Assembly (NCBI GenBank): GCA_043778375.1
Contig: JAYWGH010000003.1
Location: 1-45,519 of the forward strand
Reading direction: 5' to 3'
Length of the DNA stretch: 45,519 nt
DNA from: a bacterium
Lineage (GTDB): Bacteria > Patescibacteriota > Gracilibacteria > BD1-5 > UBA2023
Shown here: piece by piece, positions 1 to 45,519 of the stretch
How the letters are laid out: every line of letters starts with the position of its first letter
How positions within the stretch are numbered: the first letter of the stretch is position 1
Notes under the pieces: model-generated
What the model was told of the DNA's origin: nothing
The model's input: the letters and a program-made list of their open reading frames with translations, nothing else
The model's database searches: none
Made by a program: the position numbers and the translations under genes

Positions 1-870
1 GAGCTCGGGAATAATCTCGACCTTCTCACATGAGCTCTGACTCCAAAGATCGGGAACGAAAAACTCAGCGGATTTACCCCTGAAGTCACTATTTATACAA
101 ACTTTGCCCCTGATCATCTCGACTGGCATGGGAGTATTGAGAAATATTTTGCCGCTAAAATGCGCCTCATCAAAGCTACGAGTGACCTCGTAATCGCTGG
201 GGGAGATCTTAAAACGCAGGCTCAAGGATTTGGGGAAGCATTCCCAGAGTCCACGAAATATATATCAAGAGGGGCTAATCTCATCACCTCATGATGAGAA
301 AAGTATTCACTCTCTGAAACTCCCCTCTCGGGAGAGCACAACGCCCGCAATCTCCTAGCGGTCCTTGAGGCACTCGAGTATCTCGATATATCAGCAACTG
401 ATATCCACAGCGCACTCCCGAGTCTCACAGGACTCCCACACAGACTCGAGTACATAGGATCCCGGAATGGCGTAAGATATGTAGACGACTCAAAGTCCAC
501 CTCCGCTCAGAGCCTCTCGGCGGCACTCGCCTCATATCCAGGTCGTGAGATCGTCCTCATCGCAGGTGGTCACGATAAATGAGATACCTTTGATCATCTC
601 GCCCCACTCCTAGAGAGTCGAGTCCGTACGCTCATTTGTATCGGAGCTACCGGTCCTGCATTTCAGGCACTTGGAGATTCTCTCGGTGTCGAGACACATA
701 CAGCCGAGAGTATGCAAGAGGCAGTCTCTCTCGCGGCTGCATCAGCACAAAATGGTGATACTGTTCTCCTCTCGCCTGGGTGTGCAAGTTTTGGAATGTT
801 TCGTAATTATCTCGACCGAGCAAAACAGTTTCGGGCAGCTTTTGAGAAAATCGCTTGAGATGCTCCCTAA
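1..870 (+). CDS. murD: UDP-N-acetylmuramoylalanine--D-glutamate ligase MurD, C-terminal part (5' end lies outside the window)
   Basis: Frame 1 is open from base 1 when TGA is read as sense. Mur-ligase motifs present: NFAPDHLDWHGS, LSGEHNARN, GLPHRLEY..YVDDSKSTS, IAGGHDK(G)D. In-frame TGA at 31, 292, 295 (tandem), 580 and 856. TAA stop at 868. Confidence 0.85.
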
Positions 871-909
871 CCTCGCTACACTCTAAGGAGATATTTTCTA
901 TTTTAGTCC

Positions 910-1215
910 ATGGCGAGCAAATTTGATATATTTTTAGAGAAGCTCGGGCGTGCCGAGGCTCTCTCCTATGAGGAAGAGTACTCACTCCTCGAGGCAGTAG
1001 CTGGGGGAGATATGATTGCTCGCAATCGCATCGCTGAGAGTAGACTTCGTCAGGTGGCGAGCCTTGTGTGGGAGGCAGGAGAATTCTCAGAGCATATACT
1101 CGCGGGGAATGCCGGGGTTCTCAAAGCTATCGACGCCTTTACCAAAAATCCTGGGAAATGGAGAGACTTTGATGAGTGTGCTGAGTCGTTTATCCGTAAA
1201 GAAATCACCGAGTAA
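910..1215 (+). CDS. 101-aa protein resembling only sigma-70 regions 1.2-2.3 (sigma domain 2), without regions 2.4, 3 or 4
   Basis: LSYEEEYSLLEAVAGGDMIARNRIAESRLRQVASLV...AGNAGVLKAIDAFTKNPGKWRDFDECAESFIRKEITE aligns by eye to the sigma-70 pattern LtxEEExxL..GDxxAxxxLixsNLRLVvsia...eGniGLikAvekFd..kG.rFstYAtwwIRqaItR. ATG start and TAA stop, with an in-frame TAG just upstream. Confidence 0.6.
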   Translation: MASKFDIFLEKLGRAEALSYEEEYSLLEAVAGGDMIARNRIAESRLRQVASLVWEAGEFSEHILAGNAGVLKAIDAFTKNPGKWRDFDECAESFIRKEITE

Positions 1216-1216
1216 T

Positions 1217-2698
1217 ATGCCCCATGTCCACCTCATCGGCGCTGGCGGGATAGGTGTATCAGCTATTGGGCGGTACTACGCCTCACTAGGCTGGACTGTG
1301 TCAGGATCTGATACAGTGAGTAGCACTATCACTGAGGCTCTCGAGCGCGAGGGTATTCATACGGTTATTGGACACTCGGTAGACAATCTCCCCCTCCATA
1401 CCGACCTTGTAGTGCATACAGAGTCAATTTTTATTGCTGCGAAGGGGGTGTCTCATAGTGAGGCAAGCTCGAGTAATCCAGAGCTCATGGCTGCAAAGGA
1501 GCGTGGTCTCAAGATAGAGTCCTATCCTCAGGCGCTTGCAAGTATCACCAACTCTCAGAGGCAGATCGCAGTAACTGGCTCCCATGGTAAATCCTCTACT
1601 ACCTCACTCATCGGAGTGATGCTCCAGGGCTCTACGATCGGTGGCTCTACGATCGTCGGAACACAGCTTGCACAGTTTGGTGGGACAAACTATTTTCACG
1701 ATGTTCGCAGTGACTGGTTTGCGATCGAAGCATGTGAATACAAGCGCCACTTCCTCGAGTATACTCCTGAGATCACCGTCATCACGAATATTGACCTCGA
1801 CCATCTCGACTACTACCGTGATCGAGATGACTATATCTCGGCATTTGTATCGCTCATCGCACGCACTCGTCGGGCAGTCGTCCTCTCGCGAGAGGACATT
1901 GGGTGTCAGGATCTCTATGCTCGAGTGACGGAGGGTGACCGAGCACGACTCGAGTGGTATTGGGTGGATATGGAGAGTATGCAGTGTGGGGAGCTAACTG
2001 ACTCTATAGTCAGTACTAGCGAAAATATGGGAGATCGTGAATCCACCGTAAAAGTTGAGGGGCATACTGGGGGTTTTGGCGAGCCTCGTGAGAGTGTCGG
2101 CGAGCCCGTGGTACAAATCCCGTTTCTCGCGCTGCAAGTGCCGGGCGAGCACCTCAGACTTGATGCAAATCTCGCGTACACAGTTGGTGAGATTATCGGT
2201 ATTCCTGAGTCCGAGAGAATAGAGGGTCTCACTGGATATCGAGGGTCGTGGCGTCGCAGTGAGATAGTCGGAGTAACGCTCGCAGGCAATACGGTCATCT
2301 CTGACTATGGACACCACCCGAGCGAAATTCGCCCAACGCTTGCAGCCCTCCGAGCAAAGTACTCAGGGAGTGAGCTCGTTGTAGTCTTTCAGCCGCATCA
2401 GCACTCTCGGACGCGGGGACTTCTTGACGAGTTTGCTACAGCGTTTACAGATGCTGATAGACTCATCATCCCTGATATTTACGCCTCAAGGGATACTCCC
2501 GAGGATATCGCCTATATGACGACTGCGAGATTTGTGGCAACTGTCGGCGAACATCACTCAAATATCATAGATGGAGGTGGACTTGCTGGTACTTGAGAAG
2601 TCTTAAAAAAGCTCGATCTCCTTGAGACGCATCGTATATTTGTCCTCCTCGGGGCGGGGACGGTGGATGGACTCAGGGGTGGGTTTAGCTTCATGTAA
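1217..2698 (+). CDS. murC: UDP-N-acetylmuramate--L-alanine ligase MurC
   Basis: N-terminus MPHVHLIGAGGIGVSAIGRYY, then GSHGKSSTTS (P-loop) and DHLDYY. The track ORF stops at TGA 2594. Reading on gives GEVLKKLDLLETHRIFVLLGAGTVDG, a typical MurC C-terminus, with TAA at 2696. The upstream part of track ORF 1016.. is rejected because it overlaps the previous gene. Confidence 0.9.
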
Positions 2699-2732
2699 TT
2701 GAAACTCACTCACTTTTCTATATGATTAAAAG

Positions 2733-3059
2733 GTGAATCTACTAGCAACACTCAAAACTCCCAGCGTAGAAGCTGCATTTCAAGAAAATAATGTTGCACG
2801 AGCTTTTATTTTTGGCTCATTTGCTCGTGGTCAAGAAACTGAAAAAAGTGATATTGATATTATCTATGAGCGCCGAGCTGACCGCCCACTCACTCTTTTA
2901 AATATTGGCAATCTCAGATCAAGGTTGCGGGAAGCCACAAGTCGTGAGATCGATCTTGTCTCAACCAACGCTATTCGTAGCGATATACGCAGTGGTATAG
3001 AGTCCGAGAAAATTTGTATATTCGATACTCTATGAGCAAACAAAAAAGAGTCTATTTAG
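2733..3059 (+). CDS. mntA: MNT-type nucleotidyltransferase (antitoxin partner of HEPN/DUF86)
   Basis: FIFGSFARGQETEKSDIDIIYE matches the GSxxRG..DxD minimal nucleotidyltransferase motif. GTG start at 2733. The apparent TGA stop at 3033 is sense under code 25; the real stop is TAG at 3057. Confidence 0.75.
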
Positions 3060-3358
3060 ATCGTATGCTCGAGGCTATCGGTCAGATTGAGAAGTATACT
3101 TTCAGTATGAGCTATCAAAAATTCAGGTCTGAAAGGATGATTTCCGATGCGTGTCTGATGCAGTTTCAATTTTTAGGCGAAACTGCCAGTAAATTACGAG
3201 AAAACTTTCCTGACGAAAATAGTCTTCCCCTCCGAGACATGGTAGATTTTCGCAACTTCATCGCACATGAATATCTCTGAATAGATCTTATGGATGTCTG
3301 GGATACCATACAGGTCGATTTGCCACGACTCAGGCTCATAATCAACGAGATCGACTAG
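3032..3358 (+). CDS. hepT: HepT/DUF86 HEPN-domain toxin
   Basis: RNFIAHEYL(G)IDLMDVWDTIQVDLPRL contains the HEPN Rx4H motif followed by the DUF86-typical YxGID..vW. TGA 3278 sits where Gly is usual. TAG stop at 3356. The ATG at 3032 overlaps the mntA 3' end; an alternative ATG lies at 3014. Confidence 0.75.
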
Positions 3359-3915
3359 TCACCTTTTTTTGTATACCTCTCCTTCCTCGACGCAAACGGA
3401 GTGAGCTCATCCGTAGGGGGATTGGTACGGAGATAATCAACTATACGAGCAAGATACGACTCCACCTCGCTATGGAGTGGCATCCCCCGAAATCTGACCG
3501 CATCAGAGCCAGGATTGATATGGAGACTCCCGTATCCAAACATCTTCCCTGCGAGAGAGCGGTGGAGCGAGGTCATTTGCTTGACAGATTCGAGGCGTAC
3601 TTCCTTAGTATGTGGATCGGATACTCCTGAAACAATTGATTTTATAATCCTTCGACTGGTGATCATGAAATAATTTCCAGAACGGTGGTGAATCAGTCGG
3701 TATACATAAAACGCCAGCACAAGACTCGCGAGAATAATCACCCATACAAGATCGATAAAATATGAGGCTACAAGGGTAATAACCCCAATACCCAATATCC
3801 AGAGGGCCATATCCCCGAGGTGATTCAGGATAAAACTTGCGGGATGCTCGAGTGTGCGGTAGAGAATTTTTTCTCAGGCAAATTGACCAGGAAAAGATTT
3901 TAGTGGAGTAGACAT
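3355..3915 (-). CDS. Membrane protein with bacterial PH (YdbS/YdbT, bPH_2-like) domain
   Basis: The track ORF 3355..3810 extends in frame through TGA (3874-3876) to ATG 3915, giving MSTPLKSFPGQFA(G)EKILYRTLEHP. This is followed by two hydrophobic helices and a PH-like region (ITSRRIIKS...GYGSLHI). Confidence 0.6.
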
Positions 3916-4090
3916 ACGGAGAATTCTAGTGAGAGGGAGGCAATACTCAATTCAAAAAACTATTCGCCTCGAGATGAGATCCGAGACTGGCAGAATCGAG
4001 CTTGTCAATCGCAATATTCCGCTTCATTTTAGAATCTGAAAAAATCAAGTAGAGTACGAGAAATAAGCACTCTAATCTCTCCCCCTGAGC

Positions 4091-5686
4091 ATGAAAATCA
4101 TCTTTGTAACGGGAGGCGTCCTCTCGGGTATTGGAAAGGGTATATCTGCGGCTTCTATCGGAGCACTCCTTACTGCTGCAAGAAAGCGTGTCTACTGCCA
4201 GAAGTTTGACGGCTACCTCAATGTGGATCCAGGCACGATGAATCCTACACAACATGGAGAGGTATTTGTGACAGTCGATGGGGCTGAGACTGATCTCGAT
4301 ATCGGGCACTATGAGCGCTACCTGAATACAGATATGAATCAGTACTCGTCCTACACATCGGGGAAGCTCTACGAAGAGATCATCACTCGTGAGCGCCGAT
4401 GAGACTACCTGGGTGGTACTGTCCAAATCGTGCCTCATCTCACAAATCTCGTAAAAGAGAAAATTCGCCTCGGATATGAGTCTGTAGACGCGGATGTATC
4501 GATCATAGAGATCGGTGGTACCGTCGGTGACATGGAAAATGAGTACCTCCTCGAGTCAGCCCGTCAGCTCCGACATGAGCTTGGAGAGACGAATGTGCAG
4601 TTTGTGCATGTGGCGCTCCTCCCATTTCTCATCGCCTCAAAAGAGCTCAAAACAAAGCCAATTCAGCACTCGATCCGTACGCTCATGAGCTATGGGATCA
4701 GTCCGGATTTCTTGATAGTACGGGCCGACGCTCCGCTCCCCCAAGAGGTACTCTTTAAAATTGGGCTAGCAACAGGAATTGAGCAGAGCCAGATTATCTC
4801 CGCCACCACTCTCGATAGCATATACCGCGTACCCCTCGCCTTCCACGCTGAGCAGGTAGGAGAGAAAATCCTCAAAAAGCTCGCGCTCACCGCCCAAGAG
4901 ATCGATATGAGTCAGTGGACAAAGCTCCTGGCGAACATAGACACGACTGATGGGGATATCTCGATCGGCCTCGTATGAAAGTACGTAGAGCTCGAAGACG
5001 CGTATTTCTCTCTCAACGAGGCGCTCAAGTGCGCAGGATATGCCCACAGAAAGCATGTAAAACTCCATTTTATAGAAGCCGAAAATATCGAAACTCAGGG
5101 TGTCTCTGTGCTCGAGAAGCTTGATGGAATCTGTATTCCTGGAGGATTTGGTACTCGCGGGACGCAGGGGATGATCACGGCTACAAAGTATGCTCGAGAG
5201 AACTGAGTCCCCTTCCTCGGGATATGCCTCGGGTCTCAGATTATGGCGATAGAATTCGCCCGCAATGTCCTAGGGATACAGGACGCCTCGAGTGAGGAAT
5301 TTACTCCAAATGGGGCTCATAATGTGATCCACATCATGGAGCATCAAAAGGATCTCACCACAAAATGAGGGAATATGCGCCTCGGGAACTATCCGTGTGC
5401 CATCGCTCCAGGTACTCGTACAGCAGGGATATACAACAAGGGTGAAGCTCTCGAGCGTCACCGGCATCGATTTGAGTTTAATAATGCCTACCGAGCGCAG
5501 ATGGAGCAGGCAGGATTTATCATTTCAGCCACTTCACCAGATGGAAGTCTTGTCGAGATAGTCGAGCTACGTGATCATCCATTCATGCTCGCGACACAGG
5601 CACATCCTGAGCTCTCCTCTCGTCCCCTCCACCCACATCCACTATTTATGGGGTTTGTGGAGGCGATGGTGGCACGAAAGAGATAA
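4091..5686 (+). CDS. pyrG: CTP synthase
   Basis: [17 protein letters not shown] at the N-terminus, then ERR(G)[16 protein letters not shown](G)[14 protein letters not shown] and (G)GNMRLG. The track fragments (4091-4402, 4430-4978, 5375-5686) share one frame and are joined only by TGA codons. TAA stop at 5684. Confidence 0.95.
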
Positions 5687-5730
5687 AATACAAAAAAATC
5701 CCCCTTTTTCGAGGAGAATTAAACATTTTC

Positions 5731-5805
5731 TGGAGCCGGTGGCGGGAATTGAACCCGCGATCTCTTCCTTACCATGGAAATGCTCTACCACTGAGCCACA
5801 CCGGC
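5731..5805 (-). tRNA. tRNA-Thr (anticodon GGU), CCA encoded
   Basis: Reverse complement reads GCCGGTG TG GCTCAGTGGTAGAGC A TTTCC ATGGTAA GGAAG AGATC GCGGGTTCAATTCCCGC CACCGGC TCCA. This folds as a cloverleaf with a 7-nt anticodon loop A-U-GGU-A-A. Confidence 0.9.
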
Positions 5806-5810
5806 ACGAT

Positions 5811-6896
5811 TTAGCGTTGGCTAAAAAGCTCCTGCATTATATGATCTAGGCGAGAAATTCAAGCGAGAGTTGGGGCGAGGACCTGAGGTCCGCCCAGAGG
5901 TGCCTCACGATACTCGATCTCCCCTACTCTGATCATCTGCTCAAGTGCCCCAGTATCCACCACAAAGGCAGGATTGAGAGCAAAAGTCCGCAGTCCAAAC
6001 ATCGCTCGCTCGAGACAGATCTGCTCGTAGCTCAGAGACTCATCGATATCGAGCTCGCTGCGGTAGTACCCCGTGAAACTCGCCGCCTTTGTCCACCTCC
6101 GACCATCCAAGTAACTCGCAGCAGAGAGCCCAAGCCCGAGAGTAGGAGAGTGATCCCAATAGGCACTATTATGGACACACTCATCCCCAGGAGCCGCAAA
6201 GTTTGAGATCTCGTAGTGATGCCACCCCCTGTCCGCGAGCGCCTCACAAATCTGCGCGTACTCTGCATACTGCTCCTCCCGAGAGATGGCGAGTGACTGC
6301 CAACTCACAGGATAGGTATGCTCATACTCAAGGAGATAGACGCTCGTATGGCAGATTACTGGGTATTTGGTATGGAGCGTACGGAGAGCCTCAACCGTCT
6401 CTCACTTCTGAACATGAGGGAGTCCGAGAATGAGATCAATATTTATGTTCGTATGTCCCGACTGGGTGAGGAGATCGAGCGCCCGATATGTAGTCTCTGC
6501 TGGGGCTCTCCCGACCTCCGAGAGTGCCTCGTTTGAGAGAGTTTGTACCCCGAGCGAAATACGAGTAAATCCAAGCTCCTTGTAAGCGAGTGCTTTCTCC
6601 GGAGTAATATCCTCAGGATTACACTCGATCGTAATCTCGCAATCACTTGATCGCCTCTCGACCGGAAATACGTCGAGGATACGCGAGAGATAGTCGACCT
6701 CGAGAATACTTGGAGTCCCTCCTCCGAGGTAGATCGACTGTACCCGAGGATTATGCTCCTCTATCGCCTCCTCACACTCCCTCAGTAGTGCCGCAATATA
6801 GGTCGCGACCTTTGCTCGGGTCGGTCGTGGATCGAGGGAAAACCGACAGTAGCTACAGCGCTGCGCACAAAATGGAATATGGAGGTAAAAATACAT
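5811..6896 (-). CDS. hemW: Radical-SAM HemW/HemN-like heme chaperone (coproporphyrinogen oxidase-like)
   Basis: YLHIPFCAQRCSYCRF (CxxxCxxC) and IYLGGGTPS. Track pieces 5859-6308 and 6402-6917 are in one frame. The apparent TGA stop at 5859 is read through to TAA at 5811. ATG 6896 lies directly after the adk stop; the alternative ATG 6917 would overlap adk. Confidence 0.85.
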
Positions 6897-6897
6897 C

Positions 6898-7524
6898 CTA
6901 CAGTGTATACGCCCCAACTACCACCTCCGCCTGCTTCGCCACATCATCGATCGACTGGCTCGCATCGATCGTATATACTCGCTTCCCCTCACCCGCCCAG
7001 AGTGCGAGGAGTGGGAGAGTATTGGCGTAAAAAGTATCAATGCGTTTGGTAACCGCAGCCTCGTTGTCATCCTCACGATGAACGAGTTTATGACCAGTAA
7101 ATGGAGAGAAATCCCCCTCAAAAGAAGCAGGAAAGCTCTCCCCTGTAGCAGCGTCGATGCGCCTCCCTGCAAGTCTTTCTATTGCTGTTTCGCGACTGAG
7201 ATCGAGATAAAGGACTATGTACTCTGGAAATACTCGATCAAAGAGATTTTTTTGGGCAGGAGTACGAGGTATACCATCAAAGAGAATCGGCGCTCCAGAG
7301 TGATTTGCTCGGTAGTGGAGGAGAATTCGCTCGACGAGCTCAGGTCCTACGAGCGACCCAGCTGCGAGGAGAGTTCGTACTTCGACTGACTCAGGCTCAG
7401 CGAGCTCTGCAAAGTTCCGGAGCTTTTGCCCCATTTCAAAAAAGTTATACCCAAACTTCTCTACAAGTTTACGAGCGAGTGTCCCTTTTCCAGATCCCTG
7501 GATACCAACGAGGAGGATGTTCAT
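6898..7524 (-). CDS. adk: Adenylate kinase
   Basis: MNILLVGIQGSGKGT (P-loop) and FDGIPRT. 208 aa with a TAG stop. Confidence 0.93.
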   Translation of the reverse strand: MNILLVGIQGSGKGTLARKLVEKFGYNFFEMGQKLRNFAELAEPESVEVRTLLAAGSLVGPELVERILLHYRANHSGAPILFDGIPRTPAQKNLFDRVFPEYIVLYLDLSRETAIERLAGRRIDAATGESFPASFEGDFSPFTGHKLVHREDDNEAAVTKRIDTFYANTLPLLALWAGEGKRVYTIDASQSIDDVAKQAEVVVGAYTL

Positions 7525-7582
7525 ACATCCTTTTTACCCGAAGATTACATTGGCGCAAATAAAACGACCACTTAAACCTCAG

Positions 7583-7628
7583 CTCCATAAAAAGTTCCAC
7601 TCTCACGAGTGGAACTCTCTCCCCAAAA
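7583..7628. repeat. Copy 1 of a 46-nt repeat (32-nt exact core at 7597-7628); the second copy is at 9073-9118
   Basis: The core ccactctcacgagtggaactctctccccaaaa is identical at 7597-7628 and 9087-9118. The 14 nt upstream differ at 4 positions. Confidence 0.9.
7587..7615 (-). terminator. Rho-independent terminator downstream of the lysC-like gene
   Basis: The minus strand reads GTTCCACTC-GTGA-GAGTGGAAC followed by TTTTTAT: a 9-bp stem, 4-nt loop and T tract. Confidence 0.7.
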
Positions 7629-7637
7629 CCCAGAAGT

Positions 7638-9020
7638 TTACACTATATCTTCTATAAGAACCTTGTGGAGAATTTTTTGTGCAAGGGCGTATTGTGACGC
7701 ATGCACCCCAAATGTTATTGCCCGCTGTCCAGCAGCTTGAGAGATGGAGATAATATCTATTTTTTCTAATGCAAGAGCAGTAGTGGCTTTAGCCATGAGT
7801 CCTGGCTTATCTGCTAGTCCCTCACCTATACAGTAGATCACACTCATATCGTCTCGGATCTGCAGACTCTCGGGTTTACCCGCAAATAGAGCCGCTAGTG
7901 CTGTCTTTTGCTGTGCGTCTAGTGGCTTATATGTCGTCACAGTAACTTGTGTTTCAGAAGAAGAAATTCCATCAATGGATATTCCAAGATCTGCAAACTG
8001 TCCAGCGAACTCCTTTAAAAATCATACCGATTGCATGCTGTATCCACTCACGGTAACGGTATGAATTGCTTTACGACCATCAACATAGAGAATTCAGGAC
8101 TTCAGAGATCATTTAGATGATATAATAGACTTCCCTGATTCTAAATTAAAGGGATTGTATACCCATATTGGCACTTGAAATGACACAAGCTCCTCTGTAA
8201 TCGTATTACTATTTAGAACTTCCGCACCCGCTCCATTAGCTCCAGTTATCTCCGCAGCGGTGGTGTATTGTAAGGCTGGTATGGGACGAGCTTGCGGATT
8301 GGTGCGAGGATCAGCTGAATATAATCCTGCCTGTTTCTGAACATGAATAGTTGGTTTGTACCCTAGACTCGCTAATCCCACAGCTGCACGCTCGGCAGTT
8401 TTGTCTGTATAGCCTCGTCCAAATGCCTCAAGGATACTCTGCCCTTCTATTGATATATAGCCCGATGCTATACAAATACCCTCATTAAGCTTAGTGGCTA
8501 GGCGAGTTCCAAGACTTAACCCGAGAAGTCGAGAGAGATCTCATTCGCCAAGTTTTGGATTATCTTTTAATAAAACCACGCTTACCCCATGACGAACACG
8601 CAAAATATACTCAAGTACGAGAGCAGACATACGCTCTCCATAGCCTACAAATCTCTGCTCGAGAGCAATAGCGTCTTCGAGTTCGCTCTTTGGTATTTCT
8701 CAAAATGTATGACCATGGTACCTCCCGAGACTTTCTTCGAGTTCAGGGTAGTGCATACCAGCATTTTTGAGCGCATCTATATGAACCCTGTGAAGGGTAC
8801 TTAAAGTATCTTTTGAGTGATTCGGGTTTCAAGCTTTTGCCTGCTCCATAGCCCGCAAAAGCTCAGTCGTAGTATTGAGAGTAGAAGTCCTGAGCGCAGA
8901 GATCACAGCCACTATTGGCTTACCCGATTGCCAGTTTTTCGCGAGCCACTCTGCAGTACGTGGATCTGTAGCATTTTCACCACCAACCTTTATCACATCT
9001 ACTTCACCACTGATATTCAT
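7638..9020 (-). CDS. lysC: Aspartokinase-like amino-acid kinase with C-terminal ACT domain (divergent)
   Basis: VDVIKVGGENA at the N-terminus, then GYGERMSALVLEYIL, FGRGYTDKTAERAAVGL, GLYSADPRTNPQARPIPALQYTTAAE and an ACT-like C-terminus. Three track pieces share one frame. I translated 8382-8828 codon by codon and found only TGA interruptions. Confidence 0.75.
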
Positions 9021-9072
9021 AGAAATCTAAAATTATATAAATTCACTATAACTCGCTAGCCTATTTCGTCAA

Positions 9073-9118
9073 CTCTACAAAAAATCCCACTCTCACGAGT
9101 GGAACTCTCTCCCCAAAA
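9073..9118. repeat. Copy 2 of the 46-nt repeat; it overlaps the rnpB 3' end and its terminator
   Basis: Same 32-nt core as 7597-7628. Here the ccccaaaa part forms the 3' strand of the RNase P RNA P1 helix. Confidence 0.9.
9077..9105 (-). terminator. Rho-independent terminator downstream of rnpB
   Basis: The minus strand reads TTCCACTC-GTGA-GAGTGGGA followed by TTTTTTGT. Confidence 0.65.
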
Positions 9119-9490
9119 GCATCATAAGCCGGATTTTGTACTTCTCTCTCAATCTATCTAGGATGACTCTCGCGAGTCACCTCAAGCGAGGTATACCGCA
9201 GGGGGACACGGGTCCCGATTCCCTTGGTACCATTCCTCTTGCACGACCTGGGGTTTGCCAACACGCATGCGTTACCGCATGGGCACTCTCCTCGAGATTT
9301 GGACGTATCCTCTTCCCAGTATAGAGAGTCTTTTCACCTTTCCCCTTGCGGGTAGTATTGTCTCTGTGGCACTTTCCGTACTCGTCGCTTATGTGTTTAC
9401 GCCGAGCCGCAGCCGTTAACTGCCAGGCTCCCGAACCGTGTCCAGACTTTCCTCAGGACTTGCGTCCCGTAGAGAGTGTGGCTTTTGGGT
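9111..9490 (-). ncRNA. rnpB: RNase P RNA, bacterial type A (ends approximate)
   Basis: The minus strand contains GAGGAAAGUCUGGACAC (P4 5' strand), GGAAAGGUGAAAAG, GGCAAACCCCAGG and ACAAAAUCCGGCUUAUGAU (P4 3' strand). The 5' CCCAAAAGC can pair with the 3' GCUUUUGGG to form P1. The region has no credible ORF. Confidence 0.9.
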
Positions 9491-9515
9491 AGGGGGAGTA
9501 TAGAGAATTTGCTCG

Positions 9516-10127
9516 TTAAAACAACCGCATCAAACTACTCTCTTCGATCTGGATAACTCATTTCTTTACAAGCTCACTAAATGACTTCGCCGTAGCTTCT
9601 ACATCTACCATCGCATCGTGCGCTCCTTCAAACCATTCTCCAAAAAGGTGCTTGTAGAGCTCGCCAAGTCGGGGAGCTTTAAACGCAAAACCTCTGCCCT
9701 GGAGTTTACAGTAGTCTGTCGAGCTTTTCATGGTGCACACTGACTTCATCGGCTGATAGTCACCCGGTCGCCCGAGTCTCGCAAGCTCATCCCGGATCAC
9801 CTGTTCGTCATATTCGATGTTGTGTCCTACTACCAGATCAGCAGTATTGAGGAGCCTTAGGATCGCAGGAAGCTGATCCTCGAGATATGGCGCACTCTCT
9901 ACATCTCGATCGTATATACCATGCACCTGAGATGCTCCAAATGGGATATTGATCCGAGGGCGAACGAGGAGGTTGATCCGCTCAATCTCTACAAATCCAT
10001 TCAATACAGAAATCTCTCCGAGTATCCCCGCAAACTGGACAATATATGGCTGCTCGGAGAGTGGCGCGCCCTTGGTACTAAACCCTGTTGTCTCCGTATC
10101 AAATACAAATGCTTTCATGGCGGGCAT
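9516..10127 (-). CDS. DEDDh 3'-5' exonuclease (DnaQ / Pol III epsilon-like)
   Basis: FVFDTETTG (ExoI), VGHNIEYDEQV (ExoII) and GAHDAMVDVEA (ExoIII, H-x4-D). The apparent TGA stop at 9558 is read through to TAA at 9516. Confidence 0.8.
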
Positions 10128-10218
10128 CGTAGGGAGAAAGTGCCTAAAATCAAGCGTAGGATGGTGATATCTCCCGCGACTGCTACTTTGCTCTGCGAGT
10201 CCTCAAACTCTCGTATCC

Positions 10219-10246
10219 TCAAAAAAACACCCCTGCATGGAGTGTT
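10219..10246 (-). terminator. Rho-independent terminator downstream of secY
   Basis: The minus strand reads AACACTCC-ATGCA-GGGGTGTT followed by TTTTTTT: an 8-bp stem including one G:U pair. Confidence 0.6.
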
Positions 10247-10268
10247 TATGAGTTAAGCGTCTGAGCGA

Positions 10269-11591
10269 CTAATAGAATTTCTTATAATCATAGCTCTTAA
10301 GCTCAGTATCTACCTTACGGATAAGCTCGAGAACTACTCCAACCGTAATGATGAGTCCCGCTCCAGAGATGAGAAAATCAATCTGTGATGTACCACTCAT
10401 ATCGATAAACCCAAATGTGTTGTTGAGCTTGGTCGCTACGTACGGGAACACTGCAATGATAGCAAGGAATGCACCACCCCACATATTGAGTCGATTGCTT
10501 GCTCCTGCGAGATACTCAGCCGTCTCCACTCCTGGGCGAACTCCTGGGATGTATCCTCCTCGCTTTTGGATGTTCTCTGCTATCTCCGTCGGATTGAATA
10601 CGATCGATACATAGAAGAACGCAAAACCAATGATGAGTGCAAAGTACACACCGATATAGAGCCATCCTGGGTTATTCATAGAGAAGTGCTCAACGAGGAA
10701 TTGTCCGATCGTGAGCATATTCCCTCCACTACGAGAGACGAGTACCTGCCCGATCAAACTTGGGAAAGTCACGATAGAGATCGCAAAGATGATAGGGATC
10801 ATACCTGCCTGATTGACGCGTATTGGGAAGTACGACTTCTCGTCTCGCCCCGTCTTTGTGTACACGAGTGGGATCTTACGATACCCCTCAGTAAACTTGA
10901 TGATGATCATGATCACCCCGAGCGTCATGAGGAGGAGAGCTCCAAGGAGCACATAGTTCTGCGCAGAAATATATCCTCCCACATGTCCTGGCACTGCTGC
11001 AAGTACACCCGCAAAGATGATGAGAGACGCTCCATTCCCGACTCCTGACTCGGTGATAAGATCTCCTATCCAGAGGAGGATCATCGTCCCTGCAGTAATA
11101 CAGAGCATCGCTGGGAATACCACTCCCCAAAATGAGGTGGTATTGATAAGCTGACCTCCTCCTGAACTCCCTACGAGTGTATTGATGAGGAGTATCATCC
11201 CGTAACTCTGCGCAAGTGCGAGAGGGAGAGTGAGATAACGAGTATAGTTGTTGAGTTTTTTCTGACCTTGTTCACCCTCTTTTTTGAGAGCCTCAAACTG
11301 AGGGATCACAACCCCGAGGAGCTGAATGATAATCACTGCATTGATATATGGCGCGAGTCCCATGAGTACGATCGAGAAGTTGGAAAGTCATCCACCGAGA
11401 AGCGATGAGAAGAACGCAAGCCCCTGGCTCTGTTTAAGAAAGTCTTGAAGTGCCGCGATACCAGTAATATTTACTCCTGGTACAGGGATAAGTGTGAGGA
11501 ACTTGTAGAGGATGACAAGTGCGATAGTAACGAGCACCTTGTTGCGAACTTCCTGGGAATCCCAGAGTCGAGAAAAGTTTTTGAGGATCAT
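10269..11591 (-). CDS. secY: Preprotein translocase subunit SecY
   Basis: Track pieces 10269-11363 and 11388-11627 are in one frame, joined by TGA. Sequence includes LIPVPGVN, GLAPYINA and multiple TM segments. ATG 11591 (MILKNFSRLWDSQEVRNK) is preferred over the upstream GTG at 11627. Confidence 0.92.
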
Positions 11592-11662
11592 AGTTGATAA
11601 GTTGATCGTAAGTATAGAGAGTTTCACAAAAAAACCAGCGGGATTACCGCCGGTCTTGCTCT

Positions 11663-12118
11663 TTAGATGAGCTCAATTTTTCCACCGGCTTTCTCGACTG
11701 CGGCGATCGCAGTAGCCGAAGCTTTATTGGCGGTAATAGTTACCTTTTGAGAGAGAGTTCCGTTCCCAAGAATCTTGAGAGGATTTCCATTACTTCGGAT
11801 GTATCCGAGGGACACAAGGAGGATAGAGTCAATCTTTGCGTTTCCCGCTGTTGCGAGCGCCTCGAGATCAGCGAGATTTACCACATTGAACTCTACTTGG
11901 TTCCACTTGGTGAATCCTCGTTTCTTTGGGAGTCTTCGGAAAAGAGGAGTCTGTCCTCCTTCAAACGCAGGATTAAATTTTCCCGTACCAGTACGAGAAC
12001 CTTGTCCCTTTACTCCTCGTCCTGAGTAAGTACCCTTTCCGGATCCATTTCCTCGTCCGACTCGTTTACGCCCTTTCGTTGATCCCTTAGATGGGGAGAG
12101 TGTAGTGTGTGATACCAT
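11663..12118 (-). CDS. rplO: 50S ribosomal protein L15
   Basis: RKRVGRGNGSGKGTYSGRGVKGQ, and its position between S5 and secY. Confidence 0.95.
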   Translation of the reverse strand: MVSHTTLSPSKGSTKGRKRVGRGNGSGKGTYSGRGVKGQGSRTGTGKFNPAFEGGQTPLFRRLPKKRGFTKWNQVEFNVVNLADLEALATAGNAKIDSILLVSLGYIRSNGNPLKILGNGTLSQKVTITANKASATAIAAVEKAGGKIELI

Positions 12119-12137
12119 GGTGATTATTTAAATGGTC

Positions 12138-12851
12138 TTATGCTGATACTTTCTTGGCAGCTGGCTTTTTTGCAGGAGCGACTACTGGAGCCTTAGCGGC
12201 AGGGACAGTTGTCTCAGCCGCGACCGTAGCTCCTGTTTGCTTTCGTCCCGCAAAACCTGCAGAACTTGGCTTGATAGACTGAAGTGCACGGCAGATAGCT
12301 CGGATATTCGTGAGAGGGTTTGTCCCTCCGTGTCGCTTAATGATAACATCCTTGAGTCCAGATACAAAGGCGAGTTTTCGGATCGCTCCTCCCGCAATGA
12401 TACCAGTTCCCTCTGATGCTGGGTGGATCATTACTGTTGTAGACTTAAAGTTTGCAGTTACTCCATGAGGGATCGTACCATTTTCAATAGGAAATGAGAG
12501 GAGATTTTTCTTAGCATCTCGCACAGCCTTCTCTACTGCGACTGATACTTCACCAGCTTTTCCAGTACCAAGCCCTACTGTTCCTTTACCGTTTCCGATA
12601 ACAACCGAGGCTCGAAATCTGAGTTGTCGTCCTCCCGCTGTTACACGAGTTACACGAGCGATCTCAAGCAGTTCTTCTTGGAACTCCTTTGGAGCATCCT
12701 TAAAGTTTCCGCGATCGCGTCCTCCGCGTCCTCCAGGACCACCAGGTCGACCATCTCGTCTTGGTGGACGATCCCCACGAGGAGCTTCAGTAGATACTAC
12801 TGATGACTCAGGAGTAGAGGAAGTCTCGGGTGTAAGTATTTCTTCGGTCAT
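12138..12851 (-). CDS. rpsE: 30S ribosomal protein S5 with N- and C-terminal low-complexity extensions
   Basis: Core sequence IARVTRVTAGGRQLRFRASVVIGNGKGTVGLGTGKA. ATG 12851 follows the L18 stop. The N-terminus has an RGG/PGG-rich tract and the C-terminus an Ala/Lys/Pro-rich tail. Confidence 0.93.
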   Translation of the reverse strand: MTEEILTPETSSTPESSVVSTEAPRGDRPPRRDGRPGGPGGRGGRDRGNFKDAPKEFQEELLEIARVTRVTAGGRQLRFRASVVIGNGKGTVGLGTGKAGEVSVAVEKAVRDAKKNLLSFPIENGTIPHGVTANFKSTTVMIHPASEGTGIIAGGAIRKLAFVSGLKDVIIKRHGGTNPLTNIRAICRALQSIKPSSAGFAGRKQTGATVAAETTVPAAKAPVVAPAKKPAAKKVSA

Positions 12852-12861
12852 GTGTGAAAAA

Positions 12862-13203
12862 TTAGAATACGAGTCCAGCAGTTCGAGCGGCATCTGCAAG
12901 AGCCTTTACGCGACCTGCATAGAGGAATCCTCCGCGGTCAAATACGACAGTCGAGATAGATACCTTGAGAGCAAGCTCAGCAAGAGTCTTGCCAACGATG
13001 GCCGCTTTCTCAGACTTTGTTCCAGACTTGATCGCAAGATCAGAGCTAGCAGCAAGAGTCTTCCCAGCTACGTCATCGATAAGCTGTGCGTAGATAGAGG
13101 TGTTTGAACGAAACACAGCGAGTCGTGGACGCTCTGCTGTACCACTGATAGTAGAACGAATGCGAGTGTGTCGCCGTGTGCGATTTTGAAGTTTTTTGGA
13201 CAT
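12862..13203 (-). CDS. rplR: 50S ribosomal protein L18
   Basis: [20 protein letters not shown] and [22 protein letters not shown]. Confidence 0.95.
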
Positions 13204-13214
13204 ATTTCGAATAA

Positions 13215-13775
13215 TTATTTAGACCCCTTAGCAGCAGTCTTCCCGGCTTTTCGTCGTACGTATTCACCAACGTATCGGATACCTTTCCCCTTGTATGGCT
13301 CAGGTGGCTTGATCTCACGAACAAGTGCCGCAAAGTATCCAAGAAGCTGTTTATCGATACACTCAATATGGATGAGATTCTTTTCTTTTGCGTCAGCAGT
13401 AACGGTGACTCCCGCTGGTATGTCGAGAATTACTTTATGGGAGAATCCTACAGCAAGAGTGAGCTTTGTAGGGCTTGTGATCTCAAACTTGTACCCTACT
13501 CCGATGATTTCAAGAGACTTTTTATATCCATCAGCTACTCCAACAATCATATTTGCAACGAGTGCTCGTGAGAGACCCCAAAATGCTCGAGACTGAGAAT
13601 CCTCAATGTTCTTGATGGCAAAAGTAACTTGATTTGCGTCGAGAGTTACGTCGACTGCGTCTTGAAGAGTCAGAGAGAGTTCTCCCTTTGGACCCTTAAC
13701 TGTGATCTTCTTCCCATTGATGGTCATAGCCACTCCACTTGGGAGAGTAATAGGAAGCTTTCAGATTCGAGACAT
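13215..13775 (-). CDS. rplF: 50S ribosomal protein L6
   Basis: The true N-terminus MSRI(G)[10 protein letters not shown] lies upstream of the track ORF. TGA 13761-13763 falls on the Gly of the conserved SRIGK. TAA stop at 13215. Confidence 0.95.
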
Positions 13776-13792
13776 AGTAGTAAATTAAAGTT

Positions 13793-14179
13793 TTAGTAGA
13801 TTTCGCAAAGGAGCTCTCCACCAACACCGAGTGTGTAGGCTTCGTATCCTGTTACTATTCCCTTTGGAGTTGAGAGGACAAATATTCCAAGACCATTGCG
13901 AGATCGCTTGATATCAGCATTCTTGATGTAGATGCGCTGACCTGGACGACTTACCCGGCGAAAACTTGGGATATATTTTGTCTCTCGTACATCGTTAAGC
14001 TCTATAGTCATAACGCGCTTTGCGTCATCAACAGTGTAACCAGCTATGTAATTATTTTTCTTGAGTACTCGAAGGAGCTCAGACTTGAGAACTGAGTATG
14101 GGGCATCTACCTTGGCGAGCCTTGAAAGGTATCCATTGCGGACGCGAGTGAGGAGATCTGATATTGGATCGTTGAACAT
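13793..14179 (-). CDS. rpsH: 30S ribosomal protein S8
   Basis: DPISDLLTRVRNG and GIFVLSTPKGIVTGYEA. Confidence 0.95.
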   Translation of the reverse strand: MFNDPISDLLTRVRNGYLSRLAKVDAPYSVLKSELLRVLKKNNYIAGYTVDDAKRVMTIELNDVRETKYIPSFRRVSRPGQRIYIKNADIKRSRNGLGIFVLSTPKGIVTGYEAYTLGVGGELLCEIY

Positions 14180-14202
14180 AATATTGAAACTTATTAAAAC
14201 TC

Positions 14203-14427
14203 TTACCAGCTAGACTTCCGTACTCCCATGAGCTCTCCAGCATTTGCTCTTTCTCGGATACAGATACGACACATATCGAACTTACCGATATATCCATGGG
14301 CACGACCACAAACACTACATCGGTGGTAGAGACGAGTTGGGAATTGTACCTTTTTTCCCTCTGCGCGGGATTTTGCTGCTGCGGACTGTGCGTCGCGAGA
14401 CTTGTTTACGAGTGCTTTTCGTGCCAT
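14203..14427 (-). CDS. rpsN: 30S ribosomal protein S14 (zinc-binding type)
   Basis: [26 protein letters not shown] (CxxC..CxxC) and C-terminal SSW. ATG 14427 lies just after the L5 stop. Confidence 0.92.
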
Positions 14428-14428
14428 A

Positions 14429-14968
14429 TTATTTCGTGAAAGGAAAATGAAGTGCATCAAGAAGGGCTTTTGAGTGCTCTTTTGACTGAGATGAAAACTT
14501 AAATGTTACCTGAAGTCCGTGAACCTTTACCACATCGAGCTGTGGAACCTCTGGGAAGATTGTGTGCTCTTTGAGACCAAAGTTGAAGTTCCCTTGCTCA
14601 TCAAATCCTCGTCCAGAGATACCGCGGAAGTCACGAACTCGAGGAAGGATAATAGCAATGAGCTTTTCAAGGAAGGCGTACATTTTTTCGCCTCGAAGAG
14701 TGACTGTCATTCCAACTGGCATTCCTTCTCGAAGCTTAAAGTTAGAGATAGACTTGCGAGAATTGTTTACCTTTGGAGCTTGACCTGCAATGAGAGCAAG
14801 ATCATTCTTGAGAGATGAGAAATCTTTATTTCCACTCGCAACGTAGGTTCCGATTCCCATGTTGAGTACAACTTTCTCAAAACGAGGGAGTTGCATAACA
14901 TTCTTAATACCGAGAGCCTTTTGGAGCCCTGGAAGAACTTGAGTATTAATGTGTGCTTGGTATGACAT
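14429..14968 (-). CDS. rplE: 50S ribosomal protein L5
   Basis: 179 aa with [18 protein letters not shown] and [28 protein letters not shown]. Confidence 0.95.
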
Positions 14969-14976
14969 GAGAAATA

Positions 14977-15285
14977 TTACTTAGCGAGTGACTTACCTGA
15001 CTTCTTGGAGATTCGAAGCTTTTTTGATCCTTCGATACTGTACCCAATGCGACTTGGCATCTTTGTAGCAGGATCGATGATCGCAACATTTGAGATGTGA
15101 ATAGATTTTTCGATTTCTACAAAATGACCAGGCGTAGCTCCTTGTTTTTTGATAGCTTTCTTTACCTTATTGATACCCTCTACAAGTACACGCTCTTCTT
15201 TAGCGTAAACAGAAATTACTTTTCAATCTTTGTTCTTGTCTTTTCCTGCGATGATTCGCACGAGATCTCAGCTGTGAATTTTCAT
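14977..15285 (-). CDS. rplX: 50S ribosomal protein L24
   Basis: Missing from the ORF track because of two in-frame TGA codons (15268-15270 and 15223-15225). Translation: MKIHS(G)DLVRIIAGKDKNKD(G)KVISV...VEGINKVKK..IHISNV. Both TGA codons fall on conserved Gly (KKGD and GK). TAA stop at 14977. Confidence 0.92.
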
Positions 15286-15296
15286 AATTGGCTATT

Positions 15297-15665
15297 TTAG
15301 AGTACCTCTGCGGCAAGTGAAATAATTTTTTGGAATCCCTTGGCTTTGAGCTCTCGGAATACTGGACCAAAGACACGAGTTCCTTTTGGTTCTCCGTCTT
15401 CATTGATGATCACGCATGCGTTATCATCAGAGTAAACGTATGTTCCATCTGGTCGTCCTACCTTAAATGACACTCGTACCACTACTGCCTTTTGGACAGA
15501 TTTCTTTTTGATCGTACCATTTGGAAGAGCCTCTTTGATAGAGACAACTATAATATCACCTACCGACGCATATCGTCGCTTAGATCCACCAAGAACCTTG
15601 ATGCAGAGAGCTTCTTTTGCTCCGGTATTATCGACGACTGCGAGTCGTGATTCAGCTTGTATCAT
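15297..15665 (-). CDS. rplN: 50S ribosomal protein L14
   Basis: [18 protein letters not shown]; 122 aa. Confidence 0.96.
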
Positions 15666-15677
15666 ATTTCTAAAAAA

Positions 15678-15896
15678 TTAAGCGAGAGTCCAGCGTTTCA
15701 TGCGAGAGAGTGGTCGGCATTCAGAGATTGTAACCTTATCTCCAAGAAGTGACACATTATTCTCATCGTGTGCGTAAAACTTTGAGGATACTTTGTAACG
15801 CTTCTTATACTTTGGGTGAGTTTTGTAGGTATCAACCGTCACTACAATGGTTTTATCCATTTTAATGCTTGTTACCGTACCAGTTTTTGTTCTCAT
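15678..15896 (-). CDS. rpsQ: 30S ribosomal protein S17
   Basis: [35 protein letters not shown] 15896 lies directly after the L29 stop. Confidence 0.93.
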
Positions 15897-15897
15897 A

Positions 15898-16071
15898 TTA
15901 GAGGGAAATATTTTTGAAAGTAAGTCCACGAGCGATCTCTTTACGAAGAGACTTGATCGTGTGAGTCTCCTTGAGTTCTCCAGCATTTTTCTTCATGCGG
16001 AGGAGATAGAGTTCTTGTGCCTTGATAGTGAGATCAGAAGCGGCAGGTGTTGCCTTTTTAGTTGATGCCAT
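15898..16071 (-). CDS. rpmC: 50S ribosomal protein L29
   Basis: 57-aa [55 protein letters not shown], located between L16 and S17. It is too short for the track. Confidence 0.85.
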
Positions 16072-16073
16072 GA

Positions 16074-16484
16074 TTACGATTCGTGGGTGATGTATTTAGT
16101 TGAGAGTCCAAACTTGTATGAAGCGAGCTTGAGAGCTTCTTCTGCCATTTCTGGAGCAATACCACTGATCTCAAATATAATGCGTCCTGGTCGAACAGGG
16201 GCAAGGTACATTTCGAGACCTCCCTTTCCTCCTCCCATAGGTACCTCAAGAGGCTTTTTGGTAAAGGCTTTGTCCGGGAATACTCGGATCCATACTCGAC
16301 CTCCTTTTTTGAGGTATCGAACGATGGTTCGTCGTGCGGCTTCTAATTGGCGTGAGGTAATGTAACCAGACTCGGTGACTTTGAGTGCAAAATCCCCGAA
16401 AGCGATATTCGATCCACGAACAGCAAGTCCTCTAATGACTCCTCGCTGGGTTTTTCGGTATTTCGTTTTCTTCGGCTGAAGCAT
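16074..16484 (-). CDS. rplP: 50S ribosomal protein L16
   Basis: MLQPKKTKYRKTQRG and GRVWIRVFPDKAFTKKPLEVPMGGGKG. Confidence 0.96.
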   Translation of the reverse strand: MLQPKKTKYRKTQRGVIRGLAVRGSNIAFGDFALKVTESGYITSRQLEAARRTIVRYLKKGGRVWIRVFPDKAFTKKPLEVPMGGGKGGLEMYLAPVRPGRIIFEISGIAPEMAEEALKLASYKFGLSTKYITHES

Positions 16485-16530
16485 GGTGTGGCAAAATTAT
16501 AAGTATTGTTGGGTAGAGTCAATTCGGATT

Positions 16531-17163
16531 TTACTTCTTGTATACGTCCCCCTTGTAAATCCATACCTTGAGACCGATTGTACCGGCGAGAGTTTGGGCT
16601 CTCTCAGTAGCGTAATCGATATCAGCTCGGATGGTCAAGGAAGGAATAGACCCTTCTTTGTATGTTTCAACTCGAGCGATCTCAGCGCCGTTTACACGAC
16701 CAGAGATGAGTACCTTGATACCAAGTCCCCCCTTCTCCATTGTTCGAGCAATCGCATTCTTGATAACTCGTCGGTAAGGCATCTTCTTTTCGATCTGGCG
16801 AGCAATAGACTCAGCTACAAGTGCAGCAGAGAGCTCAGGCTTTTTGACTTCCTTTACCTCGATCTGGAATACTCGACCGAATGCGGCGGTAAGCTCATTA
16901 CGGAGTTTTGTAACATTCTCATCATCTTTTCCGAGAACTATAGCGATGCGAGCAGTGTAGATAGTTACCGTGATGACATCTCCCGCATGAGCGAGAAATA
17001 TACTCGCAACAGGAATTCCCTTGAGAGCTTTTTGTACATGGAGGCGCACCTGCATATCAGCAGATACATTAGCAGCGTAGTCTTTACGACTATAAAAACC
17101 AGTTGATCTCCAAGACTTTATATAGCCGAGACGGAAGGCGAGTGGACTAACTTTGTGACCCAT
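16531..17163 (-). CDS. rpsC: 30S ribosomal protein S3
   Basis: MGHKVSPLAFRLGYIKSW plus a KH-like central region; 210 aa. Confidence 0.95.
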   Translation of the reverse strand: MGHKVSPLAFRLGYIKSWRSTGFYSRKDYAANVSADMQVRLHVQKALKGIPVASIFLAHAGDVITVTIYTARIAIVLGKDDENVTKLRNELTAAFGRVFQIEVKEVKKPELSAALVAESIARQIEKKMPYRRVIKNAIARTMEKGGLGIKVLISGRVNGAEIARVETYKEGSIPSLTIRADIDYATERAQTLAGTIGLKVWIYKGDVYKK

Positions 17164-17172
17164 AAGAAGATA

Positions 17173-17499
17173 TTAACGAGCAGAGAGCTCAATAGAAATA
17201 TTAGTAGTGCGCTTGAGAATAGGATGTGACCGACCTCGAGAGATTGGATTTCCTCGCTTGTACACGATACCCTTATTTGTCGTTATAGTAGAAATAAAGA
17301 GGGTTTCAAGTGCCTGTCCATCATTGTGAGTTGCGTTTGCAACAGCACTCCCAAGTGACTTAAAAAGAAGTTTTGCCGACTTATTTGGCATAAACTGAAG
17401 CATATCGAGCGCTTTTTTTGCGCCCATACCTCGGATGATCTCAGCAACCACCTGAGCTTTCTTAGGTGAGATGCGTGCGTTTGTAGTAAGTGATTTCAT
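17173..17499 (-). CDS. rplV: 50S ribosomal protein L22
   Basis: ARISPKKAQVVAEIIRGM and KRGNPISRGRSHPILKRTTNI. Confidence 0.95.
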   Translation of the reverse strand: MKSLTTNARISPKKAQVVAEIIRGMGAKKALDMLQFMPNKSAKLLFKSLGSAVANATHNDGQALETLFISTITTNKGIVYKRGNPISRGRSHPILKRTTNISIELSAR

Positions 17500-17502
17500 G
17501 GA

Positions 17503-17766
17503 CTATTTATTACCAGAGTGAGCGATGAATCTTCGAGTAAATGAGAATTCGCCGAGCTTATGACCAACCATATCTTCTGTAACGAAAACAGGATGATGAT
17601 CTTTCCCGTTGTGAACTCCGAAGGTGTGACCTACGAACTCAGGAGTGATCGTTGAGCGGCGAGCCCAAGTCTTGATGATAGTTTTTTTACCAGAAGCGAT
17701 GAGAGCTGAAACTTTTTTTACGAGTTTCTCATCGACGAATGGACCTTTTTTGAGACTGCGTGTCAT
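17503..17766 (-). CDS. rpsS: 30S ribosomal protein S19
   Basis: [15 protein letters not shown] and [29 protein letters not shown]. The internal ATG at 17766 is used as the start. Confidence 0.95.
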
Positions 17767-17783
17767 AGTTGAGAAATATAGTA

Positions 17784-18632
17784 TTAAACAGACTGTAGAA
17801 GTTTTCCGCGTCGTGTCCGTATCACCCACTTGTCAGTATCTTTGTGGTTTCGAGTGATAACTCCTCGAGTGATTTTTCCCCAAGGGGTTTTTGGACCCTT
17901 TCGTTGTCCGAGTGACTGATGTCCTTCTCCTCCTCCGTGTGGGTGATCAACCGTATTCATCGATGATCCAAGTACGGTAGGTCTGATACCCATCCATCGT
18001 TTTCGACCCGCCTTACCAATAACAATGAGTGAGTGATCAACATTGGATACTGTACCGACCGTTGCGTAACACTCCTTGTGCACCTTACGGATTTCTCCAC
18101 TTGGCATCTTGAGTTGTGTGTACTCACCCTCCTGAGAGAGGATAGACGCTGATGATCCGGCAGCTCGTACAGAGATTGCTCCCTGTCCGACGATGAGCTC
18201 TACATTATAAACATCAATACCAGTAGGAATATTTCCAATCTTCATGCGGTTTCCTGGAGTTGACTTGAGACTATCAGATGTAGTGACAATATCACCTACC
18301 TTCATGTCCTTGTGAGCAAGGATATATCTTCGCTCTCCATCTCGGTAACATATGAGTGCAATGTACCCTGTACGGAATGGATCGTACTCTATTGTCTCAA
18401 CCTTTGCAGGTACATCATACTTATCAAACTTGAAGTCAAGGTAACGGTAGAGCTTCTTGTGACCTCCTCCCTGATGTCGTACAGTAATAGTACCAGAGTA
18501 ATTACGACCTGCCGCCTTAAGTTTAAATCCAGTGAGTGCCTTGTGTGGCTCAGAAGCGGTGAGCTGATCAAAAGAATATCCCGTCATCTGACGGCGACCT
18601 GGAGTGGTAGGATTATATTTTTTTACTGCCAT
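17784..18632 (-). CDS. rplB: 50S ribosomal protein L2
   Basis: [14 protein letters not shown] and [13 protein letters not shown]; 282 aa. Confidence 0.97.
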
Positions 18633-18638
18633 ATAGGA

Positions 18639-18938
18639 CTACTTAGTAATGATTTTCTGAAAGTCTGCGATACGCGCTCCATCTTTGAGGGTAACGAGCA
18701 TTTTTGTTGTCTCTTTTCTCTTTACTTGAGCTCCACGCTTTCCATTTACTCGGACTTTTGTACGAGTATTGATGACATTTACCTTTGCAACTTTCACTCC
18801 ATAAAGACGCTCCACTGCAGTCCGCACATCGATCTTTGTAGCTCGATCACTCACAATGAGTGTATAGACTCCTTTTGTCTCGAGCATCTGAGTCTTCTCA
18901 GTGACGAGGGGTTTTTTAATAACACTATATATAGACAT
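18639..18938 (-). CDS. rplW: 50S ribosomal protein L23
   Basis: VIKKPLVTEKT and its position between L4 and L2. Confidence 0.93.
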   Translation of the reverse strand: MSIYSVIKKPLVTEKTQMLETKGVYTLIVSDRATKIDVRTAVERLYGVKVAKVNVINTRTKVRVNGKRGAQVKRKETTKMLVTLKDGARIADFQKIITK

Positions 18939-18943
18939 ATAAA

Positions 18944-19567
18944 CTAATTAGCAAAGTGAGAAGAAACAAATGCAAGTGAGTCTTTTGTGAAGACGAGATC
19001 CTTAAACTTGAGAAGATCGTGTGGATTGAGGTAGTTTGCACCAATCACTTTCACATGAGGGATGTTGCGACCTGCCTGAAACGCTGCTGTATCTGTTGGG
19101 AGTACTGCAAGTACTGCTGAAGTAAGTCCCATCTTTGTCGTAAGAGCGAGCATATCCTTAGTCTTAAGAGTCTTGTCAGAGAGATTTTCGATCACTTTTA
19201 CCTGACTGTCTACCGCCTTTGAAGAAAGGATAGAGAAGAGTGCAATTCGGCGCTCTTTTTTGTTCATTCGGAGCTCAAAATTACGATTGTTGAGTGGACC
19301 AAATGCAACTCCTCCTCCTCGTCGTGTTGGGGATCTACTGTCACCTGCTCGAGCCTGACCTGTTCCCTTCTGCTTATAAAGCTTTCGGGTTGATCCATTT
19401 CGCTCACTTCGAGTGAGAGTGTGTGCGATCGCATTTCGAGCATTTGCATGCTGAAGGAGAAGAAGTCGGTGGATGAGTCCTGAGTTGATCGTTCGACCAA
19501 AAATAGCTCCATCAAGATCAATTTTTCCTGATTCGGCTCCGATTTTGCTATAAAGTACTGCTTGCAT
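18944..19567 (-). CDS. rplD: 50S ribosomal protein L4
   Basis: KQKGTGQARAGDSRSPTRRGGGVAFGP. Confidence 0.95.
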   Translation of the reverse strand: MQAVLYSKIGAESGKIDLDGAIFGRTINSGLIHRLLLLQHANARNAIAHTLTRSERNGSTRKLYKQKGTGQARAGDSRSPTRRGGGVAFGPLNNRNFELRMNKKERRIALFSILSSKAVDSQVKVIENLSDKTLKTKDMLALTTKMGLTSAVLAVLPTDTAAFQAGRNIPHVKVIGANYLNPHDLLKFKDLVFTKDSLAFVSSHFAN

Positions 19568-19570
19568 GAT

Positions 19571-20125
19571 CTAAAAGTTGAATACTACGAGAGAATTTCG
19601 GGCTCCTGGAACTGGTCCTCGTACTGCTACGATGCCAAGCTCTTTGTTTATGAGCTCTACTGGAACATCCTTGAGGGTGATGGTGTCTGTACCCATGTGA
19701 CCGTGCATTCGTCGTCCTGGCTTTGTACGGCGAGGCTTACGAGTACCGATCGATCCGAGTGCGCGGTGAAACTTTGAACCGTGACCTCCAGGACCTCCTG
19801 AGAAGTTGTGGCGTTTCATAGCTCCCGCAAAACCCTTACCCTTGGAAATACCAACGAGGCTAACAGTAACGACACCATCGAGCATATCGAGTGTGACTAC
19901 GGTACCAACAGCAATGCTTGCCATGACGCCAGTCGCAGGGACTTCTCGGATGAACTCTTGCTTTCCAAAAGTAGACTTGAGTACAACTGACTCATATCCA
20001 TCTTTTTGGAGTGTCTTTACCTGTATAACTATGGTCTGCGGGAACTTACAGAGTGTGACAGGCACAAACGCATCGTTCTTGAGGAGTCGAGTCATTTCGA
20101 CTTTTTTGGTGATGATACCAGCCAT
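19571..20125 (-). CDS. rplC: 50S ribosomal protein L3
   Basis: GISKGKGFAGAMKRHNFSGGPGGHGS and VRGPVPGARNSLV; 184 aa. Confidence 0.93.
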   Translation of the reverse strand: MAGIITKKVEMTRLLKNDAFVPVTLCKFPQTIVIQVKTLQKDGYESVVLKSTFGKQEFIREVPATGVMASIAVGTVVTLDMLDGVVTVSLVGISKGKGFAGAMKRHNFSGGPGGHGSKFHRALGSIGTRKPRRTKPGRRMHGHMGTDTITLKDVPVELINKELGIVAVRGPVPGARNSLVVFNF

Positions 20126-20140
20126 GTGAGAGAAAAATGA

Positions 20141-20251
20141 ATTAGAGGTTGCATAGCATCACTCTGCAAGGATTGCATTGGGATCTGCTATTCAACGTAA
20201 CGCTTCTATATTGAAGTGGCAATATGGTATGGAAAGATGTGTGGGTGTCAA
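20141..20251 (-). promoter_or_regulatory. Candidate sigma-70-type promoters upstream of rplC
   Basis: On the minus strand there are two candidates. One is TTGACA (20251-20246), 16 nt, TACCAT (20229-20224). The other is TTGCAG (20169-20164), 17 nt, TCTAAT (20146-20141), which lies 15 nt before the rplC ATG. Confidence 0.3.
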
Positions 20252-20263
20252 AAGAAAATTGAG

Positions 20264-20677
20264 CTATTTCTCCCCAACCATCTCTCGCATCTTTTCCTCG
20301 ATATTCGACTTCAGATAAAAGTACACTCCCGTGAGGATTTTTCGACGATTTGAGCTGATTTTCGCATCAGCGAGGGCATCTAGTCGGTCATCAAGATCAT
20401 CTCGCACTCGAGTCAGCGCGCGGATAGAGATCTTGTCATCCCCCTGTGCTGCTATCTCTATATTTGCATAGAGCTCATCCAAGACTCGATCAAGTCGTGA
20501 TCGATATGAGTCAATGATGAGTGAATTTACCTCTTCCACAGAACGCTGCTGGGCAGTAGTATTTGGTGCAGGGGCAACAGTCTTTTGAGGAGCTGTAGCA
20601 GCAGAGGCGCTACCAACAAATGCTCCCGCAAAAAATGCAAGAGAGCTCATACAGACAACGACAATGCGAATATACAT
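20264..20677 (-). CDS. Hypothetical secreted helical protein (137 aa)
   Basis: Signal-peptide-like N-terminus MYIRIVVVCMSSLAFFAGAFVGSASA, followed by charged, helix-prone sequence. TAG stop. I recognise no family. Confidence 0.5.
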   Translation of the reverse strand: MYIRIVVVCMSSLAFFAGAFVGSASAATAPQKTVAPAPNTTAQQRSVEEVNSLIIDSYRSRLDRVLDELYANIEIAAQGDDKISIRALTRVRDDLDDRLDALADAKISSNRRKILTGVYFYLKSNIEEKMREMVGEK

Positions 20678-20739
20678 ACACTATGTATACCGAAAAACCT
20701 TTGTCGGGCAAATCCGCGGGGTGAAAAATGCGTGAAGGC

Positions 20740-22077
20740 CTAGAGCACTCACTCTTCAAGAATAATCTTTAAGTGAAATCCTTTCCCTGTATCGCTCTCT
20801 ATAGCGACATGTCCATGATGATGCTTGGCAATTTTCTCGACGAGTGAGAGCCCGATACCTATTCCCTTATTTTTCCCTGCCACGCTTCGACCGGAGTCCT
20901 CCTGATAAAACTTTTCAGTCAAAAATGGTACTCGTGAGGCCTCAACACCACGTCCATCATCCTCACACTGGAGCGTTACGCGACCTTTTTGCTTTGAGAG
21001 ACGCACTGAGAGGGTTGTATGATCCCCAGCATACTTGATAAAGTTTGAGTAAACATTGTGTACCAGCTGTACAATGAGATCTCGCTCAAGTCGCACCTTA
21101 CACACAGCGTCTGCGAGAGTGATCACCTGGGCTGAGCGCGCAAGAAGTGGTGTGTACTCCTCTCTGAGGTCATCAAATATCTCACGCAGATCAAACTCGC
21201 TATACTGCGCCTCACGCTCCGAGAGCGCGACAATCTTTTCATACTGCATGATAGAGTCTGTAACCGAGAGTAGCCGATCGAGCTCACCCTGTACTATACC
21301 AAGTCCTCGTTCATCGAGCGCGACCACACCATCCTCTACTCCCTCCAGAAATACCTTGAGTGCTGTGATCGGAGTTTTTACCTCATGAGAAAAGTCAGAG
21401 AGAAAATCAGATCGTATTTTCTCCTGTTTTGAGAGACTGAGAGATAGAGTATTCACCGCTCGTACCAGTGGGGCAAACTCGTCTTCACGAGTATACTTTA
21501 CCTCACTATAATTACGAGACTCCGTGAGCTCATCCAGACGCCTAGAGAGTGCCTCTGTAGGCCTAAATATCACCTTCGTCCAGATAAAAGTAATCGTCAG
21601 AATCAACGATATAAGGGTGAGATTTACCCAAAAAAGTGTAGTAAATATCTTGATCAAAAAGTTACGCTCTGGACTCACTCCGCTAGAAAAAGCGGTAGAG
21701 AGAATATTCCCAATAAGCTGTGGGATTGAGAGGGCACTCACCCCCTGGGCTACCGGATTGCCTCATGTAGACTTTCGGAGTGACTCTGCCAGAGTTGCTG
21801 TCTTTTGTGTTTGGGAGAAGTCCTCGAGATTTTTCGTGAGATCTTTGAGATCAGTAAGCGTTTGCTTATACTCAGCGACTATGGCTGGATCGAGCTCTTT
21901 ACTCTCTATAAAAGCTCCGATGAGTGCTGTTTCATCTCCAGGGTTTTTCTCTCGCACTTCGTCCACATACTCAGCAAAATATCTCGGTGCATAGTAGAGG
22001 GTACTCCCAATATTTCCAGCAATCAGGAGAATGAGTGCTACCGCAAGAAACGAGATAAAACTCACTGAAAAGCGCAT
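20740..22077 (-). CDS. Two-component sensor histidine kinase (two TM segments, HisKA, HATPase_c)
   Basis: H-box FLSDFSHEVKTPITAL and ATPase motifs DDGRGV..GIGIGLSLV. Track ORFs 20749-21741 and 21763-22077 are in one frame, joined by TGA 21763. The N-terminal TM segment is MRFSVSFISFLAVALILLIAG. The apparent TGA stop at 20749 is read through to TAG at 20740. Confidence 0.85.
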
Positions 22078-22078
22078 G

Positions 22079-22744
22079 CTATCGAGCGTGAAGACGATAA
22101 CCCACCGCTCTGAGTGTCTCTATTTCGAGGTATGGCTCAAACTTCTTTCGGAGGTTCTTCATATGTGTATCAATGGTACGATCCGAAAGATACCGCTCGT
22201 ACCCGATGATTTCCTTCATGAGCGTATCCCTCCCCACAACATCTCCCACATGCGACATCAAGTGACAGAGGAGCTCAAACTCGGTTTTCGTGAGCTTGAT
22301 CTCTGCCCCATCTGCGAGTACGAGATATTTATCGAGCTGTACGACCACTCTCCCCACTGTGAGTATATTTGCTGGTGCGACAACAGGCGTTCGGGCAAAG
22401 TGTCTCGCAATACGTGCCATGAGCTCGCGAGCCGAAAATGGCTTTGCAATAAAGTCATCCGCTCCAAGCTCGAGAGAGGCAACACGATCGTCCTCTCAAA
22501 TACGAGCAGAGAGCACTAAAATTGGGCAATTCGACGCCTTACGCATGATTGGGAGTATCTCAAGACCTGATCGTATCGGGAGATTGAGATCCAAAATGAT
22601 GAGATCAGGTGTTTGCTTACGAAACTGGACCAAAGCCTGCTCACCATCTGGAGCAACAGTTACAGCATATCCGTCCCGCTCTATATACGCGGCAAGCATT
22701 TGAGAGATCGTTGTATCATCTTCTACGAGGAGGATATTGAGCAT
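22079..22744 (-). CDS. OmpR-family response regulator
   Basis: Receiver domain MLNILLVEDD..DLIILDLNLP, then GADDFIAKPF, then a winged-helix C-terminus LRAVGYRL. Two track pieces are in one frame, joined by TGA. The TAG stop abuts the kinase ATG. Confidence 0.88.
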
Positions 22745-22754
22745 AGGAGGAGCC

Positions 22755-23876
22755 TTAGGGAGTAGAGCGCGAATTGCGACGTACAGTTTGTGCTTTTACC
22801 ACTGGCGCTATCGTGTATATAGCCTTTATACTCGCAAGTACCGGAAGAGTCACAAGTACCCCTGGTATACCAAAGAGGCTTCCAGCAAGAGCCATCCAAA
22901 ATATTACTTCAAAATCTGAAAGCTTGAGATTGGAGCCATGTATACGAGGAATGAGCACAAAGCCCTCTATTTGCTGTATAAAAATGTACGCAATAAGTAC
23001 AATGGTCATATCGCCAATCCCTCCTCCTGCAGCACTCAGAATAGCTGGGAGTGCTGCGATAATAGGTCCTATTATTGGTACAAAAGTACAAAGCCCAGCA
23101 ATAAATGCAAGACTCCAAATATGATCTACAGATACTCAAGAGAGCTTGAGGAGTGAGAGTACTAGAAGTGTAACACTAAACATCGCAACCGCCATCATAC
23201 CCTGTCCCTTCCACCACTTCGTAAGGACATGCTCAATACTCTGCGTCTGAGCTCCTGAAAGCATATGTCACTTCCCTAAGAGACGGATAGCGATATTAAA
23301 AAGTTTTTCTCGCTCTGGAGCTGCAAATATATAAAAAATAATAGTGAGCCCAACCCCCTGAATCGAATTAAAGACTCCAAGAAATCCAGAAAATACTCCT
23401 CCCGCCGCATTTTTAGTAATCTCTCCCAGAGGAGCGACAATACTCCCGAGATGGGAGAGAACGAAAGTACTCAGAGAAGAAATCTCTCCAGTAAATCCAA
23501 GTTTTCCAAGAAGACTACCAGAAAAATGTCTTGAAATCAGACTCGGATCAGCGATCGCTGCCTGCGAGAAATCTATAAATACTTTCATATAGCGCTGTAT
23601 TTCCCTGAATGCGTCAGCAAATACCGGCAATATTCCTACTACAAAGAGGGCGAGTACGATGATCACTCCGAGAAGTACAAAGATAGGGGAAATATACTTC
23701 GGTATCTTGTACCTTTCTAAGCCTGCCAAGAGTGGACTCGTAAGGACAATAGCAATCCCCACCCAGAGGAGAGACAAAAGTACATCTTGAGCTACATACA
23801 CAAGCGTGAGTCCTGCAGCTACTAGGAGTAAAATTCCAATCTTTTGAACAAAATCTGCGTGAGAGGAATATTTCAT
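22755..23876 (-). CDS. AI-2E family transporter (PerM/UPF0118)
   Basis: Polytopic membrane protein with FVPIIGPIIAALP and QQIEGFVLIPRI. I translated 23010-23267 codon by codon: it is continuous, with only TGA codons (23136, 23268) between the track pieces. Confidence 0.8.
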
Positions 23877-23879
23877 ATT

Positions 23880-26501
23880 TTATTGATCAAGACTGGTCTC
23901 CTGAGAGTCGGGAGCTTCTTCATCTTCTGCCTTTGCCATAATAGTCATCCCCTTGAATGCGTCTTTTTTGTCCTTGAGCTTAGCGAGGATAACGCCCTGC
24001 GTAACGCGGCTCGTAATGCGAATAGTCCCGAGTGGTACTCGTACGGTCTGTCCTGAGCGGGATATGAGGATCACTTCTCCCTCTTTACGCACCGTCTCGT
24101 CGATGAGATGTACTCCGATGATATCTCCCATCTTCTCGGTCATCGAGCCAGCCTTTACTCCTGAGCCACCTCGTCCCTGCTCTCGGTAGTCATCGATATC
24201 TGAGAGCTTCCCCATTCCATTTTCAGTAACAGTAAACACATACTTTGCACCTTCATCGACTATATCTGCCTCAACGACACTATCATCAGCTGCAATCTTC
24301 ATCCCACGGACTCCAGCAGCCGCTCGTCCCATCACTCGCACATCGGACTCGGAGAATTGTATTGCCTTCCCTTTGCGAGAAACCATGAGAATCTTGTCCT
24401 CACCATGCGTACACTTTACCCATCCGAGCTCATCCCCATCTTTAGGCTTCATCACTATGAGTCCCGAAGCGCGGATATTGGCGAGCTCATCAAAATCTAC
24501 TCGTTTTACGATCGCCTTTTTAGAAATGAGCGCAAAGTGTTTTCCGCTCGCAGCCGTAATATCGAGAATCGCCTCAATCTGCTCGTCTTTGGCGAGAGAT
24601 ACGAAGTTAATGATCGGTTGCCCCTTAGCAGTTCGCTGCGCCTCAGGAATCTCGTAGGCTGGGAGCCTAAAAACTCGTCCCGTATTCGTAAAGAATAAGA
24701 GATCATTGTGATTTTGGGTCGAGAGAAGGAGTTTTACCTCATCCTCATCCTTGACCGCTGTATTCACCCCCTTTCCACCTCGCCGCTGCGTCCGAAAAGA
24801 TGAGGACTTAATCCGCTTGATGTACGAGTTTTGAGAGAGTGTGATCACGACCTCCTCATTTGGGATCGTATCTTTTGGAGACCATTCACCAACTCCTCAG
24901 GCTTGTACCTCTGTGCGTCTCGCGTCTCCGTACTTATCCTTGATCTCCGCGAGCTCCTCCGAGACGATCACTCGTACTCGCTCAGGCTTTGCGAGAATAT
25001 CCTCAAGATCTGCGATCAAAAGGAGCTTTTCCGCGAGCTCGTCCTCGATCTTTTTACGCTCAAGTCCCGCAAGTCTCTGGAGTTGCATCTCAAGAATCGC
25101 GTCAGTCTGTCGATCTGAAAGGCTGAAACTCGTCATGAGATTCGTCTTCGCCTCTTCTTTGGTCGATGAGGCACGGATCATCTTGATAACCGCATCGATG
25201 TTATCGAGTGCGATCTTGAGTCCCTCGAGTATGTGCGCGCGTGCTCGAGCTATCCCAAGCTCATAGTTGGTGCGACGAGTCACCACCTCTCGACGGTGCT
25301 CGATAAACTCCTCGAGGATCTCGACGAGATTAAAGAGTTTTGGCTGCATCCCACGGTCATGGAGGGCAATCATGTTATACCCAAAACTCGTCTGGAGAGG
25401 GGTGAGCTTGTAGAGTTGATTGAGGATCTTTTTTGGAAAGGCATCTTTTTTGAGCTCAATGACGACTCGTACTCCCTCTTTATTAGACTCATCTCGCAAG
25501 TCTGATATACCGATAATGATCTTTTCTTGTACGAGCTCGGCGATCTTTTCGATAAAGGTCTTCTTATTGAGCTGGTACGGGATCTCCGTAATGAGGATCA
25601 CTTTCTTGCCGTTTTTAAGCTCGTCGATCTCGGCGCGTCCTCGAATAATGATGGATCCTCGACCCGTAGCGTACGCAGTGGCGATATCCTTTTGATTGTA
25701 GATAATTCCTCCGGTCGGAAAATCTGGCCCCTTGATAAAATGTAGAAGATCATCAACGGTGATACTGCTCGCGTCAGCACTCCCAAGCATAAACTGAAGA
25801 GCATCTATGACCTCGCTGAGATTGTGTGGAGGGATATTCGTCGCCATACCAACCGCGATACCCACTGATCCGTTGAGAAGGAGGTTTGGAACTCGTGTCG
25901 GGAGAACCGTCGGCTCTTTGGTGGAGGCGTCGTAGTTATCTCGCCAGTCAACCGTATCCTTGTCCATATCGGCGAGCATGAGCTCTCAGAGCTTTGCCAT
26001 CTTGACCTCTGTATATCGCATTGCAGCGGCTCCATCTCCATCCATCGATCCAAAGTTTCCCTGCCCATCTACGAGCATATACCGCATCGAAAAGTCCTGT
26101 GCCATACGCACCATAGCATCATATACCGAGGTATCTCCGTGTGGGTGATACTTACCAAGGACATCTCCAACAACACGAGCAGACTTACGGTGTTTACCAG
26201 TAGCTCGCACTCCACCATCATACATGGCGTAGAGAATACGGCGATGTACGGGCTTGAGTCCATCACGAATGTCCGGGAGTGCTCGCATGACGATAACGCT
26301 CATTGCGTAGTCGAGATAACAGTTCTCCATTTCCTCTACAATCGATCGGTCCGAGTCACCTTCATAGGTGATACCCAGCGGGAGATCAAGTGTAGTAGTT
26401 GAGGAAGCTGTTTCTTCAGCAGAAGACTCCTCTCCAGATGGGGCATCGGAGGCTTCAGGGAGATCGAGCGGGAGCTCAGTATTGTCGGATTCTGGAGACA
26501 T
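23880..26501 (-). CDS. gyrA: DNA gyrase subunit A
   Basis: [27 protein letters not shown] (catalytic Tyr) and C-terminal beta-pinwheel repeats. Three track pieces (23880-24848, 24897-25979, 25986-26501) lie in a single frame. The N-terminus carries a roughly 50-aa acidic extension. Confidence 0.95.
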
Positions 26502-26527
26502 AAAAAAAGACCGGAAATTAGGCTTTT

Positions 26528-26555
26528 AGTATAGGAAAAATACAGGATTTTGCAA
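26528..26555 (-). promoter_or_regulatory. Candidate promoter for gyrA
   Basis: The minus strand reads TTGCAA (26555-26550), a 16-nt spacer, then TATACT (26533-26528), 26 nt upstream of the gyrA ATG. Confidence 0.35.
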
Positions 26556-26628
26556 AGCAATTGACGGCGTATTCTCCTCGCAATTTCTCGGTTATTCACT
26601 ACTATATGGATATAACTTTTACAAATCT

Positions 26629-27297
26629 ATGGCTCAAGCAAAATTCATCGTTATCGAGGGGGTAGACGGTTCCGGGAAAGGCACTCAAGTAGAGCTCCTC
26701 CGAGCTCTCTATGAGTCACAAGGGAAGAAAGTAGGGATGCTTGATTTCCCAAGGTATAAAGAGCAGTCAGGATTTATGGTGAGTAAGTATCTCAATGGTG
26801 AGTATGGCTCACTCGCCGAAATAGGTCCAGAGCTCGGGAGTATGTTCTACGCAATCGACCGTTTTGACGCAAAAAAAGAAGCCCTTCATCTCCTCGCTAC
26901 CTGTGACATTGTCATTGCAAACCGGTATGTGAGCTCAAATATGATCCATCAAGCGACTAAGATGGACAGCTATGAAAAGATTGATGCGTACCTCTCGTGG
27001 ATCTACCATCTCGAGTTTAGTGTATTTGGTATTCCAAAGCCTGATCTCGTCATATATCTCAAGATCTCACCCACTACGTCCCATCGCCTCATTGCACAAA
27101 AAGCTCAGCGCGAATACATCCAAGGTGGGAAGAATATCGATCTCCATGAAGGGAGTTCACAGCACATCAAGTGGGCAATCCAGATTGCTGAGTATGTAGC
27201 GGCTCAGTATACCAACTGGAATGTTATAGAATGCGAGCAAGATGGGGAGATGCTCCCTCGAGAAGTAATCACTGCCCAAATTGCTGCGTGCATATAG
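26629..27297 (+). CDS. tmk: Thymidylate kinase
   Basis: FIVIEGVDGSGKGTQ (P-loop) and the DRY-like region ANRYVSSN; 222 aa with a TAG stop. Confidence 0.9.
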   Translation: MAQAKFIVIEGVDGSGKGTQVELLRALYESQGKKVGMLDFPRYKEQSGFMVSKYLNGEYGSLAEIGPELGSMFYAIDRFDAKKEALHLLATCDIVIANRYVSSNMIHQATKMDSYEKIDAYLSWIYHLEFSVFGIPKPDLVIYLKISPTTSHRLIAQKAQREYIQGGKNIDLHEGSSQHIKWAIQIAEYVAAQYTNWNVIECEQDGEMLPREVITAQIAACI

Positions 27298-27309
27298 TCT
27301 CGAGTAAGT

Positions 27310-27341
27310 AAAAATTCCCCCGATACATCGGGGGAATTTTT
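27310..27341. terminator. Bidirectional rho-independent terminator between tmk (+) and the pilin-like gene (-)
   Basis: AATTCCCCCG-ATACAT-CGGGGGAATT (10-bp stem), flanked by an A-run on one side and a T-run on the other. Confidence 0.75.
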
Positions 27342-27352
27342 ATGTAAGTATT

Positions 27353-27769
27353 CTAAAATGAGTCAAAGTTTGCGTCAATCTTTGGAGTTCCAGTCCTACT
27401 AATGCCTGATTCTCAACCACTCCCGAAAAACTTTGTTGATAGGCTCTGAATAGTCGAAAATATTTCTTTTGGGTCAACATACTTACTCACGCTCATACCC
27501 ATGATATCACCGATCTTTGGGATCACAAAGAGAGAGACGATTATCACTATTACTCCTATTACAGCGAAGCGAATAGAATTCACTGCAGGCTTTACTTTTT
27601 CATCCTTACCACCAGAGAGAATGAGCATGACTCCTCACCAAATGATAAACAATACTGCCATAAACCCCGATACAAGCACTACTAGAGCTATACCGACTCT
27701 GACAATATCTGTGAGCTCATACGATTGGTTAATGAGATCAGGGCCACTCGCGAATGCAATATCAAACAT
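27353..27769 (-). CDS. Small two-TM membrane protein, TrbC/VirB2-like (T4SS-pilin-like) family common in CPR genomes
   Basis: VGIALVVLVSGFMAVLFIIW(G)GVMLILSGGKDEKVKPAVNSIRFAVIGVIVIIVSLFV matches the remembered pattern TM-GG..y..SgG..ek...ak..i..aiiGl.i. Under code 25 the track ORF extends at both ends (TGA at 27635-27637 and 27413-27415), giving ATG 27769 and TAG 27353. Confidence 0.5.
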
Positions 27770-27847
27770 AAAAGGAAAGTTTACTGAGAGAGTACCTTCA
27801 GATGCTCAGAAGTAAAGAAAAAAGGCCCATATTGGCCTAGATTGCTG

Positions 27848-28099
27848 TTATGCTTCCTCGTCTTCTTCGAGGAGCTTAAGATTGAGACGAGCAGCTGTTT
27901 TCCCTCCAAACACTCGGAGGAGGGTTCGAATTGAAGACACTGTTTGTCCTCCTCTGCCTATCACTGTCTTCATATCCTCTTTGTCAACTCTCATACTAAT
28001 GAGTGTACCTAGCTCATCGTCTCTCACCTCAAGTACGAGTGACTCAGGTAAAGAGAGAAGTGGAATTACAAGAGTACGTACGTAATCGACTGGTGTCAT
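27848..28099 (-). CDS. KH-domain RNA-binding protein (YlqC/UPF0109-like)
   Basis: DMKTVIGRGGQTVSSIRTLL (GxxG KH motif), and its position directly after rpsP. Confidence 0.85.
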   Translation of the reverse strand: MTPVDYVRTLVIPLLSLPESLVLEVRDDELGTLISMRVDKEDMKTVIGRGGQTVSSIRTLLRVFGGKTAARLNLKLLEEDEEA

Positions 28100-28326
28100 T
28101 ACGCTACTCTCTTAAGAACTTTTGCAAGAGTGTCAGAGTACTGAGCTCCATTTGCTACATGCTTTGCCGCCTCAACAGCATCAAACTCGAGGGCTTTTGT
28201 GACAGGATTGTAGTGACCGAGAACCTTAATGTATCCATGCTTCGCCGCCTGAGTATGTTCAGTAAGAACAATACGGTAGAGAGGTACATGTTTTCGTCCC
28301 ACACGGGAGAGTCGAATCTTAAGCAT
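28099..28326 (-). CDS. rpsP: 30S ribosomal protein S16
   Basis: MLKIRLSRVGRKHVPLYRIVL. The N-terminal part of the track ORF is rejected because it overlaps tRNA-Leu. Confidence 0.93.
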   Translation of the reverse strand: MLKIRLSRVGRKHVPLYRIVLTEHTQAAKHGYIKVLGHYNPVTKALEFDAVEAAKHVANGAQYSDTLAKVLKRVA

Positions 28327-28361
28327 AATTGAAATATAAATTTGAGTCTTTGAGTATATTT

Positions 28362-28445
28362 TGGTGCCCCGAATGGGAATTGAACCCATACTCCCGAGGG
28401 AACAGGATTTTAAGTCCTGCGTGTCTACCATTCCACCATCGGGGC
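28362..28445 (-). tRNA. tRNA-Leu (anticodon UAA), long variable arm, CCA encoded
   Basis: Reverse complement reads GCCCCGATGGTGGAATGGTAGACACGCAGGACTTAAAATCCTGTTCCCTCGGGAGTATGGGTTCAATTCCCATTCGGGGCACCA. The anticodon loop is C-U-UAA-A-A. Confidence 0.9.
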
Positions 28446-28462
28446 GGTAGAGGGAAGAGCCC

Positions 28463-28660
28463 CTAAAGAATTCCTTTCTTCTTGAGTGTCTTGATCGCTT
28501 TCGCAGAAAGTCGAAGTCGCAGAGTCACTCCAGACTCGGGATCTTTTACATTTCTCCAAAAGAGATTTGGATAAAATTTACGCTTCGTTCGACGAACGGA
28601 GTGAGAAACATTATTTCCAACGGCGGTGCGCTTGCCGGTAAGCATACATACTCTGGACAT
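28463..28660 (-). CDS. rpmB: 50S ribosomal protein L28
   Basis: [33 protein letters not shown]. Confidence 0.93.
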
Positions 28661-28662
28661 AT

Positions 28663-28980
28663 TTAGGCGATCTTAATATCTACTCCCACTCCTGATGGGA
28701 TATTTACTGTTTGTAGGAGCTCCAAGGTCTTTGAAGTCGGTTCTTTGATATCGATAATTCGCTTGTGACGTCGAATCTCAAATTGCTCTCGAGCATTCTT
28801 GTTAACGAACGTAGATCGATTGAGGGTGATCCACTCAATCTTCGTTGGAAGAGGGATAGGACCAACCACAACAGCTCCAGAGTCTTTGGCAGTCGCAACA
28901 ATTTTCTTAACCGCCTCATCAATGAGCTTATGCTCAAACGACCGTACGGTAATTCGGATATTTCCCTTCGTAGAAGACAT
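28663..28980 (-). CDS. rpsJ: 30S ribosomal protein S10
   Basis: [21 protein letters not shown] and [28 protein letters not shown]. Confidence 0.96.
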
Positions 28981-29041
28981 GATGTATAAAAGATAAGGTC
29001 TTGATCATAAGGGTGACCAAAGTCCCCCTTACTCAAAGATA

Positions 29042-30235
29042 TTACTTGATAACCTTTGCAACAACTCCTGAACCTACCGTTCGTCCACCCTCTCGGATAG
29101 CGAATCTAAGTCCCTGATCCATCGCGATTGGCTGACCAAGCTCGATAGTCATCTTGATGTTATCTCCAGGCATTACCATCTCTACTCCTGCAGGAAGCTC
29201 AATTGCTCCTGTAACGTCCGTAGTTCGGAAGTAGAACTGAGGCTTGTACCCCTTGAAGAATGGAGTGTGTCGTCCACCTTCGTCCTTTGTAAGAACGTAT
29301 ACCTCTGCCTCAAACTGAGTATGTGGCTTGATAGATCCTGGCTTAGAGAGAACTTGTCCTCGCTCAACCTGCTCTCGCTCAATACCTCGAAGGAGAAGTC
29401 CTGCATTGTCTCCAGCCTGACCTTGGTCAAGAAGCTTGTGGAACATCTCAACTCCAGTAACAGTAGTCGTCTGTGTATCGTGGAGTCCAACGATCTCAAT
29501 AGTATCACCTACCTTGATGATTCCTTGCTCAATCTTTCCAGTTACTACTGTACCTCGTCCCTTGATAGAAAACACGTCCTCAACTGGCATGATGAATGGC
29601 TTGTCGAGAGCTCGCTCAGGAAGTGGTACGTATGACTCGAGGGCTGTAAAAAGCTCAAGAATACATTTTGCTCCGTAAGGCTTTTCAAAGTCAGTAGGAT
29701 TTTCGAGTGCAACGAGACCAGAACCTCGGATAACAGGAGTATCATCACCAGGAAAGTCATACTTTGAGAGAAGATCGCGGATCTCAAACTCTACGAGATC
29801 AAGCATCTCTGTATCATCTACCATGTCACACTTGTTCATGAACACAACGATGTAAGGAACACCTACCTGACGAGCAAGAAGGATGTGCTCTCGAGTCTGT
29901 GCCATAGGTCCGTCTGTTGCAGCAACGATCAAGATCGCAGCGTCCATCTGTGCAGCTCCGGTAATCATATTTTTTACGTAGTCAGCATGCCCTGGACAGT
30001 CGACGTGTGCGTAATGACGGACATCTGTTGCGTACTCGATGTGAGCAGTGTTGATAGTAATACCTCGCGCCTTCTCCTCTGGAGCTGCGTCAATCTGGTC
30101 AAATGCAAATACATCTCCTCCAAATTTCTTTGAGAGTACAAGACTAATTGCTGCAGTAGTAGTAGTTTTACCGTGGTCTACGTGACCAATGGTTCCAACA
30201 TTCAAATGTGGTTTTGAACGATCGTAAGTTGCCAT
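29042..30235 (-). CDS. tuf: Elongation factor Tu
   Basis: [17 protein letters not shown] and NKCD; 397 aa with no internal TGA. Confidence 0.98.
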
Positions 30236-30295
30236 AATAGGGTGAAAGTTATGTAAAGTGGATATATTTTAGCGAAAACGCAGTTTTTACAAAAA

Positions 30296-30385
30296 TTACT
30301 TTTGCTTGGTTTTACGCATTTTTTTAGTAATTCGCTCCATAGCTCGTTTAATTTTTCGGTGAGCGTGAGTGGTGAGTCGTGCCAT
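30296..30385 (-). CDS. Hypothetical 29-aa highly basic peptide
   Basis: ATG..TAA ORF MARLTTHAHRKIKRAMERITKKMRKTKQK, starting 1 nt after the stop of the preceding small ORF. Coding status is uncertain. Confidence 0.25.
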   Translation of the reverse strand: MARLTTHAHRKIKRAMERITKKMRKTKQK

Positions 30386-30386
30386 G

Positions 30387-30599
30387 TTAAATCTTGTTAG
30401 AGTTAATCGAATATTTTTTGAATTTCTTCATTACAAATTCGAGTGCGTTCGTGAGCCAAAGAGTTTCCCCTTCAAAAGCGATACGAGCTTGAAGTTTTTT
30501 GAAATGCAAAATAGCATTTTCGATTTTCTTTCCAGACTTTCTCCCCTTTCGGTTGACGGAGTAGTTATCCTGACGCGGGCGCTTGTTGCGGAGTCCCAT
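30387..30599 (-). CDS. Hypothetical 70-aa basic protein, weakly reminiscent of ribosomal protein bS21
   Basis: KIENAILHFKKLQAR resembles the S21 core motif (D/E)xAL(R)RFKK..AR. Located between the tRNA-Ala gene and tuf. The assignment is speculative. Confidence 0.3.
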   Translation of the reverse strand: MGLRNKRPRQDNYSVNRKGRKSGKKIENAILHFKKLQARIAFEGETLWLTNALEFVMKKFKKYSINSNKI

Positions 30600-30685
30600 A
30601 GAGTAAATTACTAAGAAGTGACAGATACAGCAAAAATCTTGAGGATCCGTCTATTGAGGGATCTTGAGGAAAATGCGTGAATGAA

Positions 30686-30762
30686 TGGTGGAGCCTAAGA
30701 GAGTCGAACTCTTGACCTCCTGCGTGCAAAACAGGCGCTCTAGCCAACTGAGCTAAGGCCCC
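30686..30762 (-). tRNA. tRNA-Ala (anticodon UGC), CCA encoded
   Basis: Reverse complement reads GGGGCCTTAGCTCAGTTGGCTAGAGCGCCTGTTTTGCACGCAGGAGGTCAAGAGTTCGACTCTCTTAGGCTCCACCA. The G3:U70 identity pair is present and the anticodon loop is U-U-UGC-A-C. Confidence 0.92.
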
Positions 30763-30816
30763 AGACTTGCGAGTGAGCGAGGCTCAATCACAAGATGTTT
30801 TTGTTAAGTTTGTTTT

Positions 30817-30893
30817 TGGCGGAGCTGACGAGGTTCGAACTCGCGACCTTCCGCGTGACAGGCGGACGCTCTAACCAACTGAGCTACAGCTCC
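30817..30893 (-). tRNA. tRNA-Asp (anticodon GUC), CCA encoded
   Basis: Reverse complement reads GGAGCTGTAGCTCAGTTGGTTAGAGCGTCCGCCTGTCACGCGGAAGGTCGCGAGTTCGAACCTCGTCAGCTCCGCCA. The anticodon loop is C-U-GUC-A-C. Confidence 0.92.
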
Positions 30894-30937
30894 AAAAGTG
30901 CGCGGCAGAGTATATGGCAAAGTGGACTTCGTGCAAA

Positions 30938-31837
30938 TTATTTTACAAACTTATAACTCGAAGCGAGCCCACTGAGTCCTCCGAGGACGACAATCACGAG
31001 GCAAATAGCCCCGATAAGTCTGGCACTCTGACGAAAAAACTGATCAAGTCCAGCATTCGTCCCAAGGAATACACTGATATCAAGCGAGTAAAGTCCAAAG
31101 TAAAATACAGATAAGCTCAGTACTAGCCCAACGATCGTATATATCATCCCCTGAAGGAGAAACGGGCCATATATATATCGCTTTTGGCCGCCCACCAGCT
31201 CAGTGATCTTGATCTCGTCTCGAAAGGCGAACACAGCGTTCCCAATACTATGAAATATGACCACAAATACTGAGAAAAGAAAAAATCCTATCACTCCATA
31301 GAGTCCGTACCTGAGGGAGTGCAGCACCTGTACTACTTTACGAAGTCGATCGTACTGATTTTTATAGCCTATAAAGGACTTCCGGATATCCTCACTCAGC
31401 TCAAAGCTCTTGGAGCGAGACTGAATAACACTATCAAGCTCATCATAGCGCTCAATCGGCACGTTTTTGACCGCTATAGTGCTTGGGAGCGGATTCTCTT
31501 CATCGGACTCTACAATCTTGGCAAGCTCAGGATCACGCTTGCGCAGGGTCTCGAGGTTTTCCTTGGCGGAGGTAAACACCGCCTGTATCGACGGATCTAT
31601 CGCCCGAAATGCGCCAAGTGTCTCAATAATGTCAGAGCTCGTAGCAGTCAGTCCCGCTCGAGTGTTCAGCGAGAGCGAGAGACGGGAGCTCACGCTCTGC
31701 GTGAGCGACTGCATCACAAACTCTACGAGGAGGAGGACAAATATCAAAAAGCTCATGAGTGCGATCACGGTCACCGAGCTCACCGAGAGGGTGAACGAGC
31801 GGAGTATATTACGGAGTGCGTAGCGGAGGATTCTCAT
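30938..31837 (-). CDS. ftsX: FtsX-like cell-division / ABC permease protein
   Basis: N-terminal TM segment, a roughly 100-aa extracytoplasmic domain, then three TM segments, with ELVGGQKRYIYGPFLLQGMIY (FtsX pattern lvGAt..fI..PF..eG). No ftsE lies adjacent. Confidence 0.8.
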   Translation of the reverse strand: MRILRYALRNILRSFTLSVSSVTVIALMSFLIFVLLLVEFVMQSLTQSVSSRLSLSLNTRAGLTATSSDIIETLGAFRAIDPSIQAVFTSAKENLETLRKRDPELAKIVESDEENPLPSTIAVKNVPIERYDELDSVIQSRSKSFELSEDIRKSFIGYKNQYDRLRKVVQVLHSLRYGLYGVIGFFLFSVFVVIFHSIGNAVFAFRDEIKITELVGGQKRYIYGPFLLQGMIYTIVGLVLSLSVFYFGLYSLDISVFLGTNAGLDQFFRQSARLIGAICLVIVVLGGLSGLASSYKFVK

Positions 31838-31908
31838 GGGGAGAGTGTACTCAAGAGTGGGTGAGGGGCAACTCGAGGAAGGCGGGGTTTATTTTTTTGA
31901 CAATACCG

Positions 31909-31921
31909 CCCCCCCCCCCCC
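31909..31921. repeat. Homopolymeric C13 tract (G13 on the minus strand)
   Basis: 13 consecutive C bases at 31909-31921, lying between a TTGACA hexamer (31897-31902) and TAAACT (31923-31928). Confidence 0.9.
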
Positions 31922-32014
31922 GTAAACTACGGGGGTATTTTTTAATAAACCTATATGTCAGAAAAGTCACAAAACGAAACTACAAGATGACCAATTTGTA
32001 GTGCAGTCAATAAT

Positions 32015-32251
32015 ATGAATAATCGGTTAAAAGATGGTGAGGGCACAGCATTAGATCATTCTGTAAGACTTCTAACCCATATGGTATGACCTAGTATCGC
32101 ACAAAAAGCATGTGATCTAAAGGACGAGTATATTAAACCAAGAGACCAGCGGGCCAGGGAACAATACAAAACTCCTCAACAGATAGCAGAATTAGAAGCA
32201 GATGAAAAAATGGCAGCAGCGATAAAATTGCAAAAGGCTGTTAAATATTAG
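32015..32251 (+). CDS. Hypothetical 78-aa protein, visible only when TGA is read as sense
   Basis: ATG 32015 to TAG 32249 with one in-frame TGA (32087-32089). Translation: MNNRLKDGEGTALDHSVRLLTHMV(G)PSIAQKACDLKDEYIKPRDQRAREQYKTPQQIAELEADEKMAAAIKLQKAVKY. A strong terminator follows. I recognise no family. Confidence 0.4.
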
Positions 32252-32267
32252 TACAAGTTATCCAAAT

Positions 32268-32302
32268 CAAAAAAATACTTCAGACATCTGAAGTATTTTT
32301 TT
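32268..32302. terminator. Bidirectional rho-independent terminator (small + ORF and rpmA)
   Basis: A-run, ATACTTCAG-ACAT-CTGAAGTAT (9-bp stem), then T-run. Confidence 0.75.
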
Positions 32303-32310
32303 ATTGAGGA

Positions 32311-32583
32311 TTACACCACATTCACATAAATATCTCTGTACACCCGCCCATCAAAACGAGTTCGACGTTTTTCCTCAAACTGTACAACTCCTGGAGCGGT
32401 AGCAAAAAGAGTGAAGTCAGTTCCTTGAGAAACATTCTTCCCCGGCCAAAAGGTATTCCCTTTTTGTCGGATAAGGATATTCCCAGAAATAGCTGGTTGT
32501 CCTCCGTAAATTTTTACCCCGAGTCGCTTTGCCTGCGAATCTCGTCCGTTGGTGGTGGAGCCTTGGGCTTTCTTATGTGCCAT
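32311..32583 (-). CDS. rpmA: 50S ribosomal protein L27
   Basis: [29 protein letters not shown]. Confidence 0.95.
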
Positions 32584-32624
32584 AGTGTACTAAATTAATT
32601 CTAGAAAGGGGATTGCCCAGATAT

Positions 32625-33077
32625 TTACTTGTTTGCGTATCGTGCAAATGCTTTGTTGGCTTCTGCCATCTTGTAGACTTCGAGTTTCTTCTTGATTGCA
32701 TTTCCAGTTTCAGCTGACGCTTCGATGAGCTCGGTTGCGAGAAAGTTTGAGAACTCCCCTCCAGACTTTGCCCTCGCTGATCCAAGAATCCAACGAGTCG
32801 CAAGTGCAAGTGATCGACGAGGCTTTACCTCTTGAGGAACCTGGTAAATAGACCCTCCAACTCGCTTTGGTCGTACCTCGATCTTTGGCATAACATTCTC
32901 GAGAGCCTTCTCAAAAATTTCTTCAGGATTTACGTGACCCTTTTCTTTAATTTTCTCAAAACAATTGGTAATGATCTTGAGGGCAAGGTATTTCTTACCG
33001 CTCTTCATTACATAGTTTGAAAACTTCATGAGTTTCTCATTCTTCATATTGAGAGAAACGCTCCCTTTGGTGCTCAT
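32625..33077 (-). CDS. rpsG: 30S ribosomal protein S7
   Basis: [12 protein letters not shown] and [22 protein letters not shown]; 150 aa, directly after rpsL. Confidence 0.92.
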
Positions 33078-33098
33078 AATAGGTGTAAGTTTGGAATA

Positions 33099-33518
33099 TT
33101 ATTTCTTTGCTTTCGGCTTCTTTGCTCCGTAGTGAGATCGGCTCTGTCCTCGTTTTTCGACACCTTGTGTATCGAGAACTCCTCGTACGATATGGTATCG
33201 AACTCCTGGAAGATCCTTTACTCGCCCTCCTCGAATAAGTACTACTGAGTGCTCCTGTAAGTTGTGTCCCTCACCTCCGATGTAACAGATAACTTCATAC
33301 CCATTGGTAAGTCGCACCTTTGCTACCTTGCGGAGAGCTGAGTTTGGCTTCTTTGGAGTCATAGTGTATACCTTTGTACAAACACCTCGCTTCTGCGGAC
33401 TCGCGAGAGGAGTAGTAATACGCTTGATGTTGTTCTTGATCATCATAAGCGCTGGAGACTTGCTCTTTCGAGCTTTGTCCTTTCGAGGCTTTCGGATAAG
33501 TTGGCTGATTGTAGACAT
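33099..33518 (-). CDS. rpsL: 30S ribosomal protein S12
   Basis: [66 protein letters not shown]. Confidence 0.98.
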
Positions 33519-33536
33519 AGTACTGTATAAAGAGGA

Positions 33537-33932
33537 TTATCGTTTTGACCAAGTAGGAGCCTTTCGAGCCTTGTGGAGTCCTGGCTTCTTTCGCTCAACT
33601 TTTCGGGCATCTCGAGTGAGAAGTCCGGCACCTCTGAGAGTCTTGCGAAGATCCTCACTCGATAGTACAAGAGCACGCGCGAGACCGTGAGCAATAGCAT
33701 CCACTTGAGATGCCTCACCTCCACCCTGTACCATTACCTCAAACTTTACCTGATCCTGAAGACCTGCAGTCTTGAGAGGAGCGAGAAGCTTTGAGAAAAG
33801 GTCACCACGATGTACATACTCATTCATTGGTTTCCCATTGATAGAGCTTGCACCTGGAGCGATGAAAAGTCGTACCTGCGCAGAGGATGTCTTACGTCGC
33901 CCGATTGCGTAAAAATATTGTTCTTTTGCCAT
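33537..33932 (-). CDS. rpsI: 30S ribosomal protein S9
   Basis: GRRKTSSAQVRL, GGGEASQVDAIAHGLARAL and the C-terminus KARKAPTWSKR. ATG 33932 lies just after the L13 stop. Confidence 0.94.
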   Translation of the reverse strand: MAKEQYFYAIGRRKTSSAQVRLFIAPGASSINGKPMNEYVHRGDLFSKLLAPLKTAGLQDQVKFEVMVQGGGEASQVDAIAHGLARALVLSSEDLRKTLRGAGLLTRDARKVERKKPGLHKARKAPTWSKR

Positions 33933-33933
33933 A

Positions 33934-34365
33934 TTAGAATGAAAGGATTTCAGGTTTCTGTGCCTCGTAGCCATGAGTCGATCCACGCTCAAGTTTGAGT
34001 CGTTGGATCATATCATTTTGAAGCTTATTTTTTGGAAGCATTCCGAGAACTGCGTGACGCACTATCTCAGTAGGCTTATTCTTTCGCATGCGAGAGAGTG
34101 GAACTTCTTTGAGACCACCGAGGTACTGTGAGTGAGATCGGTAGAGCTTTTGCTCTTCCTTGGCTCCAGTTACAGTGATCTCTCCTGCATTGAGGACGAT
34201 CACATAGTCACCATTATCCATATGTGGAGAAAAGCTGACTTTATTTTTCCCACGAATAATTGGTGCTATAAAAGAAGCGAGACGTCCAAGGTTCTTTCCC
34301 TTAGCATCAATGATGTACCACTTTCGTTCGCTCAGAGGGAGCTGTTTTGGCATTATAGTTTTCAT
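33934..34365 (-). CDS. rplM: 50S ribosomal protein L13
   Basis: RKWYIIDAKGKNLGRLAS and YRSHSQYLGGLKE. Confidence 0.95.
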   Translation of the reverse strand: MKTIMPKQLPLSERKWYIIDAKGKNLGRLASFIAPIIRGKNKVSFSPHMDNGDYVIVLNAGEITVTGAKEEQKLYRSHSQYLGGLKEVPLSRMRKNKPTEIVRHAVLGMLPKNKLQNDMIQRLKLERGSTHGYEAQKPEILSF

Positions 34366-34367
34366 AT

Positions 34368-34730
34368 CTATTTTACGAGTTCAATTTTAACAACTTTGGC
34401 GCTATCTCCATCGCGATACTTGATGGGAGTAATACGTGTAAATCCTGAAGTGAGTCCCTTAAATTTTGGAGCTACCTGGGTCATGAGCTCTATTCCTGCC
34501 TGCTTTGTAAAGAGAATAGACGCAATCTCACGAATAGCGAGACCTTCACGAGCAGTATTTGCTACGTTAATAAGGCGATCGATCTCACCAACAATTGCTC
34601 GAGCTTGCTTCTCAGTAGTCATCATCGCCTTGTGGGTGAAAAATGATGTAAGAAGATTCCGGAGCATCGCATTGCGATGATCGAGATCTTTCTTTTTGAA
34701 GTTTTTAAATTTTTTAACGCGGTGTCGCAT
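34368..34730 (-). CDS. rplQ: 50S ribosomal protein L17
   Basis: MRHRVKKFKNFKKKDLDHRNAMLRNL and GDSAKVVKIELV. Confidence 0.93.
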   Translation of the reverse strand: MRHRVKKFKNFKKKDLDHRNAMLRNLLTSFFTHKAMMTTEKQARAIVGEIDRLINVANTAREGLAIREIASILFTKQAGIELMTQVAPKFKGLTSGFTRITPIKYRDGDSAKVVKIELVK

Positions 34731-34750
34731 AAGAATTGATAGTAATCGTA

Positions 34751-35731
34751 TTAATCGTCTCCGAGGAGCTTGTAGCCGCGCTCGCGAAGAGCATCTCGAA
34801 CTTCATTCATAGCTTTACGTCCAAATCCCTTAATTGAAGAGAGTTTTGCCTCCGTGCATTTTGTGAGTTGCTCAATAGAGAGAATTTCTCCGTTCACAAG
34901 TGCGTTAAGCGTACGTGGTGAGAGTCCAATAATTTCAATGGGTGTATACGTCTCTTTCTCAAGCTCACTCTTGATCTCCATCTTCTCTCTTTCAAGTATA
35001 TCCTTAATGTCACCGATAAATGAACCTTCTACTTGTAATCCTTCTTCATTAAATATAGAGAAGTAAGAGGTGAGCATATCTCCGGAGAATCGTACCACAT
35101 CTTTTGGAGACATAATACCATTTGTTTCAACTGTCATCTCCAGAGAGTCGAGATTGGTCATTTCACCTACTCGCTGACTTTTTGTCTCGTATTTTACAGA
35201 AATAACAGGAGAAAAATTTGCATCAAGGAGGAGAACATTTACATCCTCTTCCCGTGCTTTAAGCTCATCTACAGTAAGATATCCTACAGATTTCTCGACT
35301 CGAATAGACATATCAAGCTCAAATCCATCTCGATCAATCTCTGTGATGTAGAGATCAGGGTTGTGAATAGTGACACTTGAACTTGCTTTGATAGCTTTTG
35401 CAGTGACTTTACCAGACTTTGAGGTTGTAAGATGAATCCACTCGAGCTCGCTCCCTGAGAGCGAGACAACAAGGCCCTTGAGATTTAGAAGTATATCAAG
35501 TACACTCTCTTTTACTCCCGGAAGGGTCATGTACTCATGGGAGGCTCCCTTCATCTTTACTCCAGTCACTCGACATCCAGGAATCGACGAGAGCATGATG
35601 CGACGAAGAGAGTTTCCAAGAGTTACTCCAAATCCAGAAGGGAGTGGTTGTACAGTAAAACGAGATACATTTGTAGTGACAATCTGTTCAAGAATTTTTG
35701 GGGCTCCAATCGTGTTGTGAATAATGTGCAT
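34751..35731 (-). CDS. rpoA: DNA-directed RNA polymerase subunit alpha
   Basis: GFGVTLGNSLRRIMLSSIPG at the N-terminus, and a C-terminal domain with IEIIGLSPRTLNAL. Confidence 0.95.
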   Translation of the reverse strand: MHIIHNTIGAPKILEQIVTTNVSRFTVQPLPSGFGVTLGNSLRRIMLSSIPGCRVTGVKMKGASHEYMTLPGVKESVLDILLNLKGLVVSLSGSELEWIHLTTSKSGKVTAKAIKASSSVTIHNPDLYITEIDRDGFELDMSIRVEKSVGYLTVDELKAREEDVNVLLLDANFSPVISVKYETKSQRVGEMTNLDSLEMTVETNGIMSPKDVVRFSGDMLTSYFSIFNEEGLQVEGSFIGDIKDILEREKMEIKSELEKETYTPIEIIGLSPRTLNALVNGEILSIEQLTKCTEAKLSSIKGFGRKAMNEVRDALRERGYKLLGDD

Positions 35732-35758
35732 ACCTTTGGGGTGAGAAGACGAATACTA

Positions 35759-36385
35759 TTACTTTGAGTAAAACTCGATGATCTTTCCTATATCTATAGT
35801 AGGATCAAAATCTTCTTTTTGCGGAGAGGCCTTGACAGTGATGGTAAGTTTTGTAGGACTTACTTCTATCCACTTTGTAGAGGATACAGTTGCACCTGAG
35901 TTCTGCTTCTTAAACTCTTCATACTCTGTAACAAGGCCCTTGTATATAGGAGACTCTTTCATCTTTTCGCGAAGCTCTATTACATCACCTACAGAGACTT
36001 CATAGCTAGGTATATTTACCTTAATACCATTAACAGTAAAGTGTGCATGGCTGACAAACTGTCGGGCCTGCATGGGAGTACGTGCAAAGTTTGATCGAAA
36101 TACCACTGTATCGAGACGCCGCTCAAGCATAGAGAGCATGTTGTCTCCTGTTACACCCTGCATGTGAGACGCTTTCTTAAAGTAGTTTGAAAATTGTTTT
36201 TCAGTGATACCATACATACGCTTGGCAGTCTGCTTCTTACGAAGCTGTACTCCAAATCCAGACGTTTTTCCGAATTTTGCTCCGAGAGGTTTTCGATTGT
36301 TTTGAGAAAGATCGTACTTTTCAGAACCGAAAAGATTGACGCCTTCACGCCTACAGAGTTTAGTTTTTGGACCAGTATATCGCAT
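35759..36385 (-). CDS. rpsD: 30S ribosomal protein S4
   Basis: MRYTGPKTKLCRREG plus an S4 domain (LERRLDTVVFRSNFA). Confidence 0.95.
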   Translation of the reverse strand: MRYTGPKTKLCRREGVNLFGSEKYDLSQNNRKPLGAKFGKTSGFGVQLRKKQTAKRMYGITEKQFSNYFKKASHMQGVTGDNMLSMLERRLDTVVFRSNFARTPMQARQFVSHAHFTVNGIKVNIPSYEVSVGDVIELREKMKESPIYKGLVTEYEEFKKQNSGATVSSTKWIEVSPTKLTITVKASPQKEDFDPTIDIGKIIEFYSK

Positions 36386-36397
36386 AGAGACTGTAAA

Positions 36398-36787
36398 TTA
36401 TAGTTTTCGAACTTTCTTTTTTCGACATCCATTGTGTGGCACTGGCGTTATATCAAAGATAGCCATGAGATCTACGCCTGCATTAATAACACCTCGTACT
36501 GCTTGTTCACGGCCCGTACCGATACCTTTTACGTACACAGTTACCTTTTCGAGTCAGTGGAGAGTTTTTGCTTTTGTGAGTGCATTTTCGCTCGTAATCT
36601 GTGCTGCATATGGGGTTGCTTCACGTGCTCCTCGAAATCCAGAGCTCCCACCGGTTGCCCAAGTGAGAACATTTCCTTCTTTATCAGAAACAACTACGTG
36701 AGTATTGTTAAGAGTGGCTGTAATAGATACCACTCCTTCTGCAATATTTTTACGAGTCTTTTTGCTTCGCTTAAGCGTTGGTGCCAT
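36398..36787 (-). CDS. rpsK: 30S ribosomal protein S11
   Basis: The track piece 36554-36787 continues through TGA 36554-36556 as (G)LEKVTVYVKGIGTGREQAVRGV..DITPVPHNGCRKKKVRKL. TAA stop at 36398. Confidence 0.94.
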
Positions 36788-36799
36788 AGTTGGGTACGA

Positions 36800-37165
36800 T
36801 TATTTTTTCTTATTCTGAATTGCTACCGCCTTTCACTTACGAGTTCGTGCATTAGTCTTTGTTCGCTGTCCTCGAACTGGAAGACGTTTTTTGTGGCGCA
36901 TCCCTCGATAACAATTGATTTCCTGAAATCGTTTAATATTTTGCTGAATTTCTCGTCTGAGATCCCCCTCAATAACATGTTTTTTGAGCTCATCTCGTAT
37001 GAGATCAAGTTCAGGCTCTGTAAGTTCTTCGATCTTTCGATTACGGGCAATCTTGAGACCATCAAGAATTGTCTGCGCAAGAGATCTTCCTACCCCAAAT
37101 ATGTACATCAGGGCTATTTCAGAGTGTTTACCAGTTGGGAGATTTACCCCAGCAATTCGTGCCAT
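36800..37165 (-). CDS. rpsM: 30S ribosomal protein S13
   Basis: [10 protein letters not shown] and [25 protein letters not shown](G)KAV. TGA 36833-36835 falls on the Gly of the conserved TRKG. TAA stop at 36800. Confidence 0.95.
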
Positions 37166-37178
37166 AGTGATAATAAAA

Positions 37179-37292
37179 TTAACCTTGTCGTTGTTTGTGC
37201 TTTGGATTCTCGCAAATTACGCGGACCACTCCCTTTCGTCGGATAATGGAGCATTTGTCGCAGATCTTTTTTACAGATGGTCGTACTTTCAT
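37179..37292 (-). CDS. rpmJ: 50S ribosomal protein L36
   Basis: [37 protein letters not shown]; 37 aa, too short for the track. Confidence 0.93.
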
Positions 37293-37294
37293 AG

Positions 37295-37522
37295 TTATTT
37301 TTTGCGAAATACGATACGCCCCTTAGTGAGGTCATACGGAGTGAGATGCACCAGTACGGAATCCCCTATAATAAGACTGATGAAGTGCTTACGCATTTTA
37401 CCAGAAATGTAGCATTGGATGACATTTCCTCCAAAATCATCTGGAAGTTTTACCTCAAATACTGCACCGGGAAGGGTATTCACAATGACTCCCTCCACTT
37501 CTATATTGTCTTCTTTGGGCAT
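37295..37522 (-). CDS. infA: Translation initiation factor IF-1
   Basis: [58 protein letters not shown]. The internal ATG at 37522 is used as the start. Confidence 0.93.
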
Positions 37523-37630
37523 ACTGAATGCTGGATATTCAGGTTTTATATAAAGCTGAAGCCTGCGTAGTGTATGCAAAAGGTGGGTTCTGGCAAATCT
37601 ATTTTCACAATTTAGTTAGAGGCACGCAAT

Positions 37631-38047
37631 TTAAACAGATTTTAATTTATTTGACTGGCTGCGAGATCGAATTACCTCAAATATTTTTGCATGGATCACT
37701 GGGTGCTTTCGTCCGAGATCAACAATGGCATAGTCTACGATGACAAGTAAGAGGGTATCCTCTACAGCTCGCACTGATGCAAGACGTTTCTTTGGTGCAT
37801 TCGCGTCAAAGAGTGCCATCTCACCGACCATCTCACCGACAGAGATATACCCGAGTATTTGCTCACCAATACTTCGATCTTTGAACGCTTTAAGATTTCC
37901 TGACTTCACTATGTACATAGCACTTGCATCATCCCCCTCATGAAAGAGTATTTCTCCAGCCTTAATGAGGCGCTCCTGAGTAAAAAGCGTAACGGTATCC
38001 TGCTCAGCTGGACTGAGTCCAGAAAAAAGTTCGATTCCTGTAATCAT
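37631..38047 (-). CDS. Stand-alone cyclic-nucleotide-binding (cNMP/CAP-effector) domain protein, 138 aa, no DNA-binding domain
   Basis: FSGLSPAEQDTVTLFTQERLIKAGEILFHEGDDASAMYIVKSGNLKAF...GEMVGEMALF....RLASVRAVEDT matches the cNMP-binding beta-barrel pattern (G-E-x-A-L ... R-x-A-x-V-x-A). Confidence 0.75.
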   Translation of the reverse strand: MITGIELFSGLSPAEQDTVTLFTQERLIKAGEILFHEGDDASAMYIVKSGNLKAFKDRSIGEQILGYISVGEMVGEMALFDANAPKKRLASVRAVEDTLLLVIVDYAIVDLGRKHPVIHAKIFEVIRSRSQSNKLKSV

Positions 38048-38057
38048 GGAAGAGAGA

Positions 38058-40523
38058 TTATTTCTTAATAACCATTTTATACATTTCTATACGGTCGCCA
38101 ACCTCGATTTTGATATCTCATCGAAAGCTGATACCGCAGTCACTCCCAGCTTCTATCTCATGTACATCAGATGGGCCTGATTTGAGATTCATAACCTCGC
38201 CTGATCCTACCTTCTCACCACCTCGCACGACCCGTACCTTTGCTCGGTTTTCGGCTACTCCTTCAAGAACTCACATACCAATAATAAGCTTGTCTTTCCC
38301 GGTAAAAAATATTGCTTTTACCTCGGCAATACCGACTGCAACCTCCTCATGTTTGAGATCTACCATCCCAGTAACTATTGCCTCAACACGCTCGATGATA
38401 TGGTAGATAACTTTTTTATCAATGAACTCGATCTGTGAGTTTGCGAGCGTTTGGCGAGCATGAAGATTTACCCCCACATTATAGGCCACAAGAAGTGCTC
38501 GAGATGTCCCTGCCATGAGTACATCGGACTCATTAATTTCTCCCACTCATGAGTGGATAAAAGTCACCTGTGTCTCACTCGTTGAAAGCTTTCCAAGTGA
38601 GGCCTTGAGCGCCTCGAGCGAACCATTTGAATCACACTTGATAACAATCTTGAGCTGCTTGAGTGATCCTGTCTTGATACGAGTCATAAGGAGTGAGAGC
38701 GAGGCTCCCTCAAAGTTGTGGATAGATTTTTTCCCTTTTGCCATCAAAAACTGTTGCGACTTAGCTGTTGCGGTATCTGAGTCTGGCATAACCTGGAGAA
38801 TATCTCCTCCCTGAACTACCTCAGAAAGTCCTACTACCTGTACTGGTGTACCTGGTCCTGCTTCGTCCATATTCTTCCCTCGATAATCTCTGAGAGCTCG
38901 TACTCGACCTGATATGTGGGCACAGGTAATACAGTCTCCCTTTCGCAGGATTCCTGCGTTAACGAGTACCGTCGAAAGGGCTCCCATCTTAGCGTCGAGG
39001 TGGGACTCAATAACGGTCGCGATAGCCGGTCGTGTTGGATGAGCTCGTAGCTCCATCATATCCGTAAGAAGCAGTACCATATCAAGAAGTGTCTCGATAC
39101 CGAGTCCTGTGAAAGCTGATACTGGCACAACGACTGTAGATCCTCCCCAGTCCTCTGGCTGAAGTCCTTGCTCGGCAAGCTGTCCACGTATAAGATCGAG
39201 GTTTGCACCTGGCTTATCCATCTTATTTACGGCGATGAGCATTGGGATCTCTGCTTCTTTAGCATGATTGATCGACTCGATAGTTTGAGGCTTCATCCCT
39301 TCATCCGCCGCGATAACAATGATCGCAAGGTCCGTGAGCTTGGCTCCACGTGATCGCATGATAGAAAATGCCTCGTGCCCAGGAGTATCGAGAAATGTAA
39401 TCTTTTTTCCATTGCGCTCAACTTGATACGCCCCAATCTTTTGCGTAATACCTCCCGCCTCACCTGAAGCCACTTGTGCCTTGCGGATGTAATCGAGGAT
39501 CGATGTCTTTCCATGATCGACGTGCCCCATAATAGAGATGATCGGTGCTCGCGCTACGAGCTTTTCTGGGTCATCGTTTTTGAGGAGTGCCTCGATGTTT
39601 CCGTTGATAATATCGCTCACTGAGGCGTCCGTACTCACTTCCTTGCTGATTTTTACTCCAAATCCCTCACCAATGAGGTAACAAGTATCGTAGTCGATCT
39701 TGGTATTTACCGTTGCCATCATACCATTTTTCATGAGCTCAGCAACGAGCTTTGGGAGAGGAACTCCAAGTTTTTCTGAAAACTCTTTAACCGTGAGCAT
39801 CTCAGGGAGAAATATCTCCTGACCCGTACGGTCAACCAGTGTCTGCTTCATCTCAGCATCTTGATCTCGATGATCGCGAGCAATCTTTTTTCCGCGACGA
39901 AATTTCCCATCATCCTCCCGTGCTCACCCAACAGTCCGAAGAGACTTCTTTGGCTTATCATAGGTTACTGGTCACTTTGGGCCAGCATTTCGTCCACGTT
40001 TTGGCGCATCTTGATGTGTTTTTGCGTATGCTTGAAGTTTATTCGGACTCCCAGCTGCAGGTGGTACTCCAGTTACTGGCGCAGGAGCTCTTGTTGGAGC
40101 TGGTGCAAAGCTAATTCTTGGGGCTTGTGGTGATCGAACTTTAAAGTTCTTCCCTGCATCGAGTGCAAATCCTGTACGTTTTGCCTCAGGAGCGCTCGTA
40201 CTTACAGATCGTGGACTACGAGCATACGCGTCATCAGGATGAGCGTTTCTGCTTGTAGGCCTCGGTACAGAAGTTTGTGGAGTCGTTGGTCTCGGTACTA
40301 TTTTTGGGGCAGCCTCAAAAGAGATTGTTGGTACAAACGATTTTTTTTCCTCTACAGCTATTTGAGCAGTAGGAGTATTCTCTATAAGAGAACTGCTCAT
40401 TTCAAGAGGTTTTTTTGCCTTTATCTTGAGCTTAAGCCCTGCGGGCTTCTGCCCTTCACTTGTCGCTCATACTGCGGGTGGGACTTGAGCGTAGTAATCG
40501 TCATTATTCGGTGCAACTGGCAT
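38058..40523 (-). CDS. infB: Translation initiation factor IF-2
   Basis: G-domain [22 protein letters not shown] and NKMD, then FIHS(G)VGEINESDV. All track pieces (38271-38546, 38547-39851, 39972-40400) and the C-terminal part to TAA 38058 share one frame. The start is either ATG 40523 (41 codons upstream, containing one TGA) or ATG 40400. Confidence 0.9.
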
Positions 40524-40555
40524 CTTCGATTTTCTAGTAAAAGTATTAGTGCCCA

Positions 40556-40582
40556 AGTATACGCTTTGCGCGCTATTGTCAA
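40556..40582 (-). promoter_or_regulatory. Candidate promoter for infB
   Basis: The minus strand reads TTGACA (40582-40577), a 15-nt spacer, then TATACT (40561-40556), 32 nt upstream of ATG 40523. Confidence 0.3.
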
Positions 40583-40639
40583 AGCAAAGCCACAGACACA
40601 AAAAAGCCCACTACAATGAGCAAGCCTTTTAGGGTGATA

Positions 40640-41254
40640 TTATTGCAATTGTTGTGCTACTTCTCCTGCTATCTTGATAGATGGAGTAAGCGTCTTTGCT
40701 CCTTTCTTCCATCTTGCTGGACAGGCAACACCTGGGTTTGACGCCATGAACTGAAGTGCCTCAATTTGGCGGATAAGCTCAGCCGAATTGCGACCAAGAG
40801 GTCCACTCGTTACCTCAATAACTCGCACTATCCCTTGTGGATCGATCACAAAAGTCCCTCGACCAGCAATTCCTGTCTCATGATCGTAGATATTATACAT
40901 ATCAGCTACTGCTCCTGAGTGATCAGCAAGCATGAGGTATGGAAAGCCTTGCATAAGCCCCTCGTGTTTTACCCACGCACGGTGAGAGTACACAGTATCG
41001 GTAGACGCAGCGAGCACAGTAACTCCAGCGGCGTCAAGCTCAGATTTTACATCTGCGAGGTCCTTGAGTTCAGTCGGACATACAAAGGTAAAGTCAGCCG
41101 GGTAGTAAAAAAGGACAATCCACTTCCCCTTGAGACCGGCAAGGCTCACTCTAGCGTCATCGTCCTTGACAGGGTCGTACGCTGGAAGGTCAAAAGCTGG
41201 AGCGGGAGTATCTATCTTTACTGGCTCATAAGTAAAATCAAAATCTTGTGACAT
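40640..41254 (-). CDS. Peroxiredoxin (AhpC/TSA, 2-Cys type)
   Basis: FYYPADFTFVCPTEL (peroxidatic Cys) and a C-terminal VACPARW (resolving Cys); 204 aa. Confidence 0.9.
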   Translation of the reverse strand: MSQDFDFTYEPVKIDTPAPAFDLPAYDPVKDDDARVSLAGLKGKWIVLFYYPADFTFVCPTELKDLADVKSELDAAGVTVLAASTDTVYSHRAWVKHEGLMQGFPYLMLADHSGAVADMYNIYDHETGIAGRGTFVIDPQGIVRVIEVTSGPLGRNSAELIRQIEALQFMASNPGVACPARWKKGAKTLTPSIKIAGEVAQQLQ

Positions 41255-41318
41255 AGTATGTTGTTGGTTAAAAATAACTCTCTATTGTAAACAAAGAAAC
41301 TCATGTTTCAAATCGATT

Positions 41319-41345
41319 TTGCAACTCGGCGCACTTTTGTACAAT
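41319..41345 (+). promoter_or_regulatory. Candidate promoter abutting the ABC ATPase start codon
   Basis: TTGCAA (41319-41324), a 15-nt spacer, then TACAAT (41340-41345), followed immediately by ATGGATATG. Confidence 0.3.
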
Positions 41346-42101
41346 ATGGATATGAAAAAAACTCCTGAAAAATCTCCCATACTCGAACTCTCGAGTGTTT
41401 GTAAACGTCTCGACAAAAAAGATATTCTTAAACAGGTGAGCATTTCAGTAGCCGAGGGCGAGATTTTTGGGTTTCTTGGCCCAAACGGCGCTGGCAAAAC
41501 TACCACTATGAAGTGCATACTTGGACTCCTCTCTCCAGACTCAGGATCTGTACGGGTTTTTGGTGAGGAAGGTCTCTCTATTGCCGCACGAGCACAAATA
41601 GGGTTTATGCCAGAAAATACCTACCTCTATAAGTACCTCACTGGGCGAGAGTTCTTGCGGTTTAACGGGAAGTTTTTTAATATCCCTAAAGCAGAGCTTG
41701 AAGCTCGTATCGACGAGCTCATTACAAAAGTGGGACTCGATCATGGTCGTGACAAGCTCCTTGGAAAATATTCAAAGGGGATGTTACAGCGTATCGGACT
41801 CGCACAAGCAATCATCAATCAACCTCGTATTGTTTTTCTCGATGAACCAATGAGTGGGCTTGATCCGATAGGGCGCAAAATGGTAAAAGACCTCATCCTG
41901 GAGCTCCGCGCGAATGGGACGACTGTATTTTTTAATACGCATATTCTCTCAGATGTAGAGTCTATTTGTGATGAGTTTGCGATCATCCATTTTGGAAGTA
42001 TTGTTGCGAACAAGCGGGTGGCGGGTATGAAGGGGTCACTTGAAGACTATTTTATGAAGGTAATAGATGACAGCGCAGAGGGTATTGGTAATATTGTATA
42101 G
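41346..42101 (+). CDS. ABC transporter ATP-binding protein (ABC-2/drug-exporter-like)
   Basis: Walker A GPNGAGKTT, signature YSKGMLQR and Walker B IVFLDEP. The start is ATG 41346 or 41352; the TTG at 41319 used by the track is rejected. Confidence 0.88.
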   Translation: MDMKKTPEKSPILELSSVCKRLDKKDILKQVSISVAEGEIFGFLGPNGAGKTTTMKCILGLLSPDSGSVRVFGEEGLSIAARAQIGFMPENTYLYKYLTGREFLRFNGKFFNIPKAELEARIDELITKVGLDHGRDKLLGKYSKGMLQRIGLAQAIINQPRIVFLDEPMSGLDPIGRKMVKDLILELRANGTTVFFNTHILSDVESICDEFAIIHFGSIVANKRVAGMKGSLEDYFMKVIDDSAEGIGNIV

Positions 42102-42719
42102 ATGGCACTTCCAAAAATAGGTATTGATATCGATGATGTGCTCTGTACCACGGGTATTTGGACACGAGAGGTTATGGTGAGTCAGGGTTTGAGTGCGCCA
42201 CACTACGAAAACTGGAACTCATTTCATCTTTATTTAATCCCTGGATTTCCTATTGTAGATAGGAAAATACTCTGAGATTTTTACAAAAGAGAGCTCTCTG
42301 ATCGAGCATCTCTCGAGATACTTCGCGTTGTCCCCTGATCTCAGGAAGCACTCAAAACTCTTTCAAAGCACTTTGAAATCCATGCTATCACTGCTCGTAG
42401 TATCGAAACGAAGAAAATGACAACCCAGTGGATGCACCATCACTTTGAAGGAGTTTTTAGTACTATAGATTTCCTAGGGGAGCGTATTGACGCAGGTACT
42501 GTTTCAAAAGGTGATATCTGTAAAGAGCTCGGCGTAGTAGCAATGATCGATGATAATATCGACTATGCACTCTCTGTGGCAGAGAAATCTATTCCCTGTG
42601 CTCTCATTCCCAGACCTTGGAATCTCTCTCGCAGCGAAACTCATCCTCACCTCCACCGAGTAGACTCCTGGGATGAGGCCCTCCCTTGGTTTTTATCATA
42701 CGTATGAAAATCCTCGTAG
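42102..42719 (+). CDS. HAD-superfamily 5'(3')-deoxyribonucleotidase-like (NT5C family) protein
   Basis: IGIDIDDVL (DxD nucleophile motif), VVP(G)SQEALKTL, HAITAR and IDDN. Two internal TGA codons, and the apparent TGA stop at 42705 is read through to TAG at 42717. Confidence 0.6.
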
Positions 42720-43768
42720 GACTCTCGGGTGGGGTAGACTCAGCAGTATCCGCCTATTTGTTAAAAAAAACAGGGCATGAGGTGCACGCTGGGTTTATGA
42801 TCAATTATCTCACAGATGATCCAGATTGTACAACCCGCGCTGATCTCGAAGTCGCTCGAGAAGTCGCTGCATTTCTCGAAATACCCTTTTTTACTTTTGA
42901 TTACCGCGAGGCGTACGAGGCTCGAATCACCTCTGTTATTTACGAGGGATATGCTCGTGGTATCACCCCAAATCCAGATGTACTGTGTAATAACCTCATC
43001 AAATTTGAACTCTTCGCTGCTGAAGCCCGCGAGTATGGATATGATAAAATCGCAACGGGGCACTACGCTCAGATAGTAGATAAAAAGCTCTTGAAAGGTG
43101 CCGACTCCCTCAAAGATCAAAGCTATTTCCTCTCCAGGCTTTCTCCCGAACAGCTCGCTTTTGCGCTCTTCCCAATTGGACACCTCACCAAGGCTCAGGT
43201 ACGAGAGATTGCCCTCGATGCAGGACTCCCAAATGCTCTTCGTAGGGACTCCCAAGGGCTCTGTTTTATCGGAAAAGTAAAAATGCAAGATTTCCTCGGA
43301 TCTCGTATAAATGATAAATATGGTGATATACTCGACACTACGGGGATCAAAATCGGCATACACCAGGGAATTCACCGCTATACAATTGGACAGCGTCGTG
43401 GTATAGAGATAGGTGGAGGGCCAGCACTTTTTGTGCTAAAGAAAAATGCCACGGATAATACCCTCATTGTTGGTCCTGAGAATGCTCCTGAACTATTATC
43501 TCGTGAGTGTACTGGATCTCAGTGGTCATCTCCAAGTGGAGTTACAATCCAAGAGCTCGTTAGTGAAACTCTCACAGCAAAGATACGCTACGGGCAAACC
43601 GACCAATCATGTAGAGTACTCAGTATCTCAGCTCAATGAGAGGTAATTGTGAGCTTTGAAGTTGCACAGAGAGCCATAGCCCCAGGACAGTATCTTGTCC
43701 TCTATGCGAGCGACGAACTTCTGGGGTCATTCTTTATTGGTGAGGCTTCGCTTGTTTTGCCTGAATAA
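42704..43768 (+). CDS. mnmA: tRNA 2-thiouridine(34) synthase MnmA
   Basis: MKILVGLSGGVDSAV (PP-loop), TPNPDVLCN, ATGHYA and DQSYFL. TGA 43637 is read through to give ..AIAPGQYLVLYASDELLGSFFIG, a typical MnmA C-terminus. TAA stop at 43766. Confidence 0.92.
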
Positions 43769-44237
43769 TACTTGTAATACGTAAGCGTAATGCTACGTAA
43801 TAGGCGATATATGGAATATGCGCTCCCAGAAAAGCGGTAATAAACGCTCATCCCGAGAAAGAGCTCACCCCGAGAAGAAATTTTATCTCTTGAAGGAACG
43901 AGGTATTGTGACTCACAAGAAGGTGAAAAAGGACATACCCTATCTGTCCAAGATATACGAGAAGGAGAGTAATCCCATAGAAAAATATAGTTGAGAGAAA
44001 GGGTATCGGATCAGGATTAGTGAGTGCTCTGGCCTCCTCAATACGGGAGTGTACCATCCCAAGTGCAATAATTGTGGCCACTACACGGGCAGTAACTTCA
44101 AAAAAACTTGAGAGAAATCCTGGAGTAAGAAATGTAGAGAGAATGGATATGCCTATAAAAAATATGGCAGTATAGACAGCTGCCAAACTCGCAATGCGGA
44201 GTGCTATTTGTGAATCATCAAGATCTGAATCGCTCAT
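43734..44237 (-). CDS. Hypothetical polytopic membrane protein
   Basis: Several hydrophobic helices. The apparent TGA stop at 43848 is read through into a further helix-like segment, AFITAFLGAHIPYIAYYVALRL, with TAA at 43734. Its 3' end overlaps the mnmA 3' end convergently. Confidence 0.5.
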
Positions 44238-44256
44238 GGAGGGAGTATAGGTGAGT

Positions 44257-45093
44257 TTACCAAAACTGAAAGTAACATTTTGGATACCGAATTGTGTGCT
44301 CTATAAAGTTGAGTTTAAAATCCGTATAACCCTGCTGATCACTCGTCATATGTATATCCCGCAGATGATCAAAGTGGATATAAGTAAGACCTTGAGTGAG
44401 GGACTCCATGTACCAAGCATCTATGAGTCCTGTCCCCGCTTGTGTGAGCTTAGCATTTTTACTGGTAAAGGCTACAAGATGCGTACTCATATTGAGAGTA
44501 TCCAGTACGGCGAGGCCTGCTACTGGACCTTCTGTTTTAGATACAGCGAGAAAAGACCGTACTGAGGTTGCATCAAGATTATGCATTCGCAGGTAATACT
44601 TGATGTAATCAGCTTTAAAATGATGCTGCGTCTTTGTATTGCGAAAGGCTTGCACAAAGGCATCGGCGTCTACTTGAAGTATTTCTACGTCGCTCTGAGC
44701 AAGAAACCTCTTACGAGCTCTCCGGGCACGCTCATTCCAGCGCATCCAGTATTTCTCATATGCGTATCCTATCCCTGTATAAGTAAAATGTCCGCCAGGG
44801 ATCATGAGCTCTCGCCATCATTGTCATGGAGTATCAGTATGTGCCGGGATCCAAAGGACGAGTCCACGTTTAAAGCCTGCGCTCTTGAGGAGCTCTTTGG
44901 TAGGTGGAAGGTCTGTTCTCTCAAACTTCACAATTTGAAAAATCTTGAAGTCTTTTATCCAACCAAATTGAGGGCCAACATCGACTGTATGAATATGACT
45001 CTCCTCTAGATACTTACGATATACAGGAGAGATGCTACGAAAATATTGAAAATCTGCGGGAACATCAGCTCCAGTGAGTTCAGTTGAGTGCAT
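44257..45093 (-). CDS. GNAT-fold FemAB-like (Acetyltransf_6-like) protein
   Basis: Track pieces 44257-44805 and 44824-45093 are in one frame, joined by TGA codons. The layout W..RARRARKRF...VEILQVD, HLVAFTS...AGTGLID and a C-terminal GYTDFKLNF resembles FemAB/BioF2-like acyltransferases. The family call is from memory only. Confidence 0.4.
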
Positions 45094-45129
45094 AAAAAAA
45101 CGCTCCCTTCATGCGAGACGAAAGGAGCG
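45094..45129 (-). terminator. Rho-independent terminator ending the 5S-tRNA transcription unit
   Basis: The minus strand reads CGCTCCTTT-CGTCTCGCATG-AAGGGAGCG (one mismatch) followed by TTTTTTT. Confidence 0.6.
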
Positions 45130-45142
45130 GTAAAGATTATAA

Positions 45143-45219
45143 TGGTGGGTAATGTAGGATTCGAACCTACGACCCTCTGCGTGTAAAGCAGATGCTCTAA
45201 CCAACTGAGCTAATTACCC
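45143..45219 (-). tRNA. tRNA-Val (anticodon UAC), CCA encoded
   Basis: Reverse complement reads GGGTAATTAGCTCAGTTGGTTAGAGCATCTGCTTTACACGCAGAGGGTCGTAGGTTCGAATCCTACATTACCCACCA. The anticodon loop is U-U-UAC-A-C. Confidence 0.9.
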
Positions 45220-45232
45220 GAAATAGTGTATA

Positions 45233-45309
45233 TGGTGGGTCATACTAGATTCGAACTAGTGACCTCTTGGATGTCGACCAAGCGCTCTAACCAACTGAGC
45301 TAATGACCC
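45233..45309 (-). tRNA. tRNA-Val (anticodon GAC) with C at position 33, CCA encoded
   Basis: Reverse complement reads GGGTCATTAGCTCAGTTGGTTAGAGCGCTTGGTCGACATCCAAGAGGTCACTAGTTCGAATCTAGTATGACCCACCA. The anticodon stem is CTTGG/CCAAG and the loop is U-C-GAC-A-U. Confidence 0.8.
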
Positions 45310-45317
45310 AAAAGAAA

Positions 45318-45394
45318 TGGTGCCCGGGGCGGGATTCGAACCCACGACCTTCAGCTTAGAAGGCTGCTGCTCTATCCAACTGAGCTACCCGGGC
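45318..45394 (-). tRNA. tRNA-Arg (anticodon UCU), CCA encoded
   Basis: Reverse complement reads GCCCGGGTAGCTCAGTTGGATAGAGCAGCAGCCTTCTAAGCTGAAGGTCGTGGGTTCGAATCCCGCCCCGGGCACCA. The anticodon loop is C-U-UCU-A-A. Confidence 0.88.
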
Positions 45395-45438
45395 AGAAGT
45401 AAATTCATTGCGGGAGAGGAAATTTCTCACCTCCTCTA

Positions 45439-45519
45439 TCTTGGCGTTTACCGACTCTTCCACCGTTAAGACGGCAGTACCATAGGCACGACGAAGCTTG
45501 ACTTCTGTGTTCGGGATGG
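45439..45519 (-). rRNA. rrf: 5S rRNA, 3' portion (5' part lies beyond the window end; 3' end approximate)
   Basis: The minus strand reads CCATCCCGAACACAGAAGTCAAGCTTCGTCGTGCCTATGGTACTGCCG...GGAAGAGTCGGTAAACGCCAAGA. This matches the 5S consensus CC(A/C)UxCCGAACxCAGAAGUxAAGC...GAUGGUACUG...GAGAGUAGG. Confidence 0.85.

Follow-up and report, generated by a model that had tools for sequence, protein, structure and literature searches.

The reading of UGA as glycine is already known and is catalogued as NCBI translation table 25. It has been described in 'Candidatus Gracilibacteria' (BD1-5/GN02; class JAEDAM01, order BD1-5) and in Absconditabacteria (SR1), the other table-25 lineage. In particular, proteomics of a BD1-5 bacterium gave 97 peptides with UGA read as Gly versus 3 with Trp (PMC4032931), while published recoded genomes, with a GC content of 0.21-0.53, carry a tRNA-Gly(UCA) and lack RF2, the sole UGA-reading factor, which non-recoded genomes retain (PMC8629427). 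SR1 shares the UGA to Gly change, the RF2 loss and the tRNA-Gly(UCA), with CGA and CGG predicted to mean Trp there too (PMC8629427). Finally, table-25 JAEDAM01 (Absconditabacterales and BD1-5) has been set apart from 'Gracilibacteria' using table 11 (bioRxiv 10.64898/2026.05.24.727570).

The window analysed here, i.e. the whole 45,519-nucleotide stretch, shows no difference of substance from table-25 Gracilibacteria. We hold it to be very likely that this organism reads UGA as a glycine codon (table 25) and terminates at UAA and UAG only, and, jointly with this, that the window comes from the chromosome of an uncultured CPR bacterium belonging to the UGA-recoded Gracilibacteria of BD1-5 type, GTDB class JAEDAM01. 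The placement is based on SecY similarity and on the labels of relatives, not on a phylogeny. Namely, the best SecY matches (62-81% identical) come from MAGs labelled Candidatus Gracilibacteria or Patescibacteria that also have in-frame TGA; the genome is of CPR type, and the window has a GC of 46%, within the range known for recoded genomes (PMC8629427). An earlier note on this DNA had pointed out that L30 is missing and had called the organism Gracilibacteria/Absconditabacteria-like. L30 is indeed absent, with just 19 nt between S5 and L15, and the first half of the name stands on this absence and on the SecY neighbours. The second half is less likely, because CGA and CGG both align with Arg in the window, unlike the Trp predicted for Absconditabacteria, and none of the best 80 SecY loci bears an Absconditabacteria label. 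The standard-code sisters ('Gracilibacteria/Peribacteria', GTDB Gracilibacteria s.s., table 11) belong to the same CPR group and have a syntenic ribosomal cluster, but these eleven loci, with SecY about 45% identical to that of the window, lack in-frame TGA throughout the codons aligned, which number up to 3,068 per locus; this matches the published split within the group. As SecY identity to the nearest GTDB species representative is only about 80%, the organism is probably a separate species.

To read the window we used a gene model in which just TAA and TAG terminate, scored the codons by log-likelihood and corrected the starts. The model gives 64 genes with 13,794 codons (91% coding), of which 24 genes contain a total of 50 in-frame TGA codons, so that the earlier note was correct in stating that more than 20 genes are cut solely by TGA. 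There is no in-frame TAA or TAG. The affected genes are the following.

1..870, + strand: murD, 3' part (truncated at the window start); TGA at 31, 292 and 295 (tandem), 580 and 856; Mur_ligase_M and Mur_ligase_C domains span 292/295 and 580
1217..2698, + strand: murC; TGA at 2594; three Mur ligase domains
2733..3059, + strand: mntA-like nucleotidyltransferase (antitoxin); TGA at 3033; Polbeta/NTP_transf_2
3032..3358, + strand: hepT-like RNase (toxin); TGA at 3278; one HepT-like match (1-120/120) across it
3355..3915, - strand: hypothetical membrane protein, coding score positive, no match in a Pfam search; TGA at 3874
4091..5686, + strand: pyrG (CTP synthase); TGA at 4400, 4976, 5204 and 5366
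5811..6896, - strand: radical SAM protein (HemW-like); TGA at 6402 and 5859; Radical_SAM domain spans 6402
7638..9020, - strand: aspartokinase-like protein; TGA at 8829, 8700, 8541, 8109, 8094 and 8022; AA_kinase domain spans three TGAs and is followed by ACT domains
9516..10118, - strand: RNase T/DnaQ-family exonuclease; TGA at 9558; RNase_T domain
10269..11591, - strand: secY; TGA at 11388
13215..13775, - strand: rplF (L6); TGA at 13761; Ribosomal_L6
14977..15285, - strand: rplX (L24); TGA at 15268 and 15223; ribosomal_L24
20740..22065, - strand: sensor histidine kinase; TGA at 21763 and 20749; HisKA and HATPase_c
22079..22744, - strand: OmpR-family response regulator; TGA at 22496; one Response_reg match (1-110/111) across it
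22755..23876, - strand: AI-2E family transporter; TGA at 23268 and 23136; one AI-2E_transport match (3-324/327) across both
23880..26501, - strand: gyrA; TGA at 25986 and 24897
27353..27769, - strand: small membrane protein, T4SS-pilin-like; TGA at 27635 and 27413; T4SS_pilin domain spans 27635
36398..36787, - strand: rpsK (S11); TGA at 36554; one Ribosomal_S11 match (1-109/110) across it
36800..37165, - strand: rpsM (S13); TGA at 36833; Ribosomal_S13
38058..40523, - strand: infB (IF-2); TGA at 40467, 39972, 39924, 38547, 38271 and 38118
42102..42719, + strand: conserved hypothetical protein, homologues in at least 8 recoded relatives; TGA at 42273, 42336 and 42705
42704..43768, + strand: mnmA; TGA at 43637; three tRNA_Me_trans domains
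43734..44237, - strand: hypothetical membrane protein, coding score positive, no match in a Pfam search; TGA at 43848
44257..45093, - strand: hypothetical protein, coding score positive; TGA at 44824 and 44818

All 12 coordinates given in the earlier note are in-frame TGA codons (TCA on the + strand for minus-strand genes), and their contexts match: pyrG RERR-X-DYLG (4400) and GLV-X-KY (4976), rplF MSRI-X-K (13761), rplX HS-X-D (15268) and KD-X-K (15223), rpsM TRK-X-K (36833), rpsK H-X-LEKVTV (36554), infB IHS-X-VGEIN (38547), hepT HEYL-X-ID (3278), murD GGHDK-X-D (580) and the tandem X-X (292/295).

To assess what these codons mean, the window was compared codon by codon with 94 related loci, which provide orthologue data for all but 23 of the 50 sites. 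Opposite the window TGAs, recoded relatives have GGA 101 times, TGA 46, GGT 35, GGG 10, GGC 4 and TGG 2, while standard-code loci have Gly in 71% of cases and Ala in 24%. Conversely, of roughly 700 positions at which relatives have TGA, about 500 are GGN in the window. A Codetta-like likelihood, scored apart for standard-code and recoded loci, picks Gly with a margin over the next best amino acid of 45 and 339 log units, respectively, in line with the table-25 reading proposed earlier.

Where a position is conserved, TGA aligns with Gly in standard-code orthologues; such sites are about half of those alignable, the rest being variable positions at which these orthologues have A, N, K, M, S, H or Q. 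The site in rplF is G in 12/12 standard-code orthologues (relatives: G 18, TGA 17), rplX 15223 in 4/4 (relatives: G 21, A 9, S 4), rpsM in 8/10 (relatives: G 4/4) and rpsK in 10/10, as well as in all full-length S11 cluster members at least 90% identical. The four pyrG sites are G, G, K/N and G (5/5) in PDB orthologues, and GGN/TGA at three sites and K/Q at 5204 in relatives. PDB MurD has G at position 194 in S. agalactiae and S in E. coli. In relatives, murD 580 is G/TGA, HemW-like 6402 is G in 4/5, and exonuclease 9558 is G in 22 and TGA in 15 of 48; secY 11388 is G in 57 and TGA in 2 of 59 recoded relatives versus Ala in 21/21 standard-code ones. The last three infB TGAs are aligned through by PDB IF-2, with G, M and N/S opposite; relatives have G/TGA at 39924, 38271 and 38118, A at 38547, and variable residues at the two N-terminal low-complexity sites. 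In distant PDB alignments of the aspartokinase-like protein, E. coli LysC has G at position 333, and the other sites are poorly aligned. Variable sites include three in infB, those in gyrA (A and N in E. coli GyrA, which aligns across both), the hepT site (H/N/K/Q in four standard-code homologues), a loop of the response regulator (S/D/E/T in PDB orthologues), mnmA 43637 (E, D, TGA, G or gap in relatives) and the 42102..42719 protein (E/W/I/T; P/N/R/S). Of the 12 sites that the earlier note placed on a conserved Gly, about 8 prove to be so. This does not apply to hepT 3278, to rplX 15268, which is mixed in standard-code orthologues (relatives: G 14, TGA 6, D 7, N 4), or to the murD tandem, where each orthologue has Gly at just one of the two positions.

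Could UGA be glycine inside genes and still, at least partly, a stop at some gene ends? Four of the 64 genes have a TGA within their last 8 codons. Two of these form an ATGA with the start codon of the following gene (3033 with hepT, 42705 with mnmA); in murD and the histidine kinase, the other two precede the gene end by 3-4 codons. The overlaps reproduce the stop/start layout of 3/4 standard-code MntA-HepT pairs, standard-code MntA homologues end shortly before the point of 3033, and tails past the late TGAs are not conserved in relatives; relatives of the 42102..42719 protein stop 5-9 residues beyond the last position aligned. That said, the excess is not significant (4 observed versus about 1.8 expected by our arithmetic), and an ATGA arises whenever the second codon begins with A. 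What is more, MurD and kinase relatives extend well past the TGA position; in the kinase, where 20749 lies 3 codons before TAG, they continue for 14-17 residues further, and therefore give no hint of a stop there. TGA is the first stop past the conserved C-terminus in 0 of 28 window genes and 3 of 785 recoded relatives (0.4%), as opposed to 123 of 272 standard-code orthologues (45%; the sister loci pooled with other standard-code loci), which agrees with the earlier reading of apparent TGA stops as running on. RF2 is absent from published recoded genomes (PMC8629427), and we regard such a dual role as very unlikely. The late TGAs would also fit residual termination. The one at mntA 3033 looks like a fossil stop, now predicted to be read as sense, with 7 further codons before the TAG (...FDTLGANKKESI).

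Reading UGA as Trp (table 4) would remove the fragmentation of standard-code ORFs equally well and is the commoner bacterial reassignment (PMC8629427), known from Mycoplasmatales, several insect endosymbionts and others (Hodgkinia, Zinderia, Nasuia, Stammera, some Eggerthellaceae), where UGA is likewise sense and RF2 loss is expected. However, that lineage is unrelated, and whether TGA stands mainly opposite Trp is answered here in favour of Gly by a wide margin: among about 400 aligned residues Trp occurs twice, each time at the same variable site in a hypothetical protein, and it is never seen at these sites in the PDB orthologues aligned. TGG aligns with W in 63-81% of cases, so TGG is Trp, whereas TGA aligns with G. 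In the likelihood, Trp is last among plausible options, 143 (standard-code) and 985 (recoded) log units below Gly. This makes a Trp reading highly improbable.

Less probable still is a standard code with the TGAs being real stops, arisen through pseudogenisation or through sequencing or assembly error. It would account for the truncated and split genes in public code-11 calls on the contig, which agree with the fragmented standard-code ORF track described earlier: IF-2 is split into 142+434+91 aa, GyrA into 171+360+322, the AI-2E transporter into 202+42+84 and SecY into 364+67, with PyrG and GroEL also split; murC ends at 2596, and rpsK yields a 77-aa stump that stops at the TGA. For 43734..44237 a fragment is called on public contigs, and for 44257..45093 two collinear pieces (89 and 182 aa) in two assemblies. 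Across the 24 genes, the longest stretch free of TGA makes up 68% of the gene on average, and the stretch from the start to the first TGA 42%. The practical value of the recoded reading is high. Against real stops, every one of the 50 interruptions is a TGA. The off frames of these genes have 27.8 TGA, 14.6 TAA and 11.3 TAG per 1000 codons (3.6 TGA in frame), and the chance that random stops would all be TGA is, by our arithmetic, about 0.52^50, or 5e-15. Essential single-copy genes are affected (L6, L24, S11, S13, SecY, IF-2, GyrA, PyrG), relatives have TGA at the same codon in the 46 instances counted above, and conserved genes do not end in TGA. Frame and homology persist past every testable TGA, with single-frame PDB alignments crossing them in CTP synthase, IF-2, MurD, GyrA, MurC and aspartokinase. 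The hepT frame retains the invariant D, L, VW and DLP residues, the exonuclease its conserved ...EESSLMRLF C-terminus beyond 9558, and the HemW-like protein a conserved C-terminus beyond 5859, where TGA is kept in 4/4 relatives. Both run-ons anticipated in the earlier note are borne out: the alignment of MurC with H. influenzae MurC runs on beyond the TGA and reaches the GAG motif close to the C-terminus (LLGAGTVD with AQGAGSVS), and a C-terminal domain match in MnmA (20-74/77) spans 43637. Finally, the TGAs are not an assembly error, because the same sequence recurs in Logan SRR14689465 (1 mismatch in 11.8 kb) and ENA ERZ27314324, and TGA at 580, 856 and 2594 persists in a strain variant (ERZ28574018) that differs by 26 SNPs. 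As for selenocysteine, which UGA encodes in many bacteria, its probability is negligible, with 50 sites in 24 genes, including ribosomal proteins, which are never selenoproteins, no Cys among the residues aligned opposite TGA, and no tRNA-Sec found when looked for.

With UGA read as glycine, published work on the lineage suggests that a dedicated tRNA-Gly with anticodon UCA would decode it, presumably carrying the Gly identity set G1:C72, C2:G71, G3:C70 and U73, and that release factor 2 (prfB) may have been lost, so that UGA would be read without competing termination. A search of the window, the 8.8 kb upstream of it on the contig and about 1.5 Mb of related loci yielded neither a UCA-anticodon tRNA nor any tRNA-Gly, and the 54 kb of the contig covered by the analysis do not contain prfB. 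Judged from the alignments, all other codons are standard, with no further reassignment; CGA is the commonest Arg codon (21.5 per 1000 codons). TGA itself is a minor codon, about 4% of Gly codons overall, at the low end of the relatives sampled (1-18%). It is avoided in translation-apparatus genes (1.1% of Gly codons versus 6.4% in other genes; Fisher p = 9e-6), and across relatives its share drops as GC rises (Spearman -0.43, p = 0.008).

The finding of the earlier note, namely that UGA is a glycine codon throughout the window (translation table 25) and that standard-code ORFs are fragmented by in-frame TGA, is real and was correctly read, and the organism is probably a Gracilibacteria-type CPR bacterium. 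That UGA encodes glycine in this lineage is already known, and has been since 2013; no new genetic code is involved. Proteomics confirmed the assignment in 2014 (PMC4032931), with 97 Gly-specific as against 3 Trp-specific peptides at UGA in a BD1-5 bacterium (PMC4032931). The value of the result is practical rather than conceptual, in that all other features of the window need to be read with TGA as glycine. What is more, one 45-kb window is enough to infer the amino acid through codon comparison with relatives, without recourse to tRNAs or release factors.

The window comprises 45,519 bases with a GC content of 46.0%. It matches ENA contig ERZ27314324:k141_606882 (70,690 bp) at positions 25129-70647, with 5 mismatches in the 33.8 kb that were compared, and is also found in the Logan assembly of SRR14689465, while two further ENA assemblies carry strain variants that are 97-99% identical. 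In our gene model, ORFs were bounded by TAA or TAG alone and scored by a codon log-likelihood for which eight long genes served as the training set, with start codons corrected by hand (murC, L24, hepT, mnmA and secY). This model was used because a greedy choice of the longest ORFs, with TGA taken as sense, placed wrong-strand ORFs over the ribosomal protein cluster. It contains 64 genes, with 13,794 codons in all, that take up 91% of the window, and 50 in-frame TGAs spread over 24 of these genes, which bears out the earlier count of more than 20. Every TGA for which a coordinate had been quoted lies in frame and in the peptide context reported for it.

The standard-code track is indeed fragmented. 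Namely, the public code-11 calls on the same contig truncate or split genes: IF-2 appears as pieces of 142, 434 and 91 aa and GyrA as 171, 360 and 322 aa, PyrG, SecY and GroEL are also split, and S11 is reduced to a 77-aa stump. The off-frame rates of the three stop triplets in the same genes are 27.8 (TGA), 14.6 (TAA) and 11.3 (TAG) per 1000, and from these we calculate a chance of approximately 5e-15 that all 50 interruptions would be TGA if they were random stops. PDB orthologues of CTP synthase, IF-2, MurD, GyrA, MurC and aspartokinase align through the TGAs without a break. Single Pfam matches likewise cross them, including HepT-like (1-120 of 120), S11 (1-109 of 110), Response_reg (1-110 of 111), AI-2E_transport (3-324 of 327), AA_kinase, Mur_ligase_M and Mur_ligase_C. 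HepT gave no match in the PDB and was compared with plasmid homologues instead.

For comparison with relatives, a SecY-seeded scan using one genome per GTDB species yielded 80 loci, each no longer than 21 kb. In particular, 59 of these belong to MAGs titled Candidatus Gracilibacteria, Patescibacteria or 'Peribacteria' (SecY 62-81% identical), 11 to more distant CPR (SecY about 45% identical), and 10 to ordinary bacteria, namely Spirochaetales, Myxococcota/Deltaproteobacteria and Nitrospinales. A further 14 loci came from a PyrG-seeded scan of metagenomes; they lack conserved neighbours and hence provide in-lineage data for pyrG alone. Locus ORFs delimited by TAA or TAG were translated with TGA masked, window proteins were aligned to them and the codons opposite were tabulated. 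Below, recoded relatives are related loci with in-frame TGA, and the standard-code loci pool the distant CPR with the other loci of standard code.

Does TGA still terminate any genes? Genes were aligned to their C-terminus and the first TAA, TAG or TGA past the last aligned residue was scored. TGA was this first stop in 123 of 272 cases (45%) in standard-code orthologues, in 3 of 785 (0.4%) in recoded relatives and in 0 of 28 window genes; a 29th, infB, was left out of the count, since its alignment ends at residue 590 of 821 and so does not reach the C-terminus. All 64 genes end in TAA or TAG, as had been proposed (46 TAA and 17 TAG in a 63-gene model, plus the TAG of hepT). The C-termini that had seemed plausible beyond apparent TGA stops in murC and mnmA are supported by homology: H. 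influenzae MurC aligns through ...LLGAGTVD, and the C-terminal MnmA domain crosses the TGA. Downstream of the TGA in the exonuclease, the C-terminus ...EESSLMRLF is conserved, and in the HemW-like protein four relatives keep TGA at the same codon, with conserved sequence following it.

A few TGAs lie very close to gene ends, including those 3-4 codons ahead of TAA or TAG in murD and the histidine kinase; the tails past such codons read ...FDTLGANKKESI in MntA, ...KIAGDAP in MurD and ...ILEEGVL in the kinase. One may ask whether UGA retains a residual, context-dependent terminating role at these ends, i.e. near the ends of murD and the kinase and at two junctions where the TGA overlaps the next start codon as ATGA, the first of these being a stop/start overlap in 3 of 4 standard-code pairs of the same kind. 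If true, this would mean that in a bacterial lineage one codon is decoded in two ways, depending on its position. Near-terminal TGAs occur in 4 genes, however, where about 1.8 would be expected, an excess that is not significant, and we regard such termination as very improbable. The two junctions are as follows.

Junctions at which an in-frame TGA overlaps a start codon
2733-3358, plus strand: mntA (MntA-like nucleotidyltransferase, antitoxin) and hepT (HepT-like RNase, toxin), a toxin-antitoxin pair with an ATGA junction at 3032-3035
42704-42707: second ATGA junction, at which a TGA three codons before the end of the 42102-42719 gene (a conserved hypothetical upstream of mnmA) overlaps the mnmA ATG

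At the first junction, mntA has an in-frame TGA that shares bases with the hepT ATG. The MntA proteins of the three plasmid-borne standard-code MntA-HepT pairs sharing this overlap end shortly before it. Compared with these, the mntA TGA resembles a fossil stop that has come to be read as glycine, which would extend MntA by 7 residues, to the TAG at 3057. Such a fossil may reflect acquisition from a donor that used the standard code. In relatives, homologues of the 42102 gene end no more than a few residues from the second junction, and there may thus have been an ancestral stop there too.

Glycine, rather than any other amino acid, is what the relatives show in place of TGA. Opposite window TGAs, recoded relatives carry GGA 101 times, TGA 46, GGT 35, GGG 10, GGC 4, GCA 16 and TGG 2, and, conversely, opposite the relatives' TGAs the window carries GGA 233 times, GGT 152, GGG 86, GGC 31 and TGA 46. 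In standard-code loci, the residues opposite window TGAs are Gly (71%), Ala (24%), Pro (2%) and Lys (2%), and the profile of the window's ordinary GGN codons is similar (G 70-81%, A 4-8%). When TGA columns were set against substitution profiles derived empirically for each amino acid, glycine was the best model, leading the runner-up by 45 log units in standard-code loci and by 339 in recoded loci. The tabulation that had been suggested as a check, i.e. of the residue opposite each in-frame TGA in orthologues, thus has Gly leading and not Trp. In the S11 cluster at 90% identity, all 11 full-length proteins have G at the TGA position; the 77-aa product of this contig is also a member.

Site by site, locus data exist for 27 of the 50 TGAs, and at 16 of these 27 most recoded relatives have Gly or TGA; standard-code locus data exist at 10 sites, 7 of them with a Gly majority. 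Approximately 20 sites can be confidently aligned to standard-code orthologues from loci and PDB together, and of these 9 or 10 are Gly and none is Trp or Cys, while the others, which are visibly variable, show A, N, K, M, S, H, Q, D, E or T. Consequently, the proposal that TGA sits on conserved glycines holds for pyrG (4400 and 4976), rplF, rplX (15223), rpsM, rpsK and infB (38547), and in part for murD (580), but not for hepT (3278, where homologues have H, N, K or Q), rplX (15268) or one of the tandem pair. Taken with the gene ends, these data show that UGA is here a sense codon equivalent to GGN and not a terminator.

Other readings were rejected. An extended recoding of the Absconditabacteria type, in which CGA and CGG are predicted to mean Trp (PMC8629427), is not supported, as Arg is the best model for both: CGA is the commonest Arg codon at 21.5 per 1000 codons, with aligned residues R in 60% and K in 11% of cases, and CGG aligns with R in 57%. 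Pseudogenes or sequence errors are excluded because the interruptions are TGA alone, the genes are essential, and the TGAs are conserved at orthologous codons and kept by independent assemblies and by a strain variant. Table 4, with UGA as Trp, is ruled out by 2 W among approximately 400 aligned residues and by a Trp model lying 143 (standard-code loci) and 985 (recoded loci) log units below Gly. Selenocysteine fails outright, with 0 Cys opposite TGA and sites distributed across ribosomal proteins, ligases and transporters. Applied to all 62 non-stop codons, the same inference returned the standard meaning for each, the four apparent exceptions being artefacts: TGG and ATG encode single-codon amino acids, to which a leave-one-out profile is not applicable (the residues most often aligned with them are W, 63%, and M, 33%), and TTA and CCC have only 25 and 41 aligned residues.

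As for the decoding machinery, recoded genomes have a tRNA-Gly(UCA) with G1:C72, C2:G71, G3:C70 and U73 (PMC8629427) and are expected to have lost RF2, the product of prfB (PMC8629427; bioRxiv 10.64898/2026.05.24.727570). Following this literature, UGA would be decoded here by a tRNA-Gly(UCA) with these same elements, and prfB would have been lost. ARAGORN and Rfam found no UCA-anticodon tRNA among the window's 7 tRNAs (Thr-GGU, Leu-UAA, Ala-UGC, Asp-GUC, Val-UAC, Val-GAC and Arg-UCU) or in the 8.8 kb upstream, and there was none in about 1.5 Mb of related loci (the 80 genome loci, L001-L005 and the 14 metagenome loci). No prfB was identified in the 54 kb of sequence covered, out of a genome of about 1 Mb.

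TGA is used sparingly, at 3.6 per 1000 codons or approximately 4% of Gly codons. In genes for ribosomal proteins, EF-Tu, IF-1 and RpoA, the ratio of TGA to GGN is 5 to 436 (1.1%), as compared with 45 to 654 (6.4%) in other genes (Fisher p = 9e-6), and such avoidance in translation genes is the pattern expected of a codon read by a minor tRNA. Across 37 recoded relatives, between 1% and 18% of Gly codons are TGA, and this proportion is lower at higher GC (Spearman -0.43, p = 0.008).

The nearest loci, at approximately 80% SecY identity, come from MAGs JAVKLK01, JAQTZK01, CAIVSN01, JAVHRB01 and JBEICN01. At least the best 57 SecY loci (62-81% identity), grouped by similarity and by record titles (Candidatus Gracilibacteria, Patescibacteria or 'Peribacteria') only, all have in-frame TGA, as does every locus of about 62% identity or above for which more than one gene was aligned. 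No in-frame TGA was found in the CPR loci at about 45% identity (L063-L071, L073 and L074) over up to 3,068 aligned codons, for which reason we treat these as standard-code. Since they too are filed as Candidatus Gracilibacteria or 'Peribacteria', the NCBI label 'Gracilibacteria' alone does not predict the code, in agreement with the gTranslate preprint (bioRxiv 10.64898/2026.05.24.727570). According to published work, table 25 is found only in GTDB class JAEDAM01, orders Absconditabacterales and BD1-5, and other NCBI Candidatus Gracilibacteria genomes use table 11 (bioRxiv 10.64898/2026.05.24.727570; PMC8629427); the split among the window's relatives mirrors this picture.

The missing L30 is also confirmed. 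The cluster has the otherwise canonical order L3-L4-L23-L2-S19-L22-S3-L16-L29-S17-L14-L24-L5-S14-S8-L6-L18-S5-L15-SecY, and only 19 nt separate S5 (12138-12851) from L15 (11663-12118), the absence of L30 at this junction being a mark of CPR (Patescibacteria). Of the suggested 'Gracilibacteria/Absconditabacteria-like (CPR)' affiliation, the CPR part agrees with the absence of L30, and SecY similarity points to a probable Gracilibacteria type; the Absconditabacteria type of CGA/CGG recoding is not seen. Unlike what is predicted for Absconditabacteria, both codons are Arg here and neither is Trp, which favours the BD1-5 side of the recoded clade; the order would accordingly be BD1-5, as judged from how these codons are read.

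In practice, reading the window with code 11 truncates or splits 24 of 64 genes, and the public calls for this contig are wrong. When S11 was looked up in table-25 and table-4 translations, the Gly version alone was on record, and that collection thus gives no sign of a table-25 annotation for this genome. Taking TGA as sense has the opposite risk, in that long ORFs which are not genes open up on the wrong strand and over RNA genes. Namely, a spurious 147-codon ORF (9075-9515, with 3 TGAs) spans the RNase P RNA, which shows that calling ORFs with table 25 yields too many of them at RNA genes.

RNA features of the window
9109-9488, minus strand: RNase P RNA, class A (Rfam RF00010, 159.7 bits, 1-367 of 367, full length)
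45143-45394, minus strand: tRNA cluster Val(UAC)-Val(GAC)-Arg(UCU), at the window end

The RNase P RNA holds all three differences from the ENA contig in that half of the window (9257, 9270 and 9277). The ENA contig runs 43 nt past the window end, and other assemblies with the neighbouring gene end at the same place; the tRNA cluster, or an adjoining repeat, seems to break every assembly, and more tRNAs may lie just beyond.

Several minor observations concern gene content. The tuf-S10 pair (28663-30235, minus strand) lies approximately 8.5 kb away from L3-L4-L23 and onwards (from 20125 downwards), so that S10 is not beside L3. The interval contains L28, S16, a KH protein, a pilin-like protein, gyrA, an AI-2E transporter, a two-component system and, on the opposite strand, a thymidylate-kinase-like gene. 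The usual place of S10 is taken by a 137-aa protein (20264-20677) with no Pfam match (region 19571-30235, minus strand). Between infB and infA there is an unusual neighbour, a 138-aa protein with a cyclic-nucleotide-binding domain (37631-38047, minus strand; PF00027 in the public calls). The gap of approximately 470 nt between an FtsX-like gene and rpmA (L27), at 31838-32310, contains no gene in our model and no Rfam match at the gathering threshold. Finally, a small ORF of 101 aa without a Pfam match lies between murD and murC (910-1215, plus strand); the strain variant L005 (ERZ28574018) differs from it at 24 positions, all but one of them third codon positions, and so it is a real gene under purifying selection.

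What the first reader, a model, noticed from the sequence alone, without database searches (positions are those of the whole stretch)
910..1215. Stand-alone sigma-70 domain-2 mini-protein between murD and murC
This 101-aa ORF aligns by eye to sigma-70 regions 1.2-2.3, the part that docks on the RNA polymerase beta-prime clamp helices. It ends before regions 2.4, 3 and 4, so it has no -10/-35 recognition modules. The aromatic DNA-melting residues of region 2.3 (YATWWIRQ) are replaced by CAESFIRK. It could therefore bind core RNA polymerase without opening promoters, acting as a possible sigma decoy or competitor. Its position inside a dcw-type cell-wall cluster, where ftsW and murG normally sit, is also unusual.
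Basis: inference. Interest (0 to 1): 0.6.

Follow-up and report, generated by a model that had tools for sequence, protein, structure and literature searches.

The report
Stand-alone degenerate sigma domain-2 protein
A small, strongly conserved gene wedged between two cell-wall genes of a few tiny-genome (Gracilibacteria) bacteria encodes only the RNA-polymerase-docking domain of a sigma factor; it has lost the residues that read and open promoters, so it is probably a new small polymerase-binding regulator rather than a sigma factor, but its binding partner has not been shown.

Summary
ORF 910-1215 (+, 101 aa) lies between murD (1-870) and murC (1217-2698) in a code-25 genome.

**It is a sigma domain 2, regions 1.2 to 2.3.**
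- NCBIfam RpoD model: E 5.7e-10.
- PDB SigA 8x6f: E 1.1e-8.
- hhalign against the genome's own RpoD: 94.7 %.
- AF2 model pLDDT 90; Foldseek TM 0.83.
- Pfam Sigma70_r2 and r1_2 give no hit.

**It is not a gene remnant.**
- It is present in all 9 species genomes of three genera, which form one clade (support 99/98), always as murD-X-murC. It was not found in 80 other genomes of the family.
- Synonymous sites are saturated and dN/dS is about 0.05-0.18.
- It is more conserved than MurC and MurD.

**It cannot work as a sigma factor alone.**
- There is no sigma3 or sigma4.
- Four of the five -11A wedge and pocket residues are replaced (Y to C, W to S/E).
- Net charge is -6, against +5 for the same segment of RpoD.

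**Mechanism is inferred, not shown.** The exposed face of helix 2.2 is conserved but only partly canonical (Q406 and E407 equivalents are L and A). Docking on the beta-prime clamp helices as a sigma/NusG competitor is the best guess, at about 0.4.

Rivals are a sigma mimic that titrates another partner, a split-sigma subunit, or a non-transcriptional role. I found no phyletically linked partner.

This scan earlier noted other stand-alone sigma-2 families in Parcubacteria. This one is a distinct, degenerate variant.

The parts
1..870 (+). murD (3' part, runs off the window start); upstream gene of the conserved murD-X-murC trio
   Evidence: Open only with TGA=Gly (5 TGA codons). Pfam Mur_ligase_M E 2.7e-13 and Mur_ligase_C E 1.6e-14. 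In orthologous loci murD overlaps the start of the mini gene by about 29 nt.
910..1215 (+). Gene for the 101-aa stand-alone sigma domain-2 protein (regions 1.2-2.3), stop codon included
   Evidence: Orthologues are 59-90 % identical and 100-103 aa long. dN/dS is about 0.05-0.18 with saturated dS.
919..1011 (+). Region 1.2-like part (aa 4-34: two helices, LSYEEEY..LLEAVAGGD); the most invariant stretch of the family
   Evidence: Aligned to SigA 101-128. Invariant columns L18 S19 Y20 E21-E23 Y24 L26-V30 G33 D34. Helices 4-14 and 20-31 in the AF2 model.
1012..1074 (+). Region 2.1-like helix (aa 35-55). It is followed by a 4-residue deletion relative to sigma factors, and the conserved Asn (E. coli N383) is replaced by an invariant Arg45
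1084..1146 (+). Region 2.2-like helix (aa 59-79: S-[DE]-H-I-L-A-[GA]-N-A-G-[LV]-L-K-A-I-D-x-F). This is the candidate protein-binding face
   Evidence: N67, A68, G69, A73, I74 and D75 are invariant in the family. Sigma consensus DLIQEGNIGLhKAVDKF. In sigma factors this helix contacts the beta-prime clamp helices (PMC11156646, PMC12625819).
1156..1212 (+). Degenerate, acidic region 2.3-like helix (aa 83-101: KWRDFDECAESFIRKEITE). It lacks the wedge Trp and the -11A pocket Tyr, and ends where region 2.4 would continue
   Evidence: Mapping onto S. aureus SigA: Y186 to C90 (invariant), W189 to S/E/K/A, W190 to F/Y/C/H, K179 to P81, F181 to K83. Only F175 is kept, as F77 (alignment, PMC11156646).
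1217..2698 (+). murC. It starts 1 nt after the mini gene's stop (TAA-T-ATG), so it is probably translationally coupled
   Evidence: Pfam Mur_ligase, M and C domains. The same 1-2 nt spacing is seen in most orthologous loci and 33 nt in one lineage.

Best explanation
The gene encodes a free-standing, degenerate copy of sigma-factor domain 2 (regions 1.2-2.3).

**Origin.** It arose once in the common ancestor of three Gracilibacteria genera. It was inserted into an existing murD-murC junction, is co-transcribed with those genes, and has been kept under strong purifying selection.

**What it cannot do.** It has no sigma3 or sigma4. It has lost the -11A wedge and pocket residues and the -7T pocket wall, and it has turned acidic. 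It therefore cannot recognise or melt promoters by itself.

**Most likely action (inferred, not shown).** It acts through protein-protein contact using the conserved exposed face of helix 2.2. It would dock on the beta-prime clamp helices of core RNA polymerase, which have the canonical sequence in this genome. This would occupy the site used by sigma domain 2 and by NusG.

**Consequence.** It would act as a promoter-blind clamp-helix ligand that throttles or modulates transcription, either initiation by RpoD or elongation-factor loading. Its dose would be tied to expression of the mur operon.

**Shown:** homology, fold, loss of DNA-reading residues, single origin, selection, synteny.
**Inferred:** the binding partner and the regulatory effect.
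For: **Homology and fold:**

**Real, selected gene**
- Nine orthologues of 100-103 aa.
- pS 0.64-0.96 against pN 0.05-0.31.
- 59-76 % identity, against 45-54 % for MurD and 52-63 % for MurC in the same genome pairs.
- In-frame TGA (Gly) codons in three orthologues, two at positions where other orthologues have Gly and one where they have Ala.
- GC content of orthologues ranges from 0.44 to 0.61 while the protein is kept.

**Distribution**
- 9 of 89 species genomes of the family: all of genera g1, g16 and g20, and none of 80 others.
- The bearers form one clade with support 99/98.
- Only one full-length representative among 1.84 billion cluster representatives.

**Loss of sigma function**
- Residue map read against PMC11156646.
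- Charge -6 (pI 4.85) against +5 (pI 9.7) for the same segment of the genome's own RpoD.
- No r3 or r4 nearby.

**Clamp-helix idea**
- On a helical-wheel reading, the helix 2.2 positions predicted to face outward (E/D61, L64, A65, A68, L71, K72, D75) are 64-100 % conserved within the family. Four of the seven match the sigma consensus.
- The genome's own beta-prime has the canonical clamp-helix sequence.
- Sigma2 and NusG both use that site (PMC11156646, PMC12625819).
Against: - No binding data and no co-fold.
- The best-known core-binding residues of region 2.2 (E. coli L402, Q406, E407; from my knowledge of Sharp et al. 1999 and Joo et al. 1997) are replaced by S, L/F and A/S/T in all members.
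- Pfam Sigma70_r2 fails to recognise the family.
- One bearer that is 100 % complete (G005) shows only RpoD and no ECF sigma. 'Sigma switching' therefore cannot be the purpose there.
- Many family-specific invariant residues (Y20, Y24, R45, W54, W84, C90) hint at a new interface that I cannot assign.
- No expression data.
Confidence: 0.4

Rival explanations
1. Sigma mimic that titrates a sigma2-directed partner rather than core RNAP. As with the degenerate sigma-like domain of PhyR, which sequesters the anti-sigma NepR, the mini-protein would bind a protein that normally binds domain 2 of RpoD (an anti-sigma or an RbpA/Crl-type factor). It would thereby free or tune RpoD.
For: - DNA-reading residues are degenerate and core-binding residues are partly degenerate, while the fold is kept. 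This is the same pattern described for PhyR (PMC8103513).
- Region 1.2 and 2.1 surfaces are very strongly conserved.
Against: - No candidate anti-sigma for RpoD was identified.
- The neighbours are only murD and murC.
- The only anti-sigma-like gene I saw follows the ECF sigma gene. ECF sigmas lack region 1.2 and are missing from two bearers.
Confidence: 0.2
2. Subunit of a split (two-subunit) sigma factor, like RsoA with SigO, Sig8 with Sig7 of Tn916, or T4 gp55 with gp33. The mini-protein would supply the clamp-helix contact and a separate sigma4-bearing protein would supply -35 recognition.
For: - Split sigma factors exist (PMC8103513; bioRxiv 10.64898/2026.10.01.756105).
- The genome encodes a 350-aa protein with sigma region 4 (Pfam E 1.1e-11) plus a HARE-HTH domain and no region 2.
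Against: - That sigma4-HARE protein is in 41 of 41 genomes of the order, 33 of which lack the mini-protein.
- It shows no clade-specific N-terminal change in the bearers.
- No sigma4 gene is adjacent, unlike sigO-rsoA or sig7-sig8.
- The mini-protein lacks the melting residues that a sigma2 subunit would need, and it is acidic.
Confidence: 0.15
3. Neofunctionalised helical domain with a role outside transcription, tied to peptidoglycan precursor synthesis. An example would be an adaptor or regulator of MurC or MurD, with which it is co-translated.
For: - Invariant murD-X-murC position with a 1-2 nt gap to murC in most lineages.
- Many family-specific invariant surface-type residues that sigma factors do not share.
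Against: - No precedent known to me for a sigma domain acting on Mur ligases.
- The sigma-typical motifs (EEE, GD, GN.G..KA.D.F) are retained rather than drifting.
- Operon position alone is weak evidence in compact genomes.
Confidence: 0.15
4. Non-functional remnant of a truncated sigma gene, or a chance ORF.
For: No Pfam sigma-domain hit.
Against: - Constant length, fixed synteny, saturated dS with low dN, and higher conservation than the flanking essential genes.
- Retained in all 9 species of a clade.
- No region 3 or 4 remains downstream, and murC starts 1 nt after the stop.
Confidence: 0.02

Closest known systems
Domain sigma-2 (regions 1.2-2.4) of group 1/2 sigma factors (SigA/RpoD/RpoS), e.g. 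S. aureus SigA in PDB 8x6f
   Same: - Homologous sequence (33 % identity to SigA residues 101-196) and the same helical fold (TM 0.83).
- Keeps the region 1.2 EEE motif, GD, and the GN.G..KA.D.F half of region 2.2.
   Different: - Free-standing and 101 aa long.
- Stops a few residues into region 2.4, with no sigma1.1, sigma3 or sigma4.
- 4-residue deletion after helix 2.1 and a 2-residue insertion before 2.3.
- Wedge Trp, -11A pocket Tyr/Lys/Phe and -7T wall Leu are replaced.
- Q406 and E407 equivalents are replaced.
- Acidic instead of basic.
RsoA (YvrHa) of the Bacillus subtilis two-subunit sigma factor SigO-RsoA, and Sig8 of Tn916 Sig7-8
   Same: A small stand-alone protein that carries sigma region 2-like sequence. 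RsoA is reported to provide the sigma2 function and bind RNAP (PMC8103513; bioRxiv 10.64898/2026.10.01.756105).
   Different: - RsoA and Sig8 are encoded next to their sigma4 partner and are needed for promoter-specific initiation.
- Here there is no adjacent or phyletically linked sigma4 partner.
- This protein includes region 1.2.
- No sequence match to an RsoA model appeared in the NCBIfam scan. Direct comparison with RsoA was not done.
Sigma-like N-terminal domain of PhyR (sigma-factor mimicry in the alphaproteobacterial general stress response)
   Same: A sigma-derived fold whose promoter-binding and core-binding determinants are degenerate. It works by protein-protein titration (PMC8103513).
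   Different: - PhyR's domain is ECF-type (sigma2 plus sigma4), is fused to a receiver domain, and has a known partner (NepR).
- Here the domain is group-1-type sigma2 only, is unfused, and its partner is unknown.
Phage T4 gp55 (minimal sigma2-like late sigma) with gp33
   Same: A protein limited to a sigma2-like module that binds the beta-prime clamp helices (my knowledge; cited as a split sigma in bioRxiv 10.64898/2026.10.01.756105).
   Different: - gp55 recognises a -10-like late promoter element and is phage-encoded.
- The mini-protein lacks the DNA-reading residues and has no relatives in phage collections.
Stand-alone sigma domain-2 families noted earlier by this scan in Parcubacteria-type genomes (e1-1141204, e1-797733)
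   Same: Small conserved free-standing sigma2 proteins in CPR bacteria that also have a normal RpoD.
   Different: - No shared sequence words with them.
- The earlier notes describe complete domain 2 copies (regions 1.2-2.4, 'opens the -10 element').
- This family is degenerate in exactly those residues and is locked into the murD-murC junction.
- Those notes are unchecked by me.

Membership tests
Sigma-70 family, domain sigma-2 (Pfam Sigma70_r1_2 PF00140 + Sigma70_r2 PF04542) | Profile match to Pfam Sigma70_r2 / Sigma70_r1_2 above the gathering score | tested here: not met
   No hit at E<=10 for this protein or for 8 orthologues. The genome-wide scans with both profiles hit only RpoD and the ECF sigma.
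Sigma-70 family, domain sigma-2 (Pfam Sigma70_r1_2 PF00140 + Sigma70_r2 PF04542) | Significant sequence homology to regions 1.2-2.3 of bona fide sigma factors | tested here: met
   NCBIfam RpoD E 5.7e-10. PDB SigA E 1.1e-8. Family profile against PDB E 8.4e-7. hhalign against the genome's own RpoD 94.7 %, E 6e-8.
Sigma-70 family, domain sigma-2 (Pfam Sigma70_r1_2 PF00140 + Sigma70_r2 PF04542) | Sigma-2 helical fold | tested here: met
   AF2 pLDDT 90.3. Foldseek TMq 0.80-0.83 to SigA, RpoS and sigma32 in holoenzyme structures.
Functional sigma factor (promoter-specific initiation factor) | -10 element recognition and melting residues (wedge Trp; -11A pocket Phe/Lys/Phe/Tyr; -7T pocket) | tested here: not met
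   Only F175 (S. aureus numbering) is kept. K179 to P, F181 to K, Y186 to C, W189 to S/E, L111 to A/P (alignment, PMC11156646).
Functional sigma factor (promoter-specific initiation factor) | Domain sigma-4 (-35 recognition, beta-flap binding), in the same protein | tested here: not met
   The protein ends at aa 101 and murC starts 1 nt later. There is no r3, r4 or r4_2 signal on contig C3.
Functional sigma factor (promoter-specific initiation factor) | Region 2.2 core-binding motif (DLIQEGN.GL.KA.DKF) that docks on the beta-prime clamp helices | tested here: inconclusive
   About 10 of 17 positions are kept or conservatively changed. L402, Q406 and E407 equivalents are replaced. Binding itself is not testable here.
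RsoA-type subunit of a split sigma factor | Encoded with, and dependent on, a sigma4-bearing partner subunit | tested here: not met
   The neighbours are murD and murC in all loci. The only sigma4-only protein of the genome is universal in the order (41/41) and shows no clade-specific change.
RsoA-type subunit of a split sigma factor | Sequence relationship to RsoA / Sig8 | not tested
   No RsoA sequence or named model was at hand. The NCBIfam scan listed only ordinary sigma models.
RsoA-type subunit of a split sigma factor | Binds the beta-prime N-terminal coiled-coil and stabilises the open complex | not testable with these tools
   Needs biochemistry or a multimer structure prediction.
PhyR-type sigma mimic (anti-anti-sigma) | Degenerate promoter-binding and core-binding determinants in a preserved sigma fold | tested here: met
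   Description of PhyR from PMC8103513.
PhyR-type sigma mimic (anti-anti-sigma) | Identified anti-sigma partner and a signal-receiving domain | tested here: not met
   It is a single-domain protein. No anti-sigma gene is in the conserved neighbourhood.
T4 gp55-like phage minimal sigma | Membership of phage sigma families, or phage origin | tested here: not met
   PHROGs gives only a weak generic sigma hit, E 0.015. No tblastn hit in 50,697 phage records. No relative in IMG/VR. BFVD fold hits are all full-length sigma factors.

The most novel reading that the evidence does not exclude
This would be the founding member of an undescribed class of cellular RNA-polymerase ligands: a promoter-blind, acidic sigma-2 'plug'. 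It would occupy the beta-prime clamp helices in trans and so set how much core enzyme is available to the single housekeeping sigma, or to NusG, in step with cell-wall synthesis. CPR bacteria have very few transcription factors. Together with the other stand-alone sigma fragments this scan has met in CPR genomes, it would point to regulation by free sigma domains as a recurrent strategy of these organisms.
Probability: 0.3. Interest if true: 0.7.

Novelty: new variant of a known kind. Interest (0 to 1): 0.5.

Why it matters
Sigma domain 2 bound to the beta-prime clamp helices is the central contact of bacterial transcription initiation, and NusG uses the same site. Known natural proteins built from isolated sigma parts are few: RsoA/Sig8, T4 gp55 and the PhyR mimic.

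Here evolution has made and kept, for the whole life of a clade, a sigma-2 domain stripped of its DNA-reading residues. It occurs in organisms with about 1-Mb genomes, one or two sigma factors and almost no classical regulators.

If it binds core RNAP, it is a natural, genetically encoded clamp-helix blocker. That would be useful as a probe of sigma/NusG competition and as a template for RNAP inhibitors. It would also show how minimal cells tune global transcription. If it binds something else, it is a new case of sigma mimicry.

The beta-prime clamp helices are almost invariant, so the idea can be tested with E. coli or B. subtilis RNAP without cultivating the organism.

Tried and rejected
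**Pfam.** A scan of the protein and of all 9 family members gave no sigma domain, only sub-threshold noise (DUF6755, SU10_MCP).

**Remnant hypothesis.** There is no region 3 or 4 signal on the contig, and no room, since murC starts 1 nt after the stop.

**Phage or mobile origin.** Nothing was found in phage GenBank records, IMG/VR, PHROGs (E 0.015, generic sigma), PADLOC or BFVD.

**Partner search**
- The sigma4+HARE-HTH protein (contig C42) looked like a possible split-sigma partner. It is universal in the order (41/41) and unchanged at its N-terminus in the bearers.
- The ECF sigma (contig C64) is patchy and missing from two bearers.

**Origin of the domain.** The genome's own RpoD scores lower against the family profile (26.8 bits) than the best of 1.84 billion representatives (about 45-59 bits, generic RpoS/RpoD-like sigmas). 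This comparison is biased by picking extremes, so the donor sigma stays unresolved.

**Other negatives**
- Promoter and terminator scan: one weak promoter-like site at 855-882, no more than expected by chance.
- Rfam over 1-4000: nothing.
- The primary RsoA papers (PMC2795558, PMC5903212) are not held.
- A co-fold with beta-prime could not be run with the tools offered.

Full report
**1. What is in the sequence**

The window uses genetic code 25 (TGA = Gly). murD (1-870) and murC (1217-2698) are open only under that code and carry the Mur-ligase domains.

Between them lies an ATG-to-TAA ORF at 910-1215 (+), 101 aa, without TGA. It starts 40 nt after the murD stop. Its own stop is 1 nt before the murC ATG (TAA-T-ATG).

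No Rfam family matches positions 1-4000. The only promoter-like site near it (855-882) is no better than chance, and no terminator separates the three genes. The gene therefore reads as an internal member of a murD-X-murC operon.

**2. Is it sigma-like?**

Pfam says no. Neither Sigma70_r2 nor Sigma70_r1_2 hits this protein or any of 8 orthologues at E<=10. Genome-wide scans with those profiles find only RpoD and an ECF sigma.

Every other test says yes:
- Full-length NCBIfam sigma models: RpoD PRK09210 E 5.7e-10, matching model positions 103-198; also SigK and RpoS.
- phmmer against PDB: S. aureus SigA 8x6f_E, E 1.1e-8, aa 7-100 aligned to 101-196.
- The family profile against PDB.
- hhalign of the family against this genome's own RpoD: 94.7 %, E 6e-8.
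- AF2 model: pLDDT 90.3, pTM 0.80, six helices.
- Foldseek: TM 0.80-0.83 to sigma-2 of SigA, RpoS and sigma32 inside holoenzyme structures.

The Pfam miss has structural reasons. There is a 4-residue deletion after helix 2.1, a 2-residue insertion before region 2.3, a rewritten region 2.3, and truncation a few residues into region 2.4.

**3. Is it a real gene?**

*Orthologues and synteny*
- The 5.8-billion-protein collection holds nine proteins of 100-103 aa at 68-99 % identity, plus one 56-aa fragment.
- An exhaustive HMM search of 1.84 billion cluster representatives finds one full-length representative (182 bits). After that come only ordinary sigma factors at 59 bits or less. The family is tight and isolated.
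- In every locus examined the order is murD, mini gene, murC. murD often overlaps the mini start by about 29 nt, and murC follows after 1-2 nt (33 nt in one lineage).

*Selection*
- Nei-Gojobori counts give pS 0.64-0.96 (saturated) against pN 0.05-0.31.
- dN/dS is 0.05-0.18 where it can be computed.
- The mini-protein is more conserved (59-76 % identity) than MurD (45-54 %) or MurC (52-63 %) across the same genome pairs.
- Three orthologues carry an in-frame TGA, two at positions where others have Gly and one where others have Ala. Orthologue GC content ranges from 0.44 to 0.61.

The remnant hypothesis is rejected.

**4. Distribution and origin**

Among 89 species-level genomes of the family, the gene is in 9: all 6 of the window's genus, the single genome of a second genus, and both genomes of a third. 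It was not found in 80 genomes of 21 other genera, most of them more than 90 % complete. It was also not found in two sister families.

On a maximum-likelihood tree of an unrelated conserved protein, the eight bearers sampled form one clade (UFBoot/aLRT 99/98). The sister genus lacks the gene.

One non-bearing genus has murD directly followed by murC. ftsW and murG lie on other contigs of this genome.

The simplest history is a single insertion into an existing murD-murC junction, followed by strict retention.

No relatives exist in phage or viral collections. The donor sigma is unresolved.

**5. What it has kept and lost**

I aligned 14 family members with 99 sigma segments.

*Kept:* the region 1.2 motif (L-S-x-E-E-E...L...G-D), much of helix 2.1, and the C-terminal half of region 2.2 (G-N-x-G-h-h-K-A-h-D-x-F).

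*Lost, in all members:*

| Position in reference sigma | Residue in the mini family |
|---|---|
| N383 (E. coli) | R45 |
| L402 / Q406 / E407 (E. coli) | S / L or F / A, S or T |
| Y430 (E. coli) | C90 (invariant) |
| W433 (E. coli) | S, E, K or A |
| W434 (E. coli) | F, Y, C or H |
| Q437 (E. coli) | K |

The S. aureus open-complex paper (PMC11156646) names W189 as the wedge, F175, K179, F181 and Y186 as the -11A pocket, and L111 as a wall of the -7T pocket. Read against the alignment, only F175 survives.

The segment has also changed charge. It is -6 (pI 4.85; -4 to -7 in the family) against +5 (pI 9.7) for the same segment of the genome's own RpoD.

Together with the absence of sigma3 and sigma4, this shows that the protein cannot recognise or open a promoter on its own.

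**6. How it most likely works**

Sigma-2 contacts the beta-prime clamp helices, and NusG uses the same site (PMC11156646, PMC12625819).

The helix 2.2 positions that should face outward, on a helical-wheel reading, are 61, 64, 65, 68, 71, 72 and 75. They are 64-100 % conserved within the family, and four of the seven match the sigma consensus.

This genome's beta-prime has the canonical clamp-helix sequence (comparison with E. coli is from my memory).

My preferred reading, at confidence about 0.4, is a promoter-blind clamp-helix ligand. It would compete with RpoD and/or NusG and be expressed in proportion to the mur operon.

Three points weigh against it:
- The classical core-binding residues are replaced.
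- One fully complete bearer has only RpoD and no ECF sigma. The purpose there cannot be sigma switching and would have to be a global throttle or an effect on elongation.
- There are many family-specific invariant residues of unknown role.

**7. Rivals**

- *PhyR-like sigma mimic that titrates a sigma2-binding partner (0.2).* It shows the same 'degenerate but folded' pattern (PMC8103513), but no partner was found.
- *Split-sigma subunit like RsoA, Sig8 or gp55 (0.15).* The genome has a 350-aa sigma4+HARE-HTH protein without region 2. That protein is in 41 of 41 genomes of the order and shows no clade-specific change. The mini-protein also lacks melting residues.
- *A role with the Mur ligases (0.15).* Only the operon position supports it.
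- *Remnant or chance ORF (0.02).* Refuted.

**8. Comparison with the known, and verdict**

The protein is homologous to sigma domain 2 but fails the functional definition of a sigma factor. It resembles RsoA/Sig8 in being a free sigma2-like protein, but it lacks an adjacent or linked sigma4 partner. It resembles PhyR's domain in being degenerate, but it is group-1-type, unfused and has no known partner.

I found no paper describing it. Database names are 'hypothetical protein' or generic 'sigma subunit'.

This scan earlier noted other stand-alone sigma-2 families in Parcubacteria (e1-1141204, e1-797733) and the sigma4+HARE-HTH family (e1-836028). They share no sequence words with this family, and I did not check them.

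I rate this a new variant of a known kind, interest 0.5.

Noticed in passing
L021:1453-2505 (own genome, contig C42:11785-12834): A 350-aa protein with sigma-70 region 4 at its N-terminus (Pfam E 1.1e-11) followed by HARE-HTH-like winged helices, with no region 2 or 3. It is present in 41 of 41 genomes of the order at 51-83 % identity, so it is a universal, uncharacterised sigma4-only factor of this group.
   Followed up: partly
proteins P0019, P0025, P0092, P0095: Other short sigma1.2-2.3-only proteins turned up among the weak hits, several with the Trp-Trp of region 2.3 replaced. P0019 fuses a ClpX-type zinc ribbon to such a domain and ends at the same point (…FIRKEIIDSTAD). They may be further independent 'sigma-2 only' families, or contig-end fragments.
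   Followed up: no
window 1988-2107: MurC of this genome has a lineage-specific insertion of about 35 aa (…LTDSIVSTSENMGDRESTVKVEGHTGGFGEPRESVGEPVVQ…). It is absent from congeners and from a sister genus.
   Followed up: partly
window 2733-3358: Two overlapping small ORFs follow murC (2733-3059 and 3014-3358, both with in-frame TGA). The first looks like a nucleotidyltransferase (GSFARG…DID).
   Followed up: no
L022:1099-1707 and 1691-3139 (own genome, contig C64): The genome's only other sigma is an ECF sigma (202 aa; Sigma70_r2 and r4_2 hits). It overlaps the start of a protein longer than 480 aa with a cytoplasmic N-terminal segment and a transmembrane helix, probably its anti-sigma. ECF sigmas are patchy across the order (27 of 41 genomes).
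   Followed up: partly
G002 (same genus, 2.4 Mb, 6 % contamination): This genome is twice the size of its congeners and gives two extra sigma-like matches (C116, C144). It may be a mixed bin.
   Followed up: no
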